In this document: one piece after another, positions 1 to 64,000 of the stretch
Layout of the letters: every line of letters starts with the position of its first letter
Numbering within the stretch: position 1 is the stretch's first letter
From: an uncultured Gammaproteobacteria bacterium
Lineage (GTDB): Bacteria; Patescibacteriota; Patescibacteriia; JAHIZJ01
Direction of reading: 5' to 3'
DNA length: 64,000 nt
NCBI GenBank assembly: GCA_964371245.1
Contig: CAYJKP010000001.1
Coordinates: 315,042 to 379,041, forward strand
The notes under the pieces: generated by a model
The model's database searches: none
Seen by the model: the letters and a program-made list of their open reading frames with translations, nothing else
What the model was told of the DNA's origin: nothing
Translations under genes and position numbers: made by a program

Positions 1-1427
1 CGCTCCTAGACGTGAAGCCGGAGGATATACTACCGCGCCTGGAAAAGAAAGATGATCTCTACGAGCCATTGAAGCGGCAGGTACCGGACGAGACGATGGA
101 AAAAATTAAGGCGCTGAATATTACCGGCATCAAGTCTTCAGAAGACAGCTATCGCTATTATCCCGAGGGGAAGTACTTTAGCCATATTATCGGTTTTGTC
201 GGCTTCCAGGGTGACGAACGAATAGGTCAGTATGGTCTCGAGGGCTATTTTGAAAAAGAGCTGGCCGGCCAGACCGGTTTTCTCCAAGCCCAAATGGACG
301 CCAACGGTCGCTGGATAACGGTTGGTAATTCGAAGATTCAGGAAGCAGTTGACGGCTCCAGCCTGGTTTTAACCATCGATCGGACGGTTCAATTCACGGT
401 CTGTGACAAATTGGCCAAGGCTGTTCAAAAACACGGGGCTGATTCCGGCAGCGCGATTGTCATAAATCCAAAGACCGGCGCGATTATAGCCATGTGCAAT
501 GCGCCCGATTACGACCCAAATAAATATAATGAGGTGAAAGACGCGAGCGTCTATATCAATCGGGCGATCTATGCCGAATATGAGCCTGGCTCTGTTTTTA
601 AAGCCATGACGATGGCCGCCGCGTTAAACGAAGGCGCGGTCGGTCCAAATTCGAAATATACTGATACCGGCAGCGTCGAAATCGGCAAATACACGATCCG
701 CAATGCCGATAACAAAGTCTACGGCGAGCAAACGATGACGCAGGTGCTGGAGAATTCGATCAACACCGGGGCCATGTATGCGGCCGAAAAAGTCGGTAAT
801 GAAAAGTTTCGGAAATACATGCAGGATTTTGGTTTTGGCGAAAAAACCGGCGTCACGCTCCAAACGGAAACGGCCGGCGATATCGGTTCGCTTGATCAAA
901 TGAAGGATATTTACCGGGCGACGGCGTCGTTTGGCCAGGGTCTGACGGTGACGCCGCTCCAATTAATTGACGCCTACGCGGCGATCGCCAACGGGGGTAA
1001 ACTCATGAAACCGTACCTCGTCGACGAAATTATCAGTCCGGACGACTATCATAAGAAAACCGAACCCGAAGAGGTACGCCAAGTGCTGTCTTCAAAAACG
1101 GCCGCGACTCTCGGCGCCATGCTCGTCCAAGTCGTCGAAAACGGGCACGGGAAAAACGCCGGCGTGCACGGTTATTATATCGCCGGCAAGACCGGGACCG
1201 CTCAAGTGCCGAAGAAAGACGGCGTCGGCTACGATCCAAGTAAAAACATCGGGAGTTTCGCCGGCTTCGGTCCGGTGGAGGACCCGGTATTTGCCATGGT
1301 TGTGAGAATCGATGTGCCGCGCGACGTCATGTGGGCGGAAAGCTCGGCCGCGCCGCTTTTTGGCGAAATTGCGGATTTTCTGCTAAACTATTACGAAGTT
1401 CCGCCGACTCGGACGGAGCAAGAATAA
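1..1427 (+). CDS. penicillin-binding protein transpeptidase (FtsI/PBP2-like), 5'-partial; frame open to window edge, ORF track begins at GTG 12
   Basis: SVFK (SxxK), SIN (SxN) and KTGT motifs of the PBP transpeptidase domain; end of dimerisation domain at N-terminus; no upstream in-frame stop. Confidence 0.85.
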   Translation, partial: LLDVKPEDILPRLEKKDDLYEPLKRQVPDETMEKIKALNITGIKSSEDSYRYYPEGKYFSHIIGFVGFQGDERIGQYGLEGYFEKELAGQTGFLQAQMDANGRWITVGNSKIQEAVDGSSLVLTIDRTVQFTVCDKLAKAVQKHGADSGSAIVINPKTGAIIAMCNAPDYDPNKYNEVKDASVYINRAIYAEYEPGSVFKAMTMAAALNEGAVGPNSKYTDTGSVEIGKYTIRNADNKVYGEQTMTQVLENSINTGAMYAAEKVGNEKFRKYMQDFGFGEKTGVTLQTETAGDIGSLDQMKDIYRATASFGQGLTVTPLQLIDAYAAIANGGKLMKPYLVDEIISPDDYHKKTEPEEVRQVLSSKTAATLGAMLVQVVENGHGKNAGVHGYYIAGKTGTAQVPKKDGVGYDPSKNIGSFAGFGPVEDPVFAMVVRIDVPRDVMWAESSAAPLFGEIADFLLNYYEVPPTRTEQE

Positions 1428-1449
1428 GCACCGTTTTCCCTCGCCAACA

Positions 1450-2727
1450 ATGAAAAAAATCCTGCAACATGTTTTACGCACACTCGCTCGTCGCGTTTTG
1501 TTGCGCTACCGGCCGGCGGTAGTCGGTATCACCGGTAGCATTGGCAAGACGTCGACCAAAGAAGCGATTTTTACGGTTCTTCAGAAACGGTATCGTTGCC
1601 GGCGCAATCAGAAAAACTATAATAACGAAATCGGCGTCCCATTAACCATCCTCGGCACTGAGACGGGGAAAAAGAACCCGCTGGCTTGGCTGCGAATTAT
1701 CGGGCGAGGCCTGTGGCTGGCCTACGGGAGCGCGGTCGACTATCCGAATACTATTATCCTCGAGATGGGGGCCGATCATCCCGGCGACATTGCCTATTTG
1801 GTGAAATTCACCCGGCCGGTCATTGGCGTGGTCACGGCCGTCGGCCCGGTCCACCTCGAATTTTTTTCAAAAATCGAACAGATCGCGCGCGAAAAGGGCA
1901 AGCTTATCACCGCATTGCCGACGAACGGCACGGCTATTCTGAACGCCGATGACGACTTAGTCATCCCGATGCGCGAAAAAACAGCCGCCCACATCGTCAC
2001 CTACGGTTTCGGCGAGGAAGCCATGGTCCGGGCGCACGACCTCCGGTATCGGTCTGAGGCCGGTAATGCAGTCACTCTTGGCGTAAGCTTTAAGGTTACC
2101 TATGCCGGCAGTACGTTTCCCGTGTCACTGCCGCACGTGCTTGGCAAGCACCAGATCTATCCGGCTCTGGCAGCGTTGGCCGTCGGTTTTTCCTTGAAAC
2201 TCAACGCGGTCGAGATCAGCGAATTGCTGAAGGAGTATCGTCCGCCAGCCGGCCGGATGAACCTGATTCCCGGGCAGCGCGGTACGCAGCTAATCGATGA
2301 TTCATACAATTCGTCTCCGGCCGCGGCGATTTCAGCGTTGAAAACGCTCGCCCAGTTGCCTCGGACAGGGCAGAAATATGCGCTGCTCGGCGATATGGCT
2401 GAGCTTGGCGCATACACGGTCCAGGGACATCGGGAGGTCGGGGAGACTGCCGCTACGTGCACCGACGTCCTGGTCACAGTCGGTGACCACGCCAAGCGCA
2501 CGGCCGCTGCAGCCGCGGACAAGGGTTTAGCCAAGGACAATATCTTTTCGTTTGATACAGTCGAACAGGCCAGCGCGTTTATGCTCACGCGCCTAAAAGC
2601 CGGCGACGTGATATTGATAAAAGGCTCGCAAGTGGCGCGCCTGGAAAAAGCCGTGAAAGCGTTGATGGCCGAGCCGGCCCGCGCGGCCGAGCTGCTGGTT
2701 CGGCAGGGCAGCGGTTGGGACAAATAA
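1450..2727 (+). CDS. murF: UDP-N-acetylmuramoyl-tripeptide--D-alanyl-D-alanine ligase
   Basis: Mur ligase P-loop GITGSIGKTSTKE; DDSYNSSP motif; sits directly downstream of the PBP gene. Confidence 0.85.
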   Translation: MKKILQHVLRTLARRVLLRYRPAVVGITGSIGKTSTKEAIFTVLQKRYRCRRNQKNYNNEIGVPLTILGTETGKKNPLAWLRIIGRGLWLAYGSAVDYPNTIILEMGADHPGDIAYLVKFTRPVIGVVTAVGPVHLEFFSKIEQIAREKGKLITALPTNGTAILNADDDLVIPMREKTAAHIVTYGFGEEAMVRAHDLRYRSEAGNAVTLGVSFKVTYAGSTFPVSLPHVLGKHQIYPALAALAVGFSLKLNAVEISELLKEYRPPAGRMNLIPGQRGTQLIDDSYNSSPAAAISALKTLAQLPRTGQKYALLGDMAELGAYTVQGHREVGETAATCTDVLVTVGDHAKRTAAAAADKGLAKDNIFSFDTVEQASAFMLTRLKAGDVILIKGSQVARLEKAVKALMAEPARAAELLVRQGSGWDK

Positions 2728-2858
2728 TTAATTTCGGATAATATAAAACGCTCAAACGTTTTTTTATTCGGATAACGGAATATGAGAACGCACCGTAGTG
2801 CTGGTTGACGAAACAATCGAACCAGAATATCATAATTGCTGCTGGAAAGGAGGGGCCT

Positions 2859-3095
2859 ATGGTATTGTGCGCGCTCGCGACAATCAAGCGGACGACTCAA
2901 TGTCTTCTTCAGTGCCTATGGGTCTTCGTCTGCGTTCCAGTCCTCCTGGTGCGAGAAGTGAGGGAGGAGCGCGGGAGTGTATACGAAGGCTTTTCTCTCT
3001 GCATCCTGATCTTTCTCGTTCTTCCCGGTTGCGTCGGCCTGATCATGTTCATCATGCATCCCCGTCAGTTCCTCGTCGGGCTGCTCAACGGCTGA
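2859..3095 (+). CDS. small Cys-rich hydrophobic membrane protein (78 aa), hypothetical
   Basis: AGGAGGGG RBS 5 nt upstream of ATG 2859; 9-bp stem terminator starts at its stop codon; hydrophobic and Cys-rich; inner start within ORF-track frame 2805..3095. Confidence 0.5.
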   Translation: MVLCALATIKRTTQCLLQCLWVFVCVPVLLVREVREERGSVYEGFSLCILIFLVLPGCVGLIMFIMHPRQFLVGLLNG

Positions 3096-3125
3096 TCTGT
3101 TCACACCGAACAGATCATTTTAATT
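3094..3125 (+). terminator. rho-independent terminator (GATCTGTTC-acacc-GAACAGATC then ATTTTAATT)
   Basis: perfect 9-bp inverted repeat followed by a T-rich tract. Confidence 0.55.
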
Positions 3126-3191
3126 GGACTTTACAGGGATTAACCATGCGGTATACTATAGCCGTCGTAAGGATTAAAGACGGCGCTCTAT

Positions 3192-4193
3192 ATGGCGTTC
3201 AAACGCCCGAAAATCTGCCTCCTTTTCTGCGGCGGCTCGACTCTGGTCGGCCATGACAACGCTTTGATTGAGGTGACAAAAAAGTCGGATATTGAACCGT
3301 GGCTGGCGGAAGCCTCCGAGCTGGCAATTTTGGCTGACGTGCAGACGGTTTTTGTGTATGGCGACGACCGGAAAACCGTGGCCGTCGAAACCTGGATTGC
3401 GCTGGCGAAAGAAATCCAGAAGCGCTATCAGGCGTACAACGGCTTTGTTATAACGCATAATTTCGATTCGATCATCTATACCGGCGCGGCCTTGAGCTTT
3501 ATGCTGCGTAATCTTGGTAAACCCGTGGTTCTGACTGGGGCGCAAGAGACCGGTTCGGCCGGGCCAGCCATCGCTGATCGTTATCATGCGTTGGGAATAC
3601 GGGCGAATCTTATCAACGCGATCCAGGTCGCTACGTTGAACATTGCCGAAGTTGGCGTCATGTACGGCAATGTTCTCTTGCGGGCCACACAGGCGGTGCG
3701 TGCGGCCGGGGCCAAGGGCGAACTGACTGCCTGGCTCGGCGATAATTTAGGCGAAGTAGATTTCGGGATAAAGCTGTCCGAGCAGCGGCAACGCCGGCAA
3801 GGCAGCGCGCTGCTGCTCCGGCCGGCGATTGAAAAGGATGTGTTTATGATGCACGTGCATCCGGGTTTTGATCTCAAAACCAATCTCGAGCTCTTAAGCC
3901 CGGCGCTGAAAGGCGTGATTATCAGGGCGACTGACGTTATTTTGCAGCCGGAAGAATATGCGGTCCTCGAGGAATTCAGCGTGCGCCGGCGCAGCCCGGT
4001 TTTTCTCCTGGCCGATACCGAGGCGCCGATCCCGAAAAAAACAAAACTGATCGTGTTACCGCCGATGCTTCCGGAAATCGCCTTAACAAAGGTGATGTGG
4101 GCGCTCGGCCAAAACCATTCACGCACTGAACTCCGGCAGCGGATGAATGAAAATATCGCCCACGAAATTCTTATCCGGTCGGAAAAATCATGA
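3192..4193 (+). CDS. L-asparaginase/glutaminase-like protein with non-canonical active site
   Basis: asparaginase-like N-terminal CGGSTLVG (canonical TGGTIAG) and KPVVLTGAQ block; canonical hGTDTm replaced by HNFDSI, so catalytic threonines are substituted. Confidence 0.55.
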   Translation: MAFKRPKICLLFCGGSTLVGHDNALIEVTKKSDIEPWLAEASELAILADVQTVFVYGDDRKTVAVETWIALAKEIQKRYQAYNGFVITHNFDSIIYTGAALSFMLRNLGKPVVLTGAQETGSAGPAIADRYHALGIRANLINAIQVATLNIAEVGVMYGNVLLRATQAVRAAGAKGELTAWLGDNLGEVDFGIKLSEQRQRRQGSALLLRPAIEKDVFMMHVHPGFDLKTNLELLSPALKGVIIRATDVILQPEEYAVLEEFSVRRRSPVFLLADTEAPIPKKTKLIVLPPMLPEIALTKVMWALGQNHSRTELRQRMNENIAHEILIRSEKS

Positions 4194-4786
4194 AGATATA
4201 CTATTTTGCCAGCCAAAGTGAGAAGCGCGCCAACCGGGAGAACCAAGCCCGGATCAAGAAGCTGCTCGAGCAAGCCGGCCTGGTTGTCCTGACCAATCTC
4301 CAGGCGGGCAGCGACATCGCCACGAATTTACGCCAGCGGGCGAACGAGCTCGGTCAGAGCATGCTGGACCAGATGGACGCCATCGTGATCGAAGGGTCAG
4401 GCAGTGATCCTGAAATCGGGTATTTGCTCGCCTATGGCATTTCGACCAAGAAGCCGACGCTCTATTTCATCGAGCAGGGGAGTCAGGCGAACAATCCCTT
4501 AGTTTTTCTGGCCACGAAGAATATTCCGAGCCACGTTATTGTGAAGACCTACACCGCGGCCACGCTTGATACGGCGTTTTATGAAATGCTCGGCCGCTTG
4601 GAAAACCAAGAATTTACCGAGGCGCCGACGATCAAATTCACGCTCCGGATCACCCATCAGATCGAACAGTATTTGCACTGGAAGACGCACAACACGAAAA
4701 TGACAAAGGCTGATTATCTGCGGCGCTTGATCGAAGAGGTGATGAAGAAAGACGAATCGTTTCGCAAATACAAAAAGCACGGCTAA
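4190..4786 (+). CDS. hypothetical protein, Rossmann-like N-terminal domain plus C-terminal ribbon-helix-helix-like segment; translationally coupled (ATGA overlap) to the asparaginase-like gene
   Basis: 4-nt overlap with upstream stop; C-terminal FTLRITHQIEQYL...MTKADYLRRLIEE resembles RHH beta-alpha-alpha. Confidence 0.4.
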   Translation: MKIYYFASQSEKRANRENQARIKKLLEQAGLVVLTNLQAGSDIATNLRQRANELGQSMLDQMDAIVIEGSGSDPEIGYLLAYGISTKKPTLYFIEQGSQANNPLVFLATKNIPSHVIVKTYTAATLDTAFYEMLGRLENQEFTEAPTIKFTLRITHQIEQYLHWKTHNTKMTKADYLRRLIEEVMKKDESFRKYKKHG

Positions 4787-4836
4787 AAAAATATCGTAGC
4801 GATCAACGGTGTGAAACGATTCAGGCTGTTTTTTTA

Positions 4837-4864
4837 TTGACAGCCACGTCATGTTTGCTAAACT
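4837..4864 (+). promoter_or_regulatory. sigma70-like promoter TTGACA-16-TAAACT upstream of ssb
   Basis: consensus -35 with 16-nt spacer. Confidence 0.4.
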
Positions 4865-4867
4865 TGT

Positions 4868-4970
4868 AGTAGGGAATAGCGCCGTCGCATTAATCAGCGC
4901 CGTCGCAAATTCAACCCGGGTGCTGGCTGAGACCGATGGCTAGGAAGGATGTCATCGCCGTCGCACGAGA
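4868..4970 (+). repeat. four direct copies of (A)GCGCCGTCGCA / ATCGCCGTCGCA / AGCCGTCGC in the ssb leader
   Basis: seen directly: copies at 4868-4879, 4886-4897, 4944-4955 and 4962-4970. Confidence 0.6.
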
Positions 4971-5041
4971 GAGCCGTCGCTCAGTCCTGGGGATAGCGCG
5001 TTGAAACGAAGAAAGTCGGCCGGGAGCACGTACGAGGCACT

Positions 5042-5461
5042 ATGAATTTAAACAAAGTCAGCCTCATCGGGAATTTGACTCGTGAACCGATGAGCCGAAC
5101 CCTGCCGTCAGGCCAGTCTGTCACGAATTTCGGCCTGGCTACCAACCACCTCTGGTGGGACGCGAAATCAAAAGAAAAAAAGGAAAGCGCTGAATTTCAC
5201 AATATTGTCGCCTGGGGCAAGCTCGGCGAGATCTGTGGGAAGTATCTGAAGAAGGGGAGCAAGGTCTATATCGAGGGCCGTCTCCAGACACGCGCCTGGA
5301 CCGATCGAGCCGGCGCCAAACGTTCCCGGACCGAGGTCATCGCTGAAAATCTGATCATGCTCGGCCACCTCGGCTCAAAAAAAGAAGAACAGGCTGAAGC
5401 CAAGAAACAAGAGCTCCTGGCAAAAGAAGAGGTTGATGTCCGGCAAGTCCCGGTTGAATAG
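5042..5461 (+). CDS. ssb: single-stranded DNA-binding protein
   Basis: OB-fold SSB signature MNLNKVSLIGNLTREP...HNIVAWGKLGE...VYIEGRLQTRAW. Confidence 0.9.
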   Translation: MNLNKVSLIGNLTREPMSRTLPSGQSVTNFGLATNHLWWDAKSKEKKESAEFHNIVAWGKLGEICGKYLKKGSKVYIEGRLQTRAWTDRAGAKRSRTEVIAENLIMLGHLGSKKEEQAEAKKQELLAKEEVDVRQVPVE

Positions 5462-5508
5462 GCAACAACGATAAACAACGCGTTCATTTCATCCAAACCG
5501 TTTGCTGC

Positions 5509-5588
5509 TTGCTCGCCTCGTCCTCAGACCCTAGTGGAAGCCAACCCGTCCTCTGGTTTTCACTGGCGGGAGAAGATCAGGCGAGCAA
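5509..5588 (+). other. candidate structured RNA element closed by a 10-bp inverted repeat (TTGCTCGCCT ... AGGCGAGCAA), in the ssb 3' region
   Basis: perfect 10-bp inverted repeat about 60 nt apart, followed at 5622-5647 by an intrinsic terminator. Confidence 0.3.
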
Positions 5589-5621
5589 CCAGGAGTCGGC
5601 TTGGCTATAGGTAATTATCAT

Positions 5622-5647
5622 CGACGGGTTAAAAGCCCGTTTTTTAA
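5622..5647 (+). terminator. rho-independent terminator (ACGGG-ttaaaag-CCCGT, T6)
   Basis: GC stem followed by TTTTTT. Confidence 0.55.
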
Positions 5648-5795
5648 TCACTTCTTTTCTGTCCGTCTTCCACTTAATTAATAAGACAAGTCTCCCTGCC
5701 GTCTTTTCCCCGAAATTTACCCCGGACCAGACGCTCGCGCGTCGGTACGGGGTCGATTACGAGGTTCTGGGAGGCGGGCAGGAAAAAGGTGAGCA

Positions 5796-5823
5796 TAAAT
5801 GAAAAGCTTACCCTAGGGTAAGC
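5796..5823 (-). terminator. terminator for minus-strand small gene (palindrome GCTTACCC-tag-GGTAAGC, T-rich on minus strand)
   Basis: perfect palindromic hairpin; minus strand reads hairpin then TTTTCATTT. Confidence 0.45.
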
Positions 5824-5856
5824 TCGAGACAGGACAGAGCGATTGAAAGGAGGGGA

Positions 5857-6114
5857 TCAGGCTGGCGGCGTGACGGCGGTGAATAGGTAGGAGGGGTACC
5901 AGCGTCCGTTCAAGCCAGCCAGTCTGACGATCTGGAAAGTCAGCGGCATGCAGCAGCAATCGTGTGACGAAGGGCAGCCTGGCCAGTGTTCGTCGTCCGT
6001 GTCGGTATCGACCTCGGTCACCCGGAATCGCGCATCAGGCGGAGCGCTTAAGAGATCTTGCACCTCGGCCTGGCTTTCATCAGCCAATCTGACTAGTTGT
6101 CCGACTTCCAGCAT
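5857..6114 (-). CDS. hypothetical small acidic protein (85 aa), high-GC
   Basis: GGAGG RBS 9 nt upstream of ATG at 6114 (complement); terminator hairpin downstream; inner start of ORF-track 5857..6159. Confidence 0.5.
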   Translation of the reverse strand: MLEVGQLVRLADESQAEVQDLLSAPPDARFRVTEVDTDTDDEHWPGCPSSHDCCCMPLTFQIVRLAGLNGRWYPSYLFTAVTPPA

Positions 6115-6261
6115 GTTTCCAAACCTCCGTGGGGTAAAGGCTAGGGAAAGGGCGAACAATTAGAAACCGTATGATACTATCATACACTTTATTAAACACT
6201 AGATAAAGCCCAATTATCCACAATATTTTTTGGCTTTTTTTAGCCAAACTTGGTAAATAAG

Positions 6262-6294
6262 AAAAAATCCGCCCAGGCTGTCGGGCCAAGGCGG
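6262..6294 (-). terminator. terminator of lipoprotein gene (CCGCC...GGCGG stem, T-run on minus strand)
   Basis: GC hairpin followed on the minus strand by ATTTTTTC. Confidence 0.5.
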
Positions 6295-6311
6295 TTGGTC
6301 GTTGTTCAGAC

Positions 6312-7676
6312 TCACGGAGCAATGATATGTGTGGCTCCGTCCCAGAAAGCCAGCTTCAGGTGGCCGTCTCCCCAGTACTGGAGGCAGTTATTGCCAGGCA
6401 GCCAGAGCGGCGATCCGGCGTAGGTATCCGGCAGGCGGCGGCGGTCCCACAGTCCGACGGTACCGAGGTAGAGCCCACGCTGGTCGCCAGACTCAGCAAA
6501 CGCGTATCTGGTCCGGTCGGGCGAGTAAGCGACAGAAGTCAGATTCGCCGTCGCTACCACTTTTCCGCCGGTTCCGGAGAGCGGATCCACCCAGTAAATG
6601 CCGTAGAAGTCGGCCCAGAGGACCGCGTCAGGCGCTACCCAGCAGAGCTGCAGCGACGCATTCTGCAGGGTGCTAATGCGCATGTAAACGGTGTGAACAC
6701 CGCTCCCGTCGACGCGCATGACGCGGATGATGGCCTGGGTTCCGTACGAATGGTTCACGAATGCGATCAGCGAATCGCCCGGCGAAAACGTCGGGTTGTG
6801 GTCGTAGACGAAGCCCTGCGTCTGGTAGATCCTCCGCACGACGTTCGAGGGCGCGTCATAGAGGTAGATTCCGTCGACATAGGCGCCAAAGGCAAGCCGG
6901 TCGCCGGAATTCGACCAGACATAGTCGTCGCTGGCGTGCGGATTCGGAATCTCCGTCCTGATGCTGCCGTCCCGGTTCGCGATCACGATGCTGTTGTTCG
7001 CTGACGTGTAGGCGACGTACTGGCCGTTGGGCGACACCCGGTACAAGCCCAGGTTGCTCAAGCCGGAAGCCAGCACGCTCCACTCGATTCCGTCGGCTCT
7101 GATGAGGAACAGCTTGTCGCCGCGGACCTGGGTGAGCATGATGTCCGGGCAGGGCTCGAACGTGGCCGAGACCGTGGTCGTGTCCTCGCCGGACAAGGCA
7201 ACAGTCTCAAAATGCGGATAGTAGCCGGGCCGGCGCAGATACACCTCGCACTTGTCGTCGAAGCCGAGGGGAACGTCGGGAATGATCGCCGGCGTCATGA
7301 CGGACAGGAGCGAGTCGTTCAGCGTGATGTACGCCTCGGGCGGGTTTGACAGCAAACGCAGGACGGCCGGCCGGTGTTCAGAGAAGCTGTGGTACACGGC
7401 GGGATTAACCGAGGCGCTGACCACGACCGTCTCGGCGTGCGCGTAGTAGCCGTGGATCGTGAAGGTGACGACATGGTCGCCATAGTCGACGCCGGTGAGC
7501 GCCGCGTCCGTCACCAGGCCGGTGTCAGTGCCGTCGAGCCAGATGGCCGCGCCTGGCGGAAAGGAGCGGCAGTCGATGGTACCGTGCTTCTCGGGTTCGG
7601 TTCCGTTCTGGCTGCAGCCGGCAAACGTGAGAACGAGCGCGGCGCAGATGGTAAGGATAGACAAGGTCGGTCGCAT
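6312..7676 (-). CDS. lipoprotein with PEGA-like domain and TolB-like (PD40/WD40-like) beta-propeller repeats; high-GC (about 65%)
   Basis: signal peptide with lipobox LTFAGC; PEGA-like segment; repeated ...YVAYTS...DGS...WSNSGDRLAF... propeller-like blocks; AAAGGAG RBS. Confidence 0.7.
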   Translation of the reverse strand: MRPTLSILTICAALVLTFAGCSQNGTEPEKHGTIDCRSFPPGAAIWLDGTDTGLVTDAALTGVDYGDHVVTFTIHGYYAHAETVVVSASVNPAVYHSFSEHRPAVLRLLSNPPEAYITLNDSLLSVMTPAIIPDVPLGFDDKCEVYLRRPGYYPHFETVALSGEDTTTVSATFEPCPDIMLTQVRGDKLFLIRADGIEWSVLASGLSNLGLYRVSPNGQYVAYTSANNSIVIANRDGSIRTEIPNPHASDDYVWSNSGDRLAFGAYVDGIYLYDAPSNVVRRIYQTQGFVYDHNPTFSPGDSLIAFVNHSYGTQAIIRVMRVDGSGVHTVYMRISTLQNASLQLCWVAPDAVLWADFYGIYWVDPLSGTGGKVVATANLTSVAYSPDRTRYAFAESGDQRGLYLGTVGLWDRRRLPDTYAGSPLWLPGNNCLQYWGDGHLKLAFWDGATHIIAP

Positions 7677-7910
7677 GATCGGACTCCTTTCATCACCCGC
7701 GACGCGGGGCTGAAGGTGGTAGGACTAGGTTTTCGAAACAGCGAAAGAGCACGTAAATGTACACCGGTAATAAAGGGGAGTCAAGCGCTTTAATGGATTT
7801 GTTTATATTGATGAATACTGAGTTTTGGGTGGACAAAATAGGGCTAATGAGAGTATAAATATAATATCGAGTTCGTATATACTCTAGTTAGCTGACATAT
7901 TTTTCACAAC

Positions 7911-8342
7911 ATGACTGATAAGATTCCTAGAGATAAATTTCCAATAATAACAGCGCTTACAGATGAATTATCATCTTTAAATAGTGGGTTAGAGCTAAAC
8001 ACAAAAGCTAATAGCATATGTCTTGGCCGTATACAAATGGATAAGTCAACAAACCAAAGCACGACAGCTTTAAGCTGCATCCAGACGTTGAGTATCATTA
8101 AAAATACATTTTACATCTACTTGGTTGAGCAACACGGCCAAAATAGTACCTTGGAAAAGTATTCATTTAAACTAACCGACGAGCATAAAGTACCCTTGAA
8201 GCAATATGATAAAGATCCAAAGTCTGGTTCACATGTTCATCTTTTTACAAACGGCAAGAAAGTAAATAAACATATACCATTTCCTGACTCGTTGAAAGAA
8301 ATCGCGAAAGACATTATCCATTTAATCGCACAAAGTAACTAG
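7911..8342 (+). CDS. hypothetical protein (low-GC island)
   Basis: ORF in an about 33% GC segment; no recognisable motif. Confidence 0.4.
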   Translation: MTDKIPRDKFPIITALTDELSSLNSGLELNTKANSICLGRIQMDKSTNQSTTALSCIQTLSIIKNTFYIYLVEQHGQNSTLEKYSFKLTDEHKVPLKQYDKDPKSGSHVHLFTNGKKVNKHIPFPDSLKEIAKDIIHLIAQSN

Positions 8343-8377
8343 TTGTGAAAAATACATCGCCTAACACGGGCTAGCCG

Positions 8378-8809
8378 GTGAGCGAGCCAATTACCACTGA
8401 AATGGGAAAGATAACAGTATATTATTCTCCAATAATTGACGAGGAAGAGAAGAAAATACTCTCTGATGCTTTTCGGCAAGATGTCGATTTTTGTAAATTT
8501 GAGAAAAAGGGTGTTCATGCTGGCGCATATGATGTTGAAATACTCATTAATATTTTCGGTGGCATTGTTGCGTCGGTTTTGTATGATTTAATTAAGAACC
8601 TCTTTAAAAGAAATAGAAAAAACATCATGGATGGTTATAAGAGACCACGTTACACTGTATTGGTTCTTAGAAAGGAAACTGAGTGGATTGTTATCTCGAA
8701 TGTCAACCCCGAAAATAAAATGACGATTTCCATTACATCAGCAAATTCAGTAGATCCCTCAAAAATCGACATCCAATACTCTGATGAAGAGCTATCAAAG
8801 CACCTTTAG
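8378..8809 (+). CDS. hypothetical protein (low-GC island)
   Basis: ORF, no recognisable motif. Confidence 0.4.
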   Translation: MSEPITTEMGKITVYYSPIIDEEEKKILSDAFRQDVDFCKFEKKGVHAGAYDVEILINIFGGIVASVLYDLIKNLFKRNRKNIMDGYKRPRYTVLVLRKETEWIVISNVNPENKMTISITSANSVDPSKIDIQYSDEELSKHL

Positions 8810-8941
8810 ACAAACTATTGACTCGCTCACCCAAATTGCTCGACCACTTTCGCGGTTCGCTCCGCGAGATTATACCGCTACGTTCACTCGCAACTTCGGC
8901 TAGCCCGAAACGTTGTCCGAAATTTTGTAAATTTTCTATCT

Positions 8942-9298
8942 ATGGAAAAAGGCCGTGAAAATATTATAGACATGCGAGAATGGAAAGCTCGTAAAGCGCG
9001 AGAACTTTTTGGCGATGTGGCGGCAGAGATACGGCGAGGAACATTACAAATACACTTGGTAGATGTATCCTCGCTATTTGCTAAGACTGATGAAATCCTT
9101 CATTATGCGCTTGAAGGGCAAGAGCTAGACCCTGATTCTCCTGACTATCAAACACGTTGTGCTGAAGCAAAAAGGGAAATCTTAGGAAACGCAGATGCTA
9201 TTACTGAAGCTTTACCACAATACCCAGATGTTGACTGCCCGGCTGTACGAGAAAGTCTTAACCTGCTTAAGGATTTCACTGAGCAGATCAGAGAATAG
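8942..9298 (+). CDS. hypothetical protein (low-GC island)
   Basis: ORF, no recognisable motif. Confidence 0.4.
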   Translation: MEKGRENIIDMREWKARKARELFGDVAAEIRRGTLQIHLVDVSSLFAKTDEILHYALEGQELDPDSPDYQTRCAEAKREILGNADAITEALPQYPDVDCPAVRESLNLLKDFTEQIRE

Positions 9299-9319
9299 AA
9301 AATTTACAAAACTCCATAC

Positions 9320-9392
9320 AACAGCGTCTATACGACATCAGCCTTCGCTAAAGCTTCAGCTGACAGTCGTATGAAACGCAAACGTTAAGTGA
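9320..9392 (+). repeat. intergenic element E1: AACAGCGTCTA - variable hairpin - ACGCAAACGTTAAG
   Basis: shares both conserved flanks with E2 at 10098-10158; internal hairpin TACGAC...GTCGTA. Confidence 0.5.
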
Positions 9393-9460
9393 CATTTTTG
9401 TGGGCTGGTGTAGATAGCCACTTGCCCGAGGGATCCGCTCCTCTTTTTCACTCAATATAT

Positions 9461-10099
9461 ATGGACAATAGCCAAAAAGCAGTTCACGTATACAACCAAA
9501 TAGCCGAGGACTATGCCAATGTGTTTTCAGAACCCTCTGAACATATCGACGAGTTTTTGGAACTATTACCGACCAATGGAAAGATTTTAGACGTTGGCTG
9601 CGGCAATGGCGTTGATTGTATGTACGTGAAGAACAAGGGTTTCAAAATCGTTGGTGTTGATATGTCAGAAAAGATGCTTGATATCGCAAGAAGCAAATAC
9701 CCTGAAATCGAATTTCGTCTAGGAGATATGCGAAGTCTTCAATTCGATCAAAATGAATTTGATGGCATTATTGCCTCTTGCTCACTTATTCACATTCCTA
9801 AAAAGGACATTCCAAAAACTCTAGGGCAGTTTACACGGTTTCTCAAACACGGTGGTGCAATCTACATCCAATTACAATCTGGAACATCCGAGGAGGTTTT
9901 TGTCGATGAGCCCTTTAAACCAGACGAAAAGCTGTTTGTTAATGTCATTTCACCTGACGAAATCGAACTGCTTTTACACAACGCTGGTTTTAAGATTGTA
10001 CATAAGCATGAAATACAATCACTGAAAAAAGAGGAGCTCGACTATACTCACTTAATCGTCATTGCTCGATATGCCAGCGCCCATAAAAACATCACTTAA
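9461..10099 (+). CDS. class I SAM-dependent methyltransferase
   Basis: motif I ILDVGCGNG and post-I acidic D in VGVDMSEKM; start taken at inner ATG 9461. Confidence 0.8.
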   Translation: MDNSQKAVHVYNQIAEDYANVFSEPSEHIDEFLELLPTNGKILDVGCGNGVDCMYVKNKGFKIVGVDMSEKMLDIARSKYPEIEFRLGDMRSLQFDQNEFDGIIASCSLIHIPKKDIPKTLGQFTRFLKHGGAIYIQLQSGTSEEVFVDEPFKPDEKLFVNVISPDEIELLLHNAGFKIVHKHEIQSLKKEELDYTHLIVIARYASAHKNIT

Positions 10100-10158
10100 C
10101 AGCGTCTATCTGCCATGCGCTACCGCGACACAGCAGATGATACGCAAACGTTAATGAA
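10098..10158 (+). repeat. intergenic element E2: AACAGCGTCTA - variable hairpin - ACGCAAACGTTAAT
   Basis: same flanks as E1; internal hairpin ATCTGC...GCAGAT has a different stem sequence. Confidence 0.5.
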
Positions 10159-10169
10159 ATGATAATCTT

Positions 10170-10946
10170 ATGGAAAAAGGAATAGACTACATCGGCGTCG
10201 GTTGTTGGGGAATAGTAACCAACGATCAAAATCAGATATTGCTGATCAAAAAGAAAATCAATGACTATTGGGAGCGACCCGGTGGAAATGTTGAGGTCGG
10301 CGAACGGCTCGAGGATTGCATTGTCCGGGAGGTAAAAGAAGAAACTGGCATTGAAGCCAGGGTGGCCGGCTTTGTCATGTTTGAACAGGTATTTTTCGGT
10401 CCGGACAAAAAGCATTGGCTGGCGTTTTGCTACCACCTCGAATATATTTCAGGCGAGATAAAAAATATGGAGCCTGAAAAACATGATGACATAAAGTGGT
10501 TTTCATTTTCAAGTTTGCCAAAAAACCTCAGTCCGCATACAGCTAAGGCCATAAATAAATACTTGAATAAATACACTGGCGTCATAATTGAAGAAAGCCT
10601 TGAGAATACTGACGTTTTGAAAGACGTTACGATACTCAAGACGAAAATCGAGCCAGTCACTGACAGACACAAAACGCCGTGGGTGGCTCAATGGAGTCTG
10701 CTCACTTTTGAAATTCCAAATGACCAGGCGGATATCGTTGCCGAGAAGCTGAGTAAATCACTCGACTCTCAACACAGCTGGTATGCTGACTTTAAAAATC
10801 AGGCGATCCATTATATTATTTTTCGAAATAGAATCTTCAAGATTGATCGAACGAGCAAAGAGCAATATAATGAAGCGAAGCAGTATGGATTATCGCTTGG
10901 CATACCAGATTATCAAGTTGACTTTCATCCAGAAGTTACGAAGTAG
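10170..10946 (+). CDS. NUDIX hydrolase fused to an uncharacterised about 130-aa C-terminal domain
   Basis: Nudix box GGNVEVGERLEDCIVREVKEETGIE; C-terminal half has no recognisable motif. Confidence 0.75.
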   Translation: MEKGIDYIGVGCWGIVTNDQNQILLIKKKINDYWERPGGNVEVGERLEDCIVREVKEETGIEARVAGFVMFEQVFFGPDKKHWLAFCYHLEYISGEIKNMEPEKHDDIKWFSFSSLPKNLSPHTAKAINKYLNKYTGVIIEESLENTDVLKDVTILKTKIEPVTDRHKTPWVAQWSLLTFEIPNDQADIVAEKLSKSLDSQHSWYADFKNQAIHYIIFRNRIFKIDRTSKEQYNEAKQYGLSLGIPDYQVDFHPEVTK

Positions 10947-10961
10947 GAAAGATAATATTAT

Positions 10962-11534
10962 ATGCCAGACCAAAACGCACTAATTAAAAAGACCCGCGAG
11001 TTTGTAAAGAAAGCGTTTCAGGATAATCCGCACTACAGTTTCAACCACTGGTCAGTGATGTACAACCACAGCGTCAATGTTCAGAAGCTGGCTCTGAAAA
11101 TTGCCGACGAAATCCATTGTGACAAAGCGGTCGTGGCAATCAGCGCCCTGTTGCACGATATCGGCAAAACCTATCAAGCCGATGAGATGACGCTGCACCA
11201 CAAACACGAGAATTTTAACCTGACGATGGCTGAGGGTTTTCTCAACCAGCTGGGTCTGCCTGATAATACATTGCGCGCGATCCGTGAAAACATATCGTAC
11301 CAGTCTAATTCGACAGAGATGAAAGTGGTAGATGATGCCGACGCGCTCGCGTTCTACCAGGACAAAACACTCCATATGCTATGGATCGCCTGGGCGAGCG
11401 AACGCCAGATGGAGGCTGACATTGAAAAGAAGCTCAATAAATACGAACGCCTCAATTTCGATATCAGCCGGCGTTTAGGAAAACCGTGGCTCGAGCAGAC
11501 CAAAAAAGACTGGGAGGCGTATCGGAATACTTAA
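10962..11534 (+). CDS. HD-domain phosphohydrolase
   Basis: H...HD motif (NHSVNVQKLA ... LLHDIGK). Confidence 0.75.
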   Translation: MPDQNALIKKTREFVKKAFQDNPHYSFNHWSVMYNHSVNVQKLALKIADEIHCDKAVVAISALLHDIGKTYQADEMTLHHKHENFNLTMAEGFLNQLGLPDNTLRAIRENISYQSNSTEMKVVDDADALAFYQDKTLHMLWIAWASERQMEADIEKKLNKYERLNFDISRRLGKPWLEQTKKDWEAYRNT

Positions 11535-11557
11535 TTACTTGGTTTGGTACTAATAAA

Positions 11558-12127
11558 ATGCCAAAAACATTGCTGATCATAATTTCGGGCAAGCCCGGCA
11601 CGGGCAAGACAACCCTGGGCAAGAAAATCGCCAAAGAATTCCATTTGCCGTATGTCGGCAAAGACGTCATCAAGGAATCCCTGTTTGACGACCTGGGCTG
11701 GAGCAACCGCGAGTGGTCGAGAAAGGTAGGCGTGGCGACGTACAGCATTTTGCACTACTTCATTGAGTCGCTATTATCAGCCGGCGTGTCATTCATCGCC
11801 GAAAGCAACTTCAAACCAGAATTTGAAAACGAGAAGTTCCTAGCGCTGAAGAAAAAATACGGTTTCGAGCCGTTTCAGATCATGTGCGAAACTAAGGGAG
11901 AGGTATTGTTTGAACGGTTTAAGGCGCGTACGGCGTCAGGCGAGCGCCATCCCGGTCACGTGGACCATTTAAATCTGGATGAGTTCAGGGCCATGCTGCT
12001 GACGGGCGACCACGAAAGCCTGGATATCGGCGGCCAGGTTTACCGTCTTGATACCACCGATTTTAAGTCGATTGATTACAAAAAATTATACCGTATGATT
12101 AGATCGGTAACGTCAACGCTTGCTTGA
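11558..12127 (+). CDS. P-loop NTPase/kinase (AAA_33 or zeta-toxin-like small kinase)
   Basis: Walker A GKPGTGKTT; DxxG-like region; start at inner ATG 11558. Confidence 0.6.
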   Translation: MPKTLLIIISGKPGTGKTTLGKKIAKEFHLPYVGKDVIKESLFDDLGWSNREWSRKVGVATYSILHYFIESLLSAGVSFIAESNFKPEFENEKFLALKKKYGFEPFQIMCETKGEVLFERFKARTASGERHPGHVDHLNLDEFRAMLLTGDHESLDIGGQVYRLDTTDFKSIDYKKLYRMIRSVTSTLA

Positions 12128-12189
12128 TTTGGGAAACGGTTCTAGTATAAGAAAGCGATAAATTATTAACTATTTTAGGAGATAATCAT

Positions 12190-12408
12190 ATGATGAATTA
12201 TGGCTTCGCACCGGTTGGCTTGATTTTCATGCTTCTGTTTTGGGTCCTGGTGATTTTTGGCATTGCCGCTCTGGCCAAATGGCTGGCCGGCCAAAATAAA
12301 GGCGACCGCAACAGCGACAAATCAGCCCTGGATATCCTCAAAGAGCGCTACGCAAAAGGCGAGATTAAGAAAAAGGAATTTGAAGAAAAGAAAAAGGATT
12401 TGCGTTAA
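12190..12408 (+). CDS. SHOCT-domain membrane protein
   Basis: N-terminal TM helix; C-terminal [25 protein letters not shown] motif; AGGAG RBS. Confidence 0.7.
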
Positions 12409-12432
12409 AAAATTGTAACCCAGCTGCTTATG

Positions 12433-12459
12433 AAAAACCCGCCTTGATAGCGGGTTTTT
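12433..12459. terminator. bidirectional intrinsic terminator (AACCCGC-cttgata-GCGGGTT flanked by A-run and T-run)
   Basis: 7-bp GC stem, A5 upstream and T5 downstream, between convergent genes. Confidence 0.65.
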
Positions 12460-12475
12460 ATATAGCTCGCAAATA

Positions 12476-13939
12476 TTATTTCTTCAGCGGGTCATGTTTC
12501 GAGAGAACCTCAGTCTTGTCGTTGAACCCGTCTTCGTCCGTATCAGCCTTCATCGGGCTGGTACCGAGCTCGCGCTCGCGCTGGTTGGTGAGGCCGTCGC
12601 CGTCGCTGTCCTGGTCAAATTCCGCGAGGGTTGACTCGACGTCATCAGGCACCGGCCAGGTTTTCGGAAAGATATAGACAGTGAACTGGATATCATCGCG
12701 GATCCCGATTTTCAAGCCGTCATCGCAGGTGTATTGGGCGGCGTAGATGTCGGCCAGGCCCGCTTGTTTGAAGTAGTTTACCTGGCAGAAGTCTTTCGTA
12801 TTTGACGTGTTTTCATATTTGCCGTAGGTATAGTGGTCGGTATAAAAGGTGAACAGGATTTTATCGCTCGGTTTAAACGCACCGATGTATGATGGCGTGA
12901 ATTTACCCGTGACAATTACCTCAGGGTTCGTGCAGTCGCCGTGGAAACGGCCCAGGTCTTTTGAAGCGTCGCCGACCTGCGCGACCACCCGCATGCCCGC
13001 GGCCGAGCAGTACCAATTCGGGTCGACGAAGAGAGCGCCCTCTGGAACGTGCGCGTACCAATCATTTTCATCCACCAGGATCGGCGGTACGGGCTCGATG
13101 ACGATCGGGGCGTTAACGTTCTGATTGGCGTTGGAATTTTGATTCGCGTTCCCGTTGAGATTTACATTGAGGTTCGGCGGCACATTCGTATTGCCGTTCA
13201 GGTTTGCGTTAGGCTGGTTGGTATTCAGGTTGGCATTGCCGTTTTCATTTTCATTCCCCGAGTTTGTGTTGAGATTGATATTCAGGTTCGTATTCTCGTT
13301 CGCGTTGGCATTGGCGTTTTCATTACCGGCGTTCGTGTTTAGGTTACTATTGAGATTACCGTTGTCAATAATCACATTGAGATTCTGATTGGTATTTTCG
13401 TTTCCATTGACGTTGATAATAACGGGTTCGCTCGCATTCGTGTTTATATTCTCATTGTCGGTGTTGCCGGTATCGTTCAGATTCGACCAGACCGGCTCGT
13501 CGCCGTTAACGTTCAAATTCGTATTGTCATTTGCGTTCGCGTTCCTGTTATCATCCGGGATAATCACGCCGCCGATTCCGGAGAAGTCGGGCACCGGCAA
13601 ATCCTTGAGCTCGTCAGCGGCATACTCGTGCTTTTGCAGGGCCTGGAGTTCGCTGGCTGACACCTGTTTGACTGGTAACCAGTCTTCGGCCAGGTATTTA
13701 AAAAAGCCGACCACTGATTTCTGTTCAGCTACTTCCTCGATAATGTCAGTTCCATTATTTTGCGATTGATTTTTTGGGTTATTCGTTGGCTGAATGGTCG
13801 TGTTTTGATTTACATCCGTGCCGCGAAAATAAACAACCGCCTGCCAGGATATGACGGCGATCAAGATAACAGCTGCGCCAATAACGAGGCCAGTAAGGAC
13901 GGCGATACCGAGCTCGTTGAATTTTTGCCTTCTACTCAT
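12476..13939 (-). CDS. membrane-anchored protein with a long Asn-rich low-complexity region and C-terminal thrombospondin type-3-like Ca-binding repeats
   Basis: N-terminal TM helix; about 150 aa of NxN/NANLNTN repeats; C-terminal DQDSDGDGLTNQRE...DTDEDGFND (DxDxDG). Confidence 0.65.
   Translation of the reverse strand: MSRRQKFNELGIAVLTGLVIGAAVILIAVISWQAVVYFRGTDVNQNTTIQPTNNPKNQSQNNGTDIIEEVAEQKSVVGFFKYLAEDWLPVKQVSASELQALQKHEYAADELKDLPVPDFSGIGGVIIPDDNRNANANDNTNLNVNGDEPVWSNLNDTGNTDNENINTNASEPVIINVNGNENTNQNLNVIIDNGNLNSNLNTNAGNENANANANENTNLNINLNTNSGNENENGNANLNTNQPNANLNGNTNVPPNLNVNLNGNANQNSNANQNVNAPIVIEPVPPILVDENDWYAHVPEGALFVDPNWYCSAAGMRVVAQVGDASKDLGRFHGDCTNPEVIVTGKFTPSYIGAFKPSDKILFTFYTDHYTYGKYENTSNTKDFCQVNYFKQAGLADIYAAQYTCDDGLKIGIRDDIQFTVYIFPKTWPVPDDVESTLAEFDQDSDGDGLTNQRERELGTSPMKADTDEDGFNDKTEVLSKHDPLKK
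13100..13560 (-). repeat. degenerate short tandem repeats encoding the Asn-rich tract (GTT/ATT-rich on + strand)
   Basis: seen in sequence; coding low-complexity. Confidence 0.6.
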
Positions 13940-14007
13940 ACGGGTGATGTTTAATAAATACTCTTTAACTCAATATACCACGGGCGCATTGTAACTGACC
14001 AGGATTA

Positions 14008-14086
14008 AATTCAAAATTCAAAAGGTAAAATTATTGTACCCGCTAACGGCGGGATTCTATCATTTTTAATTGTTAATTTTGAATTT
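14008..14086 (+). repeat. AATTCAAAATT-arm hairpin element, copy A (arms AAATTCAAAATTCAAAAGG / AATTTTGAATTT; core CCCGC-taacg-GCGGG)
   Basis: one of four copies sharing arm sequences and architecture, with a different compensating core stem. Confidence 0.6.
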
Positions 14087-14207
14087 CCTGTATTCACATT
14101 AATTAAAAATAAAACGGACAGCCCTTGTGCGGACGGATGTCCGTACGAGGCTGCCCGGCCGGCGTGGCTACCCTAGGCGGGTGTCAGCCGGCGGCCGTGG
14201 TGGAAGA

Positions 14208-14996
14208 TCAGGCCCGCGTCATGCCGTTGAAGTTCGGCTTGATGACGTGGTACCGTCCCTGCCAGGCCGCGTTGGTCGTGAGAGCGATCTGCGCCATGGT
14301 TCCGACGTACTGGCCGTTCGCGATGTTGGCCACGTCGGTGTTCTGCCCCGCCGTAACCGCGAAGTCGTCGCAGGTGTTGGCGGTGGTGCTCATCGGGATC
14401 GAGTTCTCGTCGTTCTTGTAGGTACGGGTCGTCGTCGTGTTCGCGTTCTGTTCGCGGGCATCGGCGGCGGTCTTCGTGTCGGTGATCAGGGCGGCGTCGG
14501 TCTGCGCGTTGGATCTGTTTTGCGCCTCCTGCCGTGTCGAAGTAGCGACCAGCGGGTTACCCGAGAAGCCGACCTCGAAGGAAGAAGGAACGGAAGCCAG
14601 GGTGCCGGCAAGGAAGGTCGCGTTGGCTCTGCCCTCGCTTCCTACCGTGACCGCGATGGTCTGCTTCGCGATCCAGCTCGATTCCTCAGCGGTGTTGTTG
14701 TTGATCGTCAGCTCGTTCTCGGCATAGGTCTTGCTCGTGGTAGCCGTGAACTGGTCCACCCTACCCGCGGCCTCGCAGGTAATACCGGTGGAAGTGCTGA
14801 TGATGGTCTCGCTGCTGACGGCGTCGGCGGTCGATGTGCCGGCGGTCAGCGCGTCCGGGGCGATGGTCACGACCTGCGCGTCATTGTCGAACACCTGCGG
14901 GCTGATGGCCGTATTGGTGTTGGCGCTGCAGAACGTGGCCGGGATCAGGAACACAACCGCGAACAGTGCGAGTATCCAGAACTGCGTTCTCCTCAT
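14208..14996 (-). CDS. secreted Thr/Ala/Asn-rich protein, high-GC
   Basis: GGAGGG RBS 7 nt upstream of ATG 14996 (complement); signal peptide MRRTQFWILALFAVVFLIPATFCSA; terminator on minus strand at about 14110-14150. Confidence 0.6.
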   Translation of the reverse strand: MRRTQFWILALFAVVFLIPATFCSANTNTAISPQVFDNDAQVVTIAPDALTAGTSTADAVSSETIISTSTGITCEAAGRVDQFTATTSKTYAENELTINNNTAEESSWIAKQTIAVTVGSEGRANATFLAGTLASVPSSFEVGFSGNPLVATSTRQEAQNRSNAQTDAALITDTKTAADAREQNANTTTTRTYKNDENSIPMSTTANTCDDFAVTAGQNTDVANIANGQYVGTMAQIALTTNAAWQGRYHVIKPNFNGMTRA

Positions 14997-15282
14997 GGGG
15001 AATCCCTCCAAGAGGTGACGGTCACTACAATCAGCGTGTTTAAGCACCGATGTCGTGTGTTACGCTTGGTCCTTTCGCGGGTCCTCCAATTCCCGAAAGG
15101 GTGTTGCCGTCGCAGAAACGACGGATTAGCGGGCATTGATACAAAACACTCTACTATAAGAATATCGACAAATTAAAGAGAAATCAAGTTTTTGTCAAGA
15201 CTTTTTTGATGCCGCCGGCATTTTACTTTCTTTTTCCGGCGTTTTTGATACAATGAAGGCAATAATACGTCATAATAATACT

Positions 15283-16080
15283 ATGGAAACACCAACCACT
15301 ACCGCCTTCGTCCAACCTGACACGCGCTTTCGGCGGTTGCGCACGTTTAATCTGGCCATGTTCGTTCTCCACCTCGGCCAGGGGATCGCGATGCTTATTT
15401 TGAGCAATGATTTCAGTGTGCCAGTCACGACCGCCTTTGTTGAATACAGCCGATCAGCCGGGAAGCTTGAGCCGGTACTCAACCAAATATTCAGTCTTAA
15501 ACTCGGTCCGTTGGTCGCCGGTTTTTTGTTTCTCTCGGCCTTGGCCCATCTCATGATCTCACTGCCACGGATCTACGACTGGTACGTCGCCAATTTGAAG
15601 CGCGGCCTGAACCTGGCGCGCTGGATCGAGTATGCCTTTAGCTCCTCGATCATGATTGTCGTCATCTCTATGCTGGTCGGAATGTACGATGGCATCAGCC
15701 TTATGTTCGCGTTTTTTCTTAACATGATGATGATTTTATTCGGCTGGGTGATGGAAGTGCACAATCAAACAACCCAGAAGACTAATTGGACGTCATATAT
15801 CTTCGGCTGTATCGCCGGCGCGATCCCGTGGGTGGGTGTTGCGCTCTATCTGTTTTTGTCAGGCAGCGGCAATGCCAAAGCGCCGACATTTGTCTATTGG
15901 ATTTTCTTTTCTATCTTTCTGTTTTTCAATGTCTTCGCAATAAACATGATTCTCCAGTATAAGAAAGTCGGGCCGTGGCGCGATTATCTCTATGGCGAGC
16001 GTGCCTATATCATCCTCAGCCTGGTAGCAAAGTCATTGCTCGCCTGGCAGGTCTGGGCCGGAACATTGCGGCCGGTATAA
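15283..16080 (+). CDS. heliorhodopsin (alternative upstream start at 15253)
   Basis: 7-TM; RWIEYAFSSSIMIVVI, ILFGWVMEVHNQT, FGCIAGAIPWVGVALY and YGERAYIILSLVAKSLLAWQVWAGTL (Schiff-base Lys in VAKS) match the heliorhodopsin family as recalled for HeR 48C12; TGATACAAT extended -10 at 15241-15249. Confidence 0.8.
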   Translation: METPTTTAFVQPDTRFRRLRTFNLAMFVLHLGQGIAMLILSNDFSVPVTTAFVEYSRSAGKLEPVLNQIFSLKLGPLVAGFLFLSALAHLMISLPRIYDWYVANLKRGLNLARWIEYAFSSSIMIVVISMLVGMYDGISLMFAFFLNMMMILFGWVMEVHNQTTQKTNWTSYIFGCIAGAIPWVGVALYLFLSGSGNAKAPTFVYWIFFSIFLFFNVFAINMILQYKKVGPWRDYLYGERAYIILSLVAKSLLAWQVWAGTLRPV

Positions 16081-16091
16081 TAAGCAATTAA

Positions 16092-16160
16092 GAATTCAAA
16101 ATTAAGAATTAAAAATGTCGGTAGGCGACTGCGTCGCTAGAATAATATTTAGTACGATTA
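16092..16160 (+). repeat. AATTCAAAATT-arm hairpin element, copy B (core GCGAC-tgc-GTCGC)
   Basis: GAATTCAAAATTAAGAATTAAAAATGTCGGT precedes the hairpin, as in copies C and D. Confidence 0.6.
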
Positions 16161-16177
16161 TTAGTTAAGCCTTTTTT

Positions 16178-16666
16178 ATGGAAACACCCGCCGAACAAAA
16201 ACCCGTGAATCCGAGTAGCCGGCCAGTAACGCCAATCTGGTTTTTCCTCCTTATCATTATTGGACTAATTATTGTAATAGCCTTTGGTTATCTCGCCTAC
16301 ACAACAATTAATAGTAATGAAAATACAGAAGCAATTCACGTTGTGGCAAAAGTCAATAAATTAGAAGGAATTCCGAATGCCGAGGCTATCATCAAGGCGT
16401 GTCACCTGAAAAGATTTAATGCGCCGCGCTATGATCCTGTTCAAGTAGAATCACGCCCTGACGGGAAAATCAGGGTGATGTATCCTTGCTGTGACCTGCC
16501 TTATTATATCCTTGATTCAAATGCCGAATACCTATGCGATATAGGCGGTATGCCAAAACACATACCATACCCAGACGAATGTCCTGATTCGATTGCCATA
16601 TATGATAATGGAACATATATTGATTGTTCAACCTATAATACCAAAACAACTCCATTTTATCCCTAA
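16178..16666 (+). CDS. membrane-anchored Cys-rich protein, N-terminal METPAEQKPV motif
   Basis: N-terminal tail plus single TM helix; paralogous N-terminus with the next gene. Confidence 0.55.
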   Translation: METPAEQKPVNPSSRPVTPIWFFLLIIIGLIIVIAFGYLAYTTINSNENTEAIHVVAKVNKLEGIPNAEAIIKACHLKRFNAPRYDPVQVESRPDGKIRVMYPCCDLPYYILDSNAEYLCDIGGMPKHIPYPDECPDSIAIYDNGTYIDCSTYNTKTTPFYP

Positions 16667-16752
16667 TAACATTATTTTATAGCATAGACAACGAAGTCAT
16701 AGAAAAACCACGACAGTAAAACATTTGGATTATTAATTAGATACAAATTTGT

Positions 16753-17502
16753 ATGGAAACACCAGTTGAACAAAAACCCGTTGGCTCAGTAGAGCAGCCA
16801 GTTAAGCCAATTGAAAAACCAACGAAGAAACATCACCGTCTCCGCACGACGCTGATCGTCTTGGCTATTATCATTGTTGTGTTCGGAGTTGGCATCGCCG
16901 CCACCGGACTGATTACAATACCGGGTCTCTCCGATATCCTCGGTACCAATACGCCAAAAGACCTGGGCATAAAAGCCAGCCAGGAGGCGTTGACCAGTTT
17001 GGAAAAGAAAATGCCGGTGACGATTGAGGGCAGCGCGGCGGAATTATGCCTGGCCTGCAACCAGACGTATTCGGGCGTGGTTTCAGTTACCGCCAACCGT
17101 ACGTCCGAAGAGATGACTTCCTTTCTCAAGCTCTGGCCGCGCCAGGAAGATGATATTTTAAAGAATACTCAGGTAAAATTTATTGACGGCGGTCTAGAAA
17201 TATCAACTAAGCTGAATAAATATATTCAAGCGCCCGTCTACGTGAAGGTGTTGGTCGAGCGAACGTCAAATAAAACCGTACGCCTTAATATCACCCAGGG
17301 CAAGATCGGCATTTTCAACGTGCCGGAAAAATACCTCCGCCAGGCGAACGACTTTTTCCAGGACCTTGTAAATAACCGCCTAGCCGATGTGACCGGCTTT
17401 TCCATGGACCAGCTTGAATATCACAATGGGTACTCGACATTTTCCGGTACCTATCCAGCAGTGGTAAAGCCGGCGGCAGGAAAGTGGACGGAAGCGTTTT
17501 AA
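16753..17502 (+). CDS. membrane-anchored extracellular protein, N-terminal METPVEQKPV motif
   Basis: N-terminal tail plus TM helix; shares the METPxEQKPV N-terminus. Confidence 0.55.
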   Translation: METPVEQKPVGSVEQPVKPIEKPTKKHHRLRTTLIVLAIIIVVFGVGIAATGLITIPGLSDILGTNTPKDLGIKASQEALTSLEKKMPVTIEGSAAELCLACNQTYSGVVSVTANRTSEEMTSFLKLWPRQEDDILKNTQVKFIDGGLEISTKLNKYIQAPVYVKVLVERTSNKTVRLNITQGKIGIFNVPEKYLRQANDFFQDLVNNRLADVTGFSMDQLEYHNGYSTFSGTYPAVVKPAAGKWTEAF

Positions 17503-17588
17503 AAAGACGACCACAGATTGACATACCGGGCGCGGCCATGATATTGTGGCCGCGTCGGTTTTCGTTTCATCCAACCACGGAGGGGTGC

Positions 17589-18008
17589 ATGAACTCGACG
17601 ATGTGGTCGTGGAAGCAGTGGGGGAAACTGGTCCTCTACGACGTGTTCTTTCTGATCGTGATCGGGATCGCCCTAACAGCCGCCAGTCATCGCAGCATCT
17701 TTGGTCGACTGGTTTGGTCGGCTGGCCTGGCGGGCTTTTCCGGACTGATCGGACTGGTCTTCAGCATCGGGCCGAGATATTTCGTCAACGTCGACAACCA
17801 GCCCGCTCGGATCGTGCTCTGGCTCGTTTTCAGCGCGGCAGTCATCGGCCCGCTGGCACTCGTTACCCTCTGGTCCTGGGAACTGAAGGCCGGTTTGGAC
17901 GCAATCGCGCTGATAGGCGGCGGCCTGGCTGGTTACTTCTGGAGCCAGCTTGACCGCTGGCGCCGCACCCTCAGGGCTGGCAGTGTCCAGCCGTCGCGCC
18001 TGACGTAA
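17589..18008 (+). CDS. hypothetical 4-TM membrane protein, high-GC
   Basis: GGAGGGG RBS 5 nt upstream of ATG 17589; hydrophobic; about 60% GC. Confidence 0.5.
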   Translation: MNSTMWSWKQWGKLVLYDVFFLIVIGIALTAASHRSIFGRLVWSAGLAGFSGLIGLVFSIGPRYFVNVDNQPARIVLWLVFSAAVIGPLALVTLWSWELKAGLDAIALIGGGLAGYFWSQLDRWRRTLRAGSVQPSRLT

Positions 18009-18053
18009 TCCGTCGGGCCTTTTAATTTTCGCACTATAACACAGGTTTTTAAA

Positions 18054-18078
18054 TAAAAAATCCGGAATATGCCGGAAA
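18054..18078 (-). terminator. terminator of ABC permease gene (TCCGG-aatatg-CCGGA with A-run)
   Basis: hairpin with T-run on the minus strand. Confidence 0.45.
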
Positions 18079-18097
18079 TATAATGCCTAAACGAAAA

Positions 18098-19195
18098 TTA
18101 CTGCGCTCGTATCCGAAAGCCTTTCCAGGCCAAGACAAATGACGCCACGATCCAGCCGCCGAGAATAGCCAAGGCGGTCGGATAATCGAACGGCGTGCGG
18201 CCGTCGATCGAAATGCCGCGCAATATTTTTAGGAGAGAGGTTAGGGGCAGAAAGTCAACTATTTTTCCGACCGCTTTTGGCAGCATGTCGGGCGAGAAAA
18301 AGACGCCGGACAGAAACATCATCGGCGTGGTAATCGCGTTCGCCATCGCTTCGGCTGTATTTACGGTCTTCGCCTGGCCGGCCACGAAGAAGCCGATGTT
18401 CAAGAACACGATTGTTCCCACGAGCGTTGTCAGGGCCAGCCAGACATAGCTGCCGTAGACCTGGACGTGAAAGACAAACCGGCCGACCCCGATAATCAAG
18501 GCAATTTGAATCAGGGCGAGGAAAAGGTAATTACCGATTTCAGAAATCAAATAACTGCGGATATTGATCGGCGTGGCTATCAGCCGTTTTAATATTTTTC
18601 GTTCGCGATACCGGGTGATGCCGACCGCAATGCCGATAATGGAGGAAAACATGATCGCCATGCCGAGAATGCCCGGCATGATGAAGTCGAGGTATTTAAT
18701 GTTGTGGCCTTGGACGCCTTCAGATTTGACGAGAAAAAGTTTCGGCGTGCCCGTGCTCTGGAGGGTGTAGTCGTTTAAGAACTGGTTAACCACAGTGACG
18801 ATGATCTGGCTCTGTTGATTGCTGCCGTCGATGATGACGTCAAAGGAAATCGGTTCTTTTTGCTCTTTCGGATTGACCGTTCCGAATTCTTTTGGAATAA
18901 CAATGATGCCCGCCAGCTCGCTTTTTTTCATTTGCTCGCGTGCCGCATCGATTGTGCCGAAATCCTTCTGATAAAAAACATTAAGCCCCATGAGCTGGCT
19001 GATTAATTGTCGCGAGGTGTCGTTCTTCGCTTCATCAATGAACTGGACGTTAAATTTCTGCGGCGTGTCAAAACGGAACAGGCCGAAGATGATCAAAAAC
19101 AAAAGCGGGAACAGTAGCGACCAAAAAAGCGACTGTCGATCCCGGAAGGTCATTTTGATATTGGCGACGAACAGCCGCCAGGTCGGGTTATTCAC
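18098..19195 (-). CDS. ABC-2 family transporter permease
   Basis: 6-TM ABC-2 topology; 8-nt overlap with the upstream ATPase gene. Confidence 0.75.
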   Translation of the reverse strand: MNNPTWRLFVANIKMTFRDRQSLFWSLLFPLLFLIIFGLFRFDTPQKFNVQFIDEAKNDTSRQLISQLMGLNVFYQKDFGTIDAAREQMKKSELAGIIVIPKEFGTVNPKEQKEPISFDVIIDGSNQQSQIIVTVVNQFLNDYTLQSTGTPKLFLVKSEGVQGHNIKYLDFIMPGILGMAIMFSSIIGIAVGITRYRERKILKRLIATPINIRSYLISEIGNYLFLALIQIALIIGVGRFVFHVQVYGSYVWLALTTLVGTIVFLNIGFFVAGQAKTVNTAEAMANAITTPMMFLSGVFFSPDMLPKAVGKIVDFLPLTSLLKILRGISIDGRTPFDYPTALAILGGWIVASFVLAWKGFRIRAQ

Positions 19196-20117
19196 GGAGC
19201 CGGCTCCCGGTTAGATGTAAGAACACGTCCTCGAGGTTGGCGCGCGTAATCTCAATGTCGCGCAAGGGATTATTTTGCTCAAGCGCCCAACGGATCAGCG
19301 GCGGCAGGGTTTCAGAGGCATGAGTGATCTGGAGGCGATAGATGTCTTCGCCGTTTTTTTCGGATTCCTTCACGCCCGGTATTGTCAGAAATATTTTCGG
19401 ATCCACGTTTTTCTCGATCTTGAAATGCAGATGGGCGGTCGCCTGGAGCTGTTTGATCAAATTCGCGGGCGAATCAAGCGCCACGACTTTGCCATGGTCA
19501 ATGATGCCGACGCGGTCGCAGAGCTCTTCTGCCTCTTCCATATAATGCGAGGTGAGGACGACGGTCCGTCCCTGGCTATTTATTTTTCGGATGAAGTCCC
19601 ACATGTGCCGCCGCGCTTGCGGATCCAAACCGGTGGTCGGTTCGTCGAGAAAAACGACTTCCGGTTCGTTCACCAGGCTGACAGCGATTGAGAAACGCTG
19701 TTGCTGACCGCCTGAGAGTTCTTTGACGAGCGCTTTTCGTTTTTCCGACAGCTCGACGATTTCGAGCAGTTCAGCCGCGTCGGCCTGTTTCGGATAAAAA
19801 CTTCCGAAGAGCTTCAGGATTTCCATCAGATTCAAGTAATCAAAAAAAGACGAGGATTGCAGCTGGATGCCGATGCGTTGTTTCACTTTCTGTACCTCTT
19901 TCCGTGAATCAAGGCCGAGCACCGAGGTGCTGCCGCGGGTGGGGTTTTGCAGGCCTTCGATGATTTCAAGAGTGGTTGTCTTACCGGCGCCATTCGGGCC
20001 AAGTAAGCCAAAAATTTCGCCTTTCTTGATCGAAAAGGAGACGCCGTCAACGGCCGTGAGCTCACCGCCGGGTTGGGGGAATATTTTGACGAGATTGTTT
20101 ACCTCGATGACCGACAT
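19188..20117 (-). CDS. ABC transporter ATP-binding protein
   Basis: Walker A GLLGPNGAGKTTT, signature LSGGQQQR, Walker B VVFLDEPT. Confidence 0.9.
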   Translation of the reverse strand: MSVIEVNNLVKIFPQPGGELTAVDGVSFSIKKGEIFGLLGPNGAGKTTTLEIIEGLQNPTRGSTSVLGLDSRKEVQKVKQRIGIQLQSSSFFDYLNLMEILKLFGSFYPKQADAAELLEIVELSEKRKALVKELSGGQQQRFSIAVSLVNEPEVVFLDEPTTGLDPQARRHMWDFIRKINSQGRTVVLTSHYMEEAEELCDRVGIIDHGKVVALDSPANLIKQLQATAHLHFKIEKNVDPKIFLTIPGVKESEKNGEDIYRLQITHASETLPPLIRWALEQNNPLRDIEITRANLEDVFLHLTGSRLRE

Positions 20118-20126
20118 AGCCTGACC

Positions 20127-20155
20127 AGTATATCAGAGCGACCCACGTCGGTCAA
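20127..20155 (-). promoter_or_regulatory. promoter TTGACC-17-TATACT on minus strand, -10 only about 9 nt from the ABC ATG (near-leaderless)
   Basis: read on the reverse complement of 20118-20160. Confidence 0.4.
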
Positions 20156-20164
20156 ACCCTTGAT

Positions 20165-20193
20165 TTGACAGATAAAAAAGGCTATAGTACAAT
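20165..20193 (+). promoter_or_regulatory. consensus sigma70 promoter TTGACA-17-TACAAT upstream of infA
   Basis: perfect -35 with 17-nt spacer. Confidence 0.55.
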
Positions 20194-20306
20194 GCTTTTG
20201 GGTAAATAAATATTACCAGATGTCAAGATTTTGTCTCGAACAGCGGTAGAATCAAAGAAATTCTCTGTCGGGCTATCTTGACGAGAATTTTTCGTTTTCG
20301 CAATCC

Positions 20307-20558
20307 ATGGAGAAACGAAAGCCGTATACACCATCACGACCCCGCGTTAAACCGGGCTTTGTCGAAGCCAGCGGTGTCGTCGAGGAATTATTGCCCAACG
20401 CCACCTTTCGCGTTACCTTAGACAATGGTCACGCGGTCTTGGCTCATCTCTCCGGGCGCATGCGCATGAATCGCATCAAGATTCTTCCTGGCGACCGGGT
20501 GAGCCTGGAAATGACCCCGTATGATTTAACGAAAGGCAGAATAACATACCGACAATAA
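20307..20558 (+). CDS. infA: translation initiation factor IF-1
   Basis: S1-like IF-1 sequence [42 protein letters not shown]. Confidence 0.9.
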
Positions 20559-20560
20559 CC

Positions 20561-20674
20561 ATGAAAGTTCGCGCTTCGGTAAAAAAAATGTGCATGCAGT
20601 GCAAGGTCGTTCGACGGAAAAAACGGCTAGTTGTGATTTGCTCAAACCCGAAGCATAAACAGCGTCAAGGTTAA
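20561..20674 (+). CDS. rpmJ: 50S ribosomal protein L36 (37 aa; below ORF-track cutoff)
   Basis: [37 protein letters not shown] with zinc-ribbon Cys pattern; infA-rpmJ-rpsM order. Confidence 0.85.
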
Positions 20675-20691
20675 TATCATTATCACGTTTT

Positions 20692-21084
20692 ATGGCCGCA
20701 CGTATCGCCGGAGTTACCCTCCCACAGAACAAACGCATCGAATTCGGACTAACCTATGTCTATGGCGTGGGGCATTCCTCGGTGCTGAAAATATTGGCGG
20801 CGACGAAAATATCGCCCGACATCCGCACCCAGGATCTGACCACCGAACAAATAAAATCGTTGAGCGACTATATTACGAAGAATTTAATAGTTGAAGGTGA
20901 ATTGCGCCGCGTGCGAACTGGCAATGTGAAGCGATTAAAGGATATCGGAGCCTACCGGGGCACCCGGCACACCAAAGGACTGCCGGTTCGCGGCCAACGC
21001 ACCCGCACGAACACCCGGACGGTCCGCGGCAACATCCGTCATACGATGGGCTCGGGCCGCCGACCCTCAGCCGAAAAGACATAA
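20692..21084 (+). CDS. rpsM: 30S ribosomal protein S13
   Basis: [12 protein letters not shown]...LTYVYGVG S13 N-terminus. Confidence 0.9.
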
Positions 21085-21098
21085 TCTAACGATCACCC

Positions 21099-21560
21099 AT
21101 GGCAGAACAACAACCAGCGAAAGCGGAAGAAAAAAATGAACCAGCCGTCGAGGCTGAAAAAACCGATACCAAGGCGAAGCCGGCGTATCGCAAGAAAAAA
21201 AAGACGCGAAAATTCGTTACCCGCGGGATTGCTCATATTTCCGCGACCTACAATAACACGATCGTCGCAATCAGCGATCCTGAGGGGAATGTGCTGGGCT
21301 GGTCTTCGGCCGGTCAAAACGGATTTAAGGGTCCGAAGAAAGCGACGCCGTATGCGGCCGGTATCATTGTCCGATCGCTGATGGACAAACTGCGGGACTA
21401 CGGCTTGCGCGAAGTCGACGTAAAGGTAAAGGGCGTCGGTTCTGGACGCGAGGCGGCCATCCGCGGTCTCAACGCTCAGGGTTTAAACATATTATCAATC
21501 AAAGACATAACGCCGGTACCGCATAACGGTCCTCGGCCGCGCAAGGTGCGCCGAGTTTAA
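21099..21560 (+). CDS. rpsK: 30S ribosomal protein S11 (Lys-rich N-terminal extension)
   Basis: GIAHISATYNNTIVAISDPEGNVLGWSSAG... S11 core. Confidence 0.9.
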   Translation: MAEQQPAKAEEKNEPAVEAEKTDTKAKPAYRKKKKTRKFVTRGIAHISATYNNTIVAISDPEGNVLGWSSAGQNGFKGPKKATPYAAGIIVRSLMDKLRDYGLREVDVKVKGVGSGREAAIRGLNAQGLNILSIKDITPVPHNGPRPRKVRRV

Positions 21561-21577
21561 GGCGAAGGATATTTATT

Positions 21578-22207
21578 ATGGCTAGAGGCATTGATCATAA
21601 ATGCAAGCAGTGTCGCCGAGAGGGTGAAAAACTTTTTCTGAAAGGCGAGAAATGTTTCAGCGGCAAATGCCCGATCGTGAAGCGGAATTATCCGCCGGGA
21701 CTCCACGGCGTGAAGGGGCGCTCGCGGCAATCAAATTTTGGTATGCAGCTTCGCGAAAAGCAAAAGGCGAAACGCCTCTATCGCTTGAGCGAACGGCAAT
21801 TCTTTAATTATTTCCAAAAAGCCACAAAGCAGCAGGGCGAAACAGTCGAGAATTTCTTGCGCCTGCTCGAACTGCGGCTTGATAATGTCATCTACCGGTT
21901 GGGTATCGGCGCCTCGCGCGACCAGGCTCGACAAATCGTCGGACACGGTTTTGTGTTAGTCAACGGCCGCGGGGTCAATATTCCGTCATATAAAGTGAAA
22001 ACCGGGGATGTGATTACCATCAAGGAAACGAAGCAAAAACGACCGGCCTTCCAGGAAGCGCTGAAGAAACTCGAAAAACATGAAACCCCCTCCTGGCTGA
22101 CGTTCGATAAGTCCGCCGTCAAAGCGACGGTCACGGCCGTGCCAACCATGCCTGAACTGAAACAAAATTTTCAACCCCAACTGATCATCGAGTTTTATTC
22201 CCGATAA
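21578..22207 (+). CDS. rpsD: 30S ribosomal protein S4
   Basis: MARGIDHKCKQCRREG zinc-ribbon N-terminus and S4 domain. Confidence 0.9.
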   Translation: MARGIDHKCKQCRREGEKLFLKGEKCFSGKCPIVKRNYPPGLHGVKGRSRQSNFGMQLREKQKAKRLYRLSERQFFNYFQKATKQQGETVENFLRLLELRLDNVIYRLGIGASRDQARQIVGHGFVLVNGRGVNIPSYKVKTGDVITIKETKQKRPAFQEALKKLEKHETPSWLTFDKSAVKATVTAVPTMPELKQNFQPQLIIEFYSR

Positions 22208-22228
22208 ATAATTAGATAAGCCACTCTT

Positions 22229-23029
22229 ATGGAAAAGATACCTTTACCGAAAAAATTAGGAATCACTCCGGTCGCCGACCATCAAGCAACATTCACGATT
22301 GAGCCTTGCTATCCCGGATACGGTACCACGCTCGGCAACGCCTTGCGCCGGGTGCTCCTATCTTCGTTGGAAGGCGGAGCCATCACCGCCGTCAAGATAA
22401 AAGGGGTAAATCATGAATTCTCCACGCTGCCGAATGTGAAAGAAGACGTGGTCGAAATTATTTTGAATCTCAAAGCGATTCGTTTACAAATGCACTCCGA
22501 TGAGCCTCAAACCGTGACCATCAAGGCCAAGGGTGAGAAAAAGGTCACCGGCAAGGATATCAAATGCCCGGCGGGCATTGAAGTATTTACCACTGATCAA
22601 GTCATCGCCACGTTGACGGATAAAAGCGCTGAATTTGAGGTTGAGCTCCGGGTTGAAAAAGGTCGCGGCTATATTCCCGTTGAAAGTCGCGAAAAAGAAA
22701 AGAATGAAATCGGCATGATCGCCATCGATGCGGTCTACACGCCGATCCGGAACGTCAACTTTGAAGTGGATAGTGTTCGGGTCGGTCAGATGACAAATTT
22801 TGATAAGCTCGTCCTTGATATTACCACCGACGGCACGATTTCACCGGTGGAAGCCTTTACGCAAGCAACCCAAATTCTCGAAGATCATTTCGAATTCATC
22901 CTTGGCGCGTCCAAAGAAGAGCAGGCCACCGAGGAACCGGCGGAGAAAGAGAAAGAGAAGGAAGAAAAAGCTGCCGAGCCAAAGAAGAAACGCGGACGTC
23001 CGAAAAAAACTGAAACGAAAGAGGAATAA
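22229..23029 (+). CDS. rpoA: DNA-directed RNA polymerase alpha subunit N-terminal domain only, with C-terminal acidic/Lys tail and AT-hook (KKRGRPKK); no alpha-CTD
   Basis: alpha NTD conserved blocks; protein ends at 266 aa after KEEQATEEPAEKEKEKEEKAAEPKKKRGRPKKTETKEE; rpsD-rpoA-rplQ context. Confidence 0.85.
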   Translation: MEKIPLPKKLGITPVADHQATFTIEPCYPGYGTTLGNALRRVLLSSLEGGAITAVKIKGVNHEFSTLPNVKEDVVEIILNLKAIRLQMHSDEPQTVTIKAKGEKKVTGKDIKCPAGIEVFTTDQVIATLTDKSAEFEVELRVEKGRGYIPVESREKEKNEIGMIAIDAVYTPIRNVNFEVDSVRVGQMTNFDKLVLDITTDGTISPVEAFTQATQILEDHFEFILGASKEEQATEEPAEKEKEKEEKAAEPKKKRGRPKKTETKEE

Positions 23030-23044
23030 TCACGTTTATCTGTT

Positions 23045-23509
23045 ATGCGCCATCGAAGTAAGAAAAAAACACTCGATCGTCCCACGTCGCAACGCCGTTT
23101 GCTCAGACGCAATTTAGCGGTGAGCCTGATCATGTCAGAGCATGTCCAGACCACAGTGGCCAAGGCGAAATGGCTGCGTCCGTTTGTCGAGCGGCTCGTC
23201 ACCCTGTCGCGGAAGCAAACCCTGGCCGCACGACGTCACGCCCTGGATTTGCTGACCGATCGGGCGGCGGTGAATACACTCATCCATGAGCTTGCCCCGC
23301 GCTATGCGAAGCGCCCCGGCGGCTATACGCGCATCGTGAAAACAGGCCGGCGCTCTGGCGATGGCGCTCAGATGGCAGTGATCGAATTTGTTGATCGTCC
23401 GGCCGCGCCAACGAAGAAGGGGAAGGGCAAAGACAAGGAAGAAAAATCGAAAGAAGCGACCGGTGATAAGAAAGAACATAAAGGGAAAGAGCATGCGGAG
23501 AAAAAATAA
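23045..23509 (+). CDS. rplQ: 50S ribosomal protein L17 (Lys-rich C-terminal extension)
   Basis: MRHRSKKKTLDRPTSQRRLLRRNL... L17 N-terminus. Confidence 0.9.
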   Translation: MRHRSKKKTLDRPTSQRRLLRRNLAVSLIMSEHVQTTVAKAKWLRPFVERLVTLSRKQTLAARRHALDLLTDRAAVNTLIHELAPRYAKRPGGYTRIVKTGRRSGDGAQMAVIEFVDRPAAPTKKGKGKDKEEKSKEATGDKKEHKGKEHAEKK

Positions 23510-23867
23510 GCATACCTTTAAAACACTCGAAACGCATACGCTTGACGCCACCGGACAATCGTTCGGTCGTTTAGCGACTCAAATCGCCCGGCTGTTGCAA
23601 GGTAAGCATCGCCCCGAGTATTCCCCGGAAGCCGACCCGATCATCATCGTGAACGTAACGCACGCCGAGGCGATGAAGATAACCGGGAAAAAACCGGAAC
23701 AAAAGATTTATTACCGCCACACCGGCTATCCGGGACACCTGAAAGGCGTTTCACTAGCCCATTTTCTAAAAGCCAAACCCAGCGTCATTATTTATAAAGC
23801 GGTTGAAAATATGCTTCCGAAAAACAGGCTCCGCAGCCGACGACTCAATCGATTAAAATTTATTTAA
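23493..23867 (+). CDS. rplM: 50S ribosomal protein L13
   Basis: KTLETHTLDATGQSFGRLATQIARLLQGKHRPEYSPE... L13; inner start at 23493, overlapping the rplQ end. Confidence 0.85.
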   Translation: MRRKNKHTFKTLETHTLDATGQSFGRLATQIARLLQGKHRPEYSPEADPIIIVNVTHAEAMKITGKKPEQKIYYRHTGYPGHLKGVSLAHFLKAKPSVIIYKAVENMLPKNRLRSRRLNRLKFI

Positions 23868-23870
23868 CGT

Positions 23871-24407
23871 ATGCCACGTACTGCCAAAACCCCCAGCGAT
23901 AAGACAGCAAAGGACGAAAAGCCGAAGAAACGCGGCCGTCCTCGGAAAACGGTGATCAAGAAAGAAGTGCCGGCCGTCCAGCAGCCGCCAGTCGTTGAAA
24001 AACCAAAGGTGAAGCGCTTTACCTACCTCTTCGCCGTCGGACGACGGAAAGAGGCAGTCGCCCGAGTCCGGTATTATCGCAAGGGTGAAGGCAAGTTTAC
24101 AGTGAATGCCAAGCCAGTCGAACAGTATTTTTCGACCTTAGAAACCCAGAATATTGTCAAAATGCCGATTCAGGCTGTCAGTGCCACGCTCGATGGGGAC
24201 GTCTCGATCAAGGTCCAGGGCGGCGGCAAGCGGGGACAAGCTGATGCGAGTCGACTGGGCATTGCTCGAATATTGATTTTGCTTGATAAGAAGAACCGGC
24301 CGACCCTGAAACGGCTGGGCTATTTGACGCGCGACCCACGGGTGAAAGAACGGAAGAAATATGGCTTGAAACGAGCCCGGCGCGCACCGCAGTGGCAGAA
24401 GCGCTAA
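23871..24407 (+). CDS. rpsI: 30S ribosomal protein S9 with Lys-rich N-terminal extension containing an AT-hook-like KKRGRPRK
   Basis: S9 C-terminus LGYLTRDPRVKERKKYGLKRARRAPQWQKR. Confidence 0.9.
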   Translation: MPRTAKTPSDKTAKDEKPKKRGRPRKTVIKKEVPAVQQPPVVEKPKVKRFTYLFAVGRRKEAVARVRYYRKGEGKFTVNAKPVEQYFSTLETQNIVKMPIQAVSATLDGDVSIKVQGGGKRGQADASRLGIARILILLDKKNRPTLKRLGYLTRDPRVKERKKYGLKRARRAPQWQKR

Positions 24408-24410
24408 GAT

Positions 24411-24501
24411 AATTCAAAATTCAAAATTCAGAAGTAAAAATGATGGTACGCCGCCGCTTGTGCGGCGGGAAACATTCATTATACATTTTGCATTTTGAAT
24501 T
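24411..24501 (+). repeat. AATTCAAAATT-arm hairpin element, copy C (arms AATTCAAAATTCAAAATTCAGAA / CATTTTGCATTTTGAATT; core CCGCCGC-ttgt-GCGGCGG)
   Basis: between rpsI stop and flippase start; same architecture as copies A, B and D. Confidence 0.65.
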
Positions 24502-25982
24502 ATTACTTTACGATGACGCCAAGCTATCACCCAGATCGAATAGCCCGGAATACCTCGTACCTGACGATTGCCCTGACCGCCCAAAAGGTACTCTCCTTCG
24601 TATATTTTATTTACATTTCGCGGTCGATCGGTAGTGAAGAAATCGGCCGCTATCTCTTTGCGCTGTCGTTAACGACCATTGTCGGCGTTTTTATTGACAT
24701 TGGATTAAATCCGGTACTGACGCGTGAAATTGCGAAGGATCCGCAAAAAACCCACCTCTATTTAAATACCACTTTTTCACTGAAACTTCTTCTGGCTGTG
24801 CTCGCGTACGGCGCCGTTTTTTTGTTTATCAATCTGCCATTTTTAGGCTATCCGGCTGAGACGAAACACCTAGTCTATCTCTCAGGCCTTGTCATGATAT
24901 TTGATACCTTTGTTTTGAGCTTTTATTCAATCTTTCGCGGCTATCAAGTTCTGAAATACGAGTCGCTGGGCGTCATTCTCAATAAAATCGTGGTGATGGG
25001 CTTGGGTGTTTTATTTATTTTGATGCACAAGGGTACACTCTTTTTGGTGCTGGCAATTCTTTTCGGGAGCATGTTTAACATTGTGTACACCGCGACTTTA
25101 TTGATTCGCAAGGTGCAGTGGCGCCCGCGATTTTACCTTGATAAAAATGTTTTGAAAGCGCTGCTGCGGATTGCGCTACCGTTCGCCGTGGCCAGCATAT
25201 TTACAGTCATTTACGGTTCGATTGATTCAGTCCTGCTCAACATGCTCAGCGGTGCCCGCGGCAACAGTTTTGTTGGCTGGTATGGCACTGCCTATAAACT
25301 CACATACTCATTTCAGTTCATTCCAATCGCGGTTGGGGCGGCTGTCTTTCCGGCGATGAGTTCGTATTTTATTTCGTCAAAGGCCTTATTGGCGCGGACC
25401 TTTGAACGGGCATCGTATTATCTGCTCGTGATCGTCATGCCGATCGTGTTCGGCGTTTTCGCGGTTGCCGAAAAACTCATTCTCCGGCTCTGGGGCAATG
25501 CCTTCGGTACCTCAATCCATCCGTTACAAATCTTGATTTTTAGCTTGATCTTCGTTTTTCTCACCTTTCCGATCGGGGCATTGTTAAACGCCAGTAACCG
25601 CCAAACGCGCAATACGATCAATATCGGCATTGCCATGGTCGTTAATATTATTTTAAATTTAATCCTGATACCGAAATATACGTTTATCGGCACGAGTATT
25701 TCCTCGCTGGTCTCGACCTTCATTCTTTTTGCCCTCGGTTTGTCGGTCGTCCGTCAAACTATCACCGTGAACTGGCGGTATCTCGTCACCATTGTGTTCA
25801 AAACGCTGGTCTCAGCCCTGATTATGGTTGGCATTCTATTGGCCTTGAAGGAAAGAGTATCGTTTATCATATTAATTCCGCTGGGCGTCGTGATATATTT
25901 TCTGGCACTTTTCCTGTTTCGGGGCTTTGGCCAAAACGAGTATAAACGGATTTTTCACGTCGTCCTGCGGCGACTTTCATGA
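24495..25982 (+). CDS. MOP-superfamily flippase (polysaccharide biosynthesis protein, Wzx/MurJ-like)
   Basis: about 14 TM helices; operon with two glycosyltransferases. Confidence 0.6.
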   Translation: MNYYFTMTPSYHPDRIARNTSYLTIALTAQKVLSFVYFIYISRSIGSEEIGRYLFALSLTTIVGVFIDIGLNPVLTREIAKDPQKTHLYLNTTFSLKLLLAVLAYGAVFLFINLPFLGYPAETKHLVYLSGLVMIFDTFVLSFYSIFRGYQVLKYESLGVILNKIVVMGLGVLFILMHKGTLFLVLAILFGSMFNIVYTATLLIRKVQWRPRFYLDKNVLKALLRIALPFAVASIFTVIYGSIDSVLLNMLSGARGNSFVGWYGTAYKLTYSFQFIPIAVGAAVFPAMSSYFISSKALLARTFERASYYLLVIVMPIVFGVFAVAEKLILRLWGNAFGTSIHPLQILIFSLIFVFLTFPIGALLNASNRQTRNTINIGIAMVVNIILNLILIPKYTFIGTSISSLVSTFILFALGLSVVRQTITVNWRYLVTIVFKTLVSALIMVGILLALKERVSFIILIPLGVVIYFLALFLFRGFGQNEYKRIFHVVLRRLS

Positions 25983-27124
25983 AGCGCTCTCTTTTTATTA
26001 CACTCGATTATTCGCCGCGCGTGGGCGGGGTAGCGAGGGTATATACGAACCTTATCCGCCGATTGCCGTCCGAACGCGTCCTGGTCCTGGCTCCGCCGGA
26101 AAAGCAAGCCCATCTTTTTGATAGCCGCGAACCATATCGTATCATCCGGCGAAATTTTTATACCCGTCTGCCTTTGCTGTGGCCGAAATGGCTACCCTTG
26201 CTGGTAACCCTTTTTCGGTTGGTCCGGCGCGAGCACATCGAATGCATCCATGTTGGCCAGGTTCTGCCGATCGGCACGGCCGTATTTATGCTTCAAAAAT
26301 TTATCCACCTTCCCTATATTGTGTATTCGCATGGCTTGGATGTTACCTCGCCACAGGCCTGGCCGCGCAAGAAACGACTGATCCAGAAGATACTCAATCG
26401 CGCCGTCGCGATTGTCGCCAACAGTGAGTTTACAAAACGGGAGATTATTCGACTCGGCGTACCAGCTGACAAGATTCTGGTTTTGACGCCCGCCTGCAGC
26501 TTGCTCGGTACGGCGGCTGGTCAGGGCTTGATCGAAACAGTGCGCCGGCGTCATAATCTAGACGGACGAGAGGTGCTTCTGACCGTCGGACGGCTCGAAG
26601 AACGAAAAGGCCAAGACAGCGTTATCCGAGCGCTGGGTGAATTGCTTCGTCGCCACCCGCAACTGGTCTATGTGATCGTCGGCACTGGGCCGGACGGGCA
26701 ACGGCTGCGCCAGTTGGCTGAAGAATATCAGGTGGCCGAGCGGGTGATTTTTGCCGGCCGGATACCGGACGAAGAACTGCCGGCCTACTATCAAAATTGC
26801 GATGTTTTTTGCATGCCGGCACGCGAACTCTCAAATCGGGATGTCGAAGGATTTGGTATAGTGTATTTAGAAGCAAACGCCTATGGCAAACCGGTTATCG
26901 GCGGAAAGAGCGGCGGCGTTGCCGAAGCCATAGTACATGGTCAAACCGGGCTCCTCGTCTCGTCCGGTGATCAGTCAGAGCTGGTTCAGGCAATTGACCG
27001 ACTGCTGACTGACCATGCGTTCGCCGCTCGGCTCGGGCAGACCGGCCGAACGCGAGTTGAAAAAGAGTTTAACTGGGAGACGCGCGCCCGCGCCTTGCGA
27101 CAATTGATTGAACGACTGTCATGA
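25979..27124 (+). CDS. glycosyltransferase family 4 (GT-B, group 1)
   Basis: EGFGIVYLEANAYGKPVIGG...GQTGLLV E(x7)E motif region; ATGA overlap. Confidence 0.8.
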   Translation: MKRSLFITLDYSPRVGGVARVYTNLIRRLPSERVLVLAPPEKQAHLFDSREPYRIIRRNFYTRLPLLWPKWLPLLVTLFRLVRREHIECIHVGQVLPIGTAVFMLQKFIHLPYIVYSHGLDVTSPQAWPRKKRLIQKILNRAVAIVANSEFTKREIIRLGVPADKILVLTPACSLLGTAAGQGLIETVRRRHNLDGREVLLTVGRLEERKGQDSVIRALGELLRRHPQLVYVIVGTGPDGQRLRQLAEEYQVAERVIFAGRIPDEELPAYYQNCDVFCMPARELSNRDVEGFGIVYLEANAYGKPVIGGKSGGVAEAIVHGQTGLLVSSGDQSELVQAIDRLLTDHAFAARLGQTGRTRVEKEFNWETRARALRQLIERLS

Positions 27125-28305
27125 AACCGATCGATGTATTAATGCTGAACATGTCCAGTTTCCAGGAATGGCAAAGCGGCATTGTCAACCGGAATTTTCA
27201 CGTCCTAAAAAATCTTTTAGCCCGGCCTGAGATTGGACGAGTCTTGGCAATTGATTATCTGCCGTTTTCCATGAAGCGGGGATTGAAATCATATTTGGAG
27301 TCACAGGCCTTCGGCGTAAAAGGCAAGGTGTTGTATCGGGATTTTACAAATCGGCTTGTCCAAATCGACGCCTCGCGGCTAGGCCGTCACCGCGACAAGC
27401 TCTACACATTTTCCACCATTGATTCGGTCGTGTCAGAAGGGTTGGCCATGCGGAGCATTGAGCGGGCCGTCCGAAAAGTCGGGCTCGATCGGCCGCTGCT
27501 CTGGTCGTATTTGCCTCTCTACACCAAACCCTTCAATCTATTTACAGACCGGCTCACCGTTTTTGATGCCGTCGACGACTGGCGCAATCATTCGTCATAT
27601 CAAGCGCAGCGTGAGAAACTTGAACGCAATTACGCGACGATCAGTGAAAAAGCGGATTGCATTTTTACGGTCGCCGATGATTTGCGTTTACTGTTCGGAA
27701 ACAAAGCGAACGTCCATTGGATCCCAAACGGCGTTGATTATGACCGATGGCAAGGCCGGCCTGATTTTCCTGACGACCTTATTGGCATACCGGCCCCGAT
27801 TATCGGGTATGTCGGCGTGATTCAGCACCGGATAGATCTAAAACTGATTCAGCGCGTCGCCGAGAAGAATCCCAACAAATCATTCGTGTTTGTCGGTGTC
27901 GTCTGGCCAGATGTCGATGAGTCGAAACTGCGAAAGCTGCCCAATGTTTATTTCCTCGGCCAGAAGCCATACGATGAATTGCCGAAGTACCTGACGCATT
28001 TTCACGTTGGCATCATCCCGCATAAGATTGATCCCTTTACGAAGTCGATGAATCCCCTGAAGCTCTATGAATACCTGGCGTGCGGTTTGCCGGTGGTGTC
28101 GACGCCGGTGGCCGGGCTGGAGATGTTTCCGGGCATGATTCGGGTCGCTTCGGACGACGAATATTTCAGCCAGCAAATCGATGAGGCGCTGGCGACCGAC
28201 AGCCAAGAACAGCGTTTGATGCGCAAAGCGGCCGTAAAACCACATTCCTGGACGACCCGAGTTGAGACGATGCTGTCGGTTATCAAACCGCAGCTTCGCG
28301 ATTAG
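27121..28305 (+). CDS. glycosyltransferase (group 1-like)
   Basis: C-terminal LKLYEYLACGLPVVSTPVAGL typical of GT-B group 1; ATGA overlap. Confidence 0.7.
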   Translation: MKPIDVLMLNMSSFQEWQSGIVNRNFHVLKNLLARPEIGRVLAIDYLPFSMKRGLKSYLESQAFGVKGKVLYRDFTNRLVQIDASRLGRHRDKLYTFSTIDSVVSEGLAMRSIERAVRKVGLDRPLLWSYLPLYTKPFNLFTDRLTVFDAVDDWRNHSSYQAQREKLERNYATISEKADCIFTVADDLRLLFGNKANVHWIPNGVDYDRWQGRPDFPDDLIGIPAPIIGYVGVIQHRIDLKLIQRVAEKNPNKSFVFVGVVWPDVDESKLRKLPNVYFLGQKPYDELPKYLTHFHVGIIPHKIDPFTKSMNPLKLYEYLACGLPVVSTPVAGLEMFPGMIRVASDDEYFSQQIDEALATDSQEQRLMRKAAVKPHSWTTRVETMLSVIKPQLRD

Positions 28306-28337
28306 GACGATTGACGATATTTTGTTAAAATAAACTC

Positions 28338-28667
28338 ATGCTAAAAGAATCAGATTACGTGAAGATTGAGACGGCAGTACCGATCAAGGATGCCGTGCGC
28401 GTTCGGCAGGCATTAGGCGATGCCGGGGCCGGGAAAGTCGGTAATTACTCGCACTGCAGCGGTTCTTGGGTTTCAGTCGGACGGTTCACGCCGCTGGCCG
28501 GGGCAAAACCAGCCATTGGTATCATCGGAAAGCCTGAAGAAGTCGACGAGGAGATAATCCAGGTGCTTTGTCACAAGGATAAAGTGAAGGACGTCGTTGT
28601 TGCCTTGAAGAAAGCCCATCCCTACGAAGAGCCGCCGATTGACATCATTCCACGATACGAGGTATAA
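28338..28667 (+). CDS. small PII/CutA-like protein (tentative)
   Basis: about 109 aa; C-terminal ...ALKKAHPYEEPPIDIIP resembles CutA HPYxxPE block; weak. Confidence 0.3.
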   Translation: MLKESDYVKIETAVPIKDAVRVRQALGDAGAGKVGNYSHCSGSWVSVGRFTPLAGAKPAIGIIGKPEEVDEEIIQVLCHKDKVKDVVVALKKAHPYEEPPIDIIPRYEV

Positions 28668-28683
28668 GTTACGGGAAAGGTAT

Positions 28684-28712
28684 TGCATAATGTCAAAATG
28701 TTTGGTAATTTG
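28684..28712 (+). promoter_or_regulatory. promoter TTGCAT-17-TAATTT ending at the tRNA-Thr 5' end
   Basis: -35/-10-like hexamers with 17-nt spacer. Confidence 0.35.
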
Positions 28713-28787
28713 CCGGAGTAGCTCAGTTGGTAGAGCAACGCTTTTGTAAAGCGAAGGTCGGGGGTTCGAATCCTCTCTCCGGCTCCA
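28712..28787 (+). tRNA. tRNA-Thr (anticodon UGU)
   Basis: cloverleaf: acceptor GCCGGAG/CTCCGGC, D-arm GCTC-AGTTGGTA-GAGC, anticodon loop TTTGTAA, T-loop TTCGAAT, encoded CCA. Confidence 0.8.
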
Positions 28788-28849
28788 GACGAACGTCACA
28801 AACCAAATCAGAAAGCCTGGCAAAAAGCTTTAAATAAGTTCATTGCTCA

Positions 28850-28960
28850 TATAAACTCACAAATCAGTAACAGTTGAAATAGCCAGTAAAACCAATAAAC
28901 AAATCAACTAATCAATCGATAAACCAATAAATCAATCATCTATTATTCTAATAAACCATC
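28850..28960 (+). repeat. CA/A-rich leader with repeated AACCAATAAA / AATCAA motifs upstream of rpmG
   Basis: seen in sequence. Confidence 0.4.
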
Positions 28961-28963
28961 CTT

Positions 28964-29119
28964 ATGTCCCAGGACAATCTCATCAAACTCGAATGCACGG
29001 TCTGCAAACACACCAACTATCAATCGCACAAAAACAAGAAGACCTTGAAAAATCGGCTTGAACTGAAGAAGCATTGCACCTGGTGCGGCAAGCATACTGT
29101 TCATAAAGAAACAAAATAA
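28964..29119 (+). CDS. rpmG: 50S ribosomal protein L33 (51 aa; below ORF-track cutoff)
   Basis: [51 protein letters not shown] with CxxC...CxxC L33 zinc ribbon. Confidence 0.85.
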
Positions 29120-29121
29120 GC

Positions 29122-29544
29122 ATGACCGACACGGATGCCCGCCATCCAGAGACCGGCACGACCTGGAAGGTCGTTGATGGAATAATTGAAATCCGCTTAG
29201 GCGCTGACAGCGCCAGTCATGAAGCGTCGGTCGGCGAGATGCTTTGGTTGGAAGAACTGCTGAATGGTTTAGATACGCAATTTCCAAACAAGCGCTGGGG
29301 GATCGCAATTGACTTTGGTCGCTTGCCGGTCCAACAGACGAGCGCCGCTCGATTCCGCTCGATGATGAGCTGGCTCTTGAAAGAGGCGAGTGTGGCCGCG
29401 CTTGCGATTGTTCAAGCGGCGCATTCGTATAAGGTGGTAATTCAGACGATTCTGTTCGCGCTGCCGGACGCGACGGGCAAGCTGAAGTTTTTTGAACAAG
29501 AAACCACGGCCAGCGAGTGGCTGAAGATTAAAACAAAAGGGTAG
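29122..29544 (+). CDS. hypothetical protein (possible STAS-like fold)
   Basis: ORF starts 3 nt after the rpmG stop; no firm motif. Confidence 0.4.
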   Translation: MTDTDARHPETGTTWKVVDGIIEIRLGADSASHEASVGEMLWLEELLNGLDTQFPNKRWGIAIDFGRLPVQQTSAARFRSMMSWLLKEASVAALAIVQAAHSYKVVIQTILFALPDATGKLKFFEQETTASEWLKIKTKG

Positions 29545-29556
29545 ATTTATTACCTG

Positions 29557-29580
29557 GGGGCGTAGTTCAGCGGTAGAACC
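29557..29580 (+). other. orphan tRNA 5'-half-like fragment (acceptor plus D-arm: GGGGGCG-TA-GTTC-AGCGGTA-GAAC), tRNA-Trp-like
   Basis: canonical acceptor/D-arm with no downstream anticodon or T-arm before the intact tRNA-Trp about 57 nt later. Confidence 0.45.
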
Positions 29581-29636
29581 CCGCACCAAGCGCACATTAT
29601 AAAATTCAATTATATTCTTGCTCGTCAGTTAGTGAT

Positions 29637-29711
29637 GGGGGCATAGTGAAATGGCTATCACAAAGGTCTCCAAAACCTTTATTCTAGGTTCGAATCCTAG
29701 TGCCCCTGCCA
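29637..29711 (+). tRNA. tRNA-Trp (anticodon CCA)
   Basis: acceptor GGGGGCA/TGCCCCT, anticodon loop CTCCAAA, T-arm CTAGG-TTCGAAT-CCTAG, encoded CCA. Confidence 0.8.
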
Positions 29712-29833
29712 CAAGCTGATGAGGATTGATATTAATATGCTTTGGTACGGGGCGATTCCCTCCGCTCCTGCCAACACAACCTTTTATCGAGCGACCCCCC
29801 AGTGCTTTTTAGAAGTTGTTATTAAAATAAGCC

Positions 29834-30436
29834 ATGCTTATAGATATTGTGATTCTACCTCCCAAAAAAATAAGTAAATTGATTGGTGATAAAATCAAAA
29901 AGGAGATTGGCAATCACCCAAATTATTTTGTGGTAGATAATGTCAAGCTTTTCTCTCATTTGAGTCTGTGGCATATGAAAATATCAAAGAAAGGAATAAA
30001 TATTATTGTTAAGAAGTTAAAACAGATAACCAAGGGTCAAAAACAGATTAAAATCAGCTCTTCAGGATTTCGCGCCCTAAAGAAATATCCTGGCTGTGTA
30101 GAATTTGAAGTAAAGAATAATAAAGATTTGACTCATTTACAACACAATATTTTCCAAAATATTTACTCTTATAAATCAGGCGTAATGCCGGGATTCGCGT
30201 CTTTTTTGAAGATCGTATATTCTGGTAAAAAACTACAAGAAATAAAAAATTACGGCAGGTCGATAGGATTTGCACCTCATTTTACAGTGGGATGGTTGAA
30301 AAATATTAAAGATATTCCAGTGGTTGTAAAGAAAATGAGAGAGATGAAATTTAGTTTTTTTGCAAAAGAAATATATATTTGCGAAATTGACAAATGGTGG
30401 CAAGTCAAAAAGATAATAAATAAAATTAGCTTTTAG
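29834..30436 (+). CDS. 2H phosphoesterase family protein (LigT/ThpR-like), very low GC (about 28%)
   Basis: two H-x-S/T-x motifs (FSHLSLW and PHFTVGW) at the expected spacing. Confidence 0.65.
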   Translation: MLIDIVILPPKKISKLIGDKIKKEIGNHPNYFVVDNVKLFSHLSLWHMKISKKGINIIVKKLKQITKGQKQIKISSSGFRALKKYPGCVEFEVKNNKDLTHLQHNIFQNIYSYKSGVMPGFASFLKIVYSGKKLQEIKNYGRSIGFAPHFTVGWLKNIKDIPVVVKKMREMKFSFFAKEIYICEIDKWWQVKKIINKISF

Positions 30437-30543
30437 CCCAGACCAACGTGTCTCAAATCGCGCTCTGGAAATATCGCTGAAAAACCCTTATAATCTTTGC
30501 GTGGGTGGGAAACTGAACAGGAGTGGCCTGCCATAATAAAAAG

Positions 30544-30570
30544 AACAGAGAATATTGCCTCTGTTTTTGT
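30544..30570 (+). terminator. intrinsic terminator (AACAGAG-aatattgc-CTCTGTT, T5)
   Basis: 7-bp stem followed by TTTTTGTTT. Confidence 0.5.
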
Positions 30571-30578
30571 TTATATAC

Positions 30579-30607
30579 TTGCGAAGATTGAAAAAATATG
30601 TTATAAT
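30579..30607 (+). promoter_or_regulatory. promoter TTGCGA-17-TATAAT
   Basis: perfect -10 and near-consensus -35, 35 nt upstream of ATG 30643. Confidence 0.5.
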
Positions 30608-30642
30608 AGATAAGTGAAGTATAATAAATAAATATACGACGT

Positions 30643-30912
30643 ATGGCAGAACAACTCGAACAGCAATACAAAGACCTCCTTTCAGAAATTATTGCCAAAC
30701 AAGCGATCATCCTTGGTCCTGACATTGCCGTGCTAAAAGCGCGGAGCGTGCCGGGTATTCAGGTAACAAATGATGGAAAGGTGTCGGGGATCGACGGCGA
30801 TCCGCAGCAGCTTATCCAGCAGTTGGTCGATAAGTATGTCGACCTGTCAGGCCAGATCGTTAAAAATGCGCTCGGGTCAGTTTTCGCGCGCTATCCAGGC
30901 ATACAAAAATAG
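30643..30912 (+). CDS. hypothetical protein
   Basis: ORF downstream of a good promoter. Confidence 0.45.
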   Translation: MAEQLEQQYKDLLSEIIAKQAIILGPDIAVLKARSVPGIQVTNDGKVSGIDGDPQQLIQQLVDKYVDLSGQIVKNALGSVFARYPGIQK

Positions 30913-30950
30913 CTATTTTAAAATTGTCTATTTAACTGATACCTAACACT

Positions 30951-31271
30951 ATGGAGACTATTGTGCGATCAATCATTCTTTTTGTCGGTTGGCCGGTTCT
31001 TGTCGGCGGCAGTGTCTATCTTTTTGTGCGCGGCCGGGCGGTGTATCGGCTCGTGAAGGGCTCGCTCGTTGGCAAAGTAACGAAGGTGCTGGTCATTTCC
31101 ATGCTCACTGGCATGTATTGTCTCGGCGTGGTGACGACCGTCTTAATGCTCAAGGACGAAAAAATGGTCTGGCTGGGCCTGCCCGTGTTTCTGATTTGGT
31201 TTGTGACGTTCGTCTGGAGCCTCCGCGTTCTGAATGAGGCGCAGCAAGAAGCGAAAAAGCTCACAAAATAA
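30951..31271 (+). CDS. small 3-TM membrane protein
   Basis: hydrophobic ORF. Confidence 0.45.
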   Translation: METIVRSIILFVGWPVLVGGSVYLFVRGRAVYRLVKGSLVGKVTKVLVISMLTGMYCLGVVTTVLMLKDEKMVWLGLPVFLIWFVTFVWSLRVLNEAQQEAKKLTK

Positions 31272-31333
31272 TCCAAACGGACAGGGTAGCGGCGTTGTCA
31301 TAAACAACGGTTGCGGCCGTTGATATACATACT

Positions 31334-33088
31334 ATGAATTTCGTATCCATTATTATTGGACTCCTGGGCATTGTCGCGATTGTTTTTGGAGTCTTTTTTT
31401 GCCGGCATTTTTTTCGTCAGCGTAAAATATTGGAAGAAAAAGCGCGCCACATGGAACGGCGCATGTTTGAATTGTCGATCTTAAAAGAGCTCGGCGATCG
31501 GATTGGTTACTCGCTCAACGTTCAGAACATCGTTGATATTATTACCGGTTCGCTTCACCAATTTATCGAGTACAGCGCAGTTTCGTACATGCTCCTGGAA
31601 CCGGAAAAGCTCATCTTCAAGGTCCACCTCGAGAAGTCGGTCTCACGGAAATTTATCAACGACATAAAGGATCGGATGCAAAAATCGCTCTCGGCCTTGC
31701 TGAATAAGGACATGCAGAAGATGACGGTCGAGGAGGTCTTGTCAGGTGCGATCGTCGTCGACGAAACCGACGCACCCGTGCAGTCGTTTTTTAACATCCC
31801 GCTGGTCATCGGCGAAAAGGTCGTTGGTGTTCTGACCGTCGCGCATACCACGGCGGGTTTGTACAAGGAAGAAGAAACCACGATACTCTATAAGATAACC
31901 CGGCAGGCTTCCCAGGCAGTGACGCGTTTGCAGGAGGTCATCACAATCGAGCAGCGAAAATTGAACGCCATGGTGGCGAGCATTACCGAGGGGGTCGTGA
32001 TGACTGATCGCGATTACCGCGTCGTGGTGGTGAATCCGGTGGCGCGGCAAATCATCGGGCTTAATGACCGTCAGGAGGTGACCATTTTTGATTTTATCGA
32101 TCGTCTCGGCGGCAAGTTTGATATTCGCGGACGGCTCGAGGAAAGCGTCAAGCTTGATAAAACAATGTTAGCTGACGACGTGATTATTGGCGATCGTTCG
32201 TTTCAGATATTCGTTTCGCCGGTCAAAGGGACAATCGGTTTGAATACCAGCGAGGTCTTGGGCGGCGTGGTAATTTTTCATGACATTACCCATGATAAGG
32301 AATTAGAGAAACTGCGTGAGGACTTTACTTCGATGATGGTTCACGAACTCCGGTCACCGCTGGCAGCGATAAAAATGATGACGCAGTATCTCGACAAGAA
32401 GAAAACCGGCAAAAGCCAGAAAACCCAAGGTCAGTATAATCAGCTGATCCAAAAAAACGCGGTCAGCATGCTCAACCTGGTCAACGACCTGCTCGATGTG
32501 GCAAAGCTCGAATCCGGTCGGTTTGAGGTCCACCTCGAGCCGATGAATATCGCCACCACAATAAAAGACAAAGTGGCCTTCTATGAACCGTTAGCCAAGA
32601 ATCGGGAAATCGATCTCCAGGTTCAGCTGGCCGCAAACCTGCCGGAAGAAATCAATGGCGACACTGTCCGGATCGGCCAGGTACTCGGTAATTTGATTTC
32701 CAATTCACTTAAATACACGCATGGTGGTGGGATGGTAACAATCCAATGTTTCGTCCACAAAAAAGGACGGTCCTGGAGTGAGGAAGCGGCGCACGAAAAC
32801 ATCCGTTGGTTCCTGCCGGCAAAAAACGATCCGAAGCTTCAAGCCGTCCCGGACACGGTCGTCGTGGCGATTACCGATACCGGCGATGGTATTGCCGCGG
32901 CGAATATCCCTCAGCTGTTTAACAAATTCGTCCAATTCCGGTCTCGGGCCACGGACGAAGAAGGCCAAAAAGGCACCGGCCTCGGTTTGGTAATTGCCAA
33001 GGGGATTGTTGAGGCGCATAATGGAACTATCGGCGTTGCTTCCGAGGAAAGCCACGGGAGTACGTTTTATTTCACGCTGCCGATGTAA
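31334..33088 (+). CDS. sensor histidine kinase (TM, GAF/PAS-like, HisKA, HATPase_c)
   Basis: H-box HELRSPLAAIK; G2 box GTGLGLVIAKGIVEAHNG; N-terminal TM helix. Confidence 0.85.
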   Translation: MNFVSIIIGLLGIVAIVFGVFFCRHFFRQRKILEEKARHMERRMFELSILKELGDRIGYSLNVQNIVDIITGSLHQFIEYSAVSYMLLEPEKLIFKVHLEKSVSRKFINDIKDRMQKSLSALLNKDMQKMTVEEVLSGAIVVDETDAPVQSFFNIPLVIGEKVVGVLTVAHTTAGLYKEEETTILYKITRQASQAVTRLQEVITIEQRKLNAMVASITEGVVMTDRDYRVVVVNPVARQIIGLNDRQEVTIFDFIDRLGGKFDIRGRLEESVKLDKTMLADDVIIGDRSFQIFVSPVKGTIGLNTSEVLGGVVIFHDITHDKELEKLREDFTSMMVHELRSPLAAIKMMTQYLDKKKTGKSQKTQGQYNQLIQKNAVSMLNLVNDLLDVAKLESGRFEVHLEPMNIATTIKDKVAFYEPLAKNREIDLQVQLAANLPEEINGDTVRIGQVLGNLISNSLKYTHGGGMVTIQCFVHKKGRSWSEEAAHENIRWFLPAKNDPKLQAVPDTVVVAITDTGDGIAAANIPQLFNKFVQFRSRATDEEGQKGTGLGLVIAKGIVEAHNGTIGVASEESHGSTFYFTLPM

Positions 33089-33111
33089 GAAATTTATAAA
33101 ATATACACGAT

Positions 33112-33612
33112 ATGAAAAAAACTCCCCCAAGCGAATTTTCAGCGGACAACCAATCACATTCGGTTCTCGTCGCTGATGATAATATCGCCACGCTCGAAGT
33201 TCTTACTGATGCGCTGAAGGACGCTGGTTTCATGGTCTATCCAGCCAAGGACGGGCAAGAAGCGCTCGATCTCGCGCTGAAGAAACATCCTGACATCATC
33301 CTCTTAGACATTCAGATGCCGAAGATGGACGGTATCAGCATGTTAACCGAGTTGCGCAAAGATCGCTGGGGGCGGTACGCAATGGTAATTCTGCTGACCC
33401 ACCTGACCGGCTCGGAGCGGGTCGCCAAGGCAATACAGTTAGGTGCGTTTGATTACCTCCAAAAGGCGAACTGGGACCTTGATTCAATCGTTGATCAGGT
33501 GAAGAAGCGCATTGCTTTAAAAGTTGAAGCTGAAAAGAGAAAAACCAAATATAAACTCAAGCCCATACCAGGGCCAAAGAAAGAAATGGGTCAACGCAGA
33601 AAGATATCGTAA
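33112..33612 (+). CDS. stand-alone response regulator receiver (CheY-like) with Lys-rich tail
   Basis: VLVADDN...ILLDIQMPKMDG...LLT receiver motifs; adjacent to the kinase. Confidence 0.85.
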   Translation: MKKTPPSEFSADNQSHSVLVADDNIATLEVLTDALKDAGFMVYPAKDGQEALDLALKKHPDIILLDIQMPKMDGISMLTELRKDRWGRYAMVILLTHLTGSERVAKAIQLGAFDYLQKANWDLDSIVDQVKKRIALKVEAEKRKTKYKLKPIPGPKKEMGQRRKIS

Positions 33613-33694
33613 GTTTTTTTGATCCCTCTCAGTATTTTGTCAAACAAGGTTTTCGACTAGTCGGTACGATAATCATAACGCGTAATAAGACACT

Positions 33695-34021
33695 ATGCGG
33701 ACATCAATAAGTCGGAAGCGGTCGATGCAAAAGCTTTTCGCTAAAATTTTTTACTGGGCTGGCACACTGCTGTTTATTGGCGTCGTAGTAATAGCGGTGA
33801 TATTAAAAAAGGCTGTCGATCAGCCGCTGACACCGGCGCTACAAAATTCCTTGATCGTCCTATTAGGCGTGAGCACGGCCGCTCTCTGTCTGGGTATAGT
33901 GAATTTTTCAGTGTATTTTATCCGCCGCGGTGCGCTCGCACCTGAGGAAGTGAAGATACCCAGAAAATATTATTTAGTGATAGTTGTCTTTCTCGCGCTG
34001 CTCGGTTTGTCAGCCATTTGA
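33695..34021 (+). CDS. hypothetical 3-TM membrane protein
   Basis: hydrophobic ORF. Confidence 0.45.
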   Translation: MRTSISRKRSMQKLFAKIFYWAGTLLFIGVVVIAVILKKAVDQPLTPALQNSLIVLLGVSTAALCLGIVNFSVYFIRRGALAPEEVKIPRKYYLVIVVFLALLGLSAI

Positions 34022-34046
34022 TCATACTACAGGCCATTTCATAGGC

Positions 34047-34077
34047 AAAAAGCCATCCTAACGCGGATGGTTTTTTG
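34047..34077 (+). terminator. intrinsic terminator (GCCATCC-taacgc-GGATGG, T6)
   Basis: stem plus T-run. Confidence 0.6.
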
Positions 34078-34082
34078 CTAAC

Positions 34083-34110
34083 TTGACATTTTCAGCGGTT
34101 GTTGTAGGAT
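34083..34110 (+). promoter_or_regulatory. promoter TTGACA-16-TAGGAT for the high-GC cassette gene
   Basis: consensus -35. Confidence 0.4.
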
Positions 34111-34179
34111 GTCCATTGTTGTACCCAGGCCGAGGTTTTCGGCCACGACGCACACCCAGACAGGGAGGAGGGTCAGAAC

Positions 34180-34617
34180 ATGGCCATTCGGGTCGCGGTG
34201 ATCGAGACGTGGGACGAGACGGATGTTCTGGAGGGCATGACGGCGCAGCAGGCACTGGCGGCGACCGGCGTGGAGTTCGATCCGGAGACCCAACGCCTGG
34301 TGAGCGCGAAGGACGGCGAGATCAAGCCGGATGCGATCGTCCAGGACGGCGACACCATCTTCGTCGAGGCGCTCGAGGGCGATGACGCCGATGAGGTCGT
34401 CGACGACGAGGCCGATCCGGGCAAGAAGACCGGTGACGACGCGGTGGTCGACGAGGCCGATCCGGGCAAGAAGACCGGTGACGACGCGGTGGTCGACGAG
34501 GCCGATCCGGGCAAGAAGACCGGTGACGACGCGGTGGTCGGCGAGGCTGGCGCGGGCGGCGGAGGCGGCGAGGCCGTCGAGGCTGCGGCTGGCGGAGCCG
34601 GGGCTGCGAAGGAGTAG
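34180..34617 (+). CDS. ThiS/MoaD-like beta-grasp domain protein with acidic tail containing 3 perfect 15-aa tandem repeats (DEADPGKKTGDDAVV), about 68% GC
   Basis: AGGGAGGAGGG RBS; ...IVQDGDTIFV resembles the ThiS/MoaD C-terminal strand but lacks GG; 45-bp perfect tandem repeats. Confidence 0.55.
   Translation: MAIRVAVIETWDETDVLEGMTAQQALAATGVEFDPETQRLVSAKDGEIKPDAIVQDGDTIFVEALEGDDADEVVDDEADPGKKTGDDAVVDEADPGKKTGDDAVVDEADPGKKTGDDAVVGEAGAGGGGGEAVEAAAGGAGAAKE
34405..34539 (+). repeat. 3 perfect tandem copies of a 45-bp coding repeat
   Basis: GACGAGGCCGATCCGGGCAAGAAGACCGGTGACGACGCGGTGGTC x3. Confidence 0.9.
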
Positions 34618-34648
34618 CGGCTAGTCGTCTGAGACGGCTGGACCGTGG

Positions 34649-34678
34649 CGGGGCTTGATTGAAGAGCCCCGTTTTTTC
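34649..34678 (+). terminator. intrinsic terminator (CGGGGCT-tgattgaag-AGCCCCG, T6)
   Basis: 7-bp GC stem plus T6. Confidence 0.7.
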
Positions 34679-34723
34679 TTAGCTTTGTTTGCGGTAAAGG
34701 GCATCGCGTGATATACTGAAACC

Positions 34724-34864
34724 ATGAAAAAGCAAATTATTATTTTAGCCATTGTAGCGGCCATCGCTGTTTTAGTCTTCTTTTGGCTGACGTCGATCCG
34801 TAAAAATCTGGAAAAAACCGCTTATCATCAAATAAAAGCCGTGGCTGCGGCCGTGGAAATCTAA
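34724..34864 (+). CDS. small single-TM protein (46 aa; below ORF-track cutoff)
   Basis: MKKQIIILAIVAAIAVLVFFWLTS...; TATACT -10 just upstream. Confidence 0.3.
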   Translation: MKKQIIILAIVAAIAVLVFFWLTSIRKNLEKTAYHQIKAVAAAVEI

Positions 34865-34876
34865 CCAGCTACTTTA

Positions 34877-35098
34877 GTGAATCATATGGAGCATAAACCA
34901 CGTACAGATCTTATTAAAAGTGGGATTAAGTTTGAGGAGGAGTTTGTCGATGTCTTGGCACGTCGGATCGCTGAAACAAGGGAGTTTGGAGAGTTAGAAG
35001 AAGAAAAGAAAGACAAGATAATAAATATCCTTGATATTCTGTTGAATGAGTCAGCCCGTCACGGGATACTGTTACAAAATATACTGGATAAATACTAG
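34877..35098 (+). CDS. ferritin/rubrerythrin-like half-domain protein (first ExxH half)
   Basis: ...LNESARHGILLQNIL ExxH motif; 5 nt upstream of a second half-domain ORF. Confidence 0.4.
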   Translation: MNHMEHKPRTDLIKSGIKFEEEFVDVLARRIAETREFGELEEEKKDKIINILDILLNESARHGILLQNILDKY

Positions 35099-35103
35099 GA
35101 CGT

Positions 35104-35301
35104 ATGAATGATCATCGAACAACACTCATCAGAGAATTCGTGGAATTGAAAGAAATGGAGTTGAATGCCGGGGGTCTTTATCAATCTATTTTGCCAAGCA
35201 TATCTGATCCGGCTGACCTGAAGATTTTAGAGGGGATTATTGCCGATGAGAAGCGGCACGCGGCGATGGTTCAGGGGATTATCGATATTCTGGAGTCTTA
35301 G
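35104..35301 (+). CDS. ferritin/rubrerythrin-like half-domain protein (second ExxH half)
   Basis: ...IADEKRHAAMVQGII ExxH motif. Confidence 0.4.
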   Translation: MNDHRTTLIREFVELKEMELNAGGLYQSILPSISDPADLKILEGIIADEKRHAAMVQGIIDILES

Positions 35302-35401
35302 TCCGGCATCGGGGAACGGTGAAAGGCGGGCAAAAGGTTATTATTCCCTGGGCATACGGCTTGACACCATGCCAAAATCCGATATACTCATGAAGTCCCA
35401 G

Positions 35402-35427
35402 GTCGGGCTGCCCCGGCGTTTTTTTTA
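35402..35427 (+). terminator. intrinsic terminator (GC hairpin plus T8)
   Basis: CGGGCTGCCCCGGCG followed by TTTTTTTT. Confidence 0.5.
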
Positions 35428-35440
35428 CCGCCTTACCACA

Positions 35441-37258
35441 ATGAATATACGCAATGTCGCCATCATCGCGCACGTCGATCATGGCAAAACAACACTTGTC
35501 GACGCGCTCTTGCGCCAATCAAAAACCTGGCTGAATAAAGAAGTCGCCGGGACTGATTTGATTATGGATTCGAATGACCTGGAGCGTGAGCGCGGGATTA
35601 CGATTTTTTCAAAAAATGCTTCGGTTGTCTGGACCGGTGTAAAAATCAATATCATCGACACGCCTGGGCACGCTGATTTCGGCGGCGAGGTGGAGCGGGT
35701 GTTAAATATGGCTGACGGCTGTTTATTGCTTGTCGACGCGAAAGAGGGGCCGATGCCGCAGACGCGCTTTGTCTTGAAAAAAGCGTTAGCCATGGGCCTC
35801 CGAATTATTGTGGTCGTGAATAAGATTGACAAACCCGATGCCCGTCCAGCCGAAGTGCTTGATCGGACATTCGACTTATTCGTCGAGCTGGGCGCAGACG
35901 ACCGGACGCTTGATTTCCCCGTGCTCTATGCCTCGGCAAAAGAAGGCCGGGCGGGCCTAACGGCTGACCTAGCCAGCTTGACCGATATTACCCCGATTTT
36001 TGACGCCATTCTCAATGAAATACCCGCGCCATCCGGCGATCCGACAAAGCCCCTGCAGCTGCTGATCACCTCGATCAGCGCTGATGCGTACAAAGGCCGG
36101 ATAGCGACTGGTCGAATCGCCCAAGGCGTGATTCGGTCAGGCGATACGATTACCCATATCAGCCGGTCTGGGATTCAAAAAAAATACCGCCTTGTTTCGC
36201 TGATGACGTATACCGGTCTTGAGCGGGTTGATGTGACTGAGGCCTCGGCCGGCGATATCGTCGCGCTGGCTGGCATACCCGATGTGACGATTGGCGAAAC
36301 AATCGCGGATGCTGAAAAACCGATTGCCCTGCCATTACTCGATATTGAGCAACCGACCGTAAAGATTACCTTGCGCATAAATGACTCGCCGTTCGCCGGC
36401 CGGGAGGGCCAGTATTGCACCTCGCGCCAGATTAACGAGCGTCTGGAAAAGGAGCTGGAAACGGATTTAGCACTCCGGGTAGAAGACAGCCCCTCAGGCG
36501 GCTGGGCCGTGTCAGGCCGAGGCGAACTGCATCTCGCCATATTAATCGAGCGACTCCGGCGCGAAGGTTATGAGCTTCAGGTTTCCCGTCCGCATGTGAT
36601 TTTGAAGACGGTTGAGGGCGTTGTCCAGGCGCCGTTTGAGCGCGTTTTTGTTGAAGTGCCGGAAGCGCACAGCGGGGCCGTTATTCAAAAACTGGGCAGT
36701 CGGGGCGGCGAGATGCACGATTTCCAAACCCGCGAGGGCGTCAGTTATTTGGAATTTGTCATTCCCACCCGGGGCCTCTTTGGCTTCCGGAGCGAATTTC
36801 TGACGGATACGCGCGGCCTGGGAATTATGAATACCCTGTTTGAGGGCTATTTTCCTGATCCGGGCAACTGGCATGAACGCGAGCAGGGCTCGCTCGTCGC
36901 CCACGAAAGCGGCGTGTCGAATCTCTATGGACTGCTCAATGTTCAAAACCGTGGTACATTTTTCATCGGTCCGGGCGTCGAGGTGTATAAAGGCCAGGTT
37001 GTGGGGCAAAATTCGCGCGAGGATGATATTCACGTAAATGTTTGTAAAACAAAGCAGCTTTCAAATATGCGTTCGAAGGGCGACGGCAGCGCCGAACATT
37101 TTAATCGGCCGAAGGACATGGGTCTCGAGGACGCTTTGGAGTATATTAACGACGACGAATTAGTCGAGGTCACGCCGAAATCGATTCGGATTAGGAAAAA
37201 GGTGCTTGACCTGCAAATCGCGAAAAAACTCGCCCGCGAGGAGAAGGGTGCTGCTTGA
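35441..37258 (+). CDS. typA: translational GTPase TypA/BipA
   Basis: MNIRNVAIIAHVDHGKTTLVD G1 motif; DTPGHADF; NKID; EF-G-like domains; start at inner ATG 35441. Confidence 0.9.
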   Translation: MNIRNVAIIAHVDHGKTTLVDALLRQSKTWLNKEVAGTDLIMDSNDLERERGITIFSKNASVVWTGVKINIIDTPGHADFGGEVERVLNMADGCLLLVDAKEGPMPQTRFVLKKALAMGLRIIVVVNKIDKPDARPAEVLDRTFDLFVELGADDRTLDFPVLYASAKEGRAGLTADLASLTDITPIFDAILNEIPAPSGDPTKPLQLLITSISADAYKGRIATGRIAQGVIRSGDTITHISRSGIQKKYRLVSLMTYTGLERVDVTEASAGDIVALAGIPDVTIGETIADAEKPIALPLLDIEQPTVKITLRINDSPFAGREGQYCTSRQINERLEKELETDLALRVEDSPSGGWAVSGRGELHLAILIERLRREGYELQVSRPHVILKTVEGVVQAPFERVFVEVPEAHSGAVIQKLGSRGGEMHDFQTREGVSYLEFVIPTRGLFGFRSEFLTDTRGLGIMNTLFEGYFPDPGNWHEREQGSLVAHESGVSNLYGLLNVQNRGTFFIGPGVEVYKGQVVGQNSREDDIHVNVCKTKQLSNMRSKGDGSAEHFNRPKDMGLEDALEYINDDELVEVTPKSIRIRKKVLDLQIAKKLAREEKGAA

Positions 37259-37282
37259 CAAACACAGAAAATAGGGTATGAT
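37255..37282 (+). promoter_or_regulatory. strong promoter TTGACA-16-TATGAT overlapping the typA stop
   Basis: consensus -35 and near-consensus -10. Confidence 0.5.
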
Positions 37283-37493
37283 GCTCCATTGACTTTATTC
37301 TCGATACTTTTGTTATCTATAAGCCTTGGTTGATAGCTGAACTGTTGAATGTATCAATAGACAGCTGCCAAACAGGGTTGAAAAGAAAACAAACCTGTAA
37401 AGCGGTGACCGGCGAAGAACGTCGGTCGGCTCATTCCCAACGGATGCTCGAGGGCGAAGACCGTTCCGGCATCCGACAGACGGGAGGTTCATC

Positions 37494-38000
37494 GTGATGC
37501 GCGTGTTTCGGCATAGCCGAAATCAGGTAAGATGGCTCTACGGAGTCGCGCTATTCTTCTCACTGGTGGGTGGGGGAGCGGCGATAATCTCAATCGAGAG
37601 CGGACGACCATCGTTCGCCGCCTGGCTGTGGCTCATCGCACCAGTCGTCCCACTTCTCATCGTCAATGGTGTCATGGAGATCCACCTGCGACAGAAGCTC
37701 GCCCATATGATCTATTCAAAACCTCGACGAGCTATCTTCGGGTCCAGGTCAGTCACGACCTATCACTACGATCGCGCGGTGGAGATGATGCTCACCCAGC
37801 TGGCAGAACGCCTTGGCGCAGCGATCCGAGTCGAAGAAGCAATGCGAGAAGGCGAATACTGTCCGGCAACAATGGGCGTCATAAGGGCTCACGTTAGGTT
37901 GGCAAAGAGTGCTTTCTGGCGTGCGTATTGGCTGGCTAGTATCTTTGACAAACCAGTCAAGTCGAGCTGGAAGGACTATCTGACGGCGCAGGTTGCCTAA
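37494..38000 (+). CDS. hypothetical membrane protein, about 58% GC
   Basis: GGGAGG RBS 9 nt upstream; 2-3 TM helices. Confidence 0.5.
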   Translation: MMRVFRHSRNQVRWLYGVALFFSLVGGGAAIISIESGRPSFAAWLWLIAPVVPLLIVNGVMEIHLRQKLAHMIYSKPRRAIFGSRSVTTYHYDRAVEMMLTQLAERLGAAIRVEEAMREGEYCPATMGVIRAHVRLAKSAFWRAYWLASIFDKPVKSSWKDYLTAQVA

Positions 38001-38181
38001 GTTGCGGACTTGCCGTCGGCTCGGGTCGAGTCTCGTCACAAGCGACTTTACCCGGGCATTTTTTATACCCAATAGTATTGATATAATAAAAGGTGGATGG
38101 GAAATATGTCAGCCGATTCAAAAACGGATGTCTCGGGACGACTTTTTTGACAAAGAGCCGCGCCACCGGTAGGCTGAAGAA

Positions 38182-38826
38182 GTGGATAATGTCTTCGCCG
38201 TTTATAAGCCCGTCGGTCCGACCTCAAATGATATCCTCGAGGATATCCGTCGTCGCACCGGCATAAAAAAAGTCGGCCACGCTGGCACGCTCGATCCACT
38301 CGCCAGCGGCGTTTTAATTGTGGCCATCGGCCGCGACGCGACGAAGCGACTTTCGGCGGAGGTGGCCAAGGAAAAAGAATATCTCGCCACTATCCGGCTT
38401 GGCGAGGAAAGCACGACCGACGACGCGGAGGGCGAAAAAACGAAGCAGGCAATCGAAACGCCGCCGAGTCGTGAGCAGATCCAAGAAATTCTGCCACAAT
38501 TTGTCGGTCAGATCGAACAGACGCCGCCGAAATATAGCGCCATAAAAATTAAAGGTCGAGAAGCCTATAAATACGCCCGCCAGAATCAAACCGTTGTCTT
38601 GGAGCCGAGAATGGTCACGGTAAAAGAAATTACGTTGGTTTCGTATGCCTGGCCAGACGTCGTCTTGCGCATTGTCACCGGACCGGGCGTGTATATTCGT
38701 TCACTGGCCAGGGATCTTGGTCGGGCACTCGGTGTGGGTGGCTATATTTCCGCTTTGGAGCGGACACGGGTGGGGGAGTTTACAAAAGATCAGTGCGTCG
38801 ATCCCGATCAAATAACGGTACGCTAA
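38182..38826 (+). CDS. truB: tRNA pseudouridine(55) synthase (GTG start)
   Basis: VFAVYKPVGPTSNDI...VGHAGTLDPLASGVL TruB catalytic Asp motif. Confidence 0.85.
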   Translation: MDNVFAVYKPVGPTSNDILEDIRRRTGIKKVGHAGTLDPLASGVLIVAIGRDATKRLSAEVAKEKEYLATIRLGEESTTDDAEGEKTKQAIETPPSREQIQEILPQFVGQIEQTPPKYSAIKIKGREAYKYARQNQTVVLEPRMVTVKEITLVSYAWPDVVLRIVTGPGVYIRSLARDLGRALGVGGYISALERTRVGEFTKDQCVDPDQITVR

Positions 38827-38831
38827 CACAG

Positions 38832-39554
38832 ATGACACAAATATCCATATTTGATAATATGAAACCGTCTATGAATGAAAAAATGATCCGGCTTTCACCG
38901 AGTACAGGGTTGAATCTTTACCGCGAATGTCCGCGCTGTTTTTGGCTGCACCATAACAAAGGTATCCATCGGCCGCGCGGAATATTCCCATCCTTGCCCG
39001 GCGGGATGGATCTGGTGATTAAAGACTACATGGACAGCTTCCGAAAACGCGACACCATGCCGCCTGAACTCGCCGGACAGGTTGAAGGAAAATTAATGAC
39101 TGACCTAGTCTTGATGAATAAATGGCGCAATTGGCGCACCGGCATGGAATATAAAGATACTGCGATGAACGCCGTTCTTTTCGGCGCGCTTGACGAATGC
39201 CTCTTTGATAATGGCACGTACATCCCGCTTGATTATAAAACGAGGGGGAGTGCGCCAAAAGAGGGGGACTCAGAACGGTATTATCAGACCCAGCTCGACG
39301 CCTACACCTTGCTTTTATCTGAAAACGGTTATCCGACAAAGAATCTCGCCTATTTGCTGTACTATTTTCCTCACGAAGTCAAACAAAACGGTGAAGTAAC
39401 ATTTCGAACCAAGGTCATTCGTCTGAGCACTGACGTCGCCCGCGCCAAAAAATTGTTCAGCGAAGCGGTGCGGGTGCTGCGCGGAGCAATTCCGAAACGG
39501 CACAGCAACTGCGAGTATTGCACCTGGAACCACAGCCTCAATGAATTTGATTAA
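38832..39554 (+). CDS. PD-(D/E)xK nuclease, Cas4/RecB-like with Cys cluster (orphan, no CRISPR nearby)
   Basis: N-terminal CPRC, D...LDYK(T) core, C-terminal CEYCTW Cys cluster. Confidence 0.6.
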   Translation: MTQISIFDNMKPSMNEKMIRLSPSTGLNLYRECPRCFWLHHNKGIHRPRGIFPSLPGGMDLVIKDYMDSFRKRDTMPPELAGQVEGKLMTDLVLMNKWRNWRTGMEYKDTAMNAVLFGALDECLFDNGTYIPLDYKTRGSAPKEGDSERYYQTQLDAYTLLLSENGYPTKNLAYLLYYFPHEVKQNGEVTFRTKVIRLSTDVARAKKLFSEAVRVLRGAIPKRHSNCEYCTWNHSLNEFD

Positions 39555-39571
39555 TTATTAACAAAAATACC

Positions 39572-40018
39572 ATGATGCGACTGATGAGCCATAATTTTGT
39601 TGACGGTGGAAAAATCCCATCAAAGTATACCTGCGATAGCGAAGGGGTAAATCCGCATTTATCTTGGGAGGGCGCACCCGAAGGGACAAAAAGTTTTGCC
39701 GTAACATGCCTTGACCCGGATGCGACTATCGGCGAGTTCGCGCATTGGCTTATCGTCAACATTCCTCCAACCGTGCGCGAAATTCCAGAGGTGTCATCAG
39801 CGCCAGCCGGCGCGGATGAGATCGCGAATGACTCTGGCCGACCTGGCTACCACGGACCATGTCCACCGCGCGGGGAGCATCGGTATATTTTCACGATCTA
39901 TGCGCTGGGGATTGAACATGTCGAGGGATTAAACCGGGAAACGTTTGTGGCTGAGGTGAAAGAGCACATGCTCGATTCGGCGACCTTAGTCGGATTATAT
40001 CAACGGGTTACTCAATAA
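39572..40018 (+). CDS. YbhB/YbcL-family PEBP (Raf kinase inhibitor-like) protein
   Basis: GPCPPRGEHRYIFTIYAL PEBP signature. Confidence 0.8.
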   Translation: MMRLMSHNFVDGGKIPSKYTCDSEGVNPHLSWEGAPEGTKSFAVTCLDPDATIGEFAHWLIVNIPPTVREIPEVSSAPAGADEIANDSGRPGYHGPCPPRGEHRYIFTIYALGIEHVEGLNRETFVAEVKEHMLDSATLVGLYQRVTQ

Positions 40019-40023
40019 AAAGA

Positions 40024-41190
40024 ATGACATCAGAAAAATACTTTTCATACCGGGGGAAAATTAATCGCGACAATCGAAAATTCAGCACGGTTTATGTTGT
40101 TATCGGATGCGTAGTCGCGTTCATTGCTGGCGCAGTAATTATTGTGGCGAGTAGGCAAACGCAGGTTTCCAGTCCGCTGAGCTTCATAGCCGGCACCCCA
40201 AAGGGAGCGTCAGCAGACAATTCGGGTATTAATGCTTTTTCACCGACCCGTGCTGGAAAAGTCACGTTTATCGCAGTTGGTGATGTCATGCTTTCGCGGA
40301 CAGTCGGTCAGAAAATACGTGAGCACGGGATCGGGTATCCTTTTGAAAAAACCACCGGATTACTAACCTCGGGCGATTTTGCTTTTGGCAACCTTGAAAC
40401 CTCGATTACCGAGGGGCCGGTCGTGAAAAGCGGAACGATGATGTTCCGGGCTGATCCTGGCGTTGAAAACGCTCTCAAGGATAATGAGCTCGTCATTCTC
40501 TCGCTGGCGAACAATCATACGCCAAATTACGGACAGAAAGGCTTGCATGATACGTTTGATTATCTGACGAAGGCCGGAATCCAATATGTTGGGGCTGGGA
40601 AGGATGGTGTTGAAGCGCGGACTCCGAAAATAATTGAGCGTGCCGGCGTGCGCATTGCCTTTCTCGCCTACAACGACAGTGATGTCGTACCGGCGTCGTA
40701 TGAAGCGAGTTCCAGTCGGGCCGGGACTGCCCTGATGAATATCAATACTTTGAAGAAAGATATTGAAACAGCAAAACAAAAGGCTGACGTTGTTTTTGTG
40801 TCAATGCATTCGGGTACGGAATACGTCCCCGGTCCGAATGCCCGGCAGACCGCTTTTGCCCACGCCGCCATCGAGGCTGGCGCCGAATTGGTCATCGGCC
40901 ATCATCCCCATGTTGTCCAAAGCGTCGAGGAATACCAGGGCAAGCTCATCATCTATAGTTTAGGGAATTTCGTATTTGATCAAATGTGGTCGACTGAAAC
41001 GCAGCAGGGCGTTGTGGCCGAGATTACGCTGGCCCGATCAACGGTAACGAATATCGAATTTACGCCGATCATGATTGAAGACTATGCACAGCCGCGTCTC
41101 GCGCACGGCGAGGAGATTAATACGATTCTTGATCGTCTCCAGCTGGATAAAATCAGCCAGCGCACATCGGGCTGGTCGCCCAAAACGTAA
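40024..41190 (+). CDS. CapA/PGA_cap family metallophosphatase-like protein (poly-gamma-glutamate capsule synthesis-like)
   Basis: N-terminal TM; FIAVGDVMLSR...ANNH...HSGTEY...GHHPHVVQ blocks. Confidence 0.75.
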   Translation: MTSEKYFSYRGKINRDNRKFSTVYVVIGCVVAFIAGAVIIVASRQTQVSSPLSFIAGTPKGASADNSGINAFSPTRAGKVTFIAVGDVMLSRTVGQKIREHGIGYPFEKTTGLLTSGDFAFGNLETSITEGPVVKSGTMMFRADPGVENALKDNELVILSLANNHTPNYGQKGLHDTFDYLTKAGIQYVGAGKDGVEARTPKIIERAGVRIAFLAYNDSDVVPASYEASSSRAGTALMNINTLKKDIETAKQKADVVFVSMHSGTEYVPGPNARQTAFAHAAIEAGAELVIGHHPHVVQSVEEYQGKLIIYSLGNFVFDQMWSTETQQGVVAEITLARSTVTNIEFTPIMIEDYAQPRLAHGEEINTILDRLQLDKISQRTSGWSPKT

Positions 41191-41204
41191 AGCGCTATAG
41201 CTTT

Positions 41205-41250
41205 GCCACAAACAGAAAGACCGCCACGAGGCGGCCTTTCTGTTGTAGTA
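41205..41250. terminator. bidirectional terminator (14-bp stem ACAGAAAGACCGCC-acga-GGCGGCCTTTCTGT)
   Basis: long near-perfect inverted repeat between convergent capA-like and HU genes. Confidence 0.65.
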
Positions 41251-41266
41251 AACGTGATTCTTTTTT

Positions 41267-41539
41267 TTAAAGAATGGTGTCCTTGGCTTGTTTGGCCACT
41301 CGGAATTTCACTACAGTTTTCGCCGGGATCTGAATCGTCTCGCCAGTCGCTGGGTTGCGACCCTGGCGGGCGGCGCGGTTTTTCTTGACCAATTTGCCAA
41401 GACCGGGCAGGGTGAATTCACCCTTGGCTTTTGTTTCCGCGTAGGCCGTTTCCACGAGGATGTTCATAAAGTCAGCGACCTCCTTTTTGGAGCGTCCTGA
41501 TTTGTCGGCCAAGACCGCGAACAGTTGAGACTTTGTCAT
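41267..41539 (-). CDS. hup: DNA-binding protein HU
   Basis: MTKSQLFAVLADKSGRSKKEVADFMNILVETAYAE...RNPATGETIQIPAKTVVKFRVAKQ HU/IHF fold. Confidence 0.9.
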   Translation of the reverse strand: MTKSQLFAVLADKSGRSKKEVADFMNILVETAYAETKAKGEFTLPGLGKLVKKNRAARQGRNPATGETIQIPAKTVVKFRVAKQAKDTIL

Positions 41540-41795
41540 TGATTTTGGCATACGTCTCTTTTAGTTATTAACATTTACCCAATAATTATAACGAAAATAC
41601 ACAAAAAAACAACAAAATTGTGTTAATTATTAATGTTTTTCAATGATTTTATCTGATGATATATGAATAATATGCTATTAATTGTTTAATATTAGCCAAA
41701 TAACATTTAAAAAATAAATCATACAATTAATGCCAATAAATACGTATTAATACCGTTATGCTATAATTTTGCCGTATGAATATTCGCAAACGCAT

Positions 41796-42098
41796 ATGAA
41801 AAAAATCATCGCCATTACGTTAGTTATTCTTTCTGTTGGCTTCACTGTTGGTTGCAGGGAAAGCAAGACCGAAAATACAAATCAAGCATCAGTACCGACA
41901 AATGCCACGGATAGCGGCAACGCGAACAGCAATCGCGCTCAAGAAGGAAATAACGGAAACGTAAACGCATCGTTCAACCGCAATCTCCAGGAAATTGAGA
42001 TGTTAACAAACAGCGCCGATGCGGCAGGTAAAAATGTTGATACCGAATATGATGGATTCGAAAATCTCGACGCGAGCGACGATAACATTGAGATATAA
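41796..42098 (+). CDS. small lipoprotein (Asn/acidic-rich)
   Basis: MKKIIAITLVILSVGFTVGC lipobox signal peptide. Confidence 0.55.
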   Translation: MKKIIAITLVILSVGFTVGCRESKTENTNQASVPTNATDSGNANSNRAQEGNNGNVNASFNRNLQEIEMLTNSADAAGKNVDTEYDGFENLDASDDNIEI

Positions 42099-42115
42099 TT
42101 ATTTACATTATCGAT

Positions 42116-42862
42116 ATGAACAAACGGTGCGGTAAAACAATTGGTCTGATCAGTCTCGGCGTTTTCGCTCTATTTTTCTCCTGGCCCGGCATTACGCAGG
42201 CGGTTCAAAAGGTCGATGCGCTCAATGAATATCGAAACGCGAAAACACAGGAAGAGAAATTGGAAAAGGTTAAGGCGCTCGGCGTTGACATGATTGACCG
42301 ACGCATTGCGTCTCTTGAGCAGCTGAAGAAAATACTGGATCAGGCGGTGAAGCTTGAACCAACCTTGAGAGATTCCTTGATTATTCGAATTAATGACGCC
42401 GAAAACGGTCTGAACGCTTTGAAGACCGAAATCCAAACGGGCACTGATTTCGAGGCGGTTCGTGAAAAGGTGCGCTCGATTATAACTGGCTATCGCGTCT
42501 ACGCCGTTTTTATGCCCCAGATACGCGGACTCGCTGTCATCGATCGTTTGCGGACGTATCAGGAAACGCTTGATGCCTTGAAGGTTGCTCTTCAGGCAAA
42601 GGTTGACGATGCAGAGGCGGCTGGTCGTCCAGTCGAAGAGAGCCAAGGGAAAATTGATCGGGCAACAACGGCGTTAGCGAACGGCGCCAGTTTCCTGGCC
42701 ACGGCTGAACGCGATTTCTCAAACATGAAAATCGATGAAGCCGTCGCCGCACACGACTTGTTCAAAAACGGAAAAGGCGATCTTCAGAATGCGCGCGATT
42801 CATTTCATCAGGCAAAAACCCTGCTTCGCGAGGCAACAAACGTTCTTCGCGAACTGAAATAA
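42116..42862 (+). CDS. secreted coiled-coil protein, hypothetical
   Basis: signal peptide; heptad-rich sequence. Confidence 0.5.
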   Translation: MNKRCGKTIGLISLGVFALFFSWPGITQAVQKVDALNEYRNAKTQEEKLEKVKALGVDMIDRRIASLEQLKKILDQAVKLEPTLRDSLIIRINDAENGLNALKTEIQTGTDFEAVREKVRSIITGYRVYAVFMPQIRGLAVIDRLRTYQETLDALKVALQAKVDDAEAAGRPVEESQGKIDRATTALANGASFLATAERDFSNMKIDEAVAAHDLFKNGKGDLQNARDSFHQAKTLLREATNVLRELK

Positions 42863-42963
42863 ACACAGGTATTGAAGAAACTGAGCGAACTGAAAAAGTT
42901 ACGATAAAAAACTGAACCCCCTGGACCAGATGGTCGCAAGGGGCTTGAAACGTTTTCTCGAGC

Positions 42964-43120
42964 TTACGCGCGAGGAAAGGTTTCGAGGAGATTCTGAAGC
43001 ATTGTCCCGACCATCGCCAGACCAGAATGAATAATCGAGAGAGCGGGGACAGCGACTTCAGGAAGGAACAGTTTTAGCAGGACGATGGTCAGAACCAGGA
43101 AGAAGAGGAAGCGAATCATG
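42964..43120 (-). CDS. small hydrophobic protein (51 aa; below ORF-track cutoff), tentative
   Basis: MIRFLFFLVLTIVLLKLFLPEVAVPALSIIHSGLAMVGTMLQNLLETFPRA; hairpin plus T6 downstream on minus strand. Confidence 0.25.
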
Positions 43121-43124
43121 TGTT

Positions 43125-43577
43125 TAGGCTTATTGGATTAAGCCTGGAGGCTCAAAGGGTGGACTGCGCGACGAACCGCAATCCACGGGGGTTCTTTGTG
43201 ACCACCATCCTTTGATTCTCTCCAGCCGGAAGGGCGGGAACGCGTCCTGGCCTTTCAGTTGGAGAGAATGCGTTATGTTGTGGAAAGAACAGCACTGTAT
43301 GATATCATCATACTATTATATTTGTCAAATTTATGGCCACACTCTTGACAAAAATATCTGGCGGTGATACCATCGCCCTAACCATCCTTTAACCGGGATG
43401 TGTTGATGCGAAGGCATAGATCAACGGTCCATCATTAGGACGCTTTAGACCGTTGGGAGCCTAGTAGCGTAACCACCCATCAACAAACTGGTTAACTACT
43501 TTGCCCGTCCGTTTATCGGACGATCTGATGCCTCCTATGGGGCTCTTTTTGTTGTGAGTCAACAAGGGAGGTGCACC
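43125..43577 (+). other. long, highly structured noncoding leader / candidate ncRNA (multiple nested inverted repeats) upstream of REC-like gene
   Basis: GGCTTA-ttggat-TAAGCC; ATTCTCTCC...GGAGAGAAT (9 bp); CAACGGTC...GACCGTTG (8 bp); CGTCCG-tttat-CGGACG; promoter-like TTGACA-17-TACCAT at about 43345. Confidence 0.35.
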
Positions 43578-44312
43578 ATGCAATGGGTTCTGCTTTTTGA
43601 CACGAACGTCGAGCGGCTCAACCTGTTTCTGTCCGCGCTCCTTGGGTATCAGGTGATCGGCGTGTCGGAATTCAGCGCCGCCAAGCGGCTCATTCTCGAA
43701 CGCCAGCCCGCGATCGTTCTGGCGGATTGGTTCGACTCAAACACGAACCGTCTGCTGAACGAGCTCGAGCAGATCCGCGACCGGCCCATCCCGCCGTTTT
43801 ACTTCATGGCCGACGTGCCGAACCAGGCGAAGGTCCGCGAATGCCGGCGTCGGGCGCTCAGCCAGGGAGCCTTCGGTTTCATCCCGCGGCCGATCGGCCA
43901 GGCTCAGTTCCTGCTCTATGTCAACGGGGCATTGGCTCGGGCCAGAGGCTATCAGGTCGCGGAGGTGACAACCATAGTGTTGCCAGCCACGTTCGGTACG
44001 AAGGACGACCCGCTGCTTATAGCCTTGAACGGCTCGCCCTATTCGAACATCGCCCACTTGGCCGGCGGCTGGGAAGTCCTTGACTCTATTCTGGAGCGTC
44101 ATGGCATCCGGGCATCGGAAGAGGACATGAGCGAACTGCGTGAGGCGATCGTCGGCTGGGGCAGCCTACGGGAAGAGGACCGACTGCTCCGGGCGATCGA
44201 CTTGCACGACGGCCTGCTCTTCGACTGTCGCACTCCCGTTGACCAGGTGATCTATGACATTGCCCATGAGATCCTGTATGGCGCTGGCGTGAAAGGAAGC
44301 AAGGCTGCCTGA
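43578..44312 (+). CDS. receiver (CheY-like) domain protein with uncharacterised C-terminal domain, about 60% GC
   Basis: GGGAGG RBS 7 nt upstream; N-terminal block with Asp in VLADWF resembles a REC fold. Confidence 0.5.
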   Translation: MQWVLLFDTNVERLNLFLSALLGYQVIGVSEFSAAKRLILERQPAIVLADWFDSNTNRLLNELEQIRDRPIPPFYFMADVPNQAKVRECRRRALSQGAFGFIPRPIGQAQFLLYVNGALARARGYQVAEVTTIVLPATFGTKDDPLLIALNGSPYSNIAHLAGGWEVLDSILERHGIRASEEDMSELREAIVGWGSLREEDRLLRAIDLHDGLLFDCRTPVDQVIYDIAHEILYGAGVKGSKAA

Positions 44313-44393
44313 GTTCGGCCGTCCAGTCACATCCGGCACCATCTCCGTGTTCACCCTTATCCGGCTGGTAACACAGCGGGATCTGCGGTGACT

Positions 44394-44431
44394 GCCCGAG
44401 TGCCACTCGCGTGGTCGCTCGGGCTTTTTTA
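44394..44431 (+). terminator. intrinsic terminator (GCCCGAG...CTCGGGC, T6)
   Basis: 7-bp stem plus TTTTTT. Confidence 0.65.
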
Positions 44432-44435
44432 ATAA

Positions 44436-44467
44436 TAAAAAAATGAGGGTACGATAGTGGTACCCTC
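44436..44467 (-). terminator. intrinsic terminator for minus-strand gene (GAGGGTAC-gatagtg-GTACCCTC with A7/T7)
   Basis: 8-bp stem preceded by A7 on the + strand. Confidence 0.6.
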
Positions 44468-44490
44468 AGCCGTCGCGTTGGTAACGGCGG

Positions 44491-44997
44491 CTATGCGTCA
44501 GTCGGAGGCTTGGCGCCCAGGTATTTCCTGATGTAGAACTTCTTCATCGTCTCTGATCCCATGAAGAGAACCAGGACCACGAAGCACTGTTCGGCCAGGT
44601 GCTTCGGAATCTTTACGTTCTCAAATAGCATGGAACCTAGCGAGATCAAGAAGAACATACTCCACCAGGCGATAACCCAGCGGCCGCCGCGGCGAGTGAT
44701 GTGTTTCGTATGCGACCAGCGCATGACCTCCTTATTGGAGACATACATGGCCAGAAACGCACAGTACATCGTCACGGTGACGAACGGAACCTGCCAGTGG
44801 GCGGCGTGCAGCACCTGCAGCCACGGGAGGAGTCGGACCGCTTCCATCACGTTCATGAGGAACATCAAGCACGTGAAGAAAGAGAATCCCTGGCAGAGCA
44901 GTTGGGCGTTGATGTTAGCCCGAGACACCTCATCAACAGTCGGCTTGGCCAACCGGATTTCTCCCCTCAAAGCCGTGTGCGTCCTCATGGCGGACAC
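44491..44997 (-). CDS. hypothetical 4-TM membrane protein
   Basis: hydrophobic ORF with its own terminator. Confidence 0.5.
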   Translation of the reverse strand: MSAMRTHTALRGEIRLAKPTVDEVSRANINAQLLCQGFSFFTCLMFLMNVMEAVRLLPWLQVLHAAHWQVPFVTVTMYCAFLAMYVSNKEVMRWSHTKHITRRGGRWVIAWWSMFFLISLGSMLFENVKIPKHLAEQCFVVLVLFMGSETMKKFYIRKYLGAKPPTDA

Positions 44998-45248
44998 TCC
45001 TTTCTGATGCAGACCCAGATGTTGATTTATGGAATGCGCAACCCCTCGAAATCCTGAGCCGATGAGTTTAGTTCAAAACAGGGCTTTTGTCAATGCCAGG
45101 ATGTGCACCAGTTATGCACCGAATTTTGCTAAGGTTTAACAAAAAACATGATTATGATATAAATCTTGGTAAGTCGTCAAAGGGCCTTTATTTTTCAGGC
45201 GCTATCTGATATGCTAGGGTGGACTTTAAAAAAACACGTTTCTTCAGT

Positions 45249-45322
45249 CGGGGTGTAGCGCAGTTGGCTAGCGCGCGTCGTTCGGGTCGACGAGGCCGAG
45301 GGTTCGAGTCCCTCCACCCCGA
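45249..45322 (+). tRNA. tRNA-Pro (anticodon CGG), CCA not encoded
   Basis: acceptor CGGGGTG/CACCCCG, D-arm GCGC-AGTTGGCTA-GCGC, anticodon stem CGTCG/CGACG with loop TTCGGGT, T-arm GAGGG-TTCGAGT-CCCTC. Confidence 0.8.
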
Positions 45323-45368
45323 CTGAGGAAAGGTGGAAAGTGATTGACACATAAACACTTATTTTCGC

Positions 45369-45791
45369 ATGAGCCAAATTTCCTTCTACGAAACTAAGTA
45401 TTATATGTTTTCAAATTTTTCAGCGCACGCGGTCGAGTACCGCGGCGATTTGTTTATGACGGCGGAACACGCCTACCAAGCGGCGAAATTCGACGACTTC
45501 GCTATAAAATCCGAAATACAAGCGGCCCGGAGCGCCTACGCGGCAAAAGAAATCGCCCGTCAGCATAGAAGTAAGCGTATCTCAAACTGGGATCAAAAAA
45601 AGGTTCAGATTATGGAAGAAATTATTCGGGCTAAATACCGTCAGCATGGCGACGTGCAGAAAGCATTAAAAGAATCGGGTAATGAAGAAATAATTGAAAA
45701 TTCTCCAATCGACTCATTCTGGGGCGCGGGCGCCGATGGTAATGGCAGAAACGAGCTAGGTAAAATATGGATGAAGCTGCGTCTAGAATAG
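45369..45791 (+). CDS. NADAR-domain protein (YbiA-like)
   Basis: FSNFSAH...TAEHAYQAAKF...SFWGAG...LGKIWMKLR blocks. Confidence 0.7.
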   Translation: MSQISFYETKYYMFSNFSAHAVEYRGDLFMTAEHAYQAAKFDDFAIKSEIQAARSAYAAKEIARQHRSKRISNWDQKKVQIMEEIIRAKYRQHGDVQKALKESGNEEIIENSPIDSFWGAGADGNGRNELGKIWMKLRLE

Positions 45792-45959
45792 TTGATGGGC
45801 TATAGCGATCTAACTGACCAGCTGAAATAAATTATTTCGAGTATCACCAAATGAGGCGTCTTATGTTTCGCCTCATTGACATTTTTATATGACTCGAATA
45901 AGATGCAGCTGTTGTGAAACGGCCTTCTGGCCTAGGGCAAAACCACAGGGAGGATACCT

Positions 45960-46334
45960 ATGCCACACCACGCCATCCCAGACGCGCCTGCCGGAACACT
46001 GACCCCCGTCGTCTTCAAGACCGAAGTCGTCGGAACAGTGGCCCGGCATTTCCCTCCGCGCCGGGACGTCTTGTCGGCCATCGTGGCCAAGGGGATGCAG
46101 ATCAGTCTGCGCGATACGTTGTGCAGTTTCATCCCCACGCATCCCAACGAGCCGATCTGTCGTACGGTCCTCGTTACGTCGCTTCAGATCGACGGCGTAC
46201 AGGTCGAGCGTGCGACGGAAGGTCAGGAGGTCGGAATCCTGACCGGAGGGCCGTTGTGGGTCGTCGGAAGCCCGGTGCTTCGACTCACTCGCCAGAGGAC
46301 AGAGCCGGGAAACGCACCGGGCTGCGCCGTCTGA
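45960..46334 (+). CDS. stand-alone EF-Tu domain-2-like beta-barrel protein, about 65% GC, hypothetical
   Basis: GGGAGG RBS 8 nt upstream; ...LQIDGVQVERATEGQEVGILTGG resembles EF-Tu domain II; followed by a terminator; overlapping antisense ORFs judged spurious. Confidence 0.4.
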   Translation: MPHHAIPDAPAGTLTPVVFKTEVVGTVARHFPPRRDVLSAIVAKGMQISLRDTLCSFIPTHPNEPICRTVLVTSLQIDGVQVERATEGQEVGILTGGPLWVVGSPVLRLTRQRTEPGNAPGCAV

Positions 46335-46383
46335 CGGTCGACCGCACGCTGCCGCGCTCATTCTTTGCTCGCCCCCTTCGTTC

Positions 46384-46405
46384 ACCCCACCCGTGTGGGG
46401 TTTTT
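46384..46405 (+). terminator. intrinsic terminator (CCCCAC-ccgt-GTGGGG, T5)
   Basis: 6-bp GC stem plus TTTTT. Confidence 0.65.
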
Positions 46406-46519
46406 CATTAACCCGGATAATGAAATTAGGGTCGTGTTTATATAAACATTGTCAGATATTATTTATTCTGCCATGATACTGATAGAGTCATTAATTGATT
46501 AAACCATAATATTATTAAT

Positions 46520-47431
46520 ATGGGCGAAAACAACCCGGGAGAATTTGAGTCGGATCGGGAACAGGAGCCGTCAGTCGAAAGCACAGTGGCGTTGCGTTTC
46601 ATGCGCCACGCGGAAAAAGAAAAGCTTGATATTCCCGATGATGATATTCCGCTCACTGTCCCTGGCAGAATGGATGCCTGGCGAAAAAGTATGCGGATGC
46701 ATGCAAAACCGGAAGTATCAGTAGCAGTCGGTAGTCCGAAGAAAAGGACGCGAGAGACATCAGCACACGTCATGCTGGGCAGTCGGGTGGCACCGGACGC
46801 TAGTTTGGAGGAAATGGAACGCGAGATTGCACGGTTTCTGAAAGTTGGGAAAAAGGTAATGGTCGACGAACGCTTAAACCTTGGTGCAGACGGCCCGGTG
46901 GGAATTGAGACGAACAAATCGTATGATGAGAATGCATATTTTCGATATTTAGCGGAGAAGAGCGATCTCCGGGCTGAAGAACTTCACGACCTTGAATCGG
47001 GTACGTTAAAGCGCTACGCGGGCAATGTGGCTGAGCTGATACAGCACTATCTCGAAATAAGCAACGCCTTTCATGGTGTGGTTGAGAAAGATAGCGAGAA
47101 ATACAAGAAATACAGCAACCGTCTTGAACGGTATCTCGGTACACACGTCGGCATCCAGGAAAGCTTTATTGTAAAAGTGCTTGAGACGCTGAGCCAGGAA
47201 ACGAAACGGAAAGCGTTTGTCGAAGCATACCCGAACGGCTTCAAAGAGTTACAGGGCATGAATATCGATATCACGACCCGGGGCCGCGAACGGACGATAT
47301 TTCTCTCATACGAAATACCCGATAAATCTGGCCACCCGAAAACGGAGAGAATAATGTTCGGCGCTGATGTTCTCGAACAGATCATCAAAGATCGTTACCA
47401 GTTTGAACAGGCAGTGGCAGAGAGAAAATAG
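46520..47431 (+). CDS. histidine phosphatase superfamily (PGAM-like) domain protein with C-terminal extension
   Basis: FMRHAEKE (RHG-like) and SPKKRTRETS motifs. Confidence 0.55.
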   Translation: MGENNPGEFESDREQEPSVESTVALRFMRHAEKEKLDIPDDDIPLTVPGRMDAWRKSMRMHAKPEVSVAVGSPKKRTRETSAHVMLGSRVAPDASLEEMEREIARFLKVGKKVMVDERLNLGADGPVGIETNKSYDENAYFRYLAEKSDLRAEELHDLESGTLKRYAGNVAELIQHYLEISNAFHGVVEKDSEKYKKYSNRLERYLGTHVGIQESFIVKVLETLSQETKRKAFVEAYPNGFKELQGMNIDITTRGRERTIFLSYEIPDKSGHPKTERIMFGADVLEQIIKDRYQFEQAVAERK

Positions 47432-47449
47432 TCGCGATACAATATAACC

Positions 47450-48331
47450 ATGAAGGCAAAAACAGCAAATGCAAAAGCGACCTGGTTGTTTTTTATCGCC
47501 CTGATTATATTTGGCGCGCTGGTTTGTTATTATGTCGTGAAAAGCAATTTTCAATCAGACGTGGCGGAGACAGAGGTTGCAAACAACTCAAACCCAGTTA
47601 ATACAAATTCAACTCCAACCGTGGCGAACACCAACAATCAGCTAAATAGCAATGTGCCAGTAAACTCTGAACCGCCGACCAATACCGATAATATAAATGC
47701 ACCAGCGCCAACGGAAATACCGGCGGGCGAGGAAATCGTCCGGATTGATACGAAGGAAAACATGGTCGTTTTTACGTTTGACGCTGGCAGCAGCGACGTC
47801 TCGCTGACAAAGATTCTTGAGGCGCTCGCCACGCATCAGCTCACCGGAACGTTTTTCATGACTGGCACGTGGGCGGAAAAATTTCCCGAGGGGGTGAAGC
47901 AAATCGCAGCCGCCGGACATGAAATATACAACCATACCTATTCACATCCGCATTTAACGCAACTTTCCGACGCCAAAATTCTCGAAGAGTTTTCGGAAAC
48001 CGAGCAGCTGGTGAAAAATCTAACCGGCAAAACCACCAAACCATATTTCCGAGCGCCCTACGGCGAACGAAACGACCATATTTTGGAAGTGGCGAGCCAA
48101 TCCGGGTATCAATCGGTCTATTGGTCGACGGACGCACTAGACTGGGAGGAAAGCACGGGCATGACCGCTGAAAAAGTACGCACGCGCGTCTTGGACAACC
48201 TCAAGCCCGGCGCGATATTCCTCATGCATGTGGGTGATACGATCACCGGCTCGATTCTTGATGGTTTGTTTGAATCAATCGAGCAGAAAGGCTATCAGAT
48301 CTCTTCGTTGGGCAATGCCACCGGCCAATAA
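47450..48331 (+). CDS. polysaccharide deacetylase (NodB domain) with N-terminal TM and N/T-rich linker
   Basis: FTFDAGS (TFDDG-like), HEIYNHTYSHPHL motif. Confidence 0.8.
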   Translation: MKAKTANAKATWLFFIALIIFGALVCYYVVKSNFQSDVAETEVANNSNPVNTNSTPTVANTNNQLNSNVPVNSEPPTNTDNINAPAPTEIPAGEEIVRIDTKENMVVFTFDAGSSDVSLTKILEALATHQLTGTFFMTGTWAEKFPEGVKQIAAAGHEIYNHTYSHPHLTQLSDAKILEEFSETEQLVKNLTGKTTKPYFRAPYGERNDHILEVASQSGYQSVYWSTDALDWEESTGMTAEKVRTRVLDNLKPGAIFLMHVGDTITGSILDGLFESIEQKGYQISSLGNATGQ

Positions 48332-48386
48332 CGGAAAAATGACTATTTCTTGACACTTTAGCCATTTTTTTTTATCCTAAAGAGAC

Positions 48387-49358
48387 ATGTCAGAACTTAT
48401 ACAGGTTAAGAATTTAACGAAGGAATTCAACGGTTTTTTGGCTGTTGATCACGTAAATTTCTCGGCCAAGGCCGGTGAAATATTCGGGTTGCTCGGACCG
48501 AACGGCGCCGGGAAAACGACCACCCTGCGTACGATCGCGACTGTGCTCGCGCCGACGTCGGGAACGGCCGTTGTTGCCGGGTATGACATCGTCAGCCAGC
48601 CCGAGGACGTCCGTCGCCATATCGGCATGTTAACGACCGACATCGGCGTGTATGAACGATTCAGCGGCCGGGAAAACCTCTATTATTTCGGCCAGCTCTA
48701 CGGTTTATCAGGCGAAAAATTGGAGCAGGCAGTGGCTGAGCTCGTGCAACTGCTCGACATGGCGGATTTCATCGATAAGCGAACGGGAAAATATTCCACC
48801 GGCATGAAGCAGAAGTTGGCCATCGCCCGCTCGGTGATCCATAATCCCGATGTCATGATTTTTGACGAGCCGACCGCCGGCCTTGACGTCTTAGCTTCCC
48901 AAACGGTCATTCGATTTATGAAAAAAGTCAGCGAACGGGGGAAGCTGGTCATTCTATCCACGCACGAGATGACGGATGCTGAGAAACTGTGCGATCGGGT
49001 GGCGATTATGCATCAGGGGAGAATCGTGACCGTCGATACGGTTGAAAATCTGAAGGCAAAAACCGGTACCCAGGATTTAGAGGAAACATTTGTAAAGCTC
49101 GTTCACGGTGACAATCATCGCCGTCCCGATGTTACTATTCTCCAGAAGAGCCGGGCGCCGAAAGTGAAGATGTCACCCTTGATGATGGCAATTTTATTAG
49201 AAGTCGTTTCCATCCTTCTTATCGGGATCGGCATTCTCGGCAATATGCAGAAATGGTTTAGTGTTGGCGTCGGGTATATTTTTATTATGGCCGGCCTTAT
49301 CCCGTCTTTCATTGCGCGGCGCCAATTAAGAAAAACGCGGCCGGGTCCACGAGTATAA
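48387..49358 (+). CDS. ABC transporter ATP-binding protein with C-terminal TM extension
   Basis: GLLGPNGAGKTTT, ...GMKQKLAIAR, IFDEPTAGLD. Confidence 0.9.
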   Translation: MSELIQVKNLTKEFNGFLAVDHVNFSAKAGEIFGLLGPNGAGKTTTLRTIATVLAPTSGTAVVAGYDIVSQPEDVRRHIGMLTTDIGVYERFSGRENLYYFGQLYGLSGEKLEQAVAELVQLLDMADFIDKRTGKYSTGMKQKLAIARSVIHNPDVMIFDEPTAGLDVLASQTVIRFMKKVSERGKLVILSTHEMTDAEKLCDRVAIMHQGRIVTVDTVENLKAKTGTQDLEETFVKLVHGDNHRRPDVTILQKSRAPKVKMSPLMMAILLEVVSILLIGIGILGNMQKWFSVGVGYIFIMAGLIPSFIARRQLRKTRPGPRV

Positions 49359-49379
49359 ACGCATAAAGAAATTATTGCC

Positions 49380-50609
49380 ATGAGTAGAGTAACCACTATT
49401 TGGAAAAAAGAACTTCGGGACGGCATCCGCGACCGGCGGACGCTCGTGTCAACGATTATTTTACCCATGCTCCTGATGCCGGGCATCATCATCGGGATGG
49501 GGAAGTTGGTTACCTGGCAAATATCCCAGGTTAAGGATCAGCCGGTGACGGTCGGGGTGGTTAACGCTTCGTCCGCGGCTGATTTCGTCTCGCAATTGCG
49601 CGCGACAAAAAATGTCGCTGTCACAGAAATGACCGGTGAAATACAACCTGAAGTGAAGAACAAAAAAGTTGATATAGCCATCGTCTTTCCGGCTTCGTTC
49701 CAAACAGCCATTGAAGCGGCACAGCCGGTTCAGCTTGAGGTCTATCAGAATTCATTGAATACGAAATCAACGACTGCGCTTACTCGGCTCACGACCGTGG
49801 CCGCACAGTACAATCAAACGCTCCTGCAAGCTCGGCTCGCCAAGGAAAGCATTAGCCCGCTTGTGCAAAACGGCGTCAGCCTAAAAACAACCGAGGTGGC
49901 GTCCGATCAGGAAATTGGCGGCTTCGGGCTGAGCTATCTCTTGCCGCTCTTCATTGTCATGTGGGCGGTCGTCGGCGGCCAAACGTCAGCCGTGGACATT
50001 TCAGCCGGTGAAAAAGAGCGAAAAACACTCGAATCGCTCCTGCTCACACCGGTCAGCCGTTTGCAGATCGTTTTTGGCAAATTCCTGGCCGTGGCCACCA
50101 TGGCGCTGTCCTCGGAGATCATCGCGCTTGGCAGTATGTATGCTGTTTTTGCGTTTGGCGGTGGCGACTTATTTACCGCCACAGCCAGTCAGTCGTCGGG
50201 CCTGGTGCAAACGTCGGCGGTCGGGGTGAATTTTACGCTCCAGCCGCAGGCCGTTATTCTCATGTTCCTGGTCAGCATCCTGCTGGTGATGCTTTTTTCT
50301 GCGCTTAATCTTTCTGTGGCAATATTCGCGAAAAGCTACAAAGAAGCCCAGAGCTATATTGGCCCGTCGTACCTCATCGTTATCTTGCCGGTGGTGTTAG
50401 TAAACATGTTGCCTGGTTTTCAGGCGAAGCTCGGTTTTTTCGCTATTCCGATCGTGAATGCCGTCTTATTGTTCAAAGAGGTGCTGGTAGGTGTCTATAA
50501 TACCAGTCACATCGTTATGACGATTGGAGTCATGATCGTCAGCGCGCTGATCACGATGTACATTGCCAGCCGGATTTACCGGAAAGAGGGAGTGTTGTTC
50601 AAGGATTAA
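49380..50609 (+). CDS. ABC-2 family permease (NatB-like)
   Basis: N-terminal TM, large extracytoplasmic loop, C-terminal 5 TM. Confidence 0.75.
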   Translation: MSRVTTIWKKELRDGIRDRRTLVSTIILPMLLMPGIIIGMGKLVTWQISQVKDQPVTVGVVNASSAADFVSQLRATKNVAVTEMTGEIQPEVKNKKVDIAIVFPASFQTAIEAAQPVQLEVYQNSLNTKSTTALTRLTTVAAQYNQTLLQARLAKESISPLVQNGVSLKTTEVASDQEIGGFGLSYLLPLFIVMWAVVGGQTSAVDISAGEKERKTLESLLLTPVSRLQIVFGKFLAVATMALSSEIIALGSMYAVFAFGGGDLFTATASQSSGLVQTSAVGVNFTLQPQAVILMFLVSILLVMLFSALNLSVAIFAKSYKEAQSYIGPSYLIVILPVVLVNMLPGFQAKLGFFAIPIVNAVLLFKEVLVGVYNTSHIVMTIGVMIVSALITMYIASRIYRKEGVLFKD

Positions 50610-50613
50610 ATAT

Positions 50614-51273
50614 ATGAGTAATTTTATTGATTACCAATGGCGAAAAGAATATCGAAAATGGCTAATAGGTATTGGCATAGTAGGAGTAATAATAATATTT
50701 TCTAGTGAATTTCTTGTTAATAAATTTTTACCTATCGGGAATATTACTATTAGTGAAAAGATATTAGGTTCAATATATTTTGTAACGGCTACAATAATAT
50801 TTTGGTACACTCGAGAAACATTCGATCTAAAAGTTATTCAACAAAAGGAACTAATCGAAATTAGAAAACAAACAGATTTTCAAATAACTCCATATTTACG
50901 AATACAATGGTCAAATAATAAAGACGAAATATTTCATATCATCAATGATGGCAAAGGGTTGGCTATCAATCTGCGTTTTTTACCATTTTCTCCAACTACA
51001 GAGCTTGTATTAAACATTAAACATCGTCCTGTAATATCTAGTGGTGGTTATACTATTGTTTCAACGGATGAATTATTTAGTAATATTAAACAGCCAAGCA
51101 TCATACAGGATACTAGTATATTAAAGGGACTAATATTGTCATACGTAAAAAATAGTTTTTCAATTGAAGCAACATATAAAGACATAATGAATAATCAGTA
51201 TAATGTCGTTTTCTGTTCGGATCCTACATATAACGATTTGTTTTATATAAATAGTCAAAAGAGGGTGTCATGA
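50614..51273 (+). CDS. hypothetical membrane-anchored protein, very low GC (about 28%)
   Basis: inner ATG immediately after the upstream stop; N-terminal TM helices. Confidence 0.45.
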   Translation: MSNFIDYQWRKEYRKWLIGIGIVGVIIIFSSEFLVNKFLPIGNITISEKILGSIYFVTATIIFWYTRETFDLKVIQQKELIEIRKQTDFQITPYLRIQWSNNKDEIFHIINDGKGLAINLRFLPFSPTTELVLNIKHRPVISSGGYTIVSTDELFSNIKQPSIIQDTSILKGLILSYVKNSFSIEATYKDIMNNQYNVVFCSDPTYNDLFYINSQKRVS

Positions 51274-51400
51274 GACTGTCATGCCGAACTTGTTTCGGCA
51301 TCTCTCACCGGTAAATAGCTTGTGCCGGAGAGAGATCCTGAAATAAATTCAGGATGACAACGAGGGGAGAGAAAGACGGTGGGGAGCGGATAGGGTATCA

Positions 51401-51703
51401 ATGGAAAGCCGGACGTATTATGTGTATATTCTTACAAACAAAAACGACAATGTGTTATACATAGGAATGACGAATGATTTACTACGGCGGGTTTACGAAC
51501 ACAAACAGGGGATATATAAAGGCTTCAGCCAGAGGTATCATTTAACAAAGCTCGTCTATTTTGAAGAAACGGATGACGTAACCGATGCAATCGGCAGGGA
51601 AAAACAACTGAAACTGTGGCATCGTGATTGGAAGATGAACCTTATTAAAAAGGAGAATCCTGAGCTGACGGACTTATCAAAGGACTGGTATGAAATTGCT
51701 TAA
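51401..51703 (+). CDS. GIY-YIG nuclease superfamily protein (YhbQ/UPF0213-like, about 100 aa)
   Basis: YYVYIL...LYIGMTNDLLRRVYEHKQG GIY-YIG motifs. Confidence 0.8.
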   Translation: MESRTYYVYILTNKNDNVLYIGMTNDLLRRVYEHKQGIYKGFSQRYHLTKLVYFEETDDVTDAIGREKQLKLWHRDWKMNLIKKENPELTDLSKDWYEIA

Positions 51704-52139
51704 AGGCGCAACCTTAAAATCAAATACTGATCGCGCCGTTGGTATCGTTAAGAACGGGAATTCAGTTCTCCTTTTCCATCGACGAAAGAAAGAGCGCGAG
51801 TATTTCTACTTTCCGGGCGGGGGAGTGGAGAAAGGCGAAACGCTGGAACAAGCGCTCTACCGAGAAATCCTTGAGGAGGTGAATCTGGAAGTACACGATT
51901 CACGGCATATTGTTTCCCTGCGAAACCGCGGTCGTCACGAACACTATTTCATCGTCGATCGTTTTGCTGGCCAGCCGGCGCTCGGACCGGAACAGCTGGA
52001 GAAGATCAGCCAAGAATCGTATATCGCTGTCGTCTGGAAGTCGCTGCAGGAAATATTTCAGCTCAACGTGTATCCGCCGGAAATATTACCCCATATTTAC
52101 CAATACGCACTTTCCATTGCGTCAACGTCTGACGATTGA
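51690..52139 (+). CDS. NUDIX hydrolase
   Basis: Nudix box GGGVEKGETLEQALYREILEEVNLEV. Confidence 0.8.
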   Translation: MKLLKGATLKSNTDRAVGIVKNGNSVLLFHRRKKEREYFYFPGGGVEKGETLEQALYREILEEVNLEVHDSRHIVSLRNRGRHEHYFIVDRFAGQPALGPEQLEKISQESYIAVVWKSLQEIFQLNVYPPEILPHIYQYALSIASTSDD

Positions 52140-53020
52140 TAACACATATGAACACAATCGAGGTAAAAGATTTGCGTAAACACTTCGGTTCGACCAAGGC
52201 TGTCGACGGCATCAGCTTTGACGTTCGCCAGGGGGAAATCTTCGGTTTCCTCGGGCCGAACGGCGCCGGTAAAACAACCACGATCCGATGCTTAATGGAC
52301 TTCATCCGGCCGACTTCGGGCAGCATCCAGTTGCTCGGCCAGGACAGCCAAGCGAACTCGGTTGAGCTGAAGCACCGAATCGGCTATCTCTCCGGTTACG
52401 TCCGGCTGTACGATAAATGGACCGGTTGGGAGCACATCAGATTTTTTCAAAAATTCAACAGCCGATCGGATTCGTCAGCGGAATTGATCAAGCGTCTGGA
52501 TTTTGACCCGACCCGAAAAGCCGGCCAGTTGTCGTCCGGCAATAAGCAGAAACTTGGCATTTTACTGGCGATAATGCACGATCCTAAATTGCTGATTCTC
52601 GATGAGCCGACGATTGGCCTGGATCCATTGCTTCAAAATGAGATCTACAAACTTCTGCGCGAACGCGTTCAAAAGGGTGCGACCGTGTTTTTCTCGTCGC
52701 ACAACCTGCCGGAGGTTGAAAAGATCTGCACCCGTGTCGGTATCATCCGGCAGGGGAAAATGGTGGCCGTGCAGAGCATCGACGAATTGAAAGAAAAGAA
52801 GGTCTATCGCATTCACGCGCACGCCGCCGGCGGGTTTGATCGATCACGATTTAATCTGTCGAACGTGTCATTTTTGGAATCACCAGCCAACGAATTAAGC
52901 CTCGAGGTGCGCGGCGACGTGACCGGAATTGTTCAGCTGCTGGGCAAATACCAGTTGTCCGACTTATCGATTGAACGCGCGCCCTTGGAGCAAATATTTC
53001 TTGAATATTATGAACAATAA
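52136..53020 (+). CDS. ABC transporter ATP-binding protein
   Basis: GFLGPNGAGKTTT, LSSGNKQKL, LILDEPT. Confidence 0.9.
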   Translation: MITHMNTIEVKDLRKHFGSTKAVDGISFDVRQGEIFGFLGPNGAGKTTTIRCLMDFIRPTSGSIQLLGQDSQANSVELKHRIGYLSGYVRLYDKWTGWEHIRFFQKFNSRSDSSAELIKRLDFDPTRKAGQLSSGNKQKLGILLAIMHDPKLLILDEPTIGLDPLLQNEIYKLLRERVQKGATVFFSSHNLPEVEKICTRVGIIRQGKMVAVQSIDELKEKKVYRIHAHAAGGFDRSRFNLSNVSFLESPANELSLEVRGDVTGIVQLLGKYQLSDLSIERAPLEQIFLEYYEQ

Positions 53021-53819
53021 TATGTGGCCAATTATCGTTCGGTTTCTCAAAGACAGACGCATATCGCTTCTGGTATATTGTTTGTCTGGCATCGCCTTTC
53101 TCGAAATGTATGTGGCAATCTATCCCAGTATATTTTCTCAGGCTGCGCGTTTTAACGAACTCTTCCAAAGCTACCCGCAAGAGTTTCTGAAGGCATTTGG
53201 CATTGATCGGCTGGACATGTCGACCTTGGAAAATTATATCGCCATGGAACATTTCAGCATGATTTGGCCGCTCATGATGATCATCTTGATGATTTCTATC
53301 GCGGGCGGGGCGTTGGCCGGTGAAATAGAGCGGGGAACGATCGAGCTTGTGCTGTCCCGTCCGATTTCCAGACTGAAGCTTTTTATCGGAAGATATATCT
53401 ATGGTTTTATTGCGCTCGTGATATTTATTCTGACAACGGTTTTTATGATCATTCCGTTGGCTGAACTGCATAACGTCACGTATGATGCCGGCCGATACTA
53501 CATGATAGCGGTCCTTGGCATCCTTTTCGGCCTGGCTGTTTTTTCGCTCGCCATGCTGGCCTCAGCCCTGTTCTCGGAAAAAGGACGGGTCTCTATGGTG
53601 ATGGGCGGTTTGCTCGTGCTCATGTACGTTTTAAACCTGGTGGCCGCGCTCAAAGAAAACCTGTCGGATCTGAAATATCTTTCGTTTTTCCATTACTTTG
53701 ACGCCCAGTCAGCGCTGACCAAAGGCGAACTGAACCTGACGTCGGTCTGGGTGTTTGCCGGGATCATTGTCGTGAGCACGATCGTTGGGGCAGTGGTGTG
53801 GAAGAGGCGGGATGTATAG
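53010..53819 (+). CDS. ABC-2 family permease
   Basis: 6-TM hydrophobic ORF overlapping the ATPase stop. Confidence 0.7.
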   Translation: MNNNMWPIIVRFLKDRRISLLVYCLSGIAFLEMYVAIYPSIFSQAARFNELFQSYPQEFLKAFGIDRLDMSTLENYIAMEHFSMIWPLMMIILMISIAGGALAGEIERGTIELVLSRPISRLKLFIGRYIYGFIALVIFILTTVFMIIPLAELHNVTYDAGRYYMIAVLGILFGLAVFSLAMLASALFSEKGRVSMVMGGLLVLMYVLNLVAALKENLSDLKYLSFFHYFDAQSALTKGELNLTSVWVFAGIIVVSTIVGAVVWKRRDV

Positions 53820-53877
53820 GAATATTATTTATTAATGAAGAACTAAGTGAAGTTTATTAATCAAGTTACGTAAACAT

Positions 53878-54624
53878 ATGCAAAGATCTGATTACAATTT
53901 TTTTCAACCAATTATATCGTTTCTCGGTCTTGTCATCTCGCTAGTGATTACAGTTTTACCAGTGTTTAATGTTAGTCAGTTAAAACAGGCCTTTCTTGAT
54001 CCAAAATTATCTACCCCAGTATCATTCTTTGCTTTTATTATAGGCATTATTATCATATGGCAGATTATGGAATTTCATTCTTATATTGAAATACGAATTG
54101 GGAAGAAAAAAATGATACATTCTAAGACTGGTGAAGAATATTTTTCCCCAAGAATTGTAATTACCCATAAACAAATAATATGGATATTAATCATTTTATC
54201 CATAATATCCTCATTCACTTTTATGTTTCTAAAAGAAATAAAAAATCCGGCTTTAATTGTTATCTACATACAATCATTTTTATATCTGGTATTTTTCCTT
54301 CTTCTAATTTCAATTTTTGGCCTTTTAATTGCCTGGACTAGAGGAAAATATAAATGGACAGAGGAAAAAGAGAATTTTCCTAATACCATATTTAATACAT
54401 TAGAAAAGTGTAGGCATATTAAGCCAGGTATAGAGATATATGAAAATATTACTGCGAATCCGGAAGAGCTAGAAAGAGAAGGAATCACGGGCGTTTTTGG
54501 AGCAAAAAGAATTAAAGTACGAACTACCGTACAGGAGGATAATATAATTGAGTTCTATGCAAGTGGCGACGGTAAAGAAATATTTAAAATAACAAAAAAA
54601 CATAAAATCGAAGAGGAAAAATAA
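53878..54624 (+). CDS. hypothetical polytopic membrane protein, very low GC (about 28%)
   Basis: hydrophobic ORF. Confidence 0.45.
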   Translation: MQRSDYNFFQPIISFLGLVISLVITVLPVFNVSQLKQAFLDPKLSTPVSFFAFIIGIIIIWQIMEFHSYIEIRIGKKKMIHSKTGEEYFSPRIVITHKQIIWILIILSIISSFTFMFLKEIKNPALIVIYIQSFLYLVFFLLLISIFGLLIAWTRGKYKWTEEKENFPNTIFNTLEKCRHIKPGIEIYENITANPEELEREGITGVFGAKRIKVRTTVQEDNIIEFYASGDGKEIFKITKKHKIEEEK

Positions 54625-54629
54625 TTTGT

Positions 54630-55118
54630 TTGTATATAAAATACCAACTTATTTGCCAAGTAACCCAGATGGAGAGTGATAAAGCTAAAACAATACCCCT
54701 GAAATCAAAGGCCAACCGAGTTTTTGGATACATCATCAATGTCATCATCCACGCCGTCATGCTGTATGTCGCGAATAATCTGTTGAATTGGGGCGCGCAG
54801 TTTATTCTGCCGACCTGGGCAGACGTTCTTGGGGTCGTACGCTTTTCATTTATTTTAAGCATTGTGGCCTACGCGACGTTCATCATCTACGATCGTCGGG
54901 GGTATTATTACTTCCTGCGAACAGCCATGGACGCGGTCAGCATCTACGTTGGGTACCGGCTGGTGACGGTATTTCCTTTTGACTTCTATGGATTTTATCA
55001 TCAAGGCTGGCTGAATGATGTCTTCCCATACGTGTTATGGTTCGGGATTGCCGCGTTAGTAATTTCAATCATTGTCCGAACAGTGAGATTAGTGGCAAAT
55101 AAGAATCTATATTATTAA
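54630..55118 (+). CDS. hypothetical membrane protein (alternative start 54669)
   Basis: hydrophobic ORF. Confidence 0.45.
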   Translation: MYIKYQLICQVTQMESDKAKTIPLKSKANRVFGYIINVIIHAVMLYVANNLLNWGAQFILPTWADVLGVVRFSFILSIVAYATFIIYDRRGYYYFLRTAMDAVSIYVGYRLVTVFPFDFYGFYHQGWLNDVFPYVLWFGIAALVISIIVRTVRLVANKNLYY

Positions 55119-55190
55119 GCGCGCCAATTCCGTAGAGCGACTTGATTCGAGCGCGATGAACGAGTAAACGGGGGAGTAACCCGTCACTCG

Positions 55191-55220
55191 TTGTATTTTT
55201 TCCTCCGTTGGTGCTATACT
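55191..55220 (+). promoter_or_regulatory. cop operon promoter (TTGTAT-18-TATACT)
   Basis: -10 TATACT at 55215-55220, immediately 5' of a CsoR-type operator. Confidence 0.45.
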
Positions 55221-55224
55221 GCTA

Positions 55225-55249
55225 ATACCCCTACCTGGGGTGGGGGTGT
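55225..55249 (+). promoter_or_regulatory. CsoR-type operator (G/C-tract pseudo-palindrome ATACCCCTACCTGGGGTGGGGGTGT)
   Basis: matches the ATACCC...GGGGTAT-like architecture of known CsoR operators and overlaps the promoter upstream of csoR. Confidence 0.6.
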
Positions 55250-55263
55250 GGATAAGTTTACCA

Positions 55264-55339
55264 ATTCAAAATTCAGAATTAAGAAGGAAGAATGTCGGTT
55301 GTCCCGTTACGGGACCACAATAATTATTACTTCTGAATT
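55264..55339 (+). repeat. AATTCAAAATT-arm hairpin element, copy D (arms AATTCAAAATTCAGAATT / CTTCTGAATT; core GTCCCG-tta-CGGGAC), inside the csoR leader
   Basis: same architecture as copies A, B and C; AAGAATGTCGGTT precedes the hairpin as in B. Confidence 0.65.
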
Positions 55340-55359
55340 ATTAATTTTTCATTGTCCCT

Positions 55360-55635
55360 ATGACCCCTCAGCACAAAAACAAGGCTTTGGTAAATTTCAA
55401 AAAAGCCCAGAGTCTCCTGGGAAAGATGGTCAGGATGTTGGAAGAAGGCAAATATTGCATTGACGTCATGCAACAGAACCTGGCCGCGATTGGACTCTTA
55501 AAATCCGCCCACCAGACGCTTATGGAAGGGCATTTGAATTCGTGTTTCAAGGGCGCGATGAACACGAAGAATGAAAAGCGCAAACAGGAAATGACCGAGG
55601 AAATACTGACGGTCACGCACCTTTTTAACAAATAA
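55360..55635 (+). CDS. csoR: CsoR/RcnR-family metal-sensing transcriptional repressor
   Basis: 91 aa; ...YCIDVMQQ...H...H... DUF156 pattern (Cys, His, Cys ligands); upstream of HMA and copA genes. Confidence 0.8.
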   Translation: MTPQHKNKALVNFKKAQSLLGKMVRMLEEGKYCIDVMQQNLAAIGLLKSAHQTLMEGHLNSCFKGAMNTKNEKRKQEMTEEILTVTHLFNK

Positions 55636-55646
55636 AATAGTCATCC

Positions 55647-57035
55647 ATGTATCAAAAGCGTTGCTATACCGTCAAAGGCATGCATTGCGCGTCCTGCGAG
55701 GTGTTAATAGAGAAAAATCTCGTGAAAATCCCCGGCGTCATGTCAGCTGACGCTTCAATGAAAAAGGGCCAGGTAACGATCGAATTTGACGGCAATCCGC
55801 CGGACGCGAAACGTTTGAGCGAATCGATCGCTGAACACGGCTACAAAGTTCTTGATAATGGTGTAGCAGCCGTTGATGATGAGCCGGTCCCTAGCAGTCT
55901 ACTGAAAACGTTGCTTATTGCCAGCCTAGTGATGGCGGTGTTTTATTTCCTCTATCGTTCCGGCCTCAGCTCGGTTTTATCGGTCAATAATAATTCCGCT
56001 TTGCCCGCGTTTGCCGTCTTCGGCGTATTGGCCGGCTTTTCTTCGTGCGCCGCGCTTGTCGGCGGGATCATCCTGGCCATGTCAAAACAATGGCTTGGCT
56101 TGTACGCGCCAGAAGCCACCACTCGGCAGAAACTCCAGCCGCACGTGATGTTTAATATCGGCCGGTTGGTCTCATACGCCATTTTTGGCGCCCTGCTCGG
56201 CGTCGTGGGCAGCGTTTTTAAACCATCCCTAACCCTGACGACGTTGCTGACGTTGGTGGTGGCGATTTTTATGGTCATACTCGGTTTGCAAATGCTGGGC
56301 GTCCGTTCGTTGCGCAATTTCCAGTTTCGCTTGCCGAAGTCTTTGACTGGCCGGGTGGCTGACGAAACGAGGTTCAAAGGTAGATACATGCCGTTGGTGA
56401 TGGGCGCTCTGACGTTTTTTCTGCCCTGCGGTTTTACGATCACTGCCCAAAGCCTGGCGTTGCTGTCCGGCAGCGCGATCCGCGGCGGATTAATCATGCT
56501 GTTTTTCGCGCTGGGGACGCTGCCCGCGCTTATGGCGATCGGATATTCCAGCGTGGCATTAACGCGCCAAAAACAACGAGCCGGTATTTTCTTGCGGGTC
56601 GCCGGGATCGTGGTTTTATTCTTCGCGCTGTTCAACATCAACTGGCAATTCAATCTGCTCGGCTGGCCGAGTCTCAGCGACATTTCGTTGAAAAGCAACG
56701 CCGCCGTGACCAAACAATCGGATCAAAAGAACGACGAACAATTGCCGCCGATTGTTGGCGGTAAGCAGATCGTGAAAATGGATGTCACCTCATCGAAATA
56801 CTCACCGGATCGGCTCGTTGCTCGAGCCGGCACGCCGGTCCAGTGGGAAATAACGGACGCCGGAATGAGCGGATGTTCAAGCACGCTGGTGGCCAAAGAC
56901 TTTTTTAGCGGCGTGGCCCAATTAACTCAGAATGGGACAAAAGTGATTGAATTTACCCCGACAAAACCAGGCACGTATAAATTCAGCTGCGGCATGGGCA
57001 TGGTCAGGGGCACATTTGTCATCGTTGGAAGTTAA
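55647..57035 (+). CDS. HMA (copper chaperone-like) domain fused to a polytopic membrane domain and a C-terminal cupredoxin-like domain
   Basis: [12 protein letters not shown] metal-binding motif; 6-8 TM helices with FLPCGFT; C-terminal beta-rich ...[12 protein letters not shown] segment. Confidence 0.6.
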
Positions 57036-57043
57036 AAAAATAT

Positions 57044-59293
57044 ATGCCAAATACTCCTTCATCAAAAACAATCCTCTCGATATCAGGCATGCATTGCGCG
57101 TCGTGCGCCGTAAATATTGAGGCGGCAGTAAAAAAACTGGTCGGCGTTCGTTCGGTGACGGTTAATTATGCCAATGAGAAGGCCTATCTCGATCTGGAAA
57201 ACGCGGCCACGTCGCTTCCGAGGGTTAAACACGCTATTCATGATTTGGGATACAAGGCGATGGAGCACGACGATACCTCACCGGAACACGATCACGCGCA
57301 TCATGCTGCACTCAAGGCTGGCGAAACGCGGCAAATGCGACGCCGGTTTTGGACCGCACTGCTTCTCGGCTTGCCAATTATCTATGTTTCAATGGGCGGC
57401 ATGATTGGACTGCCGATGCCGCCGATTTCCGAACGATTGAATGCGGCAATCCAAGCGGTGTTGGCAGCTGGCGTGATAAGCGCCGGATTTTTCCTGTGGC
57501 GTTCCGGCGCTCGCGGCCTGATCAAATTGCGGCCGAACATGGATTCGCTCGTCTTTATCGGCACGGCGGCGGCGTATCTCTACAGCCTCGTCGTTTTGAT
57601 TCGCGCCCTGGCGTCGCGGCAGGAAACGATCGGTTCGCTCTATTTTGAAAGCGCGATTTTCATATTTATTTTCATCCTGCTCGGGAAATACCTGGAGGCG
57701 ATAACCAAAGGGCGGACGAGCGAAGCGATTCACAAACTGGCCGGTTTGGGGGCAAAAGAAGCGACGCTCATCCGTGACGGCAAGGAAATCAAGGTGCCGA
57801 TTGATCACGTTATCGTCGGAGATTTTATCCGCGTTAAACCGGGTGAAAAAATTCCCGTTGACGGGATTATCACCGATGGGTATTCGGCGATTGATGAACA
57901 GGCCATTACCGGTGAAAGCATTCCGGTCGAAAAGAAGGCGGGGGATCCAGTCATCGGCGCAACAATGAATAAAACCGGAAGTTTTGTTTTTCGAGCCACC
58001 AAGGTGGGCCAGGACACTCTGTTGGCGCAGATTGTTAAAGTTGTTGAGGCGGCCATGGGCTCGAAGGCGCCGATCCAATTGCTGGCGGACACGGTCTCGC
58101 TCTATTTTGTACCCGCCGTTATTGGCATTGCTACAATTGCCTTGGTCGTCTGGCTGCTCTCGGGATTTACCTTCACCTTTGCATTGACCGTATTCGTCGC
58201 CGTGTTGATCATTGCCTGTCCGTGCGCGCTCGGTTTGGCCACGCCGACGGCGGTGATGATGGGCTCGGGTATTGCGGCGCGGAAAGGCATCCTGATAAAA
58301 AACGGCAAGGCCCTGGAAATCGCGCGGAAAATAACCCTCGTCGTCTTTGATAAAACTGGCACGCTCACGCAGGGCGAGCCGGTGGTAACCGATGTGCGAG
58401 CGTTTGATCTGGCGATGAACGAAGATGGTGTCTTGGCGCTGGCCGCATCCGTAGAGAAGCAATCAGAGCATCCGCTCGCGCAGGCGATTATCCGTCAAGC
58501 AGAGCAAAAAAATATCCCATTGCCGCCGACGTCAAAATTCCGCGCTGAACCGGGACGAGGCGTTGTCGCTGAGCTTGAAGGTAGTACTGTACTGATTGGT
58601 ACCCGGAAACTGATGAACGAATTTGGTGTGTCATTACCAGCTGGTGCGCTCGATCAAGTCGATGTATTTGAGCGAAACGGAAAAACGGTTATGTTGGTTG
58701 GCCGGACAAAAACGCTCGTCGGTTGTATTGCCGTGGCTGATGTCGCGAAGAAGCATTCTCGCGTTGCCGTCGAAACGCTGCATCGGCTCGGGAAAAAGGT
58801 TGCCATGATTACCGGCGACAACAAGCGCGTTGGCGAGGCGGTAGCCGGTCAATTGGGCATTGATCGCGTGCTGGCCGAGGTATTGCCTCAAGAAAAGGCC
58901 GCCGAGATTAAAAAGCTCCAGTCGAGCGGGGAGCTCGTCGCGATGGTGGGCGATGGCATCAATGATGCGCCCGCGCTCGCTCAAGCGGATTTGGGAATCG
59001 CCCTTGGCTCCGGGACTGATATTGCCATGGAGACCGGCGACGTCGTGCTGATAAAAAACGATCTGCGCGACGTTGTTTCCGCCATCCGTATCAGTCGGTT
59101 TACCCTGCGGAAAATAAAACAAAATCTTTTTTGGGCTTTTGTCTATAATATTATTGGAATTCCTGTTGCCGCGGGTATATTTTATCCGATCACTGGCTGG
59201 CTGCTCAGTCCGGCCATCGCGGCGGCTGCCATGGCGTTTTCCTCGGTGAGCGTGGTGCTGAATTCGCTTCTCATGAAGCGTTCACAGGCCTAG
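57044..59293 (+). CDS. copA: copper-translocating P1B-type ATPase
   Basis: GMHCASC HMA domain, CPC in [26 protein letters not shown]. Confidence 0.9.
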
Positions 59294-59389
59294 TGTAAAC
59301 ACATTGTCTTGCCCCGGTGTTTGATGTATGCTTAAGGCGGATAAGCTCCGATTTTCATTAAATATCGAAAAAGAAGGGGGGTGAGAAAG

Positions 59390-59632
59390 ATGAAAAGGAA
59401 TCTTCTTGATTGGGTCGCGTTTATTCTGATCATTATTGGCGGGTTAAATTGGGGGTTAGTCGGTATCTTCGACTACAATCTCGTGGCGAAGATCTTCGGT
59501 GACACCTCTGTCATTACGAAAATCGTTTACATTCTCGTAGCCGTTTCGGCTCTCTACGCCCTGCTCACCATGGGAAAGAAACCAAAGTCTGAAACAGCGG
59601 CCCCGCCAACGCAACCTTCTACGCCAGCGTAG
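59390..59632 (+). CDS. DUF378-family small membrane protein
   Basis: GGLNWGLVG motif; GAAGGGGGG RBS 8 nt upstream of ATG 59390. Confidence 0.6.
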   Translation: MKRNLLDWVAFILIIIGGLNWGLVGIFDYNLVAKIFGDTSVITKIVYILVAVSALYALLTMGKKPKSETAAPPTQPSTPA

Positions 59633-59657
59633 GCAAAAGAGTTTTATATTTACGAAT

Positions 59658-61073
59658 ATGGGAAAAAAGCTCATTGTTTTGGTCGTATTTTGTCTTGGCC
59701 TATTCAGTGTCACCGGCCATGAGGTTAGGGCAGAAAACTTTCGCCAACCCGAAATAAAAATATACGACGCCAAGAAGCTGACACTTGAAAAGTCCTGGCT
59801 GGCATTCGACGCCGGCTTTAAGGGCGGCGCTTCAGTTGCCGCCGGCGATGTGAACGGCGACGGGAAGGATGAAATAATCGTCGGTGCTGGTCCAGGCGGC
59901 GGTCCACAGGTCCGGATTTTTAAAAGCAATGGTTCGCTTCTATCGCAATTTTTCGTTTATCCTGAAAATTTCCGCGGTGGCGTGAAAGTAGCCAGCTGCG
60001 ATTTTGATAACGACGGAAAGGACGAAATCGTTACTGGTCCAGGTCCTGGCGGCGGTCCGCAGGTCCGGATCATGACCTCCAAAGGTATTGCCAAAATAAC
60101 GCCCGGCTTTTTTCCGTTCGATCCGAATTATAAGGGCGGCATCAACGTTGCCTGTGGCGATGTCGACGGTGATAAGAAAATCGAAGTTGTCATCGGCGTC
60201 GGCGTCGCTGCCGAACCGCATGTCCGCGTCTTCACGCCAAGGGGTGTCGCTGATGGAATCGAGATCTATCCGTATGCTAAGCGCGACAAGGGCGGTGTGG
60301 CCGTGGCCGTCGCCAATGTCGACGGCGGGCCGGCGGCCGAAATCGTGACCTCGATCTATCGATTTGGTCGCTCGCTCGTTAAGACATATCGCGCCGACGC
60401 ACAACGCTCTATCGTGGCGCAGTTTGAGGGTTGGCCTGAGCAGGTGCAGAGCGGTTTTCAGGTAGCGGGCGGCGATGTGGACGGTGACGGCCTCGATGAG
60501 ATACTCGTTTCCGTCGCAGCCGGCGGCGGACCGCATGTCCGCGCGTTTGAGGCTTACGGGAAGCCATTGCCGCAAAACTTCTTTCCATATGAAAGTAATT
60601 TTACTGGCGGGACGATAACAACAATCGGTGATGTCGATGGTGATGCACGGCAGGAGATCGTAACCGTTCCTGGCCGCAACACCATTCAAGGCCGGACGGA
60701 TTATTATAAATATATTGAGGTTCGGCTCGATGAACAGCGTCTGTATGCGTATGAAAATGGTATGTTGGCGAAAACCTTCCTTGTTTCAACCGGAATAAAT
60801 AAGTATCCGACGCCGCCCGGGAATTATTCTGTATTAGCCAAGATACCAAGAAAGGATTATGAGTGGTCATACGGCCCGAACCACCCGGACAATTACGATA
60901 TAAAAGACGTTGATTTTAATTTACGGTTTTTTAACGGTTATTATCTACACTACGCGTTTTGGCATCATAATTTCGGCCATAAGATGAGCCACGGCTGCGT
61001 GAATATCGACCGACCGAATTCCGAGTGGGTCTATAATTGGGCTGAGGTGGGCACGCCGGTACTTGTCCGTTAG
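59658..61073 (+). CDS. secreted FG-GAP/VCBS-like repeat beta-propeller fused to an L,D-transpeptidase (YkuD) catalytic domain
   Basis: signal peptide; about 6 repeats of GDVNGDGKDEI..G.GPGGGPQVR; C-terminal LDT motif H...SHGCVN. Confidence 0.75.
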   Translation: MGKKLIVLVVFCLGLFSVTGHEVRAENFRQPEIKIYDAKKLTLEKSWLAFDAGFKGGASVAAGDVNGDGKDEIIVGAGPGGGPQVRIFKSNGSLLSQFFVYPENFRGGVKVASCDFDNDGKDEIVTGPGPGGGPQVRIMTSKGIAKITPGFFPFDPNYKGGINVACGDVDGDKKIEVVIGVGVAAEPHVRVFTPRGVADGIEIYPYAKRDKGGVAVAVANVDGGPAAEIVTSIYRFGRSLVKTYRADAQRSIVAQFEGWPEQVQSGFQVAGGDVDGDGLDEILVSVAAGGGPHVRAFEAYGKPLPQNFFPYESNFTGGTITTIGDVDGDARQEIVTVPGRNTIQGRTDYYKYIEVRLDEQRLYAYENGMLAKTFLVSTGINKYPTPPGNYSVLAKIPRKDYEWSYGPNHPDNYDIKDVDFNLRFFNGYYLHYAFWHHNFGHKMSHGCVNIDRPNSEWVYNWAEVGTPVLVR

Positions 61074-61157
61074 CGCGGTTACTGCAATATATTTCGACAA
61101 TGGCGAAAACGCGGCCATTGCTGATTTATTTGTCTTTGGGTACACTGCAGGAAGCAT

Positions 61158-62000
61158 ATGAGCAATACATCTCCGCTGAAATTCCGCAAACGACTACGGC
61201 AGTGGCGCCGATTCTGGAAACGTGACGCGGTTATTTGTATTGTCGTTGGCTTGGCCGCTTTTTGGTATGTGGGGGAGCGCGAGAAGGCGACATTGCCATC
61301 ACAACCAGCTATTCAGGCTCGCGAGGTTGTCGAGTCGGCTGCCGTGGTGCCAAACGATCCTGGCAATACCGCTATCGTCGCTCGCGTTATCGATGGCGAT
61401 ACGATCGAATTAGACACCGGCGAGAAGGTTCGATATATCGGCGTTGATACCCCCGAGCGTACCCACAAACCGCCGGACTGTTACGCTCAAGAAGCAACCG
61501 AAAAGAATAGATCACTGGTCGAAGGCAAGACGGTTCGTTTAGTTCAAGACGTTAGAAATACGGACCGCTACGGACGCCTCCTTCGATTTGTCTATGTCAA
61601 TGATGTCTTTGTAAATCACGTATTGGTTGCTGAGGGTTTTGCCCGTGCGTTTGCCGTGCCGCCGGACATTTCCCGCGAAGAGGATTTTTTCTTGACCGAG
61701 CAGACAGCCCGGTCCGAGCAACGCGGACTTTGGGGCGATTGCGATTCAGACCGCCTCAGTATTTGGGAGCAGACAACGGGCGAGCGAGCAGAGACGGCTG
61801 AATTTCAGGCGACCAACAGCCAGCCCGTGCTCGAAGATTCACCCGAATGTTATTGCGAGGAAAACATGTACGACTGCAAAGATTTCTCGAGCCAAGCCGA
61901 GGCGCAGGCCTTGTATGATTGCTGCCGTGAAAAAACTGGCCGCGACGTTCACCTCATCGACGGCGATAACAATAGCCATGCCTGCGAGCGGATAAAATAG
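61158..62000 (+). CDS. membrane-anchored thermonuclease (SNase-like) with C-terminal Excalibur Ca-binding domain
   Basis: DGDTIEL...RYIGVDTPE...DRYGRLL...NHVLVAEGFA SNase blocks; C-terminal Cys-rich DxDxDG...CE Excalibur-like motif. Confidence 0.75.
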   Translation: MSNTSPLKFRKRLRQWRRFWKRDAVICIVVGLAAFWYVGEREKATLPSQPAIQAREVVESAAVVPNDPGNTAIVARVIDGDTIELDTGEKVRYIGVDTPERTHKPPDCYAQEATEKNRSLVEGKTVRLVQDVRNTDRYGRLLRFVYVNDVFVNHVLVAEGFARAFAVPPDISREEDFFLTEQTARSEQRGLWGDCDSDRLSIWEQTTGERAETAEFQATNSQPVLEDSPECYCEENMYDCKDFSSQAEAQALYDCCREKTGRDVHLIDGDNNSHACERIK

Positions 62001-62057
62001 ATTCGACGCAATCACAGGATAATTGTTTTTTTACCAGTCATACGGTACAATGGTACT

Positions 62058-62906
62058 ATGAAGATCCAAAAAGCGGCCGGTCATTATCAACCGTTTGACC
62101 GGGACAAATTTGTTTCCTCGCTATTGAAGTCTGGCGTGCCGAAGCGTTTTGTTTTGCATCTCAGCCGGCAAGCCGAACGGCTAGAACCGAAATTTAGAAA
62201 TACGAATCAACTGTTTGATTTTGCGCATCAGGAATTGGCCCAGAAGGATCGGCGGTCGGCGATGCGCTACAGCCTGAAACGGGCGGTGTTCGAGCTCGGA
62301 CCGACCGGTTTTCCGTTTGAACAATACGTCGCGCGCCTGCTTGATCGCCTTGGCTATCGTACTCAAACAAACGTCTTCATACGCGGATACTGCGTTTCCC
62401 ACGAGGTCGACATCTTGGCTTGGAAGGGCAAGAAGACGCACCTCATTGAATGTAAATTTCATTCCTATCGGGGTATAAAAACGAACGTGAAAGTCGTCCT
62501 CTACGTAAAAGCCCGTGTTGAGGACATTGATCGCGCGCTGGTTGCCGGTGCGGACACTGATCGGCAAGCCCAGCCCCAGAAAATAGATCAGGCGTGGTTG
62601 ATTACGAATACGAAACACACCATCGAGGCAGAAAAATACGCCCGGTGTGCTGGCATTCATCTAGTCAGCTGGGGGTATCCCGTGGGCGCCGGTCTCGAAA
62701 GTTTGATTGAAAAGACGCGCCTGTATCCCGTGACGGCGCTGCTCCATCTCGATCGGGCGTTTAAAAAACGCCTGGTTAGTCTCGGTTTAGTGACGGCCGA
62801 GGACGTTGTTAATTTTTCACAATGGAATAAGGTGACGCCGTCGGAGAAAAATCGTATTCGTGAATTACAAAAAGATGGGCGCCTCTTACTGCGTAACAAT
62901 GAATAA
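62058..62906 (+). CDS. ATP-cone domain fused to Mrr-cat-like restriction endonuclease fold
   Basis: N-terminal ATP-cone-like KIQKAAGHYQPFDRDKF; HEVDILAW...THLIECKF (D-x-EcK) PD-(D/E)xK core. Confidence 0.55.
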   Translation: MKIQKAAGHYQPFDRDKFVSSLLKSGVPKRFVLHLSRQAERLEPKFRNTNQLFDFAHQELAQKDRRSAMRYSLKRAVFELGPTGFPFEQYVARLLDRLGYRTQTNVFIRGYCVSHEVDILAWKGKKTHLIECKFHSYRGIKTNVKVVLYVKARVEDIDRALVAGADTDRQAQPQKIDQAWLITNTKHTIEAEKYARCAGIHLVSWGYPVGAGLESLIEKTRLYPVTALLHLDRAFKKRLVSLGLVTAEDVVNFSQWNKVTPSEKNRIRELQKDGRLLLRNNE

Positions 62907-63975
62907 TTTCGAACTGGAATTACAACGTACGAAAAAGTTGGTCGAGCAAAGACTGAAACGCTTTTTTAATTCCGAAAAATCGAAAACGAAAAAAATCGCT
63001 CCCTTTCTCAGCGAACTCCTCGGTCGGGTTGAGGAGTTCACCTTACGCGGCTCAAGCAAACGGCTGCGGGCCTGCCTGGTTTATATTGGGTATCAGGCGG
63101 TCCGTTCACAGCCGCCCCGCGCCATTGATGATGTAGCGGCGGCCATTGAGCTGATCCATAGCCACCTGTTGATTCACGATGATATTATTGACGACGACGA
63201 GTGGCGCCGCGGCGGCATGACCGTGCACGCGTATTTTGAAAAATACCGGCGCCAAAAGTTCGCTCGCGAAGAAACGAAACGCTTTGGCATCGCTCAAGCC
63301 ATCCTGGCCGGCGATATAAGCTGTTCCCTGGCTGGTCTCATTATCGCCGGATCACAATTATTGCCGTCGCAGAAAGTTATGGCGCTCGAACGGATAAATA
63401 GAATTTTATTGGAAACGGATTATGGGCAAGCGCTTGACGTTTTTCAAGGCGCGAAGAAATCAATTCGTATTGAGGAAGCCCTGCTCATGTACCGATACAA
63501 AACGGCGAAGTATTCATTTGAAGCGCCGTTGCAACTTGGGGCGAGCATCGCCGGCGCTAAACCAGGGCAATTATCAATTCTGAGCCGGTACTCAATTGCG
63601 GCCGGCCAGGCGTATCAGATACAAGATGATATCCTCGGCGTTTTCGGGACGCGGAAGCAGATCGGCAAACCGGTAGATTCTGACATCCGAGAAGGGAAGA
63701 AGACGGTCCTTTTCATTGAAGCCCTGAAACGGTTGCCGGCTGGCGAGCGGACATGGCTGCGAAATCATTATGGTAAATCGCAAATTCCGGCCGGCCAGGT
63801 CTGGGGCATCCGCCATCTTTTTGAAAAATCGGGAGCGCGAGATTATTGCCAAAAAAAATCGAAATATTATCTAACGTTAGCGAATCAGGCTGTACAGAGC
63901 TCTAGACAAATATCAGCCAAAAGTGCTACACTGCTCTTGCAGCTGTCGAATTATCTGGCAACGAGAAGCAGCTGA
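62899..63975 (+). CDS. polyprenyl diphosphate synthase (trans-isoprenyl diphosphate synthase)
   Basis: first DDxxD (LIHDDIIDDDEWRRG) and second DDxxD (YQIQDDILGVFG); start at inner ATG overlapping the upstream gene. Confidence 0.85.
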   Translation: MNNFELELQRTKKLVEQRLKRFFNSEKSKTKKIAPFLSELLGRVEEFTLRGSSKRLRACLVYIGYQAVRSQPPRAIDDVAAAIELIHSHLLIHDDIIDDDEWRRGGMTVHAYFEKYRRQKFAREETKRFGIAQAILAGDISCSLAGLIIAGSQLLPSQKVMALERINRILLETDYGQALDVFQGAKKSIRIEEALLMYRYKTAKYSFEAPLQLGASIAGAKPGQLSILSRYSIAAGQAYQIQDDILGVFGTRKQIGKPVDSDIREGKKTVLFIEALKRLPAGERTWLRNHYGKSQIPAGQVWGIRHLFEKSGARDYCQKKSKYYLTLANQAVQSSRQISAKSATLLLQLSNYLATRSS

Positions 63976-64000
63976 AGCCGTATGAACACATCAACGATTC

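What the first reader, a model, noticed from the sequence alone, without database searches (positions are those of the whole stretch)
5460..46410. Mosaic composition: single-gene 58-68% GC islets with strong GGAGG ribosome-binding sites and private terminators embedded in a 45-52% GC backbone
The high-GC units are 5857-7676, 14208-14996, 17589-18008, 34180-34617, 37494-38000, 43578-44312 and 45960-46334. Each is preceded by a textbook GGAGG/GGGAGG Shine-Dalgarno at 5-9 nt spacing. Several end in GC-stem plus T-run terminators. Most encode secreted, membrane or unknown proteins. Backbone genes such as the ribosomal proteins, murF and truB largely lack strong Shine-Dalgarno sequences. The very low-GC islands at 7.8-12.4 kb, 29.8-30.5 kb, 50.6-51.3 kb and 53.9-54.6 kb add to the picture. 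The cause could be repeated horizontal acquisition of moron-like cassettes from a high-GC donor or a chimeric metagenomic assembly.
Basis: seen in the sequence. Interest (0 to 1): 0.55.

Follow-up and report, generated by a model that had tools for sequence, protein, structure and literature searches.

The report
SD-led high-GC gene cassettes in Patescibacteria
A real stretch of a tiny-genome Patescibacteria (CPR) bacterium carries two kinds of genes: ordinary ones with no Shine-Dalgarno ribosome-binding site, and nine GC-rich accessory genes that each bring their own promoter, strong ribosome-binding site and usually a terminator; these are most likely old horizontal acquisitions, not an assembly error.

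Summary
Nine genes in eight units have GC 0.55-0.70 and GC3 0.62-0.86, against a backbone GC3 of about 0.59. Every one has GGAGG or AGGAG 5-9 nt before its start codon. Only 1 of 66 other genes does, which is the chance rate. All seven genes with GC3 >= 0.72 have an SD, against 3 of 68 others (Fisher p = 6e-8).

Chimeric assembly is refuted. About twenty independently assembled contigs, 99.7-100% identical with different SNPs, are collinear across every border.

The organism is a Patescibacterium with a genome of roughly 1-1.2 Mb. A sister species from landfill leachate carries eight of the nine high-GC genes at the same sites with the same composition. All four low-GC islands are missing or replaced there. 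The high-GC islets therefore predate the species split and the low-GC islands are younger.

Four islet genes are under purifying selection (dN/dS 0.06-0.18). No donor, phage link, integron feature or shared flanking repeat was found.

Old horizontal acquisition from SD-using, higher-GC donors is the best reading (about 0.55). Low synonymous divergence and weak decay of GC keep a "maintained native gene class" alive (about 0.25).

The parts
5804..7789 (-). Islet I1/I1b. Contains a TTGACT(7784)-17-TACATT promoter and a 5'UTR of about 70 nt with the hairpin CCCGC-GTC-GCGGG. AGGAG lies at 7688-7684. I1 (7676-6312) is a 454-aa lipoprotein with PEGA domains and a beta-propeller; its terminator is at 6286-6271. 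I1b (6114-5857) is an 85-aa acidic, Cys-rich protein with its own GGAGGT; its terminator is at 5825-5804.
   Evidence: GC 0.63, GC3 0.82. Pfam PEGA E=7e-12. DNA homology to the copy in another Patescibacteria MAG (L010, different neighbours) runs 7789-6254, that is from the -35 box to the terminator, with a 27-nt identical 5'UTR/SD block. The sister orthologue is 92% identical, dN/dS 0.18.
14107..15198 (-). Islet I2. TTGACA lies at 15198-15193 (the -10 box is uncertain) and GGAGG at 15009-15005. The CDS (14996-14208) encodes a 262-aa secreted Thr/Ala/Asn-rich protein with a signal peptide. A strong terminator follows at about 14157-14107.
   Evidence: GC 0.63, GC3 0.86. Terminator -26.9 kcal/mol. 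Promoter read. Sister orthologue 79% identical, dS 0.14, dN/dS 0.66.
17518..18028 (+). Islet I3. TTGACA-16-GATATT promoter at 17518-17545, a UTR hairpin at 17529-17556 and GGAGG at 17579-17583. The CDS (17589-18008) encodes a 139-aa membrane protein with 3-4 TM segments. The terminator is at 17998-18018.
   Evidence: GC 0.61, GC3 0.78. Promoter and terminator. TM segments. Sister orthologue 86% identical, dS 0.14 while its neighbours have 0.46-0.63.
34083..34683 (+). Islet I4. TTGACA-16-TAGGAT promoter at 34083-34110, a UTR hairpin and GGAGGAGG at 34164-34171. The CDS (34180-34617) encodes a 145-aa acidic protein carrying a 45-bp (15-aa) tandem repeat. The terminator is at 34647-34673.
   Evidence: GC 0.70, GC3 0.86. 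Promoter, UTR, SD and terminator are identical in the sister species (apart from one spacer and one hairpin-loop substitution). The repeat has 3 copies here and 2 in other strains and the sister.
37252..38143 (+). Islet I5. This is an 890-bp indel between bipA and truB. It holds a TTGACA-16-TATGAT promoter at 37255-37282, GGAGG at 37483-37487 and a CDS (37497-38000) for a 167-aa protein with 2 TM segments. A terminator-like hairpin lies at about 38019-38065. The segment is bounded by a TTGACAAA direct repeat.
   Evidence: Absent from the sister species, where bipA and truB are 43 bp apart. GC 0.55, GC3 0.62, so only the SD marks it.
43345..44312 (+). Islet I6. TTGACA-17-TACCAT promoter at 43345-43373, a UTR of about 200 nt and GGGAGGTG at 43566-43573. 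The CDS (43578-44312) encodes a 244-aa orphan receiver-domain (CheY-like) protein with a helical C-terminal domain. It has no terminator of its own and is convergent with I7.
   Evidence: GC 0.61, GC3 0.77. AlphaFold model pLDDT 71; receiver domains match with TM about 0.75-0.78 and rmsd about 2.9 A. Sister orthologue 96% identical, dN/dS 0.06. An 80% homologue in L181 keeps the same SD.
44436..45093 (-). TTGACA-17-TAAACT promoter at 45093-45065 and AGGAG at 45001-44997. The CDS (44988-44491) encodes a 165-aa membrane protein. The terminator is at 44468-44444.
   Evidence: GC 0.55, GC3 0.78. Terminator. Sister orthologue 95% identical, dN/dS 0.09.
45876..46411 (+). Islet I8. TTGACA-17-TAAGAT promoter at 45876-45904 and GGGAGGA at 45948-45954. 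The CDS (45960-46334) encodes a 124-aa protein of unknown function. The terminator is at 46384-46401.
   Evidence: GC 0.64, GC3 0.74. Present in the sister species with an AAGGAGGA SD and GC 0.63.
45249..45323 (+). tRNA-Pro(CGG), lying between I7 and I8. In a third relative (L181) a 4.6-kb block of mostly SD-led genes with GC 0.51-0.64 abuts this tRNA in place of I7.
7904..10961 (+). Low-GC island 1. It holds five SD-less genes with GC 0.35-0.42: three of unknown function, a methyltransferase and a NUDIX protein.
   Evidence: Absent from the sister species, which has a different low-GC gene at this site (Peptidase_C39, GC 0.34).
29545..30576 (+). Low-GC island 2. It holds tRNA-Trp (29637-29711), a remnant resembling a tRNA 3' end (29745-29776) and a 200-aa gene at 29834-30436 with GC 0.30.
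   Evidence: The whole segment is replaced in the sister species by a different tRNA-Trp allele plus proS.
50610..51728 (+). Low-GC island 3. It holds a 219-aa gene (GC 0.28-0.30) and a GIY-YIG nuclease gene at 51401-51703.
   Evidence: Absent from the sister species, where the ABC permease gene is directly followed by the NUDIX gene.
53819..54737 (+). Low-GC island 4. It holds a 248-aa membrane protein gene at 53878-54624 with GC 0.30.
   Evidence: Not alignable to the sister species.

Best explanation
The window is genuine, contiguous DNA of a Patescibacteria (CPR) bacterium; the longest contigs carrying these genes are 0.92-1.18 Mb.

Its native genes start translation without a Shine-Dalgarno site. 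Many have a -10 box a few bases before the ATG, which suggests leaderless or very short leaders. Others, such as bipA, have a leader but no SD.

Embedded in intergenic gaps are eight self-contained expression units carrying nine genes. Each has a sigma-70-type promoter with a near-perfect TTGACA, a structured 5'UTR of 37-207 nt, a strong GGAGG-type SD at 5-9 nt, and an ORF with the codon usage of a high-GC organism. Seven of the eight units end in an intrinsic terminator.

The most likely history is that these were acquired horizontally, one gene at a time, from higher-GC bacteria that use SD, and kept their imported expression signals (inferred). Shown here:
- Eight of the nine genes were in place before the split from a sister species.
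- At least four are kept by purifying selection.
- Five of the nine products are envelope proteins: one lipoprotein, one secreted protein and three membrane proteins.

The low-GC, SD-less islands are a separate and younger layer of gene gain or replacement at hot spots, one of them next to tRNA-Trp.
For: Not an artefact: searches show many independent contigs, 99.7-100% identical with differing SNPs, collinear across all borders.

Host identity: the named homologues are Patescibacteria MAGs. BipA is 65-71% identical to Magasanikiibacteriota, Staskawiczbacteria and Falkowbacteria MAGs.

One cause explains three independent shifts:
- SD presence tracks GC3. All 7 genes with GC3 >= 0.72 have an SD against 3 of 68 others (Fisher p = 6e-8; Mann-Whitney p = 2e-5). 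The backbone sits at the chance rate.
- Codon choice differs in the way expected for a high-GC genome: AAA 0.60 to 0.16, AAT 0.58 to 0.18, ATC 0.45 to 0.82.
- Codon choice also moves against GC pressure: AGA+AGG 0.06 to 0.22 and GGA 0.11 to 0.24.

The amino-acid make-up is also shifted towards GC-rich codons: GARP 0.30 and FYMINK 0.20, against 0.25 and 0.28 in the backbone. The zero-order tetranucleotide signature correlates with the backbone at r = 0.54, against 0.93 +/- 0.01 for backbone controls.

Mobility: I5 is an 890-bp indel. The I1 homologue (65% aa) sits in a different neighbourhood in another MAG. L181 has a block of SD-led genes at tRNA-Pro.

More distant PEGA relatives occur mostly in contigs of 0.60-0.75 GC, where they match the contig's own composition.

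Functionality: dN/dS is 0.06-0.18 for I1, I1b, I6 and I7. The SD is conserved across 72% nucleotide identity.

Internal GGAGG and AGGAG are two-fold depleted in backbone coding sequence (z about -3.6). This hints that the ribosome still has an anti-SD.
Against: No donor was found. The word-index search returned only 4-5 close relatives each for I1, I4 and I6 among 5.8e9 proteins; every hit that a source names is from a Patescibacteria MAG, and every context examined looks Patescibacteria-like.

I1 relatives at 37-65% identity are again SD-led islets with raised GC in their own genomes. This includes a 0.50-GC copy in a backbone of about 0.33 GC. That looks like a constant offset rather than a fixed donor composition.

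Synonymous divergence from the sister species is lower in the islets (median 0.19) than in the backbone (0.45). I2 and I3 have 0.14 while their direct neighbours have 0.46-0.79. Polarised synonymous changes show only a mild GC-to-AT excess (44:26), less than the 2.9:1 expected under the backbone's regime. Both results argue against free decay of a foreign composition towards the host's.

Full-length I1 family members come from organisms of all GC types, judged by amino-acid composition. The Markov-normalised tetranucleotide signature does not separate islets from backbone.
Confidence: 0.55

Rival explanations
1. The islets are a native gene class whose composition is actively maintained. They are long-resident Patescibacteria genes that are leadered and SD-dependent. 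Their high GC3 is held up by a gene-specific force. Candidates are selection on mRNA stability or structure, selection on synonymous sites, or GC-biased gene conversion at frequently recombining surface-protein genes. On this view there are two translation-initiation regimes in one genome.
For: Low dS with sharp, gene-limited boundaries. Weak net GC-to-AT flux, implying an equilibrium GC3 of about 0.70, above the backbone's 0.59. Homologues at 37-65% identity keep both the SD and a raised GC in four of the five other genomes examined, and every examined context is Patescibacteria-like. The promoter, UTR hairpin, SD and terminator are conserved. Eight of nine genes are shared with the sister species at the same sites. 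Five of the nine products are envelope proteins, which are typical recombination and diversifying-selection targets.
Against: No known mechanism links SD use with GC3 along the whole gene. Highly expressed backbone genes (ribosomal proteins, HU, IF-1) have ordinary GC3 of 0.55-0.63, so translational selection does not point towards GC. The rise in AGA/AGG and GGA is not what a pure GC-raising force predicts. GC-biased gene conversion does not explain the SD sites. The constant-offset pattern rests on one distant homologue (L098), and L097 is a counter-example. The SD-GC3 link is noisy in other Patescibacteria loci.
Confidence: 0.25
2. The islets are remnants of mobile elements: phage morons, decayed prophage or integrative-element genes, or integron-type cassettes left in the chromosome.
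For: The moron-like architecture of own promoter, SD and terminator. I7 and I8 flank tRNA-Pro, and L181 has a 4.6-kb block of small SD-led genes abutting the same tRNA. In L098 the GC-raised SD-led genes lie near an integrase and a LexA-like repressor.
Against: No phage homologues were found: tblastn against 50,697 phage records gave nothing, PHROGs gave nothing, and IMG/VR gave nothing. The neighbours are housekeeping genes. There is no integrase in the window, no attC-like or other shared flanking repeat, and no paralogy among the islets. Integron cassettes lack promoters, whereas these have them.
Confidence: 0.1
3. The window is a chimeric metagenomic assembly that joins fragments of a high-GC organism into a mid-GC contig.
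For: Only the abrupt GC steps themselves.
Against: The same junctions appear in about 20 contigs from different samples and two assembly pipelines, with different SNPs. A sister species about 10% diverged at the nucleotide level has the same layout. Each islet fits exactly between functional promoter and terminator signals.
Confidence: 0.01

Closest known systems
Horizontally acquired 'atypical' genes or genomic islets, and their gradual drift towards host composition (Lawrence & Ochman framework; own knowledge)
   Same: Sharp compositional and codon-usage departures confined to accessory genes of mostly unknown function. There are indels between close relatives. A second, low-GC layer sits next to a tRNA.
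   Different: The islets are single-gene units, not large islands. There are no integrases or flanking repeats. The high-GC set is conserved between sister species and shows lower, not higher, synonymous divergence. The foreign signal includes the mode of translation initiation itself.
Phage morons: autonomous promoter-gene-terminator units inserted between prophage genes (own knowledge)
   Same: Each unit carries its own promoter and SD, seven of the eight also carry a terminator, and all differ in GC from their surroundings.
   Different: There is no prophage. The neighbours are murF, ssb, ribosomal-protein, bipA and truB genes. No phage homologues were found.
SD-poor bacteria with a few SD-led genes, such as Bacteroidetes where the anti-SD is sequestered (Jha et al. 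2021, seen only as a reference-list entry; otherwise own knowledge). Also Parcubacteria whose 16S rRNA lacks the anti-SD motif (Tsurumaki et al. 2022, PMC9297842).
   Same: SD use by native genes is at chance level across the genome, in a CPR lineage for which loss of the anti-SD has been reported. A small minority of genes is SD-led.
   Different: Here the SD-led minority is compositionally distinct and accessory, not a regulatory housekeeping gene such as rpsU. Whether this organism's 16S rRNA keeps CCUCC could not be checked.
Leaderless-rich bacteria such as Actinobacteria and Deinococcus (Zheng et al. 2011, PMC3160421; GeneMarkS-2, PMC6028130; titles and abstracts seen)
   Same: -10-like hexamers end 3-18 nt before many backbone start codons.
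   Different: In those groups leadered and operon-internal genes normally carry an SD. Here they do not, for example bipA and the ribosomal-protein operon.

Membership tests
Horizontally acquired atypical genes / genomic islets | Base composition and codon usage deviate from the host genome | tested here: met
   GC3 is 0.62-0.86 against 0.587 +/- 0.057. The zero-order tetranucleotide correlation is 0.54, against 0.93 for controls.
Horizontally acquired atypical genes / genomic islets | Patchy distribution among close relatives, or a different genomic context | tested here: inconclusive
   I5 is an indel. The I1 homologue has other neighbours in L010. However, eight of nine genes are syntenic in the sister species.
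Horizontally acquired atypical genes / genomic islets | An identifiable donor lineage, with closest relatives outside the host clade | tested here: not met
   Close homologues whose source is named or whose context was examined are from Patescibacteria MAGs or Patescibacteria-like contigs. Only distant PEGA-domain relatives lie in high-GC contigs. Full-length family members span all GC types.
Horizontally acquired atypical genes / genomic islets | Composition decaying towards the host's (excess GC-to-AT changes, normal or high dS) | tested here: inconclusive
   GC-to-AT 44 against AT-to-GC 26, which lies between equilibrium and full decay. dS is lower than in the backbone.
Phage morons | Own promoter and terminator around a single gene | tested here: met
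   Seven of the eight units have a terminator and all eight have a TTGACA-type -35 box.
Phage morons | Located inside a prophage, between phage genes | tested here: not met
   The neighbours are housekeeping genes. PHROGs, phage tblastn and IMG/VR searches were all negative.
Integron gene cassettes | attC recombination site, a nearby intI integrase, and promoterless cassettes | tested here: not met
   The flanks share no repeat or motif. No integrase is in the window. Each unit has its own promoter.
Assembly chimera | Junctions not reproduced in independent assemblies | tested here: not met
   All junctions are reproduced and are also present in the sister species. Read-level support could not be examined.
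Recombination hot spots under GC-biased gene conversion | Raised GC3 with reduced divergence between lineages, and AT-to-GC-biased substitutions | tested here: inconclusive
   GC3 is raised and dS reduced. Substitutions are not AT-to-GC biased. The model does not explain the SD sites or the rise in AGA/AGG.
SD-independent (anti-SD-less) Parcubacteria | The 16S rRNA 3' end lacks CCUCC | not testable with these tools
   No rRNA gene is in the window, and the rest of the genome could not be fetched. Indirectly, native SD use is at chance level, yet internal GGAGG is depleted.

The most novel reading that the evidence does not exclude
This Patescibacteria lineage runs two translation-initiation regimes in one cell. 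The default regime needs no SD and serves the core genome. A small SD-dependent regulon of envelope and signalling genes has high GC3, structured leaders and strong terminators that are actively maintained rather than being foreign relics. The low dS and the persistence of these features in distant homologues point this way. SD-anti-SD pairing, or ribosome heterogeneity, would then act as a switch for this gene set.
Probability: 0.2. Interest if true: 0.7.

Novelty: new variant of a known kind. Interest (0 to 1): 0.45.

Why it matters
CPR bacteria are uncultured, and how they start translation is largely unknown. Part of the Parcubacteria is reported to lack the anti-SD motif. Here native genes use SD at the chance rate, while a handful of conserved accessory genes under purifying selection carry textbook SD sites. 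This gives a natural test of whether such ribosomes still read SD, and of how imported genes get expressed in an SD-free host.

It also has a practical side. Gene callers trained on the backbone will mis-set starts; the bipA start is miscalled here. Composition-based binning or chimera filters could wrongly discard such contigs.

Tried and rejected
- Chimeric assembly: rejected.
- Phage or moron origin: tblastn of all nine islet proteins joined end to end against phage genomes, PHROGs and IMG/VR scans were all negative.
- Shared flanking repeats, attC-like or IS ends: none.
- Paralogy among the islets: none.
- High expression or translational selection as the cause of high GC3: rejected, because ribosomal-protein, HU and IF-1 genes have GC3 of 0.55-0.63.
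- GC-richness alone producing GGAGG by chance: rejected; the rate is 1.8% inside the islets.
- 'Cassette boundaries' from the I1/L010 alignment as proof of mobility: downgraded. At 72% identity only functional elements remain alignable.
- I4 as a hyper-divergent gene (56% by BLASTP): explained by repeat copy number and local patches; the DNA column identity is 92%.
- Markov-normalised tetranucleotide signature: uninformative at 5 kb.
- Generality of the SD-GC3 link in 23 other Patescibacteria loci: noisy, with no clear answer.
- Donor taxonomy from amino-acid composition of 148 HMMER hits: mixed.
- 16S anti-SD: unreachable with the tools.
- Leaderless inference: only suggestive. 27 of 46 -10-like hexamers end 0-18 nt before the start codon.

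Full report
**1. The observation**

The window has 49.7% GC, but 300-bp windows range from 24% to 71%. Their genes have GC3 of 0.62-0.86, against a backbone mean of 0.587 (sd 0.057). The four low-GC islands have GC 0.29-0.42 and GC3 0.20-0.46.

Using the gene calls attached to public copies of the same DNA, I found nine islet genes in eight units:
- I1b 5857-6114 (-)
- I1 6312-7676 (-)
- I2 14208-14996 (-)
- I3 17589-18008 (+)
- I4 34180-34617 (+)
- I5 37497-38000 (+)
- I6 43578-44312 (+)
- I8 45960-46334 (+)

All nine have GGAGG or AGGAG ending 5-9 nt before the start codon. Among 75 scored genes, 10 have such a core. All 7 genes with GC3 >= 0.72 have it, against 3 of 68 others (Fisher p = 6e-8; Mann-Whitney on GC3 p = 2e-5). 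The three others are I1b, I5 and a small SHOCT gene that is itself absent from the sister species. Random ATG/GTG positions have the core at 1.8% inside islet DNA and 2.0% across the window. GC-richness therefore does not create the signal, and the backbone (1 of 66) sits at chance.

Terminator-like hairpins with T-runs follow eight of the nine genes. A TTGACA or TTGACT -35 box lies 37-207 nt upstream of every unit. The leaders contain GC-rich hairpins.

**2. Not an artefact**

The exact islet proteins occur on 11-23 contigs each. These include a 918-kb contig at 48x coverage and contigs above 1 Mb, from many samples and two independent assembly sources. Twenty-two fetched copies align to the window collinearly at 99.7-100% identity with differing SNPs. 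They cover 1-17.7 kb and 24.2-56.3 kb and cross every islet and island border. Chimeric assembly is rejected.

**3. The organism**

Named homologues come from 'Patescibacteria group bacterium' MAGs. BipA is 65-71% identical to Magasanikiibacteriota, Staskawiczbacteria and Falkowbacteria MAGs. The longest contigs carrying these genes are 0.92-1.18 Mb, which suggests a genome of about that size.

A sister species is known from a Southern Ontario landfill leachate well (IMG 3300029288; contigs L016, L099 and L182). It is about 90% identical at the DNA level and 88-100% at the protein level for backbone genes.

**4. Comparative anatomy**

In the sister species I1, I1b, I2, I3, I4, I6, I7 and I8 sit at the same sites with the same GC and the same SD. 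I5 is missing there. It is an 890-bp indel between bipA and truB, bounded by a TTGACAAA direct repeat.

By contrast, all four low-GC islands are absent or replaced in the sister species:
- 7904-10961 is replaced by a different low-GC gene.
- 29545-30576 is replaced by another tRNA-Trp allele plus proS.
- 50610-51728 is absent.
- 53819-54737 is absent.

Two further segments are also window-only: 12190-13939 (which has backbone-like GC) and 16178-16666. The high-GC layer therefore predates the species split, and the low-GC layer is younger.

**5. Are the islets functional?**

For four islet genes, dN/dS against the sister species shows purifying selection: I1 0.18, I1b 0.08, I6 0.06 and I7 0.09. 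Three evolve fast: I2 0.66, I3 0.54 and I4 1.3. The I4 value partly reflects a 45-bp repeat with 3 copies here and 2 elsewhere.

The products are:
- I1: a PEGA + beta-propeller lipoprotein
- I2: a secreted Thr/Ala-rich protein
- I3, I5, I7: membrane proteins
- I6: an orphan receiver-domain protein (model pLDDT 71)
- I1b, I4, I8: unknown

**6. Origin: evidence for horizontal acquisition**

A single cause, a higher-GC donor that uses SD, would explain the joint shift in SD use, GC3, codon choice and amino-acid composition. The codon shift includes moves against GC pressure: AGA+AGG 0.06 to 0.22 and GGA 0.11 to 0.24. The zero-order tetranucleotide signature is far outside backbone controls (r = 0.54 against 0.93 +/- 0.01).

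The I1 homologue in another Patescibacteria MAG (65% aa identity) lies in a different neighbourhood, after dprA and topA. It keeps the promoter, a 27-nt identical UTR/SD block and the terminator. In a third relative, a block of small SD-led genes with GC 0.51-0.64 abuts tRNA-Pro where the window has I7. Distant PEGA relatives found in JGI metagenomes lie mostly in contigs of 0.60-0.75 GC and match the contig's own composition.

**7. Origin: evidence that does not fit simple HGT**

No donor was found. The word-index search gave only 4-5 close relatives each for I1, I4 and I6, and every one with a named source or an examined context is Patescibacterial. An exhaustive HMMER search shows I1 belongs to a large family of PEGA-propeller lipoproteins whose members have amino-acid compositions of all GC types.

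I1 relatives at 37-65% identity are again SD-led islets with raised GC in their own contigs. One is a 0.50-GC copy in a backbone of about 0.33 GC.

Synonymous divergence from the sister species is lower in the islets (median 0.19, range 0.13-0.33) than in the backbone (median 0.45). The boundaries are sharp: I2 and I3 have 0.14 while their direct neighbours have 0.46-0.79. Polarised synonymous changes in I1 and I6 show 44 GC-to-AT against 26 AT-to-GC. That lies between equilibrium and the 2.9:1 expected if the backbone's regime applied.

These points keep alive a rival in which the high GC and the SD are maintained features of a resident gene class.

**8. The host's translation regime**

Ribosomal-protein, murF, truB and ABC-transporter genes lack an SD. 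-10-like hexamers end 0-18 nt before the start codon in 27 of 46 occurrences, which suggests many leaderless or short-leader mRNAs.

The bipA start is miscalled. The real ATG at 35442 follows a 47-nt leader that has a hairpin with a T-run and no SD.

Tsurumaki et al. 2022 report that the anti-SD motif is undetected in about half of Parcubacteria 16S genes. I could not reach this genome's 16S rRNA. Indirectly, GGAGG and AGGAG are two-fold depleted inside backbone coding sequence relative to synonymous shuffles (z = -3.6 and -3.7). CCTCC is also depleted (z = -2.7), so this is only suggestive.

**9. Other rivals**

- Phage or moron origin: no hits in phage genomes, PHROGs or IMG/VR, and no prophage context.
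- Integron or IS origin: no shared flanking repeats and no integrase.
- Paralogous family: none.
- Translational selection: highly expressed genes have ordinary GC3.

**10. Verdict**

In this genome, SD use and high GC3 coincide almost perfectly and are confined to self-contained accessory units.

The most likely explanation is old horizontal acquisition of single-gene expression cassettes from SD-using, higher-GC donors, retained under selection (confidence about 0.55). A maintained native SD-dependent gene class is a serious rival (about 0.25). Mobile-element remnants (about 0.1) and assembly chimera (about 0.01) are minor.

This is a new variant of a known kind, namely atypical acquired genes. 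Its main value is as a natural test case for SD-independent translation in CPR bacteria.

Noticed in passing
window 15283-16080: A heliorhodopsin gene (Pfam PF18761) lies in this Patescibacteria genome between islets I2 and I3. It is conserved in the sister species (90% aa identity).
   Followed up: no
window 29545-30576; L016 4504-6440: The whole tRNA-Trp segment differs between the window and the sister species. The tRNA-Trp alleles are different, and both carry a downstream remnant resembling a tRNA 3' end (GGGGCGATTCCCTCCGCTCCTGCCA, window 29745-29776). The sister species has proS (486 aa) where the window has a 200-aa gene of 30% GC. Where proS lies in the window's genome is unknown.
   Followed up: partly
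window 34404-34547: A 45-bp tandem repeat (15 aa, DEADPGKKTGDDAVV) inside I4 has three copies here and two in other strains (L013) and in the sister species (L016).
   Followed up: partly
window 35361-35442: The bipA start is miscalled at 35390 in public gene calls. A TTGACA-16-TATACT promoter ends at 35388. A terminator-like hairpin (35402-35417) with a T8 run lies in the 47-nt leader before the likely true ATG at 35442, which may be an attenuator. There is no SD.
   Followed up: partly
whole window, backbone genes: Backbone codon usage is split. GC-ending codons dominate the four-fold boxes (GCC+GCG 0.74, CCG 0.56, CGC+CGG 0.66). AT-ending codons dominate the AT-rich two-fold boxes (AAA 0.60, TTT 0.62, AAT 0.58).
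   Followed up: no
whole window, backbone CDS (41.7 kb): Internal GGAGG (18 observed, 36.7 expected) and AGGAG (14 observed, 32.4 expected) are depleted relative to synonymous-codon shuffles. CCTCC is also depleted (16 observed, 28.6 expected). GAGGT is enriched.
   Followed up: partly
window 12190-13939: A SHOCT gene with an AGGAG SD and a 487-aa Asn-rich repeat protein (faint TSP3 hits) are present in the window but absent from the sister species.
   Followed up: partly
window 50610-51728: This window-specific insertion carries a 30%-GC gene of unknown function plus a GIY-YIG nuclease gene (51401-51703). It may be a small mobile or homing element.
   Followed up: partly
window 7690-7715 and L010 9975-10000: A 27-nt block of the I1 5'UTR (CCCGCGTCGCGGGTGATGAAAGGAGTC, a hairpin plus the SD) is identical between two genomes whose coding sequences are only 72% identical. 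This suggests a conserved regulatory leader.
   Followed up: partly
L181 1059-5619: In a third relative the I6 homologue is followed by a 637-aa gene and a run of small, mostly SD-led genes with GC 0.51-0.64. Two of them encode tiny hydrophobic peptides. The run ends at tRNA-Pro. There are no PHROG or Pfam hits. It may be an integrated element of unknown type.
   Followed up: partly
window vs L099/L016, all orthologue pairs: Synonymous divergence between the two sister genomes varies about ten-fold among backbone genes (0.08-0.87). It is lowest in HU, IF-1 and the ribosomal-protein genes.
   Followed up: no

Follow-up and report, generated by a model that had tools for sequence, protein, structure and literature searches.

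A stretch of low GC content within the 64,000-nucleotide window analysed here carries ORFs without a known family, four enzyme genes and two similar intergenic elements, E1 and E2. This raised the question of whether it represents one acquired functional module or a set of separately mobile genes. Sequence comparison indicated that the region 7843–10156, probably extending to 10961, is very likely an integron-type cassette array in a Patescibacteria (CPR) chromosome.

Composition and gene content of the island

GC content fell from 0.63 at positions 7251–7750 to 0.34–0.44 at 7751–10250 and was 0.40–0.49 from there to about 12500, in line with the sharp drop that an earlier note on this DNA had described after a 65% GC gene. 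The gene content also agreed with that description. Three ORFs (7911–8342, 8378/8402–8809 and 8942–9298; ORF1–3) had no Pfam family and were followed, all on the forward strand, by a SAM-dependent methyltransferase (9389/9461–10099; Methyltransf_25, 2e-23), a NUDIX hydrolase (10170–10946; 7.5e-23 over aa 14–128) with a tail of about 130 aa without a match, and genes assigned by Pfam to an HD phosphohydrolase (10962–11534), an AAA_33 kinase-like protein (11558–12127) and a small SHOCT membrane protein (12190–12408). The terminator-like hairpin reported at the end of the island was found at 12433–12459 (AAAAACCCGC-CTTGATA-GCGGGTTTTT); it appears bidirectional, has convergent genes on either side, and was kept in a syntenic relative with 90.9% identity.

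The four attC-bounded ORFs had GC3 values of 0.31–0.40 (0.35 for ORF1 and ORF2, 0.31 for ORF3 and 0.40 for the methyltransferase), which is 2.6–3.7 SD under those of native genes. NUDIX had an intermediate value of 0.46, and HD (0.62), kinase (0.64) and SHOCT fell within 0.58–0.64, compared to a mean of 0.61 ± 0.08 for the remaining 29 window genes. Based on these GC3 classes the island is a composite.

In the syntenic relative (L045/L046), whose flanks were 85–90% identical, window positions 7904–10961 were replaced by a single cassette, which encodes a C39 peptidase and has a collapsed E-type attC, and ORF1–3, the methyltransferase and NUDIX were absent, demonstrating cassette turnover between relatives. 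The assignment of this block to foreign, accessory DNA was supported. The HD and kinase genes (together 10962–12127) occupied the same position in the relative with 85.2% nucleotide identity, the homology beginning at the HD ATG; conservation at syntenic core positions, which had been named beforehand as evidence against an acquired block, was found for these two genes only. They are native flanking genes and lie outside the array. NUDIX lies in the segment that varies between relatives and lacks a 3′ attC; it probably represents either the innermost cassette or what remains of a cassette. The SHOCT gene is accessory, being absent in the relative, and is not bounded by attC sites.

These results bear directly on the proposal that the enzymes form an acquired nucleotide-housecleaning or modified-nucleotide, defence-like module, with E1 and E2 as regulatory RNA hairpins. 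Genes of all four enzyme families do occur here in one orientation, NUDIX and MazG genes are carried by two related arrays (L043 and L044), and the conserved C-terminal domain of NUDIX (~125 aa) is elsewhere fused to HD, kinases, HIT and NYN enzymes. PADLOC gave generic matches only (NUDIX to PDC-S07, the methyltransferase to mad2), and no complete or known defence system was recognised with PADLOC and PHROGs, as the earlier note had also stated. However, the four enzymes are not one unit, since two of them, HD and kinase, are native neighbours that are conserved and have a native GC3: these two stay in the relative, whereas the methyltransferase, itself a separately bounded cassette, and NUDIX are replaced. 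The four genes are a juxtaposition rather than a system, and the module, largely refuted by the synteny comparison, is very unlikely.

Elements E1 and E2 and their family

On the forward strand, E1 and E2 were assigned as attC sites. E1 (9316–9390, 85.8 bits) consists of R″ ATACAAC, A, the stem GCGTCT-AT-ACGAC, a variable loop, GTCGT-AT-(G)-AAACGC, AAAC and R′ GTTAAGT, with the unpaired G at 9373. E2 (10094–10156, 64.8 bits), the last attC of the array, runs from R″ ACTTAAC to R′ GTTAATG with its unpaired G at 10139; no downstream partner was found for the arm after its GTT. AACAGCGTCTA and ACGCAAACGTTAA occurred exactly twice each in the 64 kb, in E1 and E2 only, while the inner stems differed (TACGAC/GTCGTA in E1 vs. 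ATCTGC/GCAGAT in E2). Shuffled sequence folded less well than either element (z −3.1 to −4.2). The base preceding GTT is C, which places AAC-G on the bottom strand, as in most attC sites (Bouvier et al., 2009, PMC2727003).

Covariance model R1 retrieved 47 E-type copies, 44 of them distinct. The distinct sites came from other Patescibacteria and stood in same-strand arrays, each with an ORF directly 5′; most were structured palindromes of 60–140 nt. Over the 44 copies 95.3% of cells were paired, compared to 17–42% in slid controls, double-sided changes affected 9 of 16 pairs, and none of 500 shuffles matched the observed pairing or covariation score. The conserved flanks with compensatory stem changes noted earlier were confirmed. 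Since the stems covary despite sequence drift, selection on folding can be argued. What stood of the covarying element was its structured family; its nature appears to be different, as E1 and E2 are best interpreted as attC-type cassette recombination sites acting as DNA, not as RNA or regulatory elements. The earlier note placed them ahead of the methyltransferase and NUDIX genes, but each is better described as the 3′-terminal part of the cassette that precedes the gene. Against RNA hairpins stood the lack of an Rfam match and of a T-tract in E1 and E2, the flanks that constitute AAC/GTT recombination cores, the occurrence of E-type sites after unrelated ORFs in at least 25 loci, and their link to a recombinase and attI described below.

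It is hardly credible that the family consists of REP/BIME- or MITE-like palindromes or terminators unrelated to cassette movement. Imperfect intergenic palindromes of 60–140 nt with good folding on both strands would fit such elements, but only two copies were present in 64 kb, both within the island, no T-run followed the hairpins, and E-type sites were always on the same strand, in arrays. Neither would this explain the cassette-specific complementarity of starts and ends, the homology break-points at GTT, the opening of arrays at a conserved attI beside a recombinase gene, or the different cassette content at the same attI box in the relative.

Cassette boundaries and the proposed recombination mechanism

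Four single-ORF cassettes were delimited within 7843–10156. Every cassette opens at G|TT, and its first 15–28 nt are complementary to its own ..AAC end; each ORF between 7911 and 10099 is enclosed by its own inverted arms with an exact GTT (or GTG) start and AAC (or CAC) end. Such arms were found neither among other cassette-sized pairs in the window nor in shuffled controls. For 18 cassettes from 10 loci, cognate start/end pairs had a mean score of 31.7, compared to 10.3 ± 2.9 (maximum 23) for non-cognate pairs; the arms are cassette-specific.

Cassette 1 (7888–8378) contains ORF1 (143 aa), and its start arm (7887–7910) is complementary to its end (8342–8365). It is followed by a minimal attC-like junction read from the sequence (8359–8384; CCTAAC-ACG-GGCTAGCC-G-GTGAGCG), in which R′ is GTG, not GTT; the next cassette matches this by ending in CAC, not AAC. 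The form AAC-ACG-GGCTAGCC-G-GTT was also present in L040, with an ORF directly after it. Cassette 2 (8379–8912) carries ORF2 (8402–8809, or from GTG 8378; 135–143 aa), which is a real gene because its homologues formed 16 clusters (131–157 aa). Its arms (8377–8391 and 8817–8831) are followed by 60 nt that fold poorly and then by a second minimal site, and the region 8812–8922 had no folding advantage over shuffled sequence. This second junction (8885–8918; CGCAAC-TTC-GGCTAGCC-CGAAAC-GTTGTCC) matched the covariance model weakly (11.8 bits, E 0.54), and the 28-nt arm of cassette 3 begins precisely at its GTT (8912). Both minimal junctions were atypical and neither was significant alone. Cassette 3 (8913–9384) holds ORF3 (118 aa), with arms at 8912–8939 and 9295–9322. 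Cassette 4 (9385–10150) holds the methyltransferase (ATG 9461 to 10099) between arms at 9384–9405 and 10079–10100, the stop codon lying within R″. All of these features are on the forward strand.

The left boundary of the array, on the same strand, is an imperfect inverted repeat (7843–7892; arms 7843–7857 and 7878–7892). Its right arm holds a 21-nt attI-like, crossover-proximal box (AGTTCGTATATACTCTA|GTTA, 7870–7890), with the putative crossover G at 7887. The motif AGTTCGYATA-N5-8-GTTA occurred once in 64 kb (0.00 expected), at this edge. The same box was kept in the syntenic relative, ended the recombinase-adjacent conserved attI in L031, L038 and L040, and opened the L005 array; the window array opens at the box without the remainder of attI. 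Homologous cassettes in L003 and L005 (85% nucleotide identity) were alike from ..AC|GTTGTGTG to GTTA, the downstream attC included, while their upstream attCs were unrelated.

In the proposed mechanism, a cassette would be a promoterless unit of one ORF and a 3′ attC, which a tyrosine recombinase would excise as a circle and insert at attI, with crossover at the right end of the site, between its G and TT, as suggested by the homology break-points and attI junctions. Because the first and last 15–28 nt of a cassette pair, the excised circle should fold more stably: predicted DNA folding gave −14.5 and −19.7 kcal/mol for sites in the array and −30.3 and −31.2 kcal/mol for the excised-circle form, a predicted gain of about 12–16 kcal/mol. 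This stability would be expected to bias the system towards capturing free cassettes rather than re-excising them. Across 10 contigs of one study the island was 99.9–100% identical, with no cassette-level variants and no sign of ongoing mobility.

Recombinase-linked arrays and relation to known systems

No integrase was detected in the 64-kb window by tblastn with IntI1 (nothing at E ≤ 10), with the L031 recombinase (nothing at E ≤ 0.01) or by Pfam on 40 window ORFs, and the syntenic relative had no integrase call within 10 kb. An integrase acting in trans is therefore inferred, probably a 270–290-aa IntI/XerA-like enzyme without the IntI-specific insertion, as found in seven other loci (L031, L038, L039, L040, L041, L043 and L044). 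In each of these, a tyrosine recombinase of 270–290 aa was encoded divergently to the array. L031 and L038–L041 shared a conserved attI (about 122 nt, ending ..AGTTCGYATAAWAGNA|GTTA), the sequences diverging past it; the attI box was the same in L044 and divergent in L043. Divergent arrays of small ORFs and attCs followed, except in L041 (none found) and L038 (one ORF, contig end).

Lacking an integrase in the window, the array is CALIN-like, a CALIN being an attC cluster without integrase (Cury et al., 2016, PMC4889954; Neron et al., 2022, PMC9024848). It shares with sedentary chromosomal integrons and CALINs the co-oriented, mostly single-ORF cassettes of mostly unknown function with an imperfect palindromic site (..AAC/GTT..), the inferred G|TT crossover, AAC-G on the bottom strand, array-specific attC similarity, low-GC cargo, cassette differences between close relatives and, for CALINs, the absence of an integrase nearby. 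It differs in its Patescibacteria host, in a start/end complementarity of 15–28 nt instead of a 7-nt R box, in some junctions of only about 21–25 nt, and in the 21-nt attI box standing alone at the array start. Moreover, the unpaired G and longer spacer are on the R′–L′ arm, and not on the R″–L″ arm as in canonical attC; under IntI1/VchIntIA rules the opposite strand would be predicted to recombine, at R″. In the literature searched, no description of integrons in Patescibacteria was found, and the array is apparently a variant, without earlier description, of a known kind of element.

The recombinase beside the related arrays resembled canonical IntI (IntI1, VchIntIA/IntI4) in its divergent orientation with the conserved attI of about 122 nt, ending G|TTA, in between, in its best PDB match (VchIntIA 2a3v, 7.8e-42, two stretches) and in scoring higher with the IntI model TIGR02249 (223 bits) than with XerC (187) and XerD (185). 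However, it was only 270–290 aa long, fell below the TIGR02249 cut-off of 265 and was missing about 42 aa matching VchIntIA 175–240, the IntI-specific additional domain held to be defining and necessary (Messier and Roy, 2001; Ghaly et al., 2022, PMC9668308). Archaeal integrons are similar in having platforms and many CALINs in MAGs of uncultivated small-genome lineages and a semi-conserved attI beside intI, but for archaeal IntIs, unlike the recombinases found here, this domain is reported to be retained, together with attC folding of the canonical type (Ghaly et al., 2022, PMC9668308).

The missing insertion opens the possibility of Xer-dependent modules (IMEX, Acinetobacter pdif), which would use double-stranded core sites rather than folded single strands. 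Archaeal XerA (4a8e, 3e-41, one stretch) was as close to the recombinase as VchIntIA, NF040815 ‘XerA / integron integrase’ was the only NCBIfam model passed, and the enzyme could be a housekeeping Xer enzyme merely adjoining the arrays. As in Xer/dif systems (XerA, XerS-difSL, IMEX, pdif), the recombinase has no I2 insertion, the site lies directly beside its gene and foreign modules accumulate at this site; the minimal junctions are 21–25 bp near-palindromes resembling duplex core sites, and unpaired bases are on the non-canonical arm. Orientation alternates among pdif sites, whereas all array sites here share one. Most sites are 60–140-nt palindromes with covarying stems and drifting sequence, in contrast to the 28-bp duplex dif, and the integron layout (divergent recombinase, conserved attI, ORF–attC units, G|TT junction) argues further against Xer-dependent modules, which are unlikely in comparison to an integron-type array.

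Probable cassette structure of the low-GC island

The sharp fall in composition described in the earlier note was confirmed: GC content decreased from 0.63 (7251–7750) to 0.34 (7751–8250), stayed at 0.36–0.44 to approximately 10250 and at 0.40–0.49 to approximately 12500. Pfam searches also returned the gene list first read from the sequence, with no family for ORF1 (7911–8342), ORF2 (8378/8402–8809) or ORF3 (8942–9298), followed by a SAM methyltransferase, a NUDIX protein with an unmatched tail of ~130 aa, an HD protein, an AAA_33 kinase-like P-loop protein and a SHOCT protein. ORF2 was taken as a real gene because 16 homologous clusters exist. The hairpin at 12433–12459 (AAAAACCCGC/GCGGGTTTTT), read in the earlier note as a bidirectional terminator, sits between convergent genes.

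A repeat search of the window showed that each of the first four ORFs was bracketed by its own inverted repeat. Start and end arms were located at 7887–7910 and 8342–8365 for ORF1, 8377–8391 and 8817–8831 for ORF2, 8912–8939 and 9295–9322 for ORF3, and 9384–9405 and 10079–10100 for the methyltransferase. Left arms started precisely at GTT (GTG in ORF2) and right arms finished precisely at AAC (CAC in ORF2). Judged from sequence, this GTT…AAC arm pattern is characteristic of integron gene cassettes, each of which would be excised and inserted at the G|TT step of an R′ core in attC, so that its first bases would complement R″ (..AAC) of its own attC. When GTT-anchored arms of 24 nt were scanned for a partner within 2.5 kb, in the whole window and in three shuffled windows, cassette-sized pairs were confined to the island. 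The scan additionally picked up a short local hairpin at a tRNA gene along with a single match of 14 nt; the shuffled windows yielded nothing. A cruder scan of the window for AAC…GTT hairpins was useless, its output being swamped by GC-rich regions and terminators.

The two covarying intergenic elements of the island, E1 (9316–9390, 75 nt) and E2 (10094–10156, 63 nt), could be laid out as attC sites, with R″ (ATACAAC and ACTTAAC, respectively), spacer, stem, variable loop, return stem, spacer, and R′ (GTTAAGT and GTTAATG). Both are imperfect palindromes (R″-L″…L′-R′) with ..AAC/GTT.. ends, within the 57–141 nt of attC sites and 3′ of a cassette ORF; the methyltransferase stop codon falls within R″ of E2. 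Their flank motifs, noted previously, occurred twice each in the 64 kb, only at 9320/9376 and 10098/10142, and the inner stems indeed differed by compensatory changes; whether folded as RNA or as DNA, both elements did better than shuffled controls. Against a covariance model of their own family, E1 (85.8 bits) and E2 (64.8 bits) were strong matches, with two weaker junctions alongside. In Rfam searches of the window at the gathering threshold only three tRNAs matched, and E1 and E2 hit no family.

The two further junctions in the window were shorter (~21–30 nt) and atypical: AAC-ACG-GGCTAGCC-G-GTG at 8363–8380, a form that reappeared at locus L040 with an ORF directly after it, and AAC-TTC-GGCTAGCC-CGAAAC-GTT at 8892–8914. 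A single long attC across 8812–8922 was rejected, since its folding was no better than that of shuffled sequence. These two sites are half-complementary, and ORF2 between them may have been inserted at a secondary GTT within the attC before it, for which several parses exist.

The left edge of the array coincided exactly with a box, AGTTCGYATA-N5-8-GTTA, found once in the window (7870–7890; 0.00 expected by chance). A full attI was rejected here, since the alignment covered only the last 21–30 nt, which are all that is recognizable. The arrays of L004 (1–900) and L005 (7640–8000) also began at such a box beside a tRNA gene, without an integrase. A scan upstream of 7911 for a Pc promoter with a sigma-70 consensus, which Patescibacteria promoters may not fit, gave no convincing site. 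Taken together, the region is very probably an array of integron-type cassettes that starts at a truncated attI, with E1 and E2 as attC sites.

Related sites and the probable position of the crossover

The search for copies of E1 and E2 elsewhere, proposed in the earlier note, recovered them in other genomes and in metagenomes. An exact-pattern scan of species-representative genomes gave nine loci, in Kerfeldbacteria, Gracilibacteria, other Patescibacteria and three MAGs labelled Gammaproteobacteria, and a metagenome scan added 15 loci. The covariance model, built from 11 copies, detected 47 copies (44 distinct), which lay two to four to an array on one strand, each directly 3′ of a same-strand ORF. 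Among the 44 distinct copies, 95.3% of cells were paired and 9/16 pairs changed on both sides (78 cells), counts that are somewhat biased by the fitting of the alignment to the model; none of 500 shuffles matched the observed pairing or covariation score, and slid controls paired at 17–42%. A second, longer site type with the same ends (AAC-A ... NNAC-GTT) and the internal motif GCGGTTCGC..CGGCTCACCCAAATT was found in L002, L005, L031 and L044, and partly at window 8817–8918.

Complementarity of 20–26 nt between cassette start and end was general among related cassettes. For 18 cassettes from 10 loci, with cognate partners located by search and each ending exactly at the AAC preceding the attC core, the cognate score averaged 31.7, against 10.3 ± 2.9 (maximum 23) for non-cognate combinations. 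The arm after the last attC had no downstream partner in most arrays, that of the window included.

Homologous cassettes in L003 and L005 (85% nucleotide identity) shared sequence from ..AC|GTTGTGTG as far as GTTA, across the ORF and its downstream attC, and the upstream attCs were unrelated; the mobile unit is therefore an ORF with its downstream attC. Alignments of attI likewise parted right after GTTA. The arms, these homology breakpoints and the attI divergence point to a crossover at the right-hand GTT (G|TT), as in canonical integrons. For the methyltransferase cassette, the predicted circle junction would be ...ACGCAAACG joined to TTAAGTGACATTTTTG. The base preceding GTT was invariably C, giving AAC-G on the bottom strand, as reported for most attC sites (Bouvier et al., 2009, PMC2727003).

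The E-type sites differ from canonical attC in the placement of their asymmetry. Their sole conserved unpaired base, a G (9373 in E1 and 10139 in E2; column 62 in 11/11 rows of alignment A2), lies on the R′-L′ arm, as does the longer spacer (4 nt, AAAC, vs. 1 nt, A, on the R″ side). In canonical attC, extrahelical bases and the conserved G of L″ on the R″-L″ arm select the bottom strand, and in VCR the R″-L″ arm is the longer one (34 vs. 31); when the strand-selecting bases are inverted, it is the top strand that recombines, at R″ (Bouvier et al., 2009, PMC2727003). Under IntI1 rules, the unpaired G thus predicted a reversed polarity, in which an attC would move with its downstream ORF and cross over at the left AAC. 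This was rejected because attI junctions lead into a cassette arm and ORF without an attC core, because the first cassette of L004 has no upstream core, because the last attC of an array has a partnerless downstream arm, and because the upstream attCs of L003 and L005 are unrelated. With the crossover placed at the right-hand GTT, the cassette boundaries do not show a switch to the top strand and R″. A functional meaning of the mirrored asymmetry is suggested here only tentatively.

Recombinases beside related arrays and comparison with known systems

Pfam searches of 40 ORFs found no tyrosine recombinase in the 64-kb window, and tblastn of the window gave nothing with IntI1 (E ≤ 10; used as a probe only) or with the enzyme of L031 (E ≤ 0.01). 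The latter locus is a complete platform, with a 272-aa recombinase on the minus strand (6366–7184) and, ~120 nt on, a first cassette beginning G|TTAAACG in a plus-strand array of ORF-attC units, the third attC of which is E-type. In the PDB, the enzyme matched VchIntIA best (2a3v, 7.8e-42), aligned in two stretches (2–171 to 5–174 and 196–272 to 241–317), so that ~42 aa of the IntI-specific domain are missing; 66 VchIntIA residues correspond to 24 in the L031 enzyme, which has no IntI-specific additional domain around patch III. Archaeal XerA (4a8e) matched it equally well in one stretch. Among NCBIfam models, it passed only NF040815 ‘XerA / integron integrase’ (239 bits, cut-off 220), scoring 223 bits with TIGR02249 (IntI; cut-off 265) and 187 with XerC. 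Homologues were 270–290 aa long; the family exceeded 6,000 hits at E < 1e-30, those with a name being mostly from Patescibacteria.

The association of recombinase, attI and array was examined in seven loci. The six homologues inspected besides L031 (L038, L039, L040, L041, L043 and L044; 53–72% identity) had small, mostly unannotated ORFs divergent from the recombinase gene, on the other side of which lay housekeeping genes. Arrays of attC were clear in L031, L039, L040, L043 and L044; the weak cases were L038, where the contig ends after one ORF, and L041, which has larger defence-type genes and in which no cassette arm or attC was found. L031 and L038–L041 shared ~122 nt upstream of the recombinase gene, ending ..TTCGYATAAWAGNA|GTTA (also ..AGTTCGYATAAWAGNA|GTTA), and then diverged, which at sequence level is the behaviour of an attI site; L044 carried the same attI box, and the first cassette arm began at the attI GTT in L031, L039, L040 and L044. 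We consider it fairly probable that this recombinase lacking the I2 helix is the enzyme responsible for the arrays. Another candidate, a 392-aa recombinase in L004, was rejected: it is XerC-like (238 bits vs. 129 for IntI), its gene lies downstream of the array in convergent orientation, and it probably has a housekeeping role.

The window element has the structure of a cassette array. With its attCs scored by their own family model, it is a CALIN as defined by IntegronFinder (at least two same-strand attC sites and no integrase within a few kb); lacking intI, it is not a complete integron, and the related platforms fall outside the IntI-domain definition because their recombinase lacks the IntI-specific domain. 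Absence of this domain from the enzyme beside related arrays is one difference from textbook integrons, besides the mirrored asymmetry of the E-type sites and the two reduced junctions; another is that cassette ends here pair over 15–28 nt rather than 7. Bottom-strand DNA folding was predicted at −14.5 (E1) and −19.7 (E2) kcal/mol in the array, and at −30.3 and −31.2 kcal/mol in the excised-circle form. The long terminal complementarity would reinforce the hairpin only once a cassette is excised, and the stronger predicted folding of the circles suggests that free circles would fold readily and be captured, integrated sites being the weaker substrates.

Xer-dependent pdif modules are flanked by 28-bp duplex sites (XerC-spacer-XerD) in alternating orientation. 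The sites described here are palindromes of 60–140 nt that keep one strand throughout an array, unlike the sites of pdif modules.

No description of integrons in Patescibacteria was found in the literature searched, an absence that is not proof of novelty. The array belongs to an apparently undescribed Patescibacteria integron variant, whose integrase probably lacks the IntI-specific domain. It is quite conceivable, if somewhat short of probable, that Patescibacteria carry a widespread and distinct integron lineage characterized by an integrase without I2, unpaired bases on the opposite arm and terminal complementarity of 15–28 nt, with orphan arrays served in trans. Orphan arrays such as that of the window would then keep the 21-nt attI box and still turn over through an integrase acting in trans.

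The IntI-specific domain (I2 helix) is held to enable recombination of folded single-stranded attC and serves as the criterion for finding integrons in genomes. If such a lineage exists, cassette recombination would have a second structural solution, or else the lineage would be a survivor intermediate between Xer recombinases and canonical IntI. If the platforms work without I2, standard searches would call each an orphan CALIN, and integrons of the candidate phyla radiation would be undercounted. Natural enzymes and sites could then be used to test the transition from Xer-type to IntI-type recombination, and the mirrored unpaired bases would offer a natural test of the strand-selection rules derived from VCR and attCaadA7.

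Syntenic relative, cargo and neighbouring genes

The comparison with neighbouring genomes proposed in the earlier note was made with L045/L046, a Patescibacteria MAG whose PEGA protein is in the same 90% cluster as that of the window and in which gene order is kept from PBP to RpoA. Identity was 90.3% over window 5000–7903, 85.2% over 10962–12105 (HD and kinase), 90.9% over 12433–12498 and 83.5% over 14106–16236. In place of 7904–10961 (ORF1–3, methyltransferase and NUDIX), the relative has 650 nt of 35% GC holding a single C39-peptidase cassette, preceded by the attI box (GGAGTTCGGATAATAATGA|GTTAAGTG) and followed by a collapsed E-type attC (..ATATGAGACACAAAC|GTTAGG) lying 32 nt ahead of the HD start codon. 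One insertion point thus holds different cassettes behind the same attI box in two close relatives. No integrase was found within 10 kb in this relative. Two other comparators, L035 (65% identity) and L037 (39%), were uninformative for presence or absence because synteny was broken.

The island had been seen as a possible single block; HD and kinase were conserved in place and the five genes before them were replaced, so it is not one unit. HD and kinase are native neighbours by synteny, and their GC3 (0.62 and 0.64) fits this, GC3 being 0.31–0.40 in the cassette ORFs, 0.46 in NUDIX and 0.61 ± 0.08 in other window genes. For the source genome, the island would be explained as cassette turnover at a fixed site, with foreign cargo told apart from native genes. 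The suggestion that methyltransferase, NUDIX, HD and kinase form a nucleotide or defence module found no support in PADLOC, PHROGs or synteny with the relative: PADLOC gave generic single-domain matches only, in line with the earlier remark that no known defence system was recognizable, no PHROG family matched, and the site pattern had no hit in viral contigs.

The island was 99.9–100% identical across 10 contigs from one study; rearrangement in progress was not evident in that population. In one of its low-coverage contigs (L015, 2662–2671, corresponding to window 9024–9055), 32 nt within ORF3 were swapped for 10 nt, probably an assembly artefact or a rare variant.

The NUDIX gene lies inside the variable segment with no attC at its 3′ end. 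As a bounded cassette it was rejected, the best partner of the post-E2 arm being a 15-nt gapped match in conserved coding sequence that was judged to be chance. A 78%-identical stand-alone NUDIX in L042 has a housekeeping context; stand-alone NUDIX (three copies) and MazG are cassette cargo beside the recombinase in L043 (3866–6852) and L044 (5078–6892), and arrays of this kind may often carry nucleotide-housecleaning enzymes. On balance, we lean towards the window’s NUDIX being the innermost cassette or a cassette remnant. Its C-terminal half (10551–10943) is a very conserved domain of ~125 aa (55–72% identity) with no Pfam family. This domain also occurs stand-alone (141–155 aa) and, in Patescibacteria and one Woesearchaeota, fused behind a range of enzymes: HD, NYN/LabA, HIT, AAA_17/18 kinases, alpha/beta hydrolases, DUF523, RibD_C, GrpB, VanY and NUDIX. 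Its AlphaFold model was confident (pLDDT 91.3), and a PDB fold search returned nothing better than E 0.17, with a weak likeness to ACT/PII ferredoxin-like folds.

Other differences from the relative lay beyond the kinase. Between the kinase stop and the shared terminator, the window carries a SHOCT insertion (12106–12432; 327 nt vs. 30 nt in the relative) with no recognizable flanking attC. A minus-strand gene at 12476–13939 encodes 487 aa that include long N-x-N repeats rich in asparagine as well as a bacterial TSP3 repeat; it is absent from the relative, which has 96 nt instead of the 1.6 kb at 12499–14105, a second indel hotspot adjoining the array.

Two adjacent hypothetical genes (16178–16666 and 16753–17502) are probably paralogues, because their starts are nearly the same (ATGGAAACACC.G..GAACAAAA). 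The first has a cassette-low GC3 of 0.35 and was rejected as a cassette, having no attC-like flanking sites. Strong intergenic hairpins with AAACGT-type flanks emerged from a crude hairpin scan at 41180–41248 and 42906–42986; they did not match the attC model and may be the first covarying element implied by the earlier note. A heliorhodopsin gene (15253–16080; PF18761, 3.8e-97) is present on this contig of a small-genome Patescibacteria member and is kept in the syntenic relative.

Follow-up and report, generated by a model that had tools for sequence, protein, structure and literature searches.

A dispersed family of inverted heptad arrays around a copy-specific GC hairpin in a Patescibacteria genome

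The window analysed here, 64,000 nucleotides of a Patescibacteria (candidate-phyla-radiation, CPR) genome, carries a dispersed, intergenic repeat family of four copies, each about 80 bases long overall. Tiny CPR genomes tolerate little non-coding DNA, and to our knowledge almost no regulatory elements are known in the phylum Patescibacteria. The question raised by this locus is what such a family conserves, sequence or structure, and whether it is a mobile repeat, a DNA site or a module read in RNA. The original prediction had described a conserved structure with compensatory stem changes, distinct from mobile-element copies.

Architecture and setting of the four copies

The 5' arm consists of degenerate 7-nt repeats of the form (AATTCAR)n-AAKKAAR-AATKNNKGT in all four copies. 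The full unit comprises two inverted arms of about 30-37 nt, each with one to three AATTCAR heptads followed by AAKKAAR, AATKNNK and GT, and a GC stem-loop of 13-18 nt between them that is specific to each copy. Exact heptads number only two to three per arm array, with degenerate units after them, and the inverted 3' arm is present in three of the four copies. The features are as follows.

14008-14085, no strand assigned: copy c1
14008-14037: c1 5' (top) arm, AATTCAA AATTCAA AAGGTAA AATTATT GT
14039-14053: c1 apical hairpin, CCCGC/TAACG/GCGGG
14056-14085: c1 inverted arm
16086-16137, plus strand: copy c2
16086-16122: c2 5' arm, AATTAAG AATTCAA AATTAAG AATTAAA AATGTCG GT
16125-16137: c2 hairpin, GCGAC/TGC/GTCGC
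24411-24501, plus strand: copy c3, the best-formed of the four
24411-24447: c3 5' arm
24451-24457 with 24462-24468: c3 apical stem (loop 24458-24461)
24472-24501: c3 inverted arm
55191-55220, plus strand: putative csoR promoter, read from the sequence (TTGTAT at 55191-55196, 18-nt spacer, TGcTATACT, -10 hexamer at 55215-55220)
55226-55250, plus strand: putative CsoR-type operator ATACCCCTACCTGGGGTGGGGGTGT, likewise read from the sequence; with the promoter it spans 55191-55250
55263-55346, plus strand: copy c4, in the csoR 5' leader
55263-55299: c4 5' arm
55301-55315: c4 hairpin, GTCCCG/TTA/CGGGAC
55317-55346: c4 inverted arm

Re-reading of the sequence confirmed all four predicted locations and their gene contexts, except that c4 extends to 55346. 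The conserved arms had been recognised and their construction from AATTCAA/TTCAAAA-type 7-nt repeats missed. A 3' arm had been claimed for each copy, but c2 (16086-16137) has no recognisable one, and an AATG..GGT motif said to occur in every copy is replaced in c1 by AATTATTGT. The common orientation of the copies is weak evidence, because the element is near-palindromic and either of its strands reads as an A-rich arm, a hairpin and a T-rich arm.

The four elements are real and above chance. A 30-nt degenerate 5'-arm pattern, AATTCARAATTMARAANNNARAATKNYKGT, matched exactly the four copies on the plus strand and, with up to three mismatches, also the minus strand at 14056-14085, 24472-24501 and 55317-55346 (c1, c3 and c4), with no match expected from 100 shuffles. 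The 11-mer AATTCAAAATT was weakly enriched by itself (9 matches against a mean of 3.8, with 9 reached in 2 of 100 shuffles). Repeat searching placed the four copies in families D7 and D8, and TRF reported period-7 arrays at 14007-14023, 14062-14086, 16086-16116 and 24411-24441. A perfect GC stem of 5-7 bp stands at the equivalent position in all four copies (joint shuffle probability about 3e-6). No two cores were alike within 81.5 kb of the genome, and no further copy was found in 17.5 kb flanking the window.

Copy c1 is flanked on one side by the terminator-like hairpin and T-run of the minus-strand gene at 14208-14996 and on the other by the start (13939) of a minus-strand TSP3-repeat gene, and may lie in an untranscribed spacer. 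Copy c2 starts 6 nt past the heliorhodopsin stop codon, and the place of its 3' arm is taken by the leader of a duplicated 162-aa gene. Copy c3 occupies the 105-nt gap from the rpsI stop (24407) to the start of a Wzx-like flippase gene (24513), and its fold reaches -36.4 kcal/mol (z = -6.1). Copy c4 ends 14 nt upstream of the ATG at 55360; the putative csoR promoter and operator lie upstream of it, which would place c4 inside the transcript. The operator and -10 hexamer are conserved in the relatives L249 and L251, and the promoter is missing from the list of the promoter scan because its -35 hexamer is weak.

Sequence conservation, stem replacement and turnover

Conservation in the arms is of sequence and not of pairing. 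The arms are about 72% complementary, below the 80% of shuffled arms, and among 31 arm pairs 15 are invariant and none shows a double change. Compensatory variation is thus absent from the arms, and the lack of covariation together with pairing below that of the shuffles means that a long stem is not the conserved feature. The apical hairpin, as had been proposed, is kept as a structure with free sequence: its stem is perfect in four of four copies, and compensatory changes occur elsewhere. Two compensatory double changes were found in the orthologous pair L126/L225, and, in related copies whose flanks cannot be aligned, one in L194/L241 and two in L134/L220. Stem covariation accordingly holds between orthologous or homologous copies of other genomes but not between the copies of the window, where one hairpin has been swapped for another; the between-copy stem differences represent replacement rather than column covariation because the stems and loops differ in length and cannot be aligned.

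Resident copies were compared with those of relatives, for c3 with L246, which is 10% diverged in nucleotides. The arms of c3 differ from those of L246 at 3 of 68 positions, against 24.4 expected from four-fold sites (P = 7.5e-10; four-fold divergence 0.40 at A/T sites and 0.19 at G/C sites), so that divergence in these orthologous arms is about one eighth of that at four-fold sites, and the centre differs at 3 of 23 positions. The c4 copy and its counterpart in L251 share 71 of 86 positions, while the neighbouring protein is 72% identical and synonymous sites are saturated. A single difference in 36 positions separates orthologous arms, and paralogous arms are 74-81% alike, which argues against concerted evolution. 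These comparisons indicate that arm sequence is under strong purifying selection after insertion and that the apical hairpin keeps only its pairing.

The c3 substitutions fall at unpaired positions in five of seven cases and at paired positions in two (P = 0.03). Each of the two paired changes replaces C by U, giving G.U on the plus strand and A.C on the minus strand, so that no plus-strand RNA pair is broken; this G.U argument is based on two substitutions. The two L246 copies favour opposite strands: that of c3 folds better on the top strand (-32.3 against -20.2 kcal/mol), that of c2 on the bottom one (-27.2 against -19.9 kcal/mol). With no strand difference in c1 and c4, the asymmetry is inconsistent between copies.

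Copies also come and go. The close relative L246 lacks copy c1, and a sister lineage lacks c2 and c3, their sites being empty in L254 and L248 respectively; at the empty c3 site stands one AATTCAA heptad, a possible target. The L246 ortholog of c2 has a different, unrelated core and a good 3' arm, and the L251 ortholog of c4 has the same stem and a flipped core: read in reverse, its inner 52 nt agree with those of c4 at 45 positions, compared with 37 when read forward. In L249 only a decayed csoR copy remains, which means that its function is dispensable. The window and L246 differ by three indels, of which two adjoin copies. These comparisons show that the family changes at the DNA level, with copies gained and lost, the core replaced and the inner part flipped by exchange between the arms, and the claim that these are not mobile-element copies was too strong in view of presence and absence at orthologous sites, one replaced core and one flipped core. 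No direct repeat is shared by the flanks of c1, c3 or c4, in agreement with the earlier remark that target-site duplications are not visible; at homologous loci without the element, filled and empty sites do not align precisely enough to show such a duplication. Palindrome flipping and indels beside copies suit a DNA-level element equally well.

Resemblance to known repeat classes

REPINs and BIMEs consist of two REPs in inverted order that together fold into a long hairpin, and RAYT transposases mobilise them (PMC3116915, PMC3733652). The present elements resemble them in being imperfect palindromes of about 80-110 nt, dispersed between genes, with two inverted conserved halves, strain-to-strain variation and probably frequent transcription with neighbours, and a tetranucleotide abuts the GC stem in several copies (GTAG in c2 and L251; GTAC in c1, c3 and the L246 copy of c2). 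In a REPIN, however, the halves are conserved GC-rich palindromes and the spacer is variable, whereas here the halves are non-palindromic AT-rich heptad arrays and the GC hairpin is a variable centre unshared between copies. No conserved 20-40-nt GC palindrome tagged GTAG or CGTC was found in the four copies; their GC palindrome measures 13-18 nt and is unconserved between copies, the conserved parts being the AT-rich heptad arms. Among the three roles first suggested, the REP/BIME-like one came closest, as a resemblance but not as membership.

Correia/NEMIS in Neisseria, ERIC in enterobacteria and RUP/BOX in pneumococcus are examples of miniature elements (MITEs) with which the family may also be compared. 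Such bacterial MITEs fold into long RNA hairpins (PMC3184786, PMC3049150). Shared traits are terminal inverted repeats, present in c1, c3 and c4 by the 30-nt pattern with three mismatches and lacking a second arm in c2, insertion between genes and into operons, and presence/absence polymorphism, here at orthologous sites. Co-transcription with neighbours and a possible effect on mRNA processing or stability are further likenesses, which for the repeats here we infer. In contrast to MITEs, whose copies share internal sequence and usually have target-site duplications, the cores of the four copies and of the L246 copy of c2 are unrelated, no duplications were seen, and the arms are under host-level purifying selection.

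Integron attC sites likewise have conserved paired ends and a central stem-loop variable in sequence and length, and lie 3' of genes; some genes next to the copies here also vary in the manner of cassette genes. However, no RYYYAAC ... GTTRRRY core sites occur in the four copies, no integron integrase was found among the flanking proteins tested or in Pfam annotations, no cassette array was seen, and copies here also lie after rpsI and in a 5' leader. At gathering score, Rfam returned only three tRNAs in the window, and nothing on c1 or c2 at E up to 10.

Reports of heptamer repeats in bacteria go back to the 1990s, and we know of no function or binding partner for them. The period-7 direct repeats with a TTCAAAA/AATTCAA unit seen here place the arms close to them. 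In Nostoc PCC 7120, intergenic TTTTGAA/TTCAAAA tandem heptamers have been described, with tracts reported to alter promoter and regulator behaviour (bioRxiv 10.1101/2022.06.06.494920), and TAACTGA intergenic tandem heptamers occur in Beggiatoaceae, cyanobacteria and Bacteroidetes (PMC4679880). Both published cases and the present arms have period 7 (AATTCAA being a rotation of the Nostoc TTCAAAA), lie near start codons and in leaders, and occur in several phyla. The published arrays are simple and direct, whereas the heptads here are degenerate and ordered, form an inverted pair on either side of a structured GC hairpin, and are dispersed together as one unit. What is new is this ordered, inverted arrangement of a known heptad around a structured core. 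The same architecture occurs in more than 120 metagenome loci, and AATTCAA heptad tracts were found across many phyla, elsewhere as simple 5'-leader arrays and as in-frame tracts inside leuS and an aroA-like gene. A more speculative proposal, which we regard as distinctly doubtful, is that AATTCAR would be a recognition code that a conserved putative factor reads seven nucleotides at a time, or else the product of a templated process. The code would be common to Patescibacteria, cyanobacteria, Bacteroidota, Acidobacteriota and others, and palindromes, leader arrays and leuS/aroA-like tracts would all belong to one RNA- or ssDNA-acting system.

Competing readings and implications

The reading we tentatively favour, possible though short of probable, is that of a REPIN/MITE-like palindromic repeat kept by the host and acting inside transcripts as an orientation-independent hairpin-plus-heptad module. 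The element would be transcribed within neighbouring mRNAs; the cistrons on either side of c2 and of c3 are separated by 25-39 nt where a relative lacks the element. The GC hairpin would fold first, flanked by A-rich and U-rich heptad tracts on either strand read, which would let the module work in either orientation. It may serve as a signal for mRNA punctuation, processing or stability, with a putative trans-acting factor reading the sequence of the heptad arms, and would act neither as a terminator nor as a simple long double-stranded stem.

A purely selfish non-autonomous MITE/REPIN-type element, with arms that a transposase encoded elsewhere in the genome would recognise in DNA form as terminal inverted repeats, and with no gain to the host, would account for the inverted arms, small size and intergenic sites, for the presence/absence pattern with its replaced and flipped cores, for the decayed csoR copy of L249, for the indels adjoining copies and for the lone AATTCAA at the empty c3 site. 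We nevertheless consider it unlikely, since mobility selection does not protect individual resident copies, and the c3 arms have diverged far less than four-fold sites and c4 is kept despite saturated synonymous sites; the missing target-site duplications, the absence of like cores in 81.5 kb and the fact that no transposase has been tied to the repeat also speak against it. Arm conservation without covariation, an imperfect palindrome (as expected if perfect ones are selected against), core flipping through exchange between arms, folding without consistent strand asymmetry and the reported Nostoc effects on promoters and regulators (bioRxiv 10.1101/2022.06.06.494920) would fit inverted arrays serving, in duplex or extruded DNA, as binding sites of a DNA-binding, recombination or nucleoid protein, the GC core being a spacer or cruciform nucleation point. 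This DNA-level site is also a doubtful candidate: the inter-arm distance ranges from 13 to 22 nt and more, intolerable for a simple dimeric operator, the c3 substitutions keep RNA-type G.U pairs that in DNA would be A.C or G.T mismatches, and three of the four are internal to transcription units and not at promoters.

Bidirectional intrinsic terminators share with all four elements a GC-rich stem-loop, with an A-rich tract upstream and a U-rich one downstream on both strands, and a non-canonical terminator or attenuator of this kind would suit the start of c2 and c3 4-12 nt past stop codons in gaps with no other terminator, the near-constant placement of public hairpin-bearing heptad elements after a gene end (divergent context in 1 of 23), and the succession of stop codon, hairpin and ACCAAAAUUUUGAAUUUUG in L126 and L225. 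However, when a terminator was taken to need five or more T within the 8 nt that begin 0-2 nt after the stem, no copy was listed on either strand, the first U-run lying 7-12 nt beyond the stem, which bears out the view that they are not canonical terminators; ordinary terminators are used elsewhere in the genome. Two copies also stand where termination would harm, c3 inserted in the 25-nt rpsI-flippase junction and c4 in a 5' leader, and efficient termination there would silence the downstream genes, so that this reading is very doubtful. A small upstream ORF or leader peptide starting at the ATG of AATGTCGGT or AATGATGGT is close to refuted: an ATG directly follows the heptads in three of four copies, with AAGGAAG just upstream in c4, but c1 has ATT there, the peptides are unrelated and differ in length (17 codons in c2, 14 in c4, longer in c3), the peptide is wholly changed in the flipped L251 copy, and the GC hairpin lies inside the supposed ORF.

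Considering the above, the elements look like a functional, undescribed relative of REP/MITE-type bacterial repeats. They provide direct comparative evidence that, within a tiny CPR genome, strong purifying selection acts on the heptad sequence itself, and a testable object for what reads heptads, namely a short RNA or DNA bait with both orientations and empty sites occurring naturally. Elements at operon junctions and in leaders could be mis-annotated as terminators or small RNAs, and the family adds a repeat class to a phylum poor in known regulatory elements.

Anatomy and surroundings of the four elements

The four elements were confirmed in the sequence where the original prediction had located them, and the gene contexts named there held as well:

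c1, 14008-14085: flanked on one side by the hairpin and T-run that close gene 14208-14996 and on the other by the start of a TSP3-repeat gene, both genes being on the minus strand
c2, 16086-16137, plus strand: starts 6 nt 3' of the heliorhodopsin stop codon
c3, 24411-24501, plus strand: occupies the 105-nt gap from rpsI to a Wzx-like flippase gene
c4, 55263-55346, plus strand: in the csoR leader, preceded by a terminator-like hairpin, a putative extended -10 promoter and a CsoR-type operator, ending 14 nt before the csoR ATG

The homologs of ribosomal protein S9 and of heliorhodopsin were named Patescibacteria or Kerfeldbacteria, and the CsoR-type operator upstream of c4 was kept in relatives. 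The window itself belongs to a contig of 918 kb in an ENA metagenome assembly. A 30-nt degenerate pattern of the 5' arm, AATTCARAATTMARAANNNARAATKNYKGT, gave four exact matches in the window, all on the plus strand, and none in 100 dinucleotide shuffles; with up to three mismatches, reverse-strand matches also appeared at 14056-85, 24472-501 and 55317-46. The 11-mer AATTCAAAATT alone was only mildly enriched in the window. The same four copies were recovered by a repeat search of the window, as families D7 and D8. When the window and 17.5 kb of contig on its flanks were searched with an unfiltered profile built from 11 arms, no additional arm came up, giving a copy number of four in 81.5 kb.

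The arms are built of 7-nt units, with period-7 arrays reported by TRF at 14007-23, 14062-86, 16086-116 and 24411-41. In register, one to three AATTCAR units are followed by an AAGGAAG-, AAGTAAA- or AATTAAA-like unit, AATGNNG or AATTATT, GT and the hairpin. In all four copies a GC stem of 5 bp or more, with no mismatch, stands 2-4 nt after the conserved GT (joint probability about 3e-6 in composition-preserving shuffles), such hairpins having a window-wide rate of 3.7%. The second arm, lost in c2, is an inverted copy, so both strands present an A-rich arm, a GC hairpin and a T-rich arm, and the shared orientation pointed out in the original prediction therefore carries little weight.

The predicted RNA fold was strongest for c3 (-36.4 kcal/mol, z-score -6.1), with z-scores of -2.7 for c1 and -2.0 for c4 and no whole-element fold for c2. 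The compensatory variation that had been claimed for the hairpin stem did not extend to the arms. Across six elements, aligned in both orientations, 15 of the 31 arm pairs were invariant and none had changed on both sides, and arm pairing (72.4%) was below that of all 500 shuffles (mean 80%). Within an element, the two arms consistently represent different versions of the heptad scheme. Since the arms do not covary, a long paired stem was ruled out as the conserved feature: the arms are conserved as sequence and not as complementarity, and the apical hairpin is the opposite.

Several features of the neighbouring genes were also recorded. The TSP3-repeat gene beside c1 (12476-13939, minus strand, 487 aa) has internal 18/45-nt periodic repeats at 13111-13549. 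Ribosomal protein S9 (23871-24407) is extended at the N-terminus by about 56 residues, its Pfam S9 domain covering residues 57-178, and this extension is common to many Patescibacteria homologs of 170-185 aa. Downstream of heliorhodopsin, the genes for proteins of 162 aa (16178-16666) and 249 aa (16753-17502) share their first 34 nt (88%; 16173-16206 and 16748-16781) and have similar leaders. The 162-aa gene is absent from two related contigs, L246 and L254, and we therefore regard it as a recent partial tandem duplicate; its leader took the place of the 3' arm of c2.

Selection on the arms and turnover of copies

Strain contigs L120-L125 were at least 99.8% identical to the window and hence uninformative, and comparison relied on L246, which is syntenic with the window (nucleotide identity 90.3%), on L248 and L254, which represent one more distant lineage (S9 86% and heliorhodopsin 84% identical), and on L251 and L249, which carry the csoR operon (neighbouring protein 72% and 80% identical, respectively). 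Between the window and L246, codon positions were 95.3%, 98.0% and 77.1% identical. Against this background the arms of c3 differed from those in L246 at 3 of 68 positions, with 24.4 expected (P = 7.5e-10), and its 23-nt centre also had three differences. A low mutation rate of AT-rich DNA was ruled out as the cause, because four-fold sites diverged more at A/T (0.40) than at G/C (0.19). Concerted evolution or gene conversion between copies was likewise rejected, since similarity was much higher between orthologous arms (1 difference in 36) than between paralogous ones (74-81%). At resident sites the sequence of the arms is thus under strong purifying selection. On the plus-strand fold of c3, five of seven substitutions hit the 33 unpaired positions, leaving two for the 72 paired positions (P = 0.03); these two were C to U opposite G, which keeps a G.U pair on the plus strand and leaves A.C on the minus strand. 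The c3 element of L246 folded better on the top strand (-32.3 kcal/mol) than on the bottom (-20.2). This asymmetry is not general: the L246 element at the position of c2 folds better on the bottom strand, and no asymmetry is seen in c1 or c4.

The compensatory changes predicted for the hairpin stem were borne out in other genomes. The loci L126 and L225 are orthologous (77% identity across 423 nt); their heptad arms differed at 1 of 40 positions, and the hairpin had passed from GTCCCGC/GCGGGAC to GCCCCGA/TCGGGGC by two compensatory double substitutions. One further compensated pair was seen in the first stem of L241 versus L194 (G-C to A-T) and two between L134 and L220; as the flanks of these pairs cannot be aligned, they are taken as related homologous copies and not as established orthologs.

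Presence of the elements varied among relatives. Element c3 was kept in L246 and absent from L248. At the position of c2, L246 has the same 5' arm, an unrelated core (CCCACC/CAA/GGTGGG) and an intact 3' arm. Element c1 was missing from L246 together with the TSP3-repeat gene, and there the terminator region (window 12433-12498) abuts sequence upstream of gene 14208-14996. In L251, c4 lies in the same place with an identical stem (GTCCCG/CGGGAC), and the two elements align better in reverse (71/86 identities) than forward (62/92). The outer ends of their arms agree in forward orientation and the inner 52 nt agree in reverse (45/52 versus 37/52 forward), from which we conclude that the L251 core was flipped by exchange between the arms. 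The csoR-leader copy in L249 is a decayed remnant with no hairpin, and the arm profile found no arm in L248, L250 or L254-L256. Two homologous loci are free of the element: the c2 site of L254 is a 39-nt gap without an element, and the 25 nt from rpsI stop to flippase start in L248 hold one AATTCAA heptad in a small palindrome, AACAAATTCAATTTGTT. Copies in this family are therefore gained, lost and rearranged.

Other parts of the window yielded separate observations. Intergenic regions 20118-20306 and 28668-28942 were 99.5% and 98.9% identical to L246, with third codon positions at only 77%. The former has a near-consensus promoter (TTGACA-17-TACAAT, 20165-20193) and a long leader upstream of infA; the latter comprises tRNA-Thr and the stretch preceding rpmG. 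The 298-nt gap before the small rpmG (L33) gene has an A-rich repeat of period 8/32, AAACCAATAAACAAATCAACTAATCAATCAAT, at 28889-28958. Two tRNA-like half sequences, 29556-29590 (GGGGGCGTAGTTCAGCGGTAGAACCCCGC) and 29745-29778 (ending in GGGGCGATTCCCTCCGCTCCTGCCA), flank tRNA-Trp (29637-29711); ARAGORN called no gene at these halves with introns of up to 300 nt allowed, and at this point the gene content of L246 differs, with a ProRS gene present. A 45-nt tandem repeat (34404-34547, 3.2 copies, 98% matching) in ORF 34180-34617 codes for an acidic repeat, DDAVVDEADPGKKTG in type.

Known classes and proposed mode of action

The elements are scattered members of one family of imperfect palindromes, in which heptad arms enclose a structured core that differs from copy to copy, and the family is dynamic at the DNA level. 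No Rfam family matched them, either at the gathering score over the window or at E-values up to 10 over c1 and c2. The only promoter match within an element was a weak one on the minus strand of c1 (TTCAAA-18-TAGAAT), with none consistent across copies, and leaderless promoters were rejected on inspection by eye. The four copies showed no attC core sites. In their working, REPIN/BIME and hairpin-forming MITEs (Correia, ERIC) come closest, and to this extent the REP/BIME-like guess of the original prediction stands. However, the heptad-armed element is not a member of these classes: it has no conserved GC-rich REP unit, its cores are not common between copies, no target-site duplications are visible, and there is no linked known transposase.

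We favour an orientation-independent RNA module acting inside transcripts, because c2 and c3 were inserted into short junctions (39 and 25 nt in the lineage without the elements), where an efficient terminator would cut the downstream genes off, and c4 sits in a leader. The GC hairpin would fold in the transcript, the flanking A-rich and U-rich heptad tracts would be read as sequence by some factor, and the module might then affect processing, stability or translation of the neighbouring cistrons. Two leads may be offered as to such a factor. An RNase E/G consensus of the RN|WUU type occurs in every heptad, and each monomer of a cold-shock-domain protein binds about 7 nt.

A MITE or REPIN that is purely selfish would account for the turnover of copies but not for the conservation of resident arms. 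A DNA-level protein-binding or recombination site would agree with the missing arm covariation and the core flip, although variable arm spacing and the G.U substitutions weaken this reading. The design of the element would suit a weak bidirectional terminator or attenuator, yet that explanation fails on the insertion sites and in the U-run test; as predicted originally, these are not canonical terminators, since every copy failed the terminator rule on both strands, and ordinary hairpin-plus-T-run terminators are used elsewhere in this genome. A small ORF or leader peptide was rejected, the peptides not being conserved.

Distribution of the heptads beyond this lineage

A 24-nt heptad pattern matched at least 119 loci in GTDB genomes, the source genome not being among the matches listed. 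Those listed came from Nostocales, Bacteroidota, Acidobacteriota, Planctomycetota, Verrucomicrobiota, Clostridia and several CPR groups, and most were simple (AATTCAA)n or (AATTCAG)n arrays. In metagenomes the full 30-nt pattern matched at least 120 loci (chance expectation below 1), many from groundwater, of which about two dozen have the same build: heptads, then GGT and a GC hairpin private to the copy, often with T-rich inverted heptads as well. Of 23 hairpin-bearing elements that could be scored, 22 lay in tandem or convergent gene contexts, with both orientations represented.

Heptamer direct repeats without known function have been described before, as TAACTGA (PMC4679880) and as TTTTGAA/TTCAAAA upstream of Nostoc start codons (bioRxiv 10.1101/2022.06.06.494920). 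The Nostoc TTCAAAA tracts share the repeat unit of our element but not its arrangement, being simple direct repeats, and in the literature we found no description of the inverted, hairpin-centred form.

A larger heptad-armed subfamily (L194 at about 870-1010, L224, L241, also L111, L158 and L180) has a private first hairpin, then a shared segment (TATTATAATAT..GAGGAGC..AGCGACGA..ATAGACGAYAATTTTGAATT) and T-rich heptads. In the gut or rumen contigs L008, L132 and L145, a further shared repeat, GGGCGATTTGTGACRATGTAGGGGCGA..., with its own GC hairpin, comes after the heptad tracts, which suggests that heptad tracts often adjoin other small repeats.

Tracts of (AATTCAR)3-4 also occur in frame within long ORFs. 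In leuS, on at least 10 divergent metagenome contigs (L143, L153, L156, L160, L161, L169, L208, L211, L236 and L244), the tract encodes EF(K/R)IQNS(K/E)F(K/R)I directly before the conserved VFTTRPDT motif, and in an EPSP-synthase-like (aroA-like) ORF of L137 and L232 a similar tract encodes NS(E/K)LKIKN. Because the heptads stand, at the nucleotide level, at the same codons in proteins 65-80% identical, these in-frame tracts suggest either recurrent insertion or selection on the nucleic acid. The question raised by the heptads across phyla, including those in leuS and the aroA-like gene, could be larger than a likeness to known repeats.
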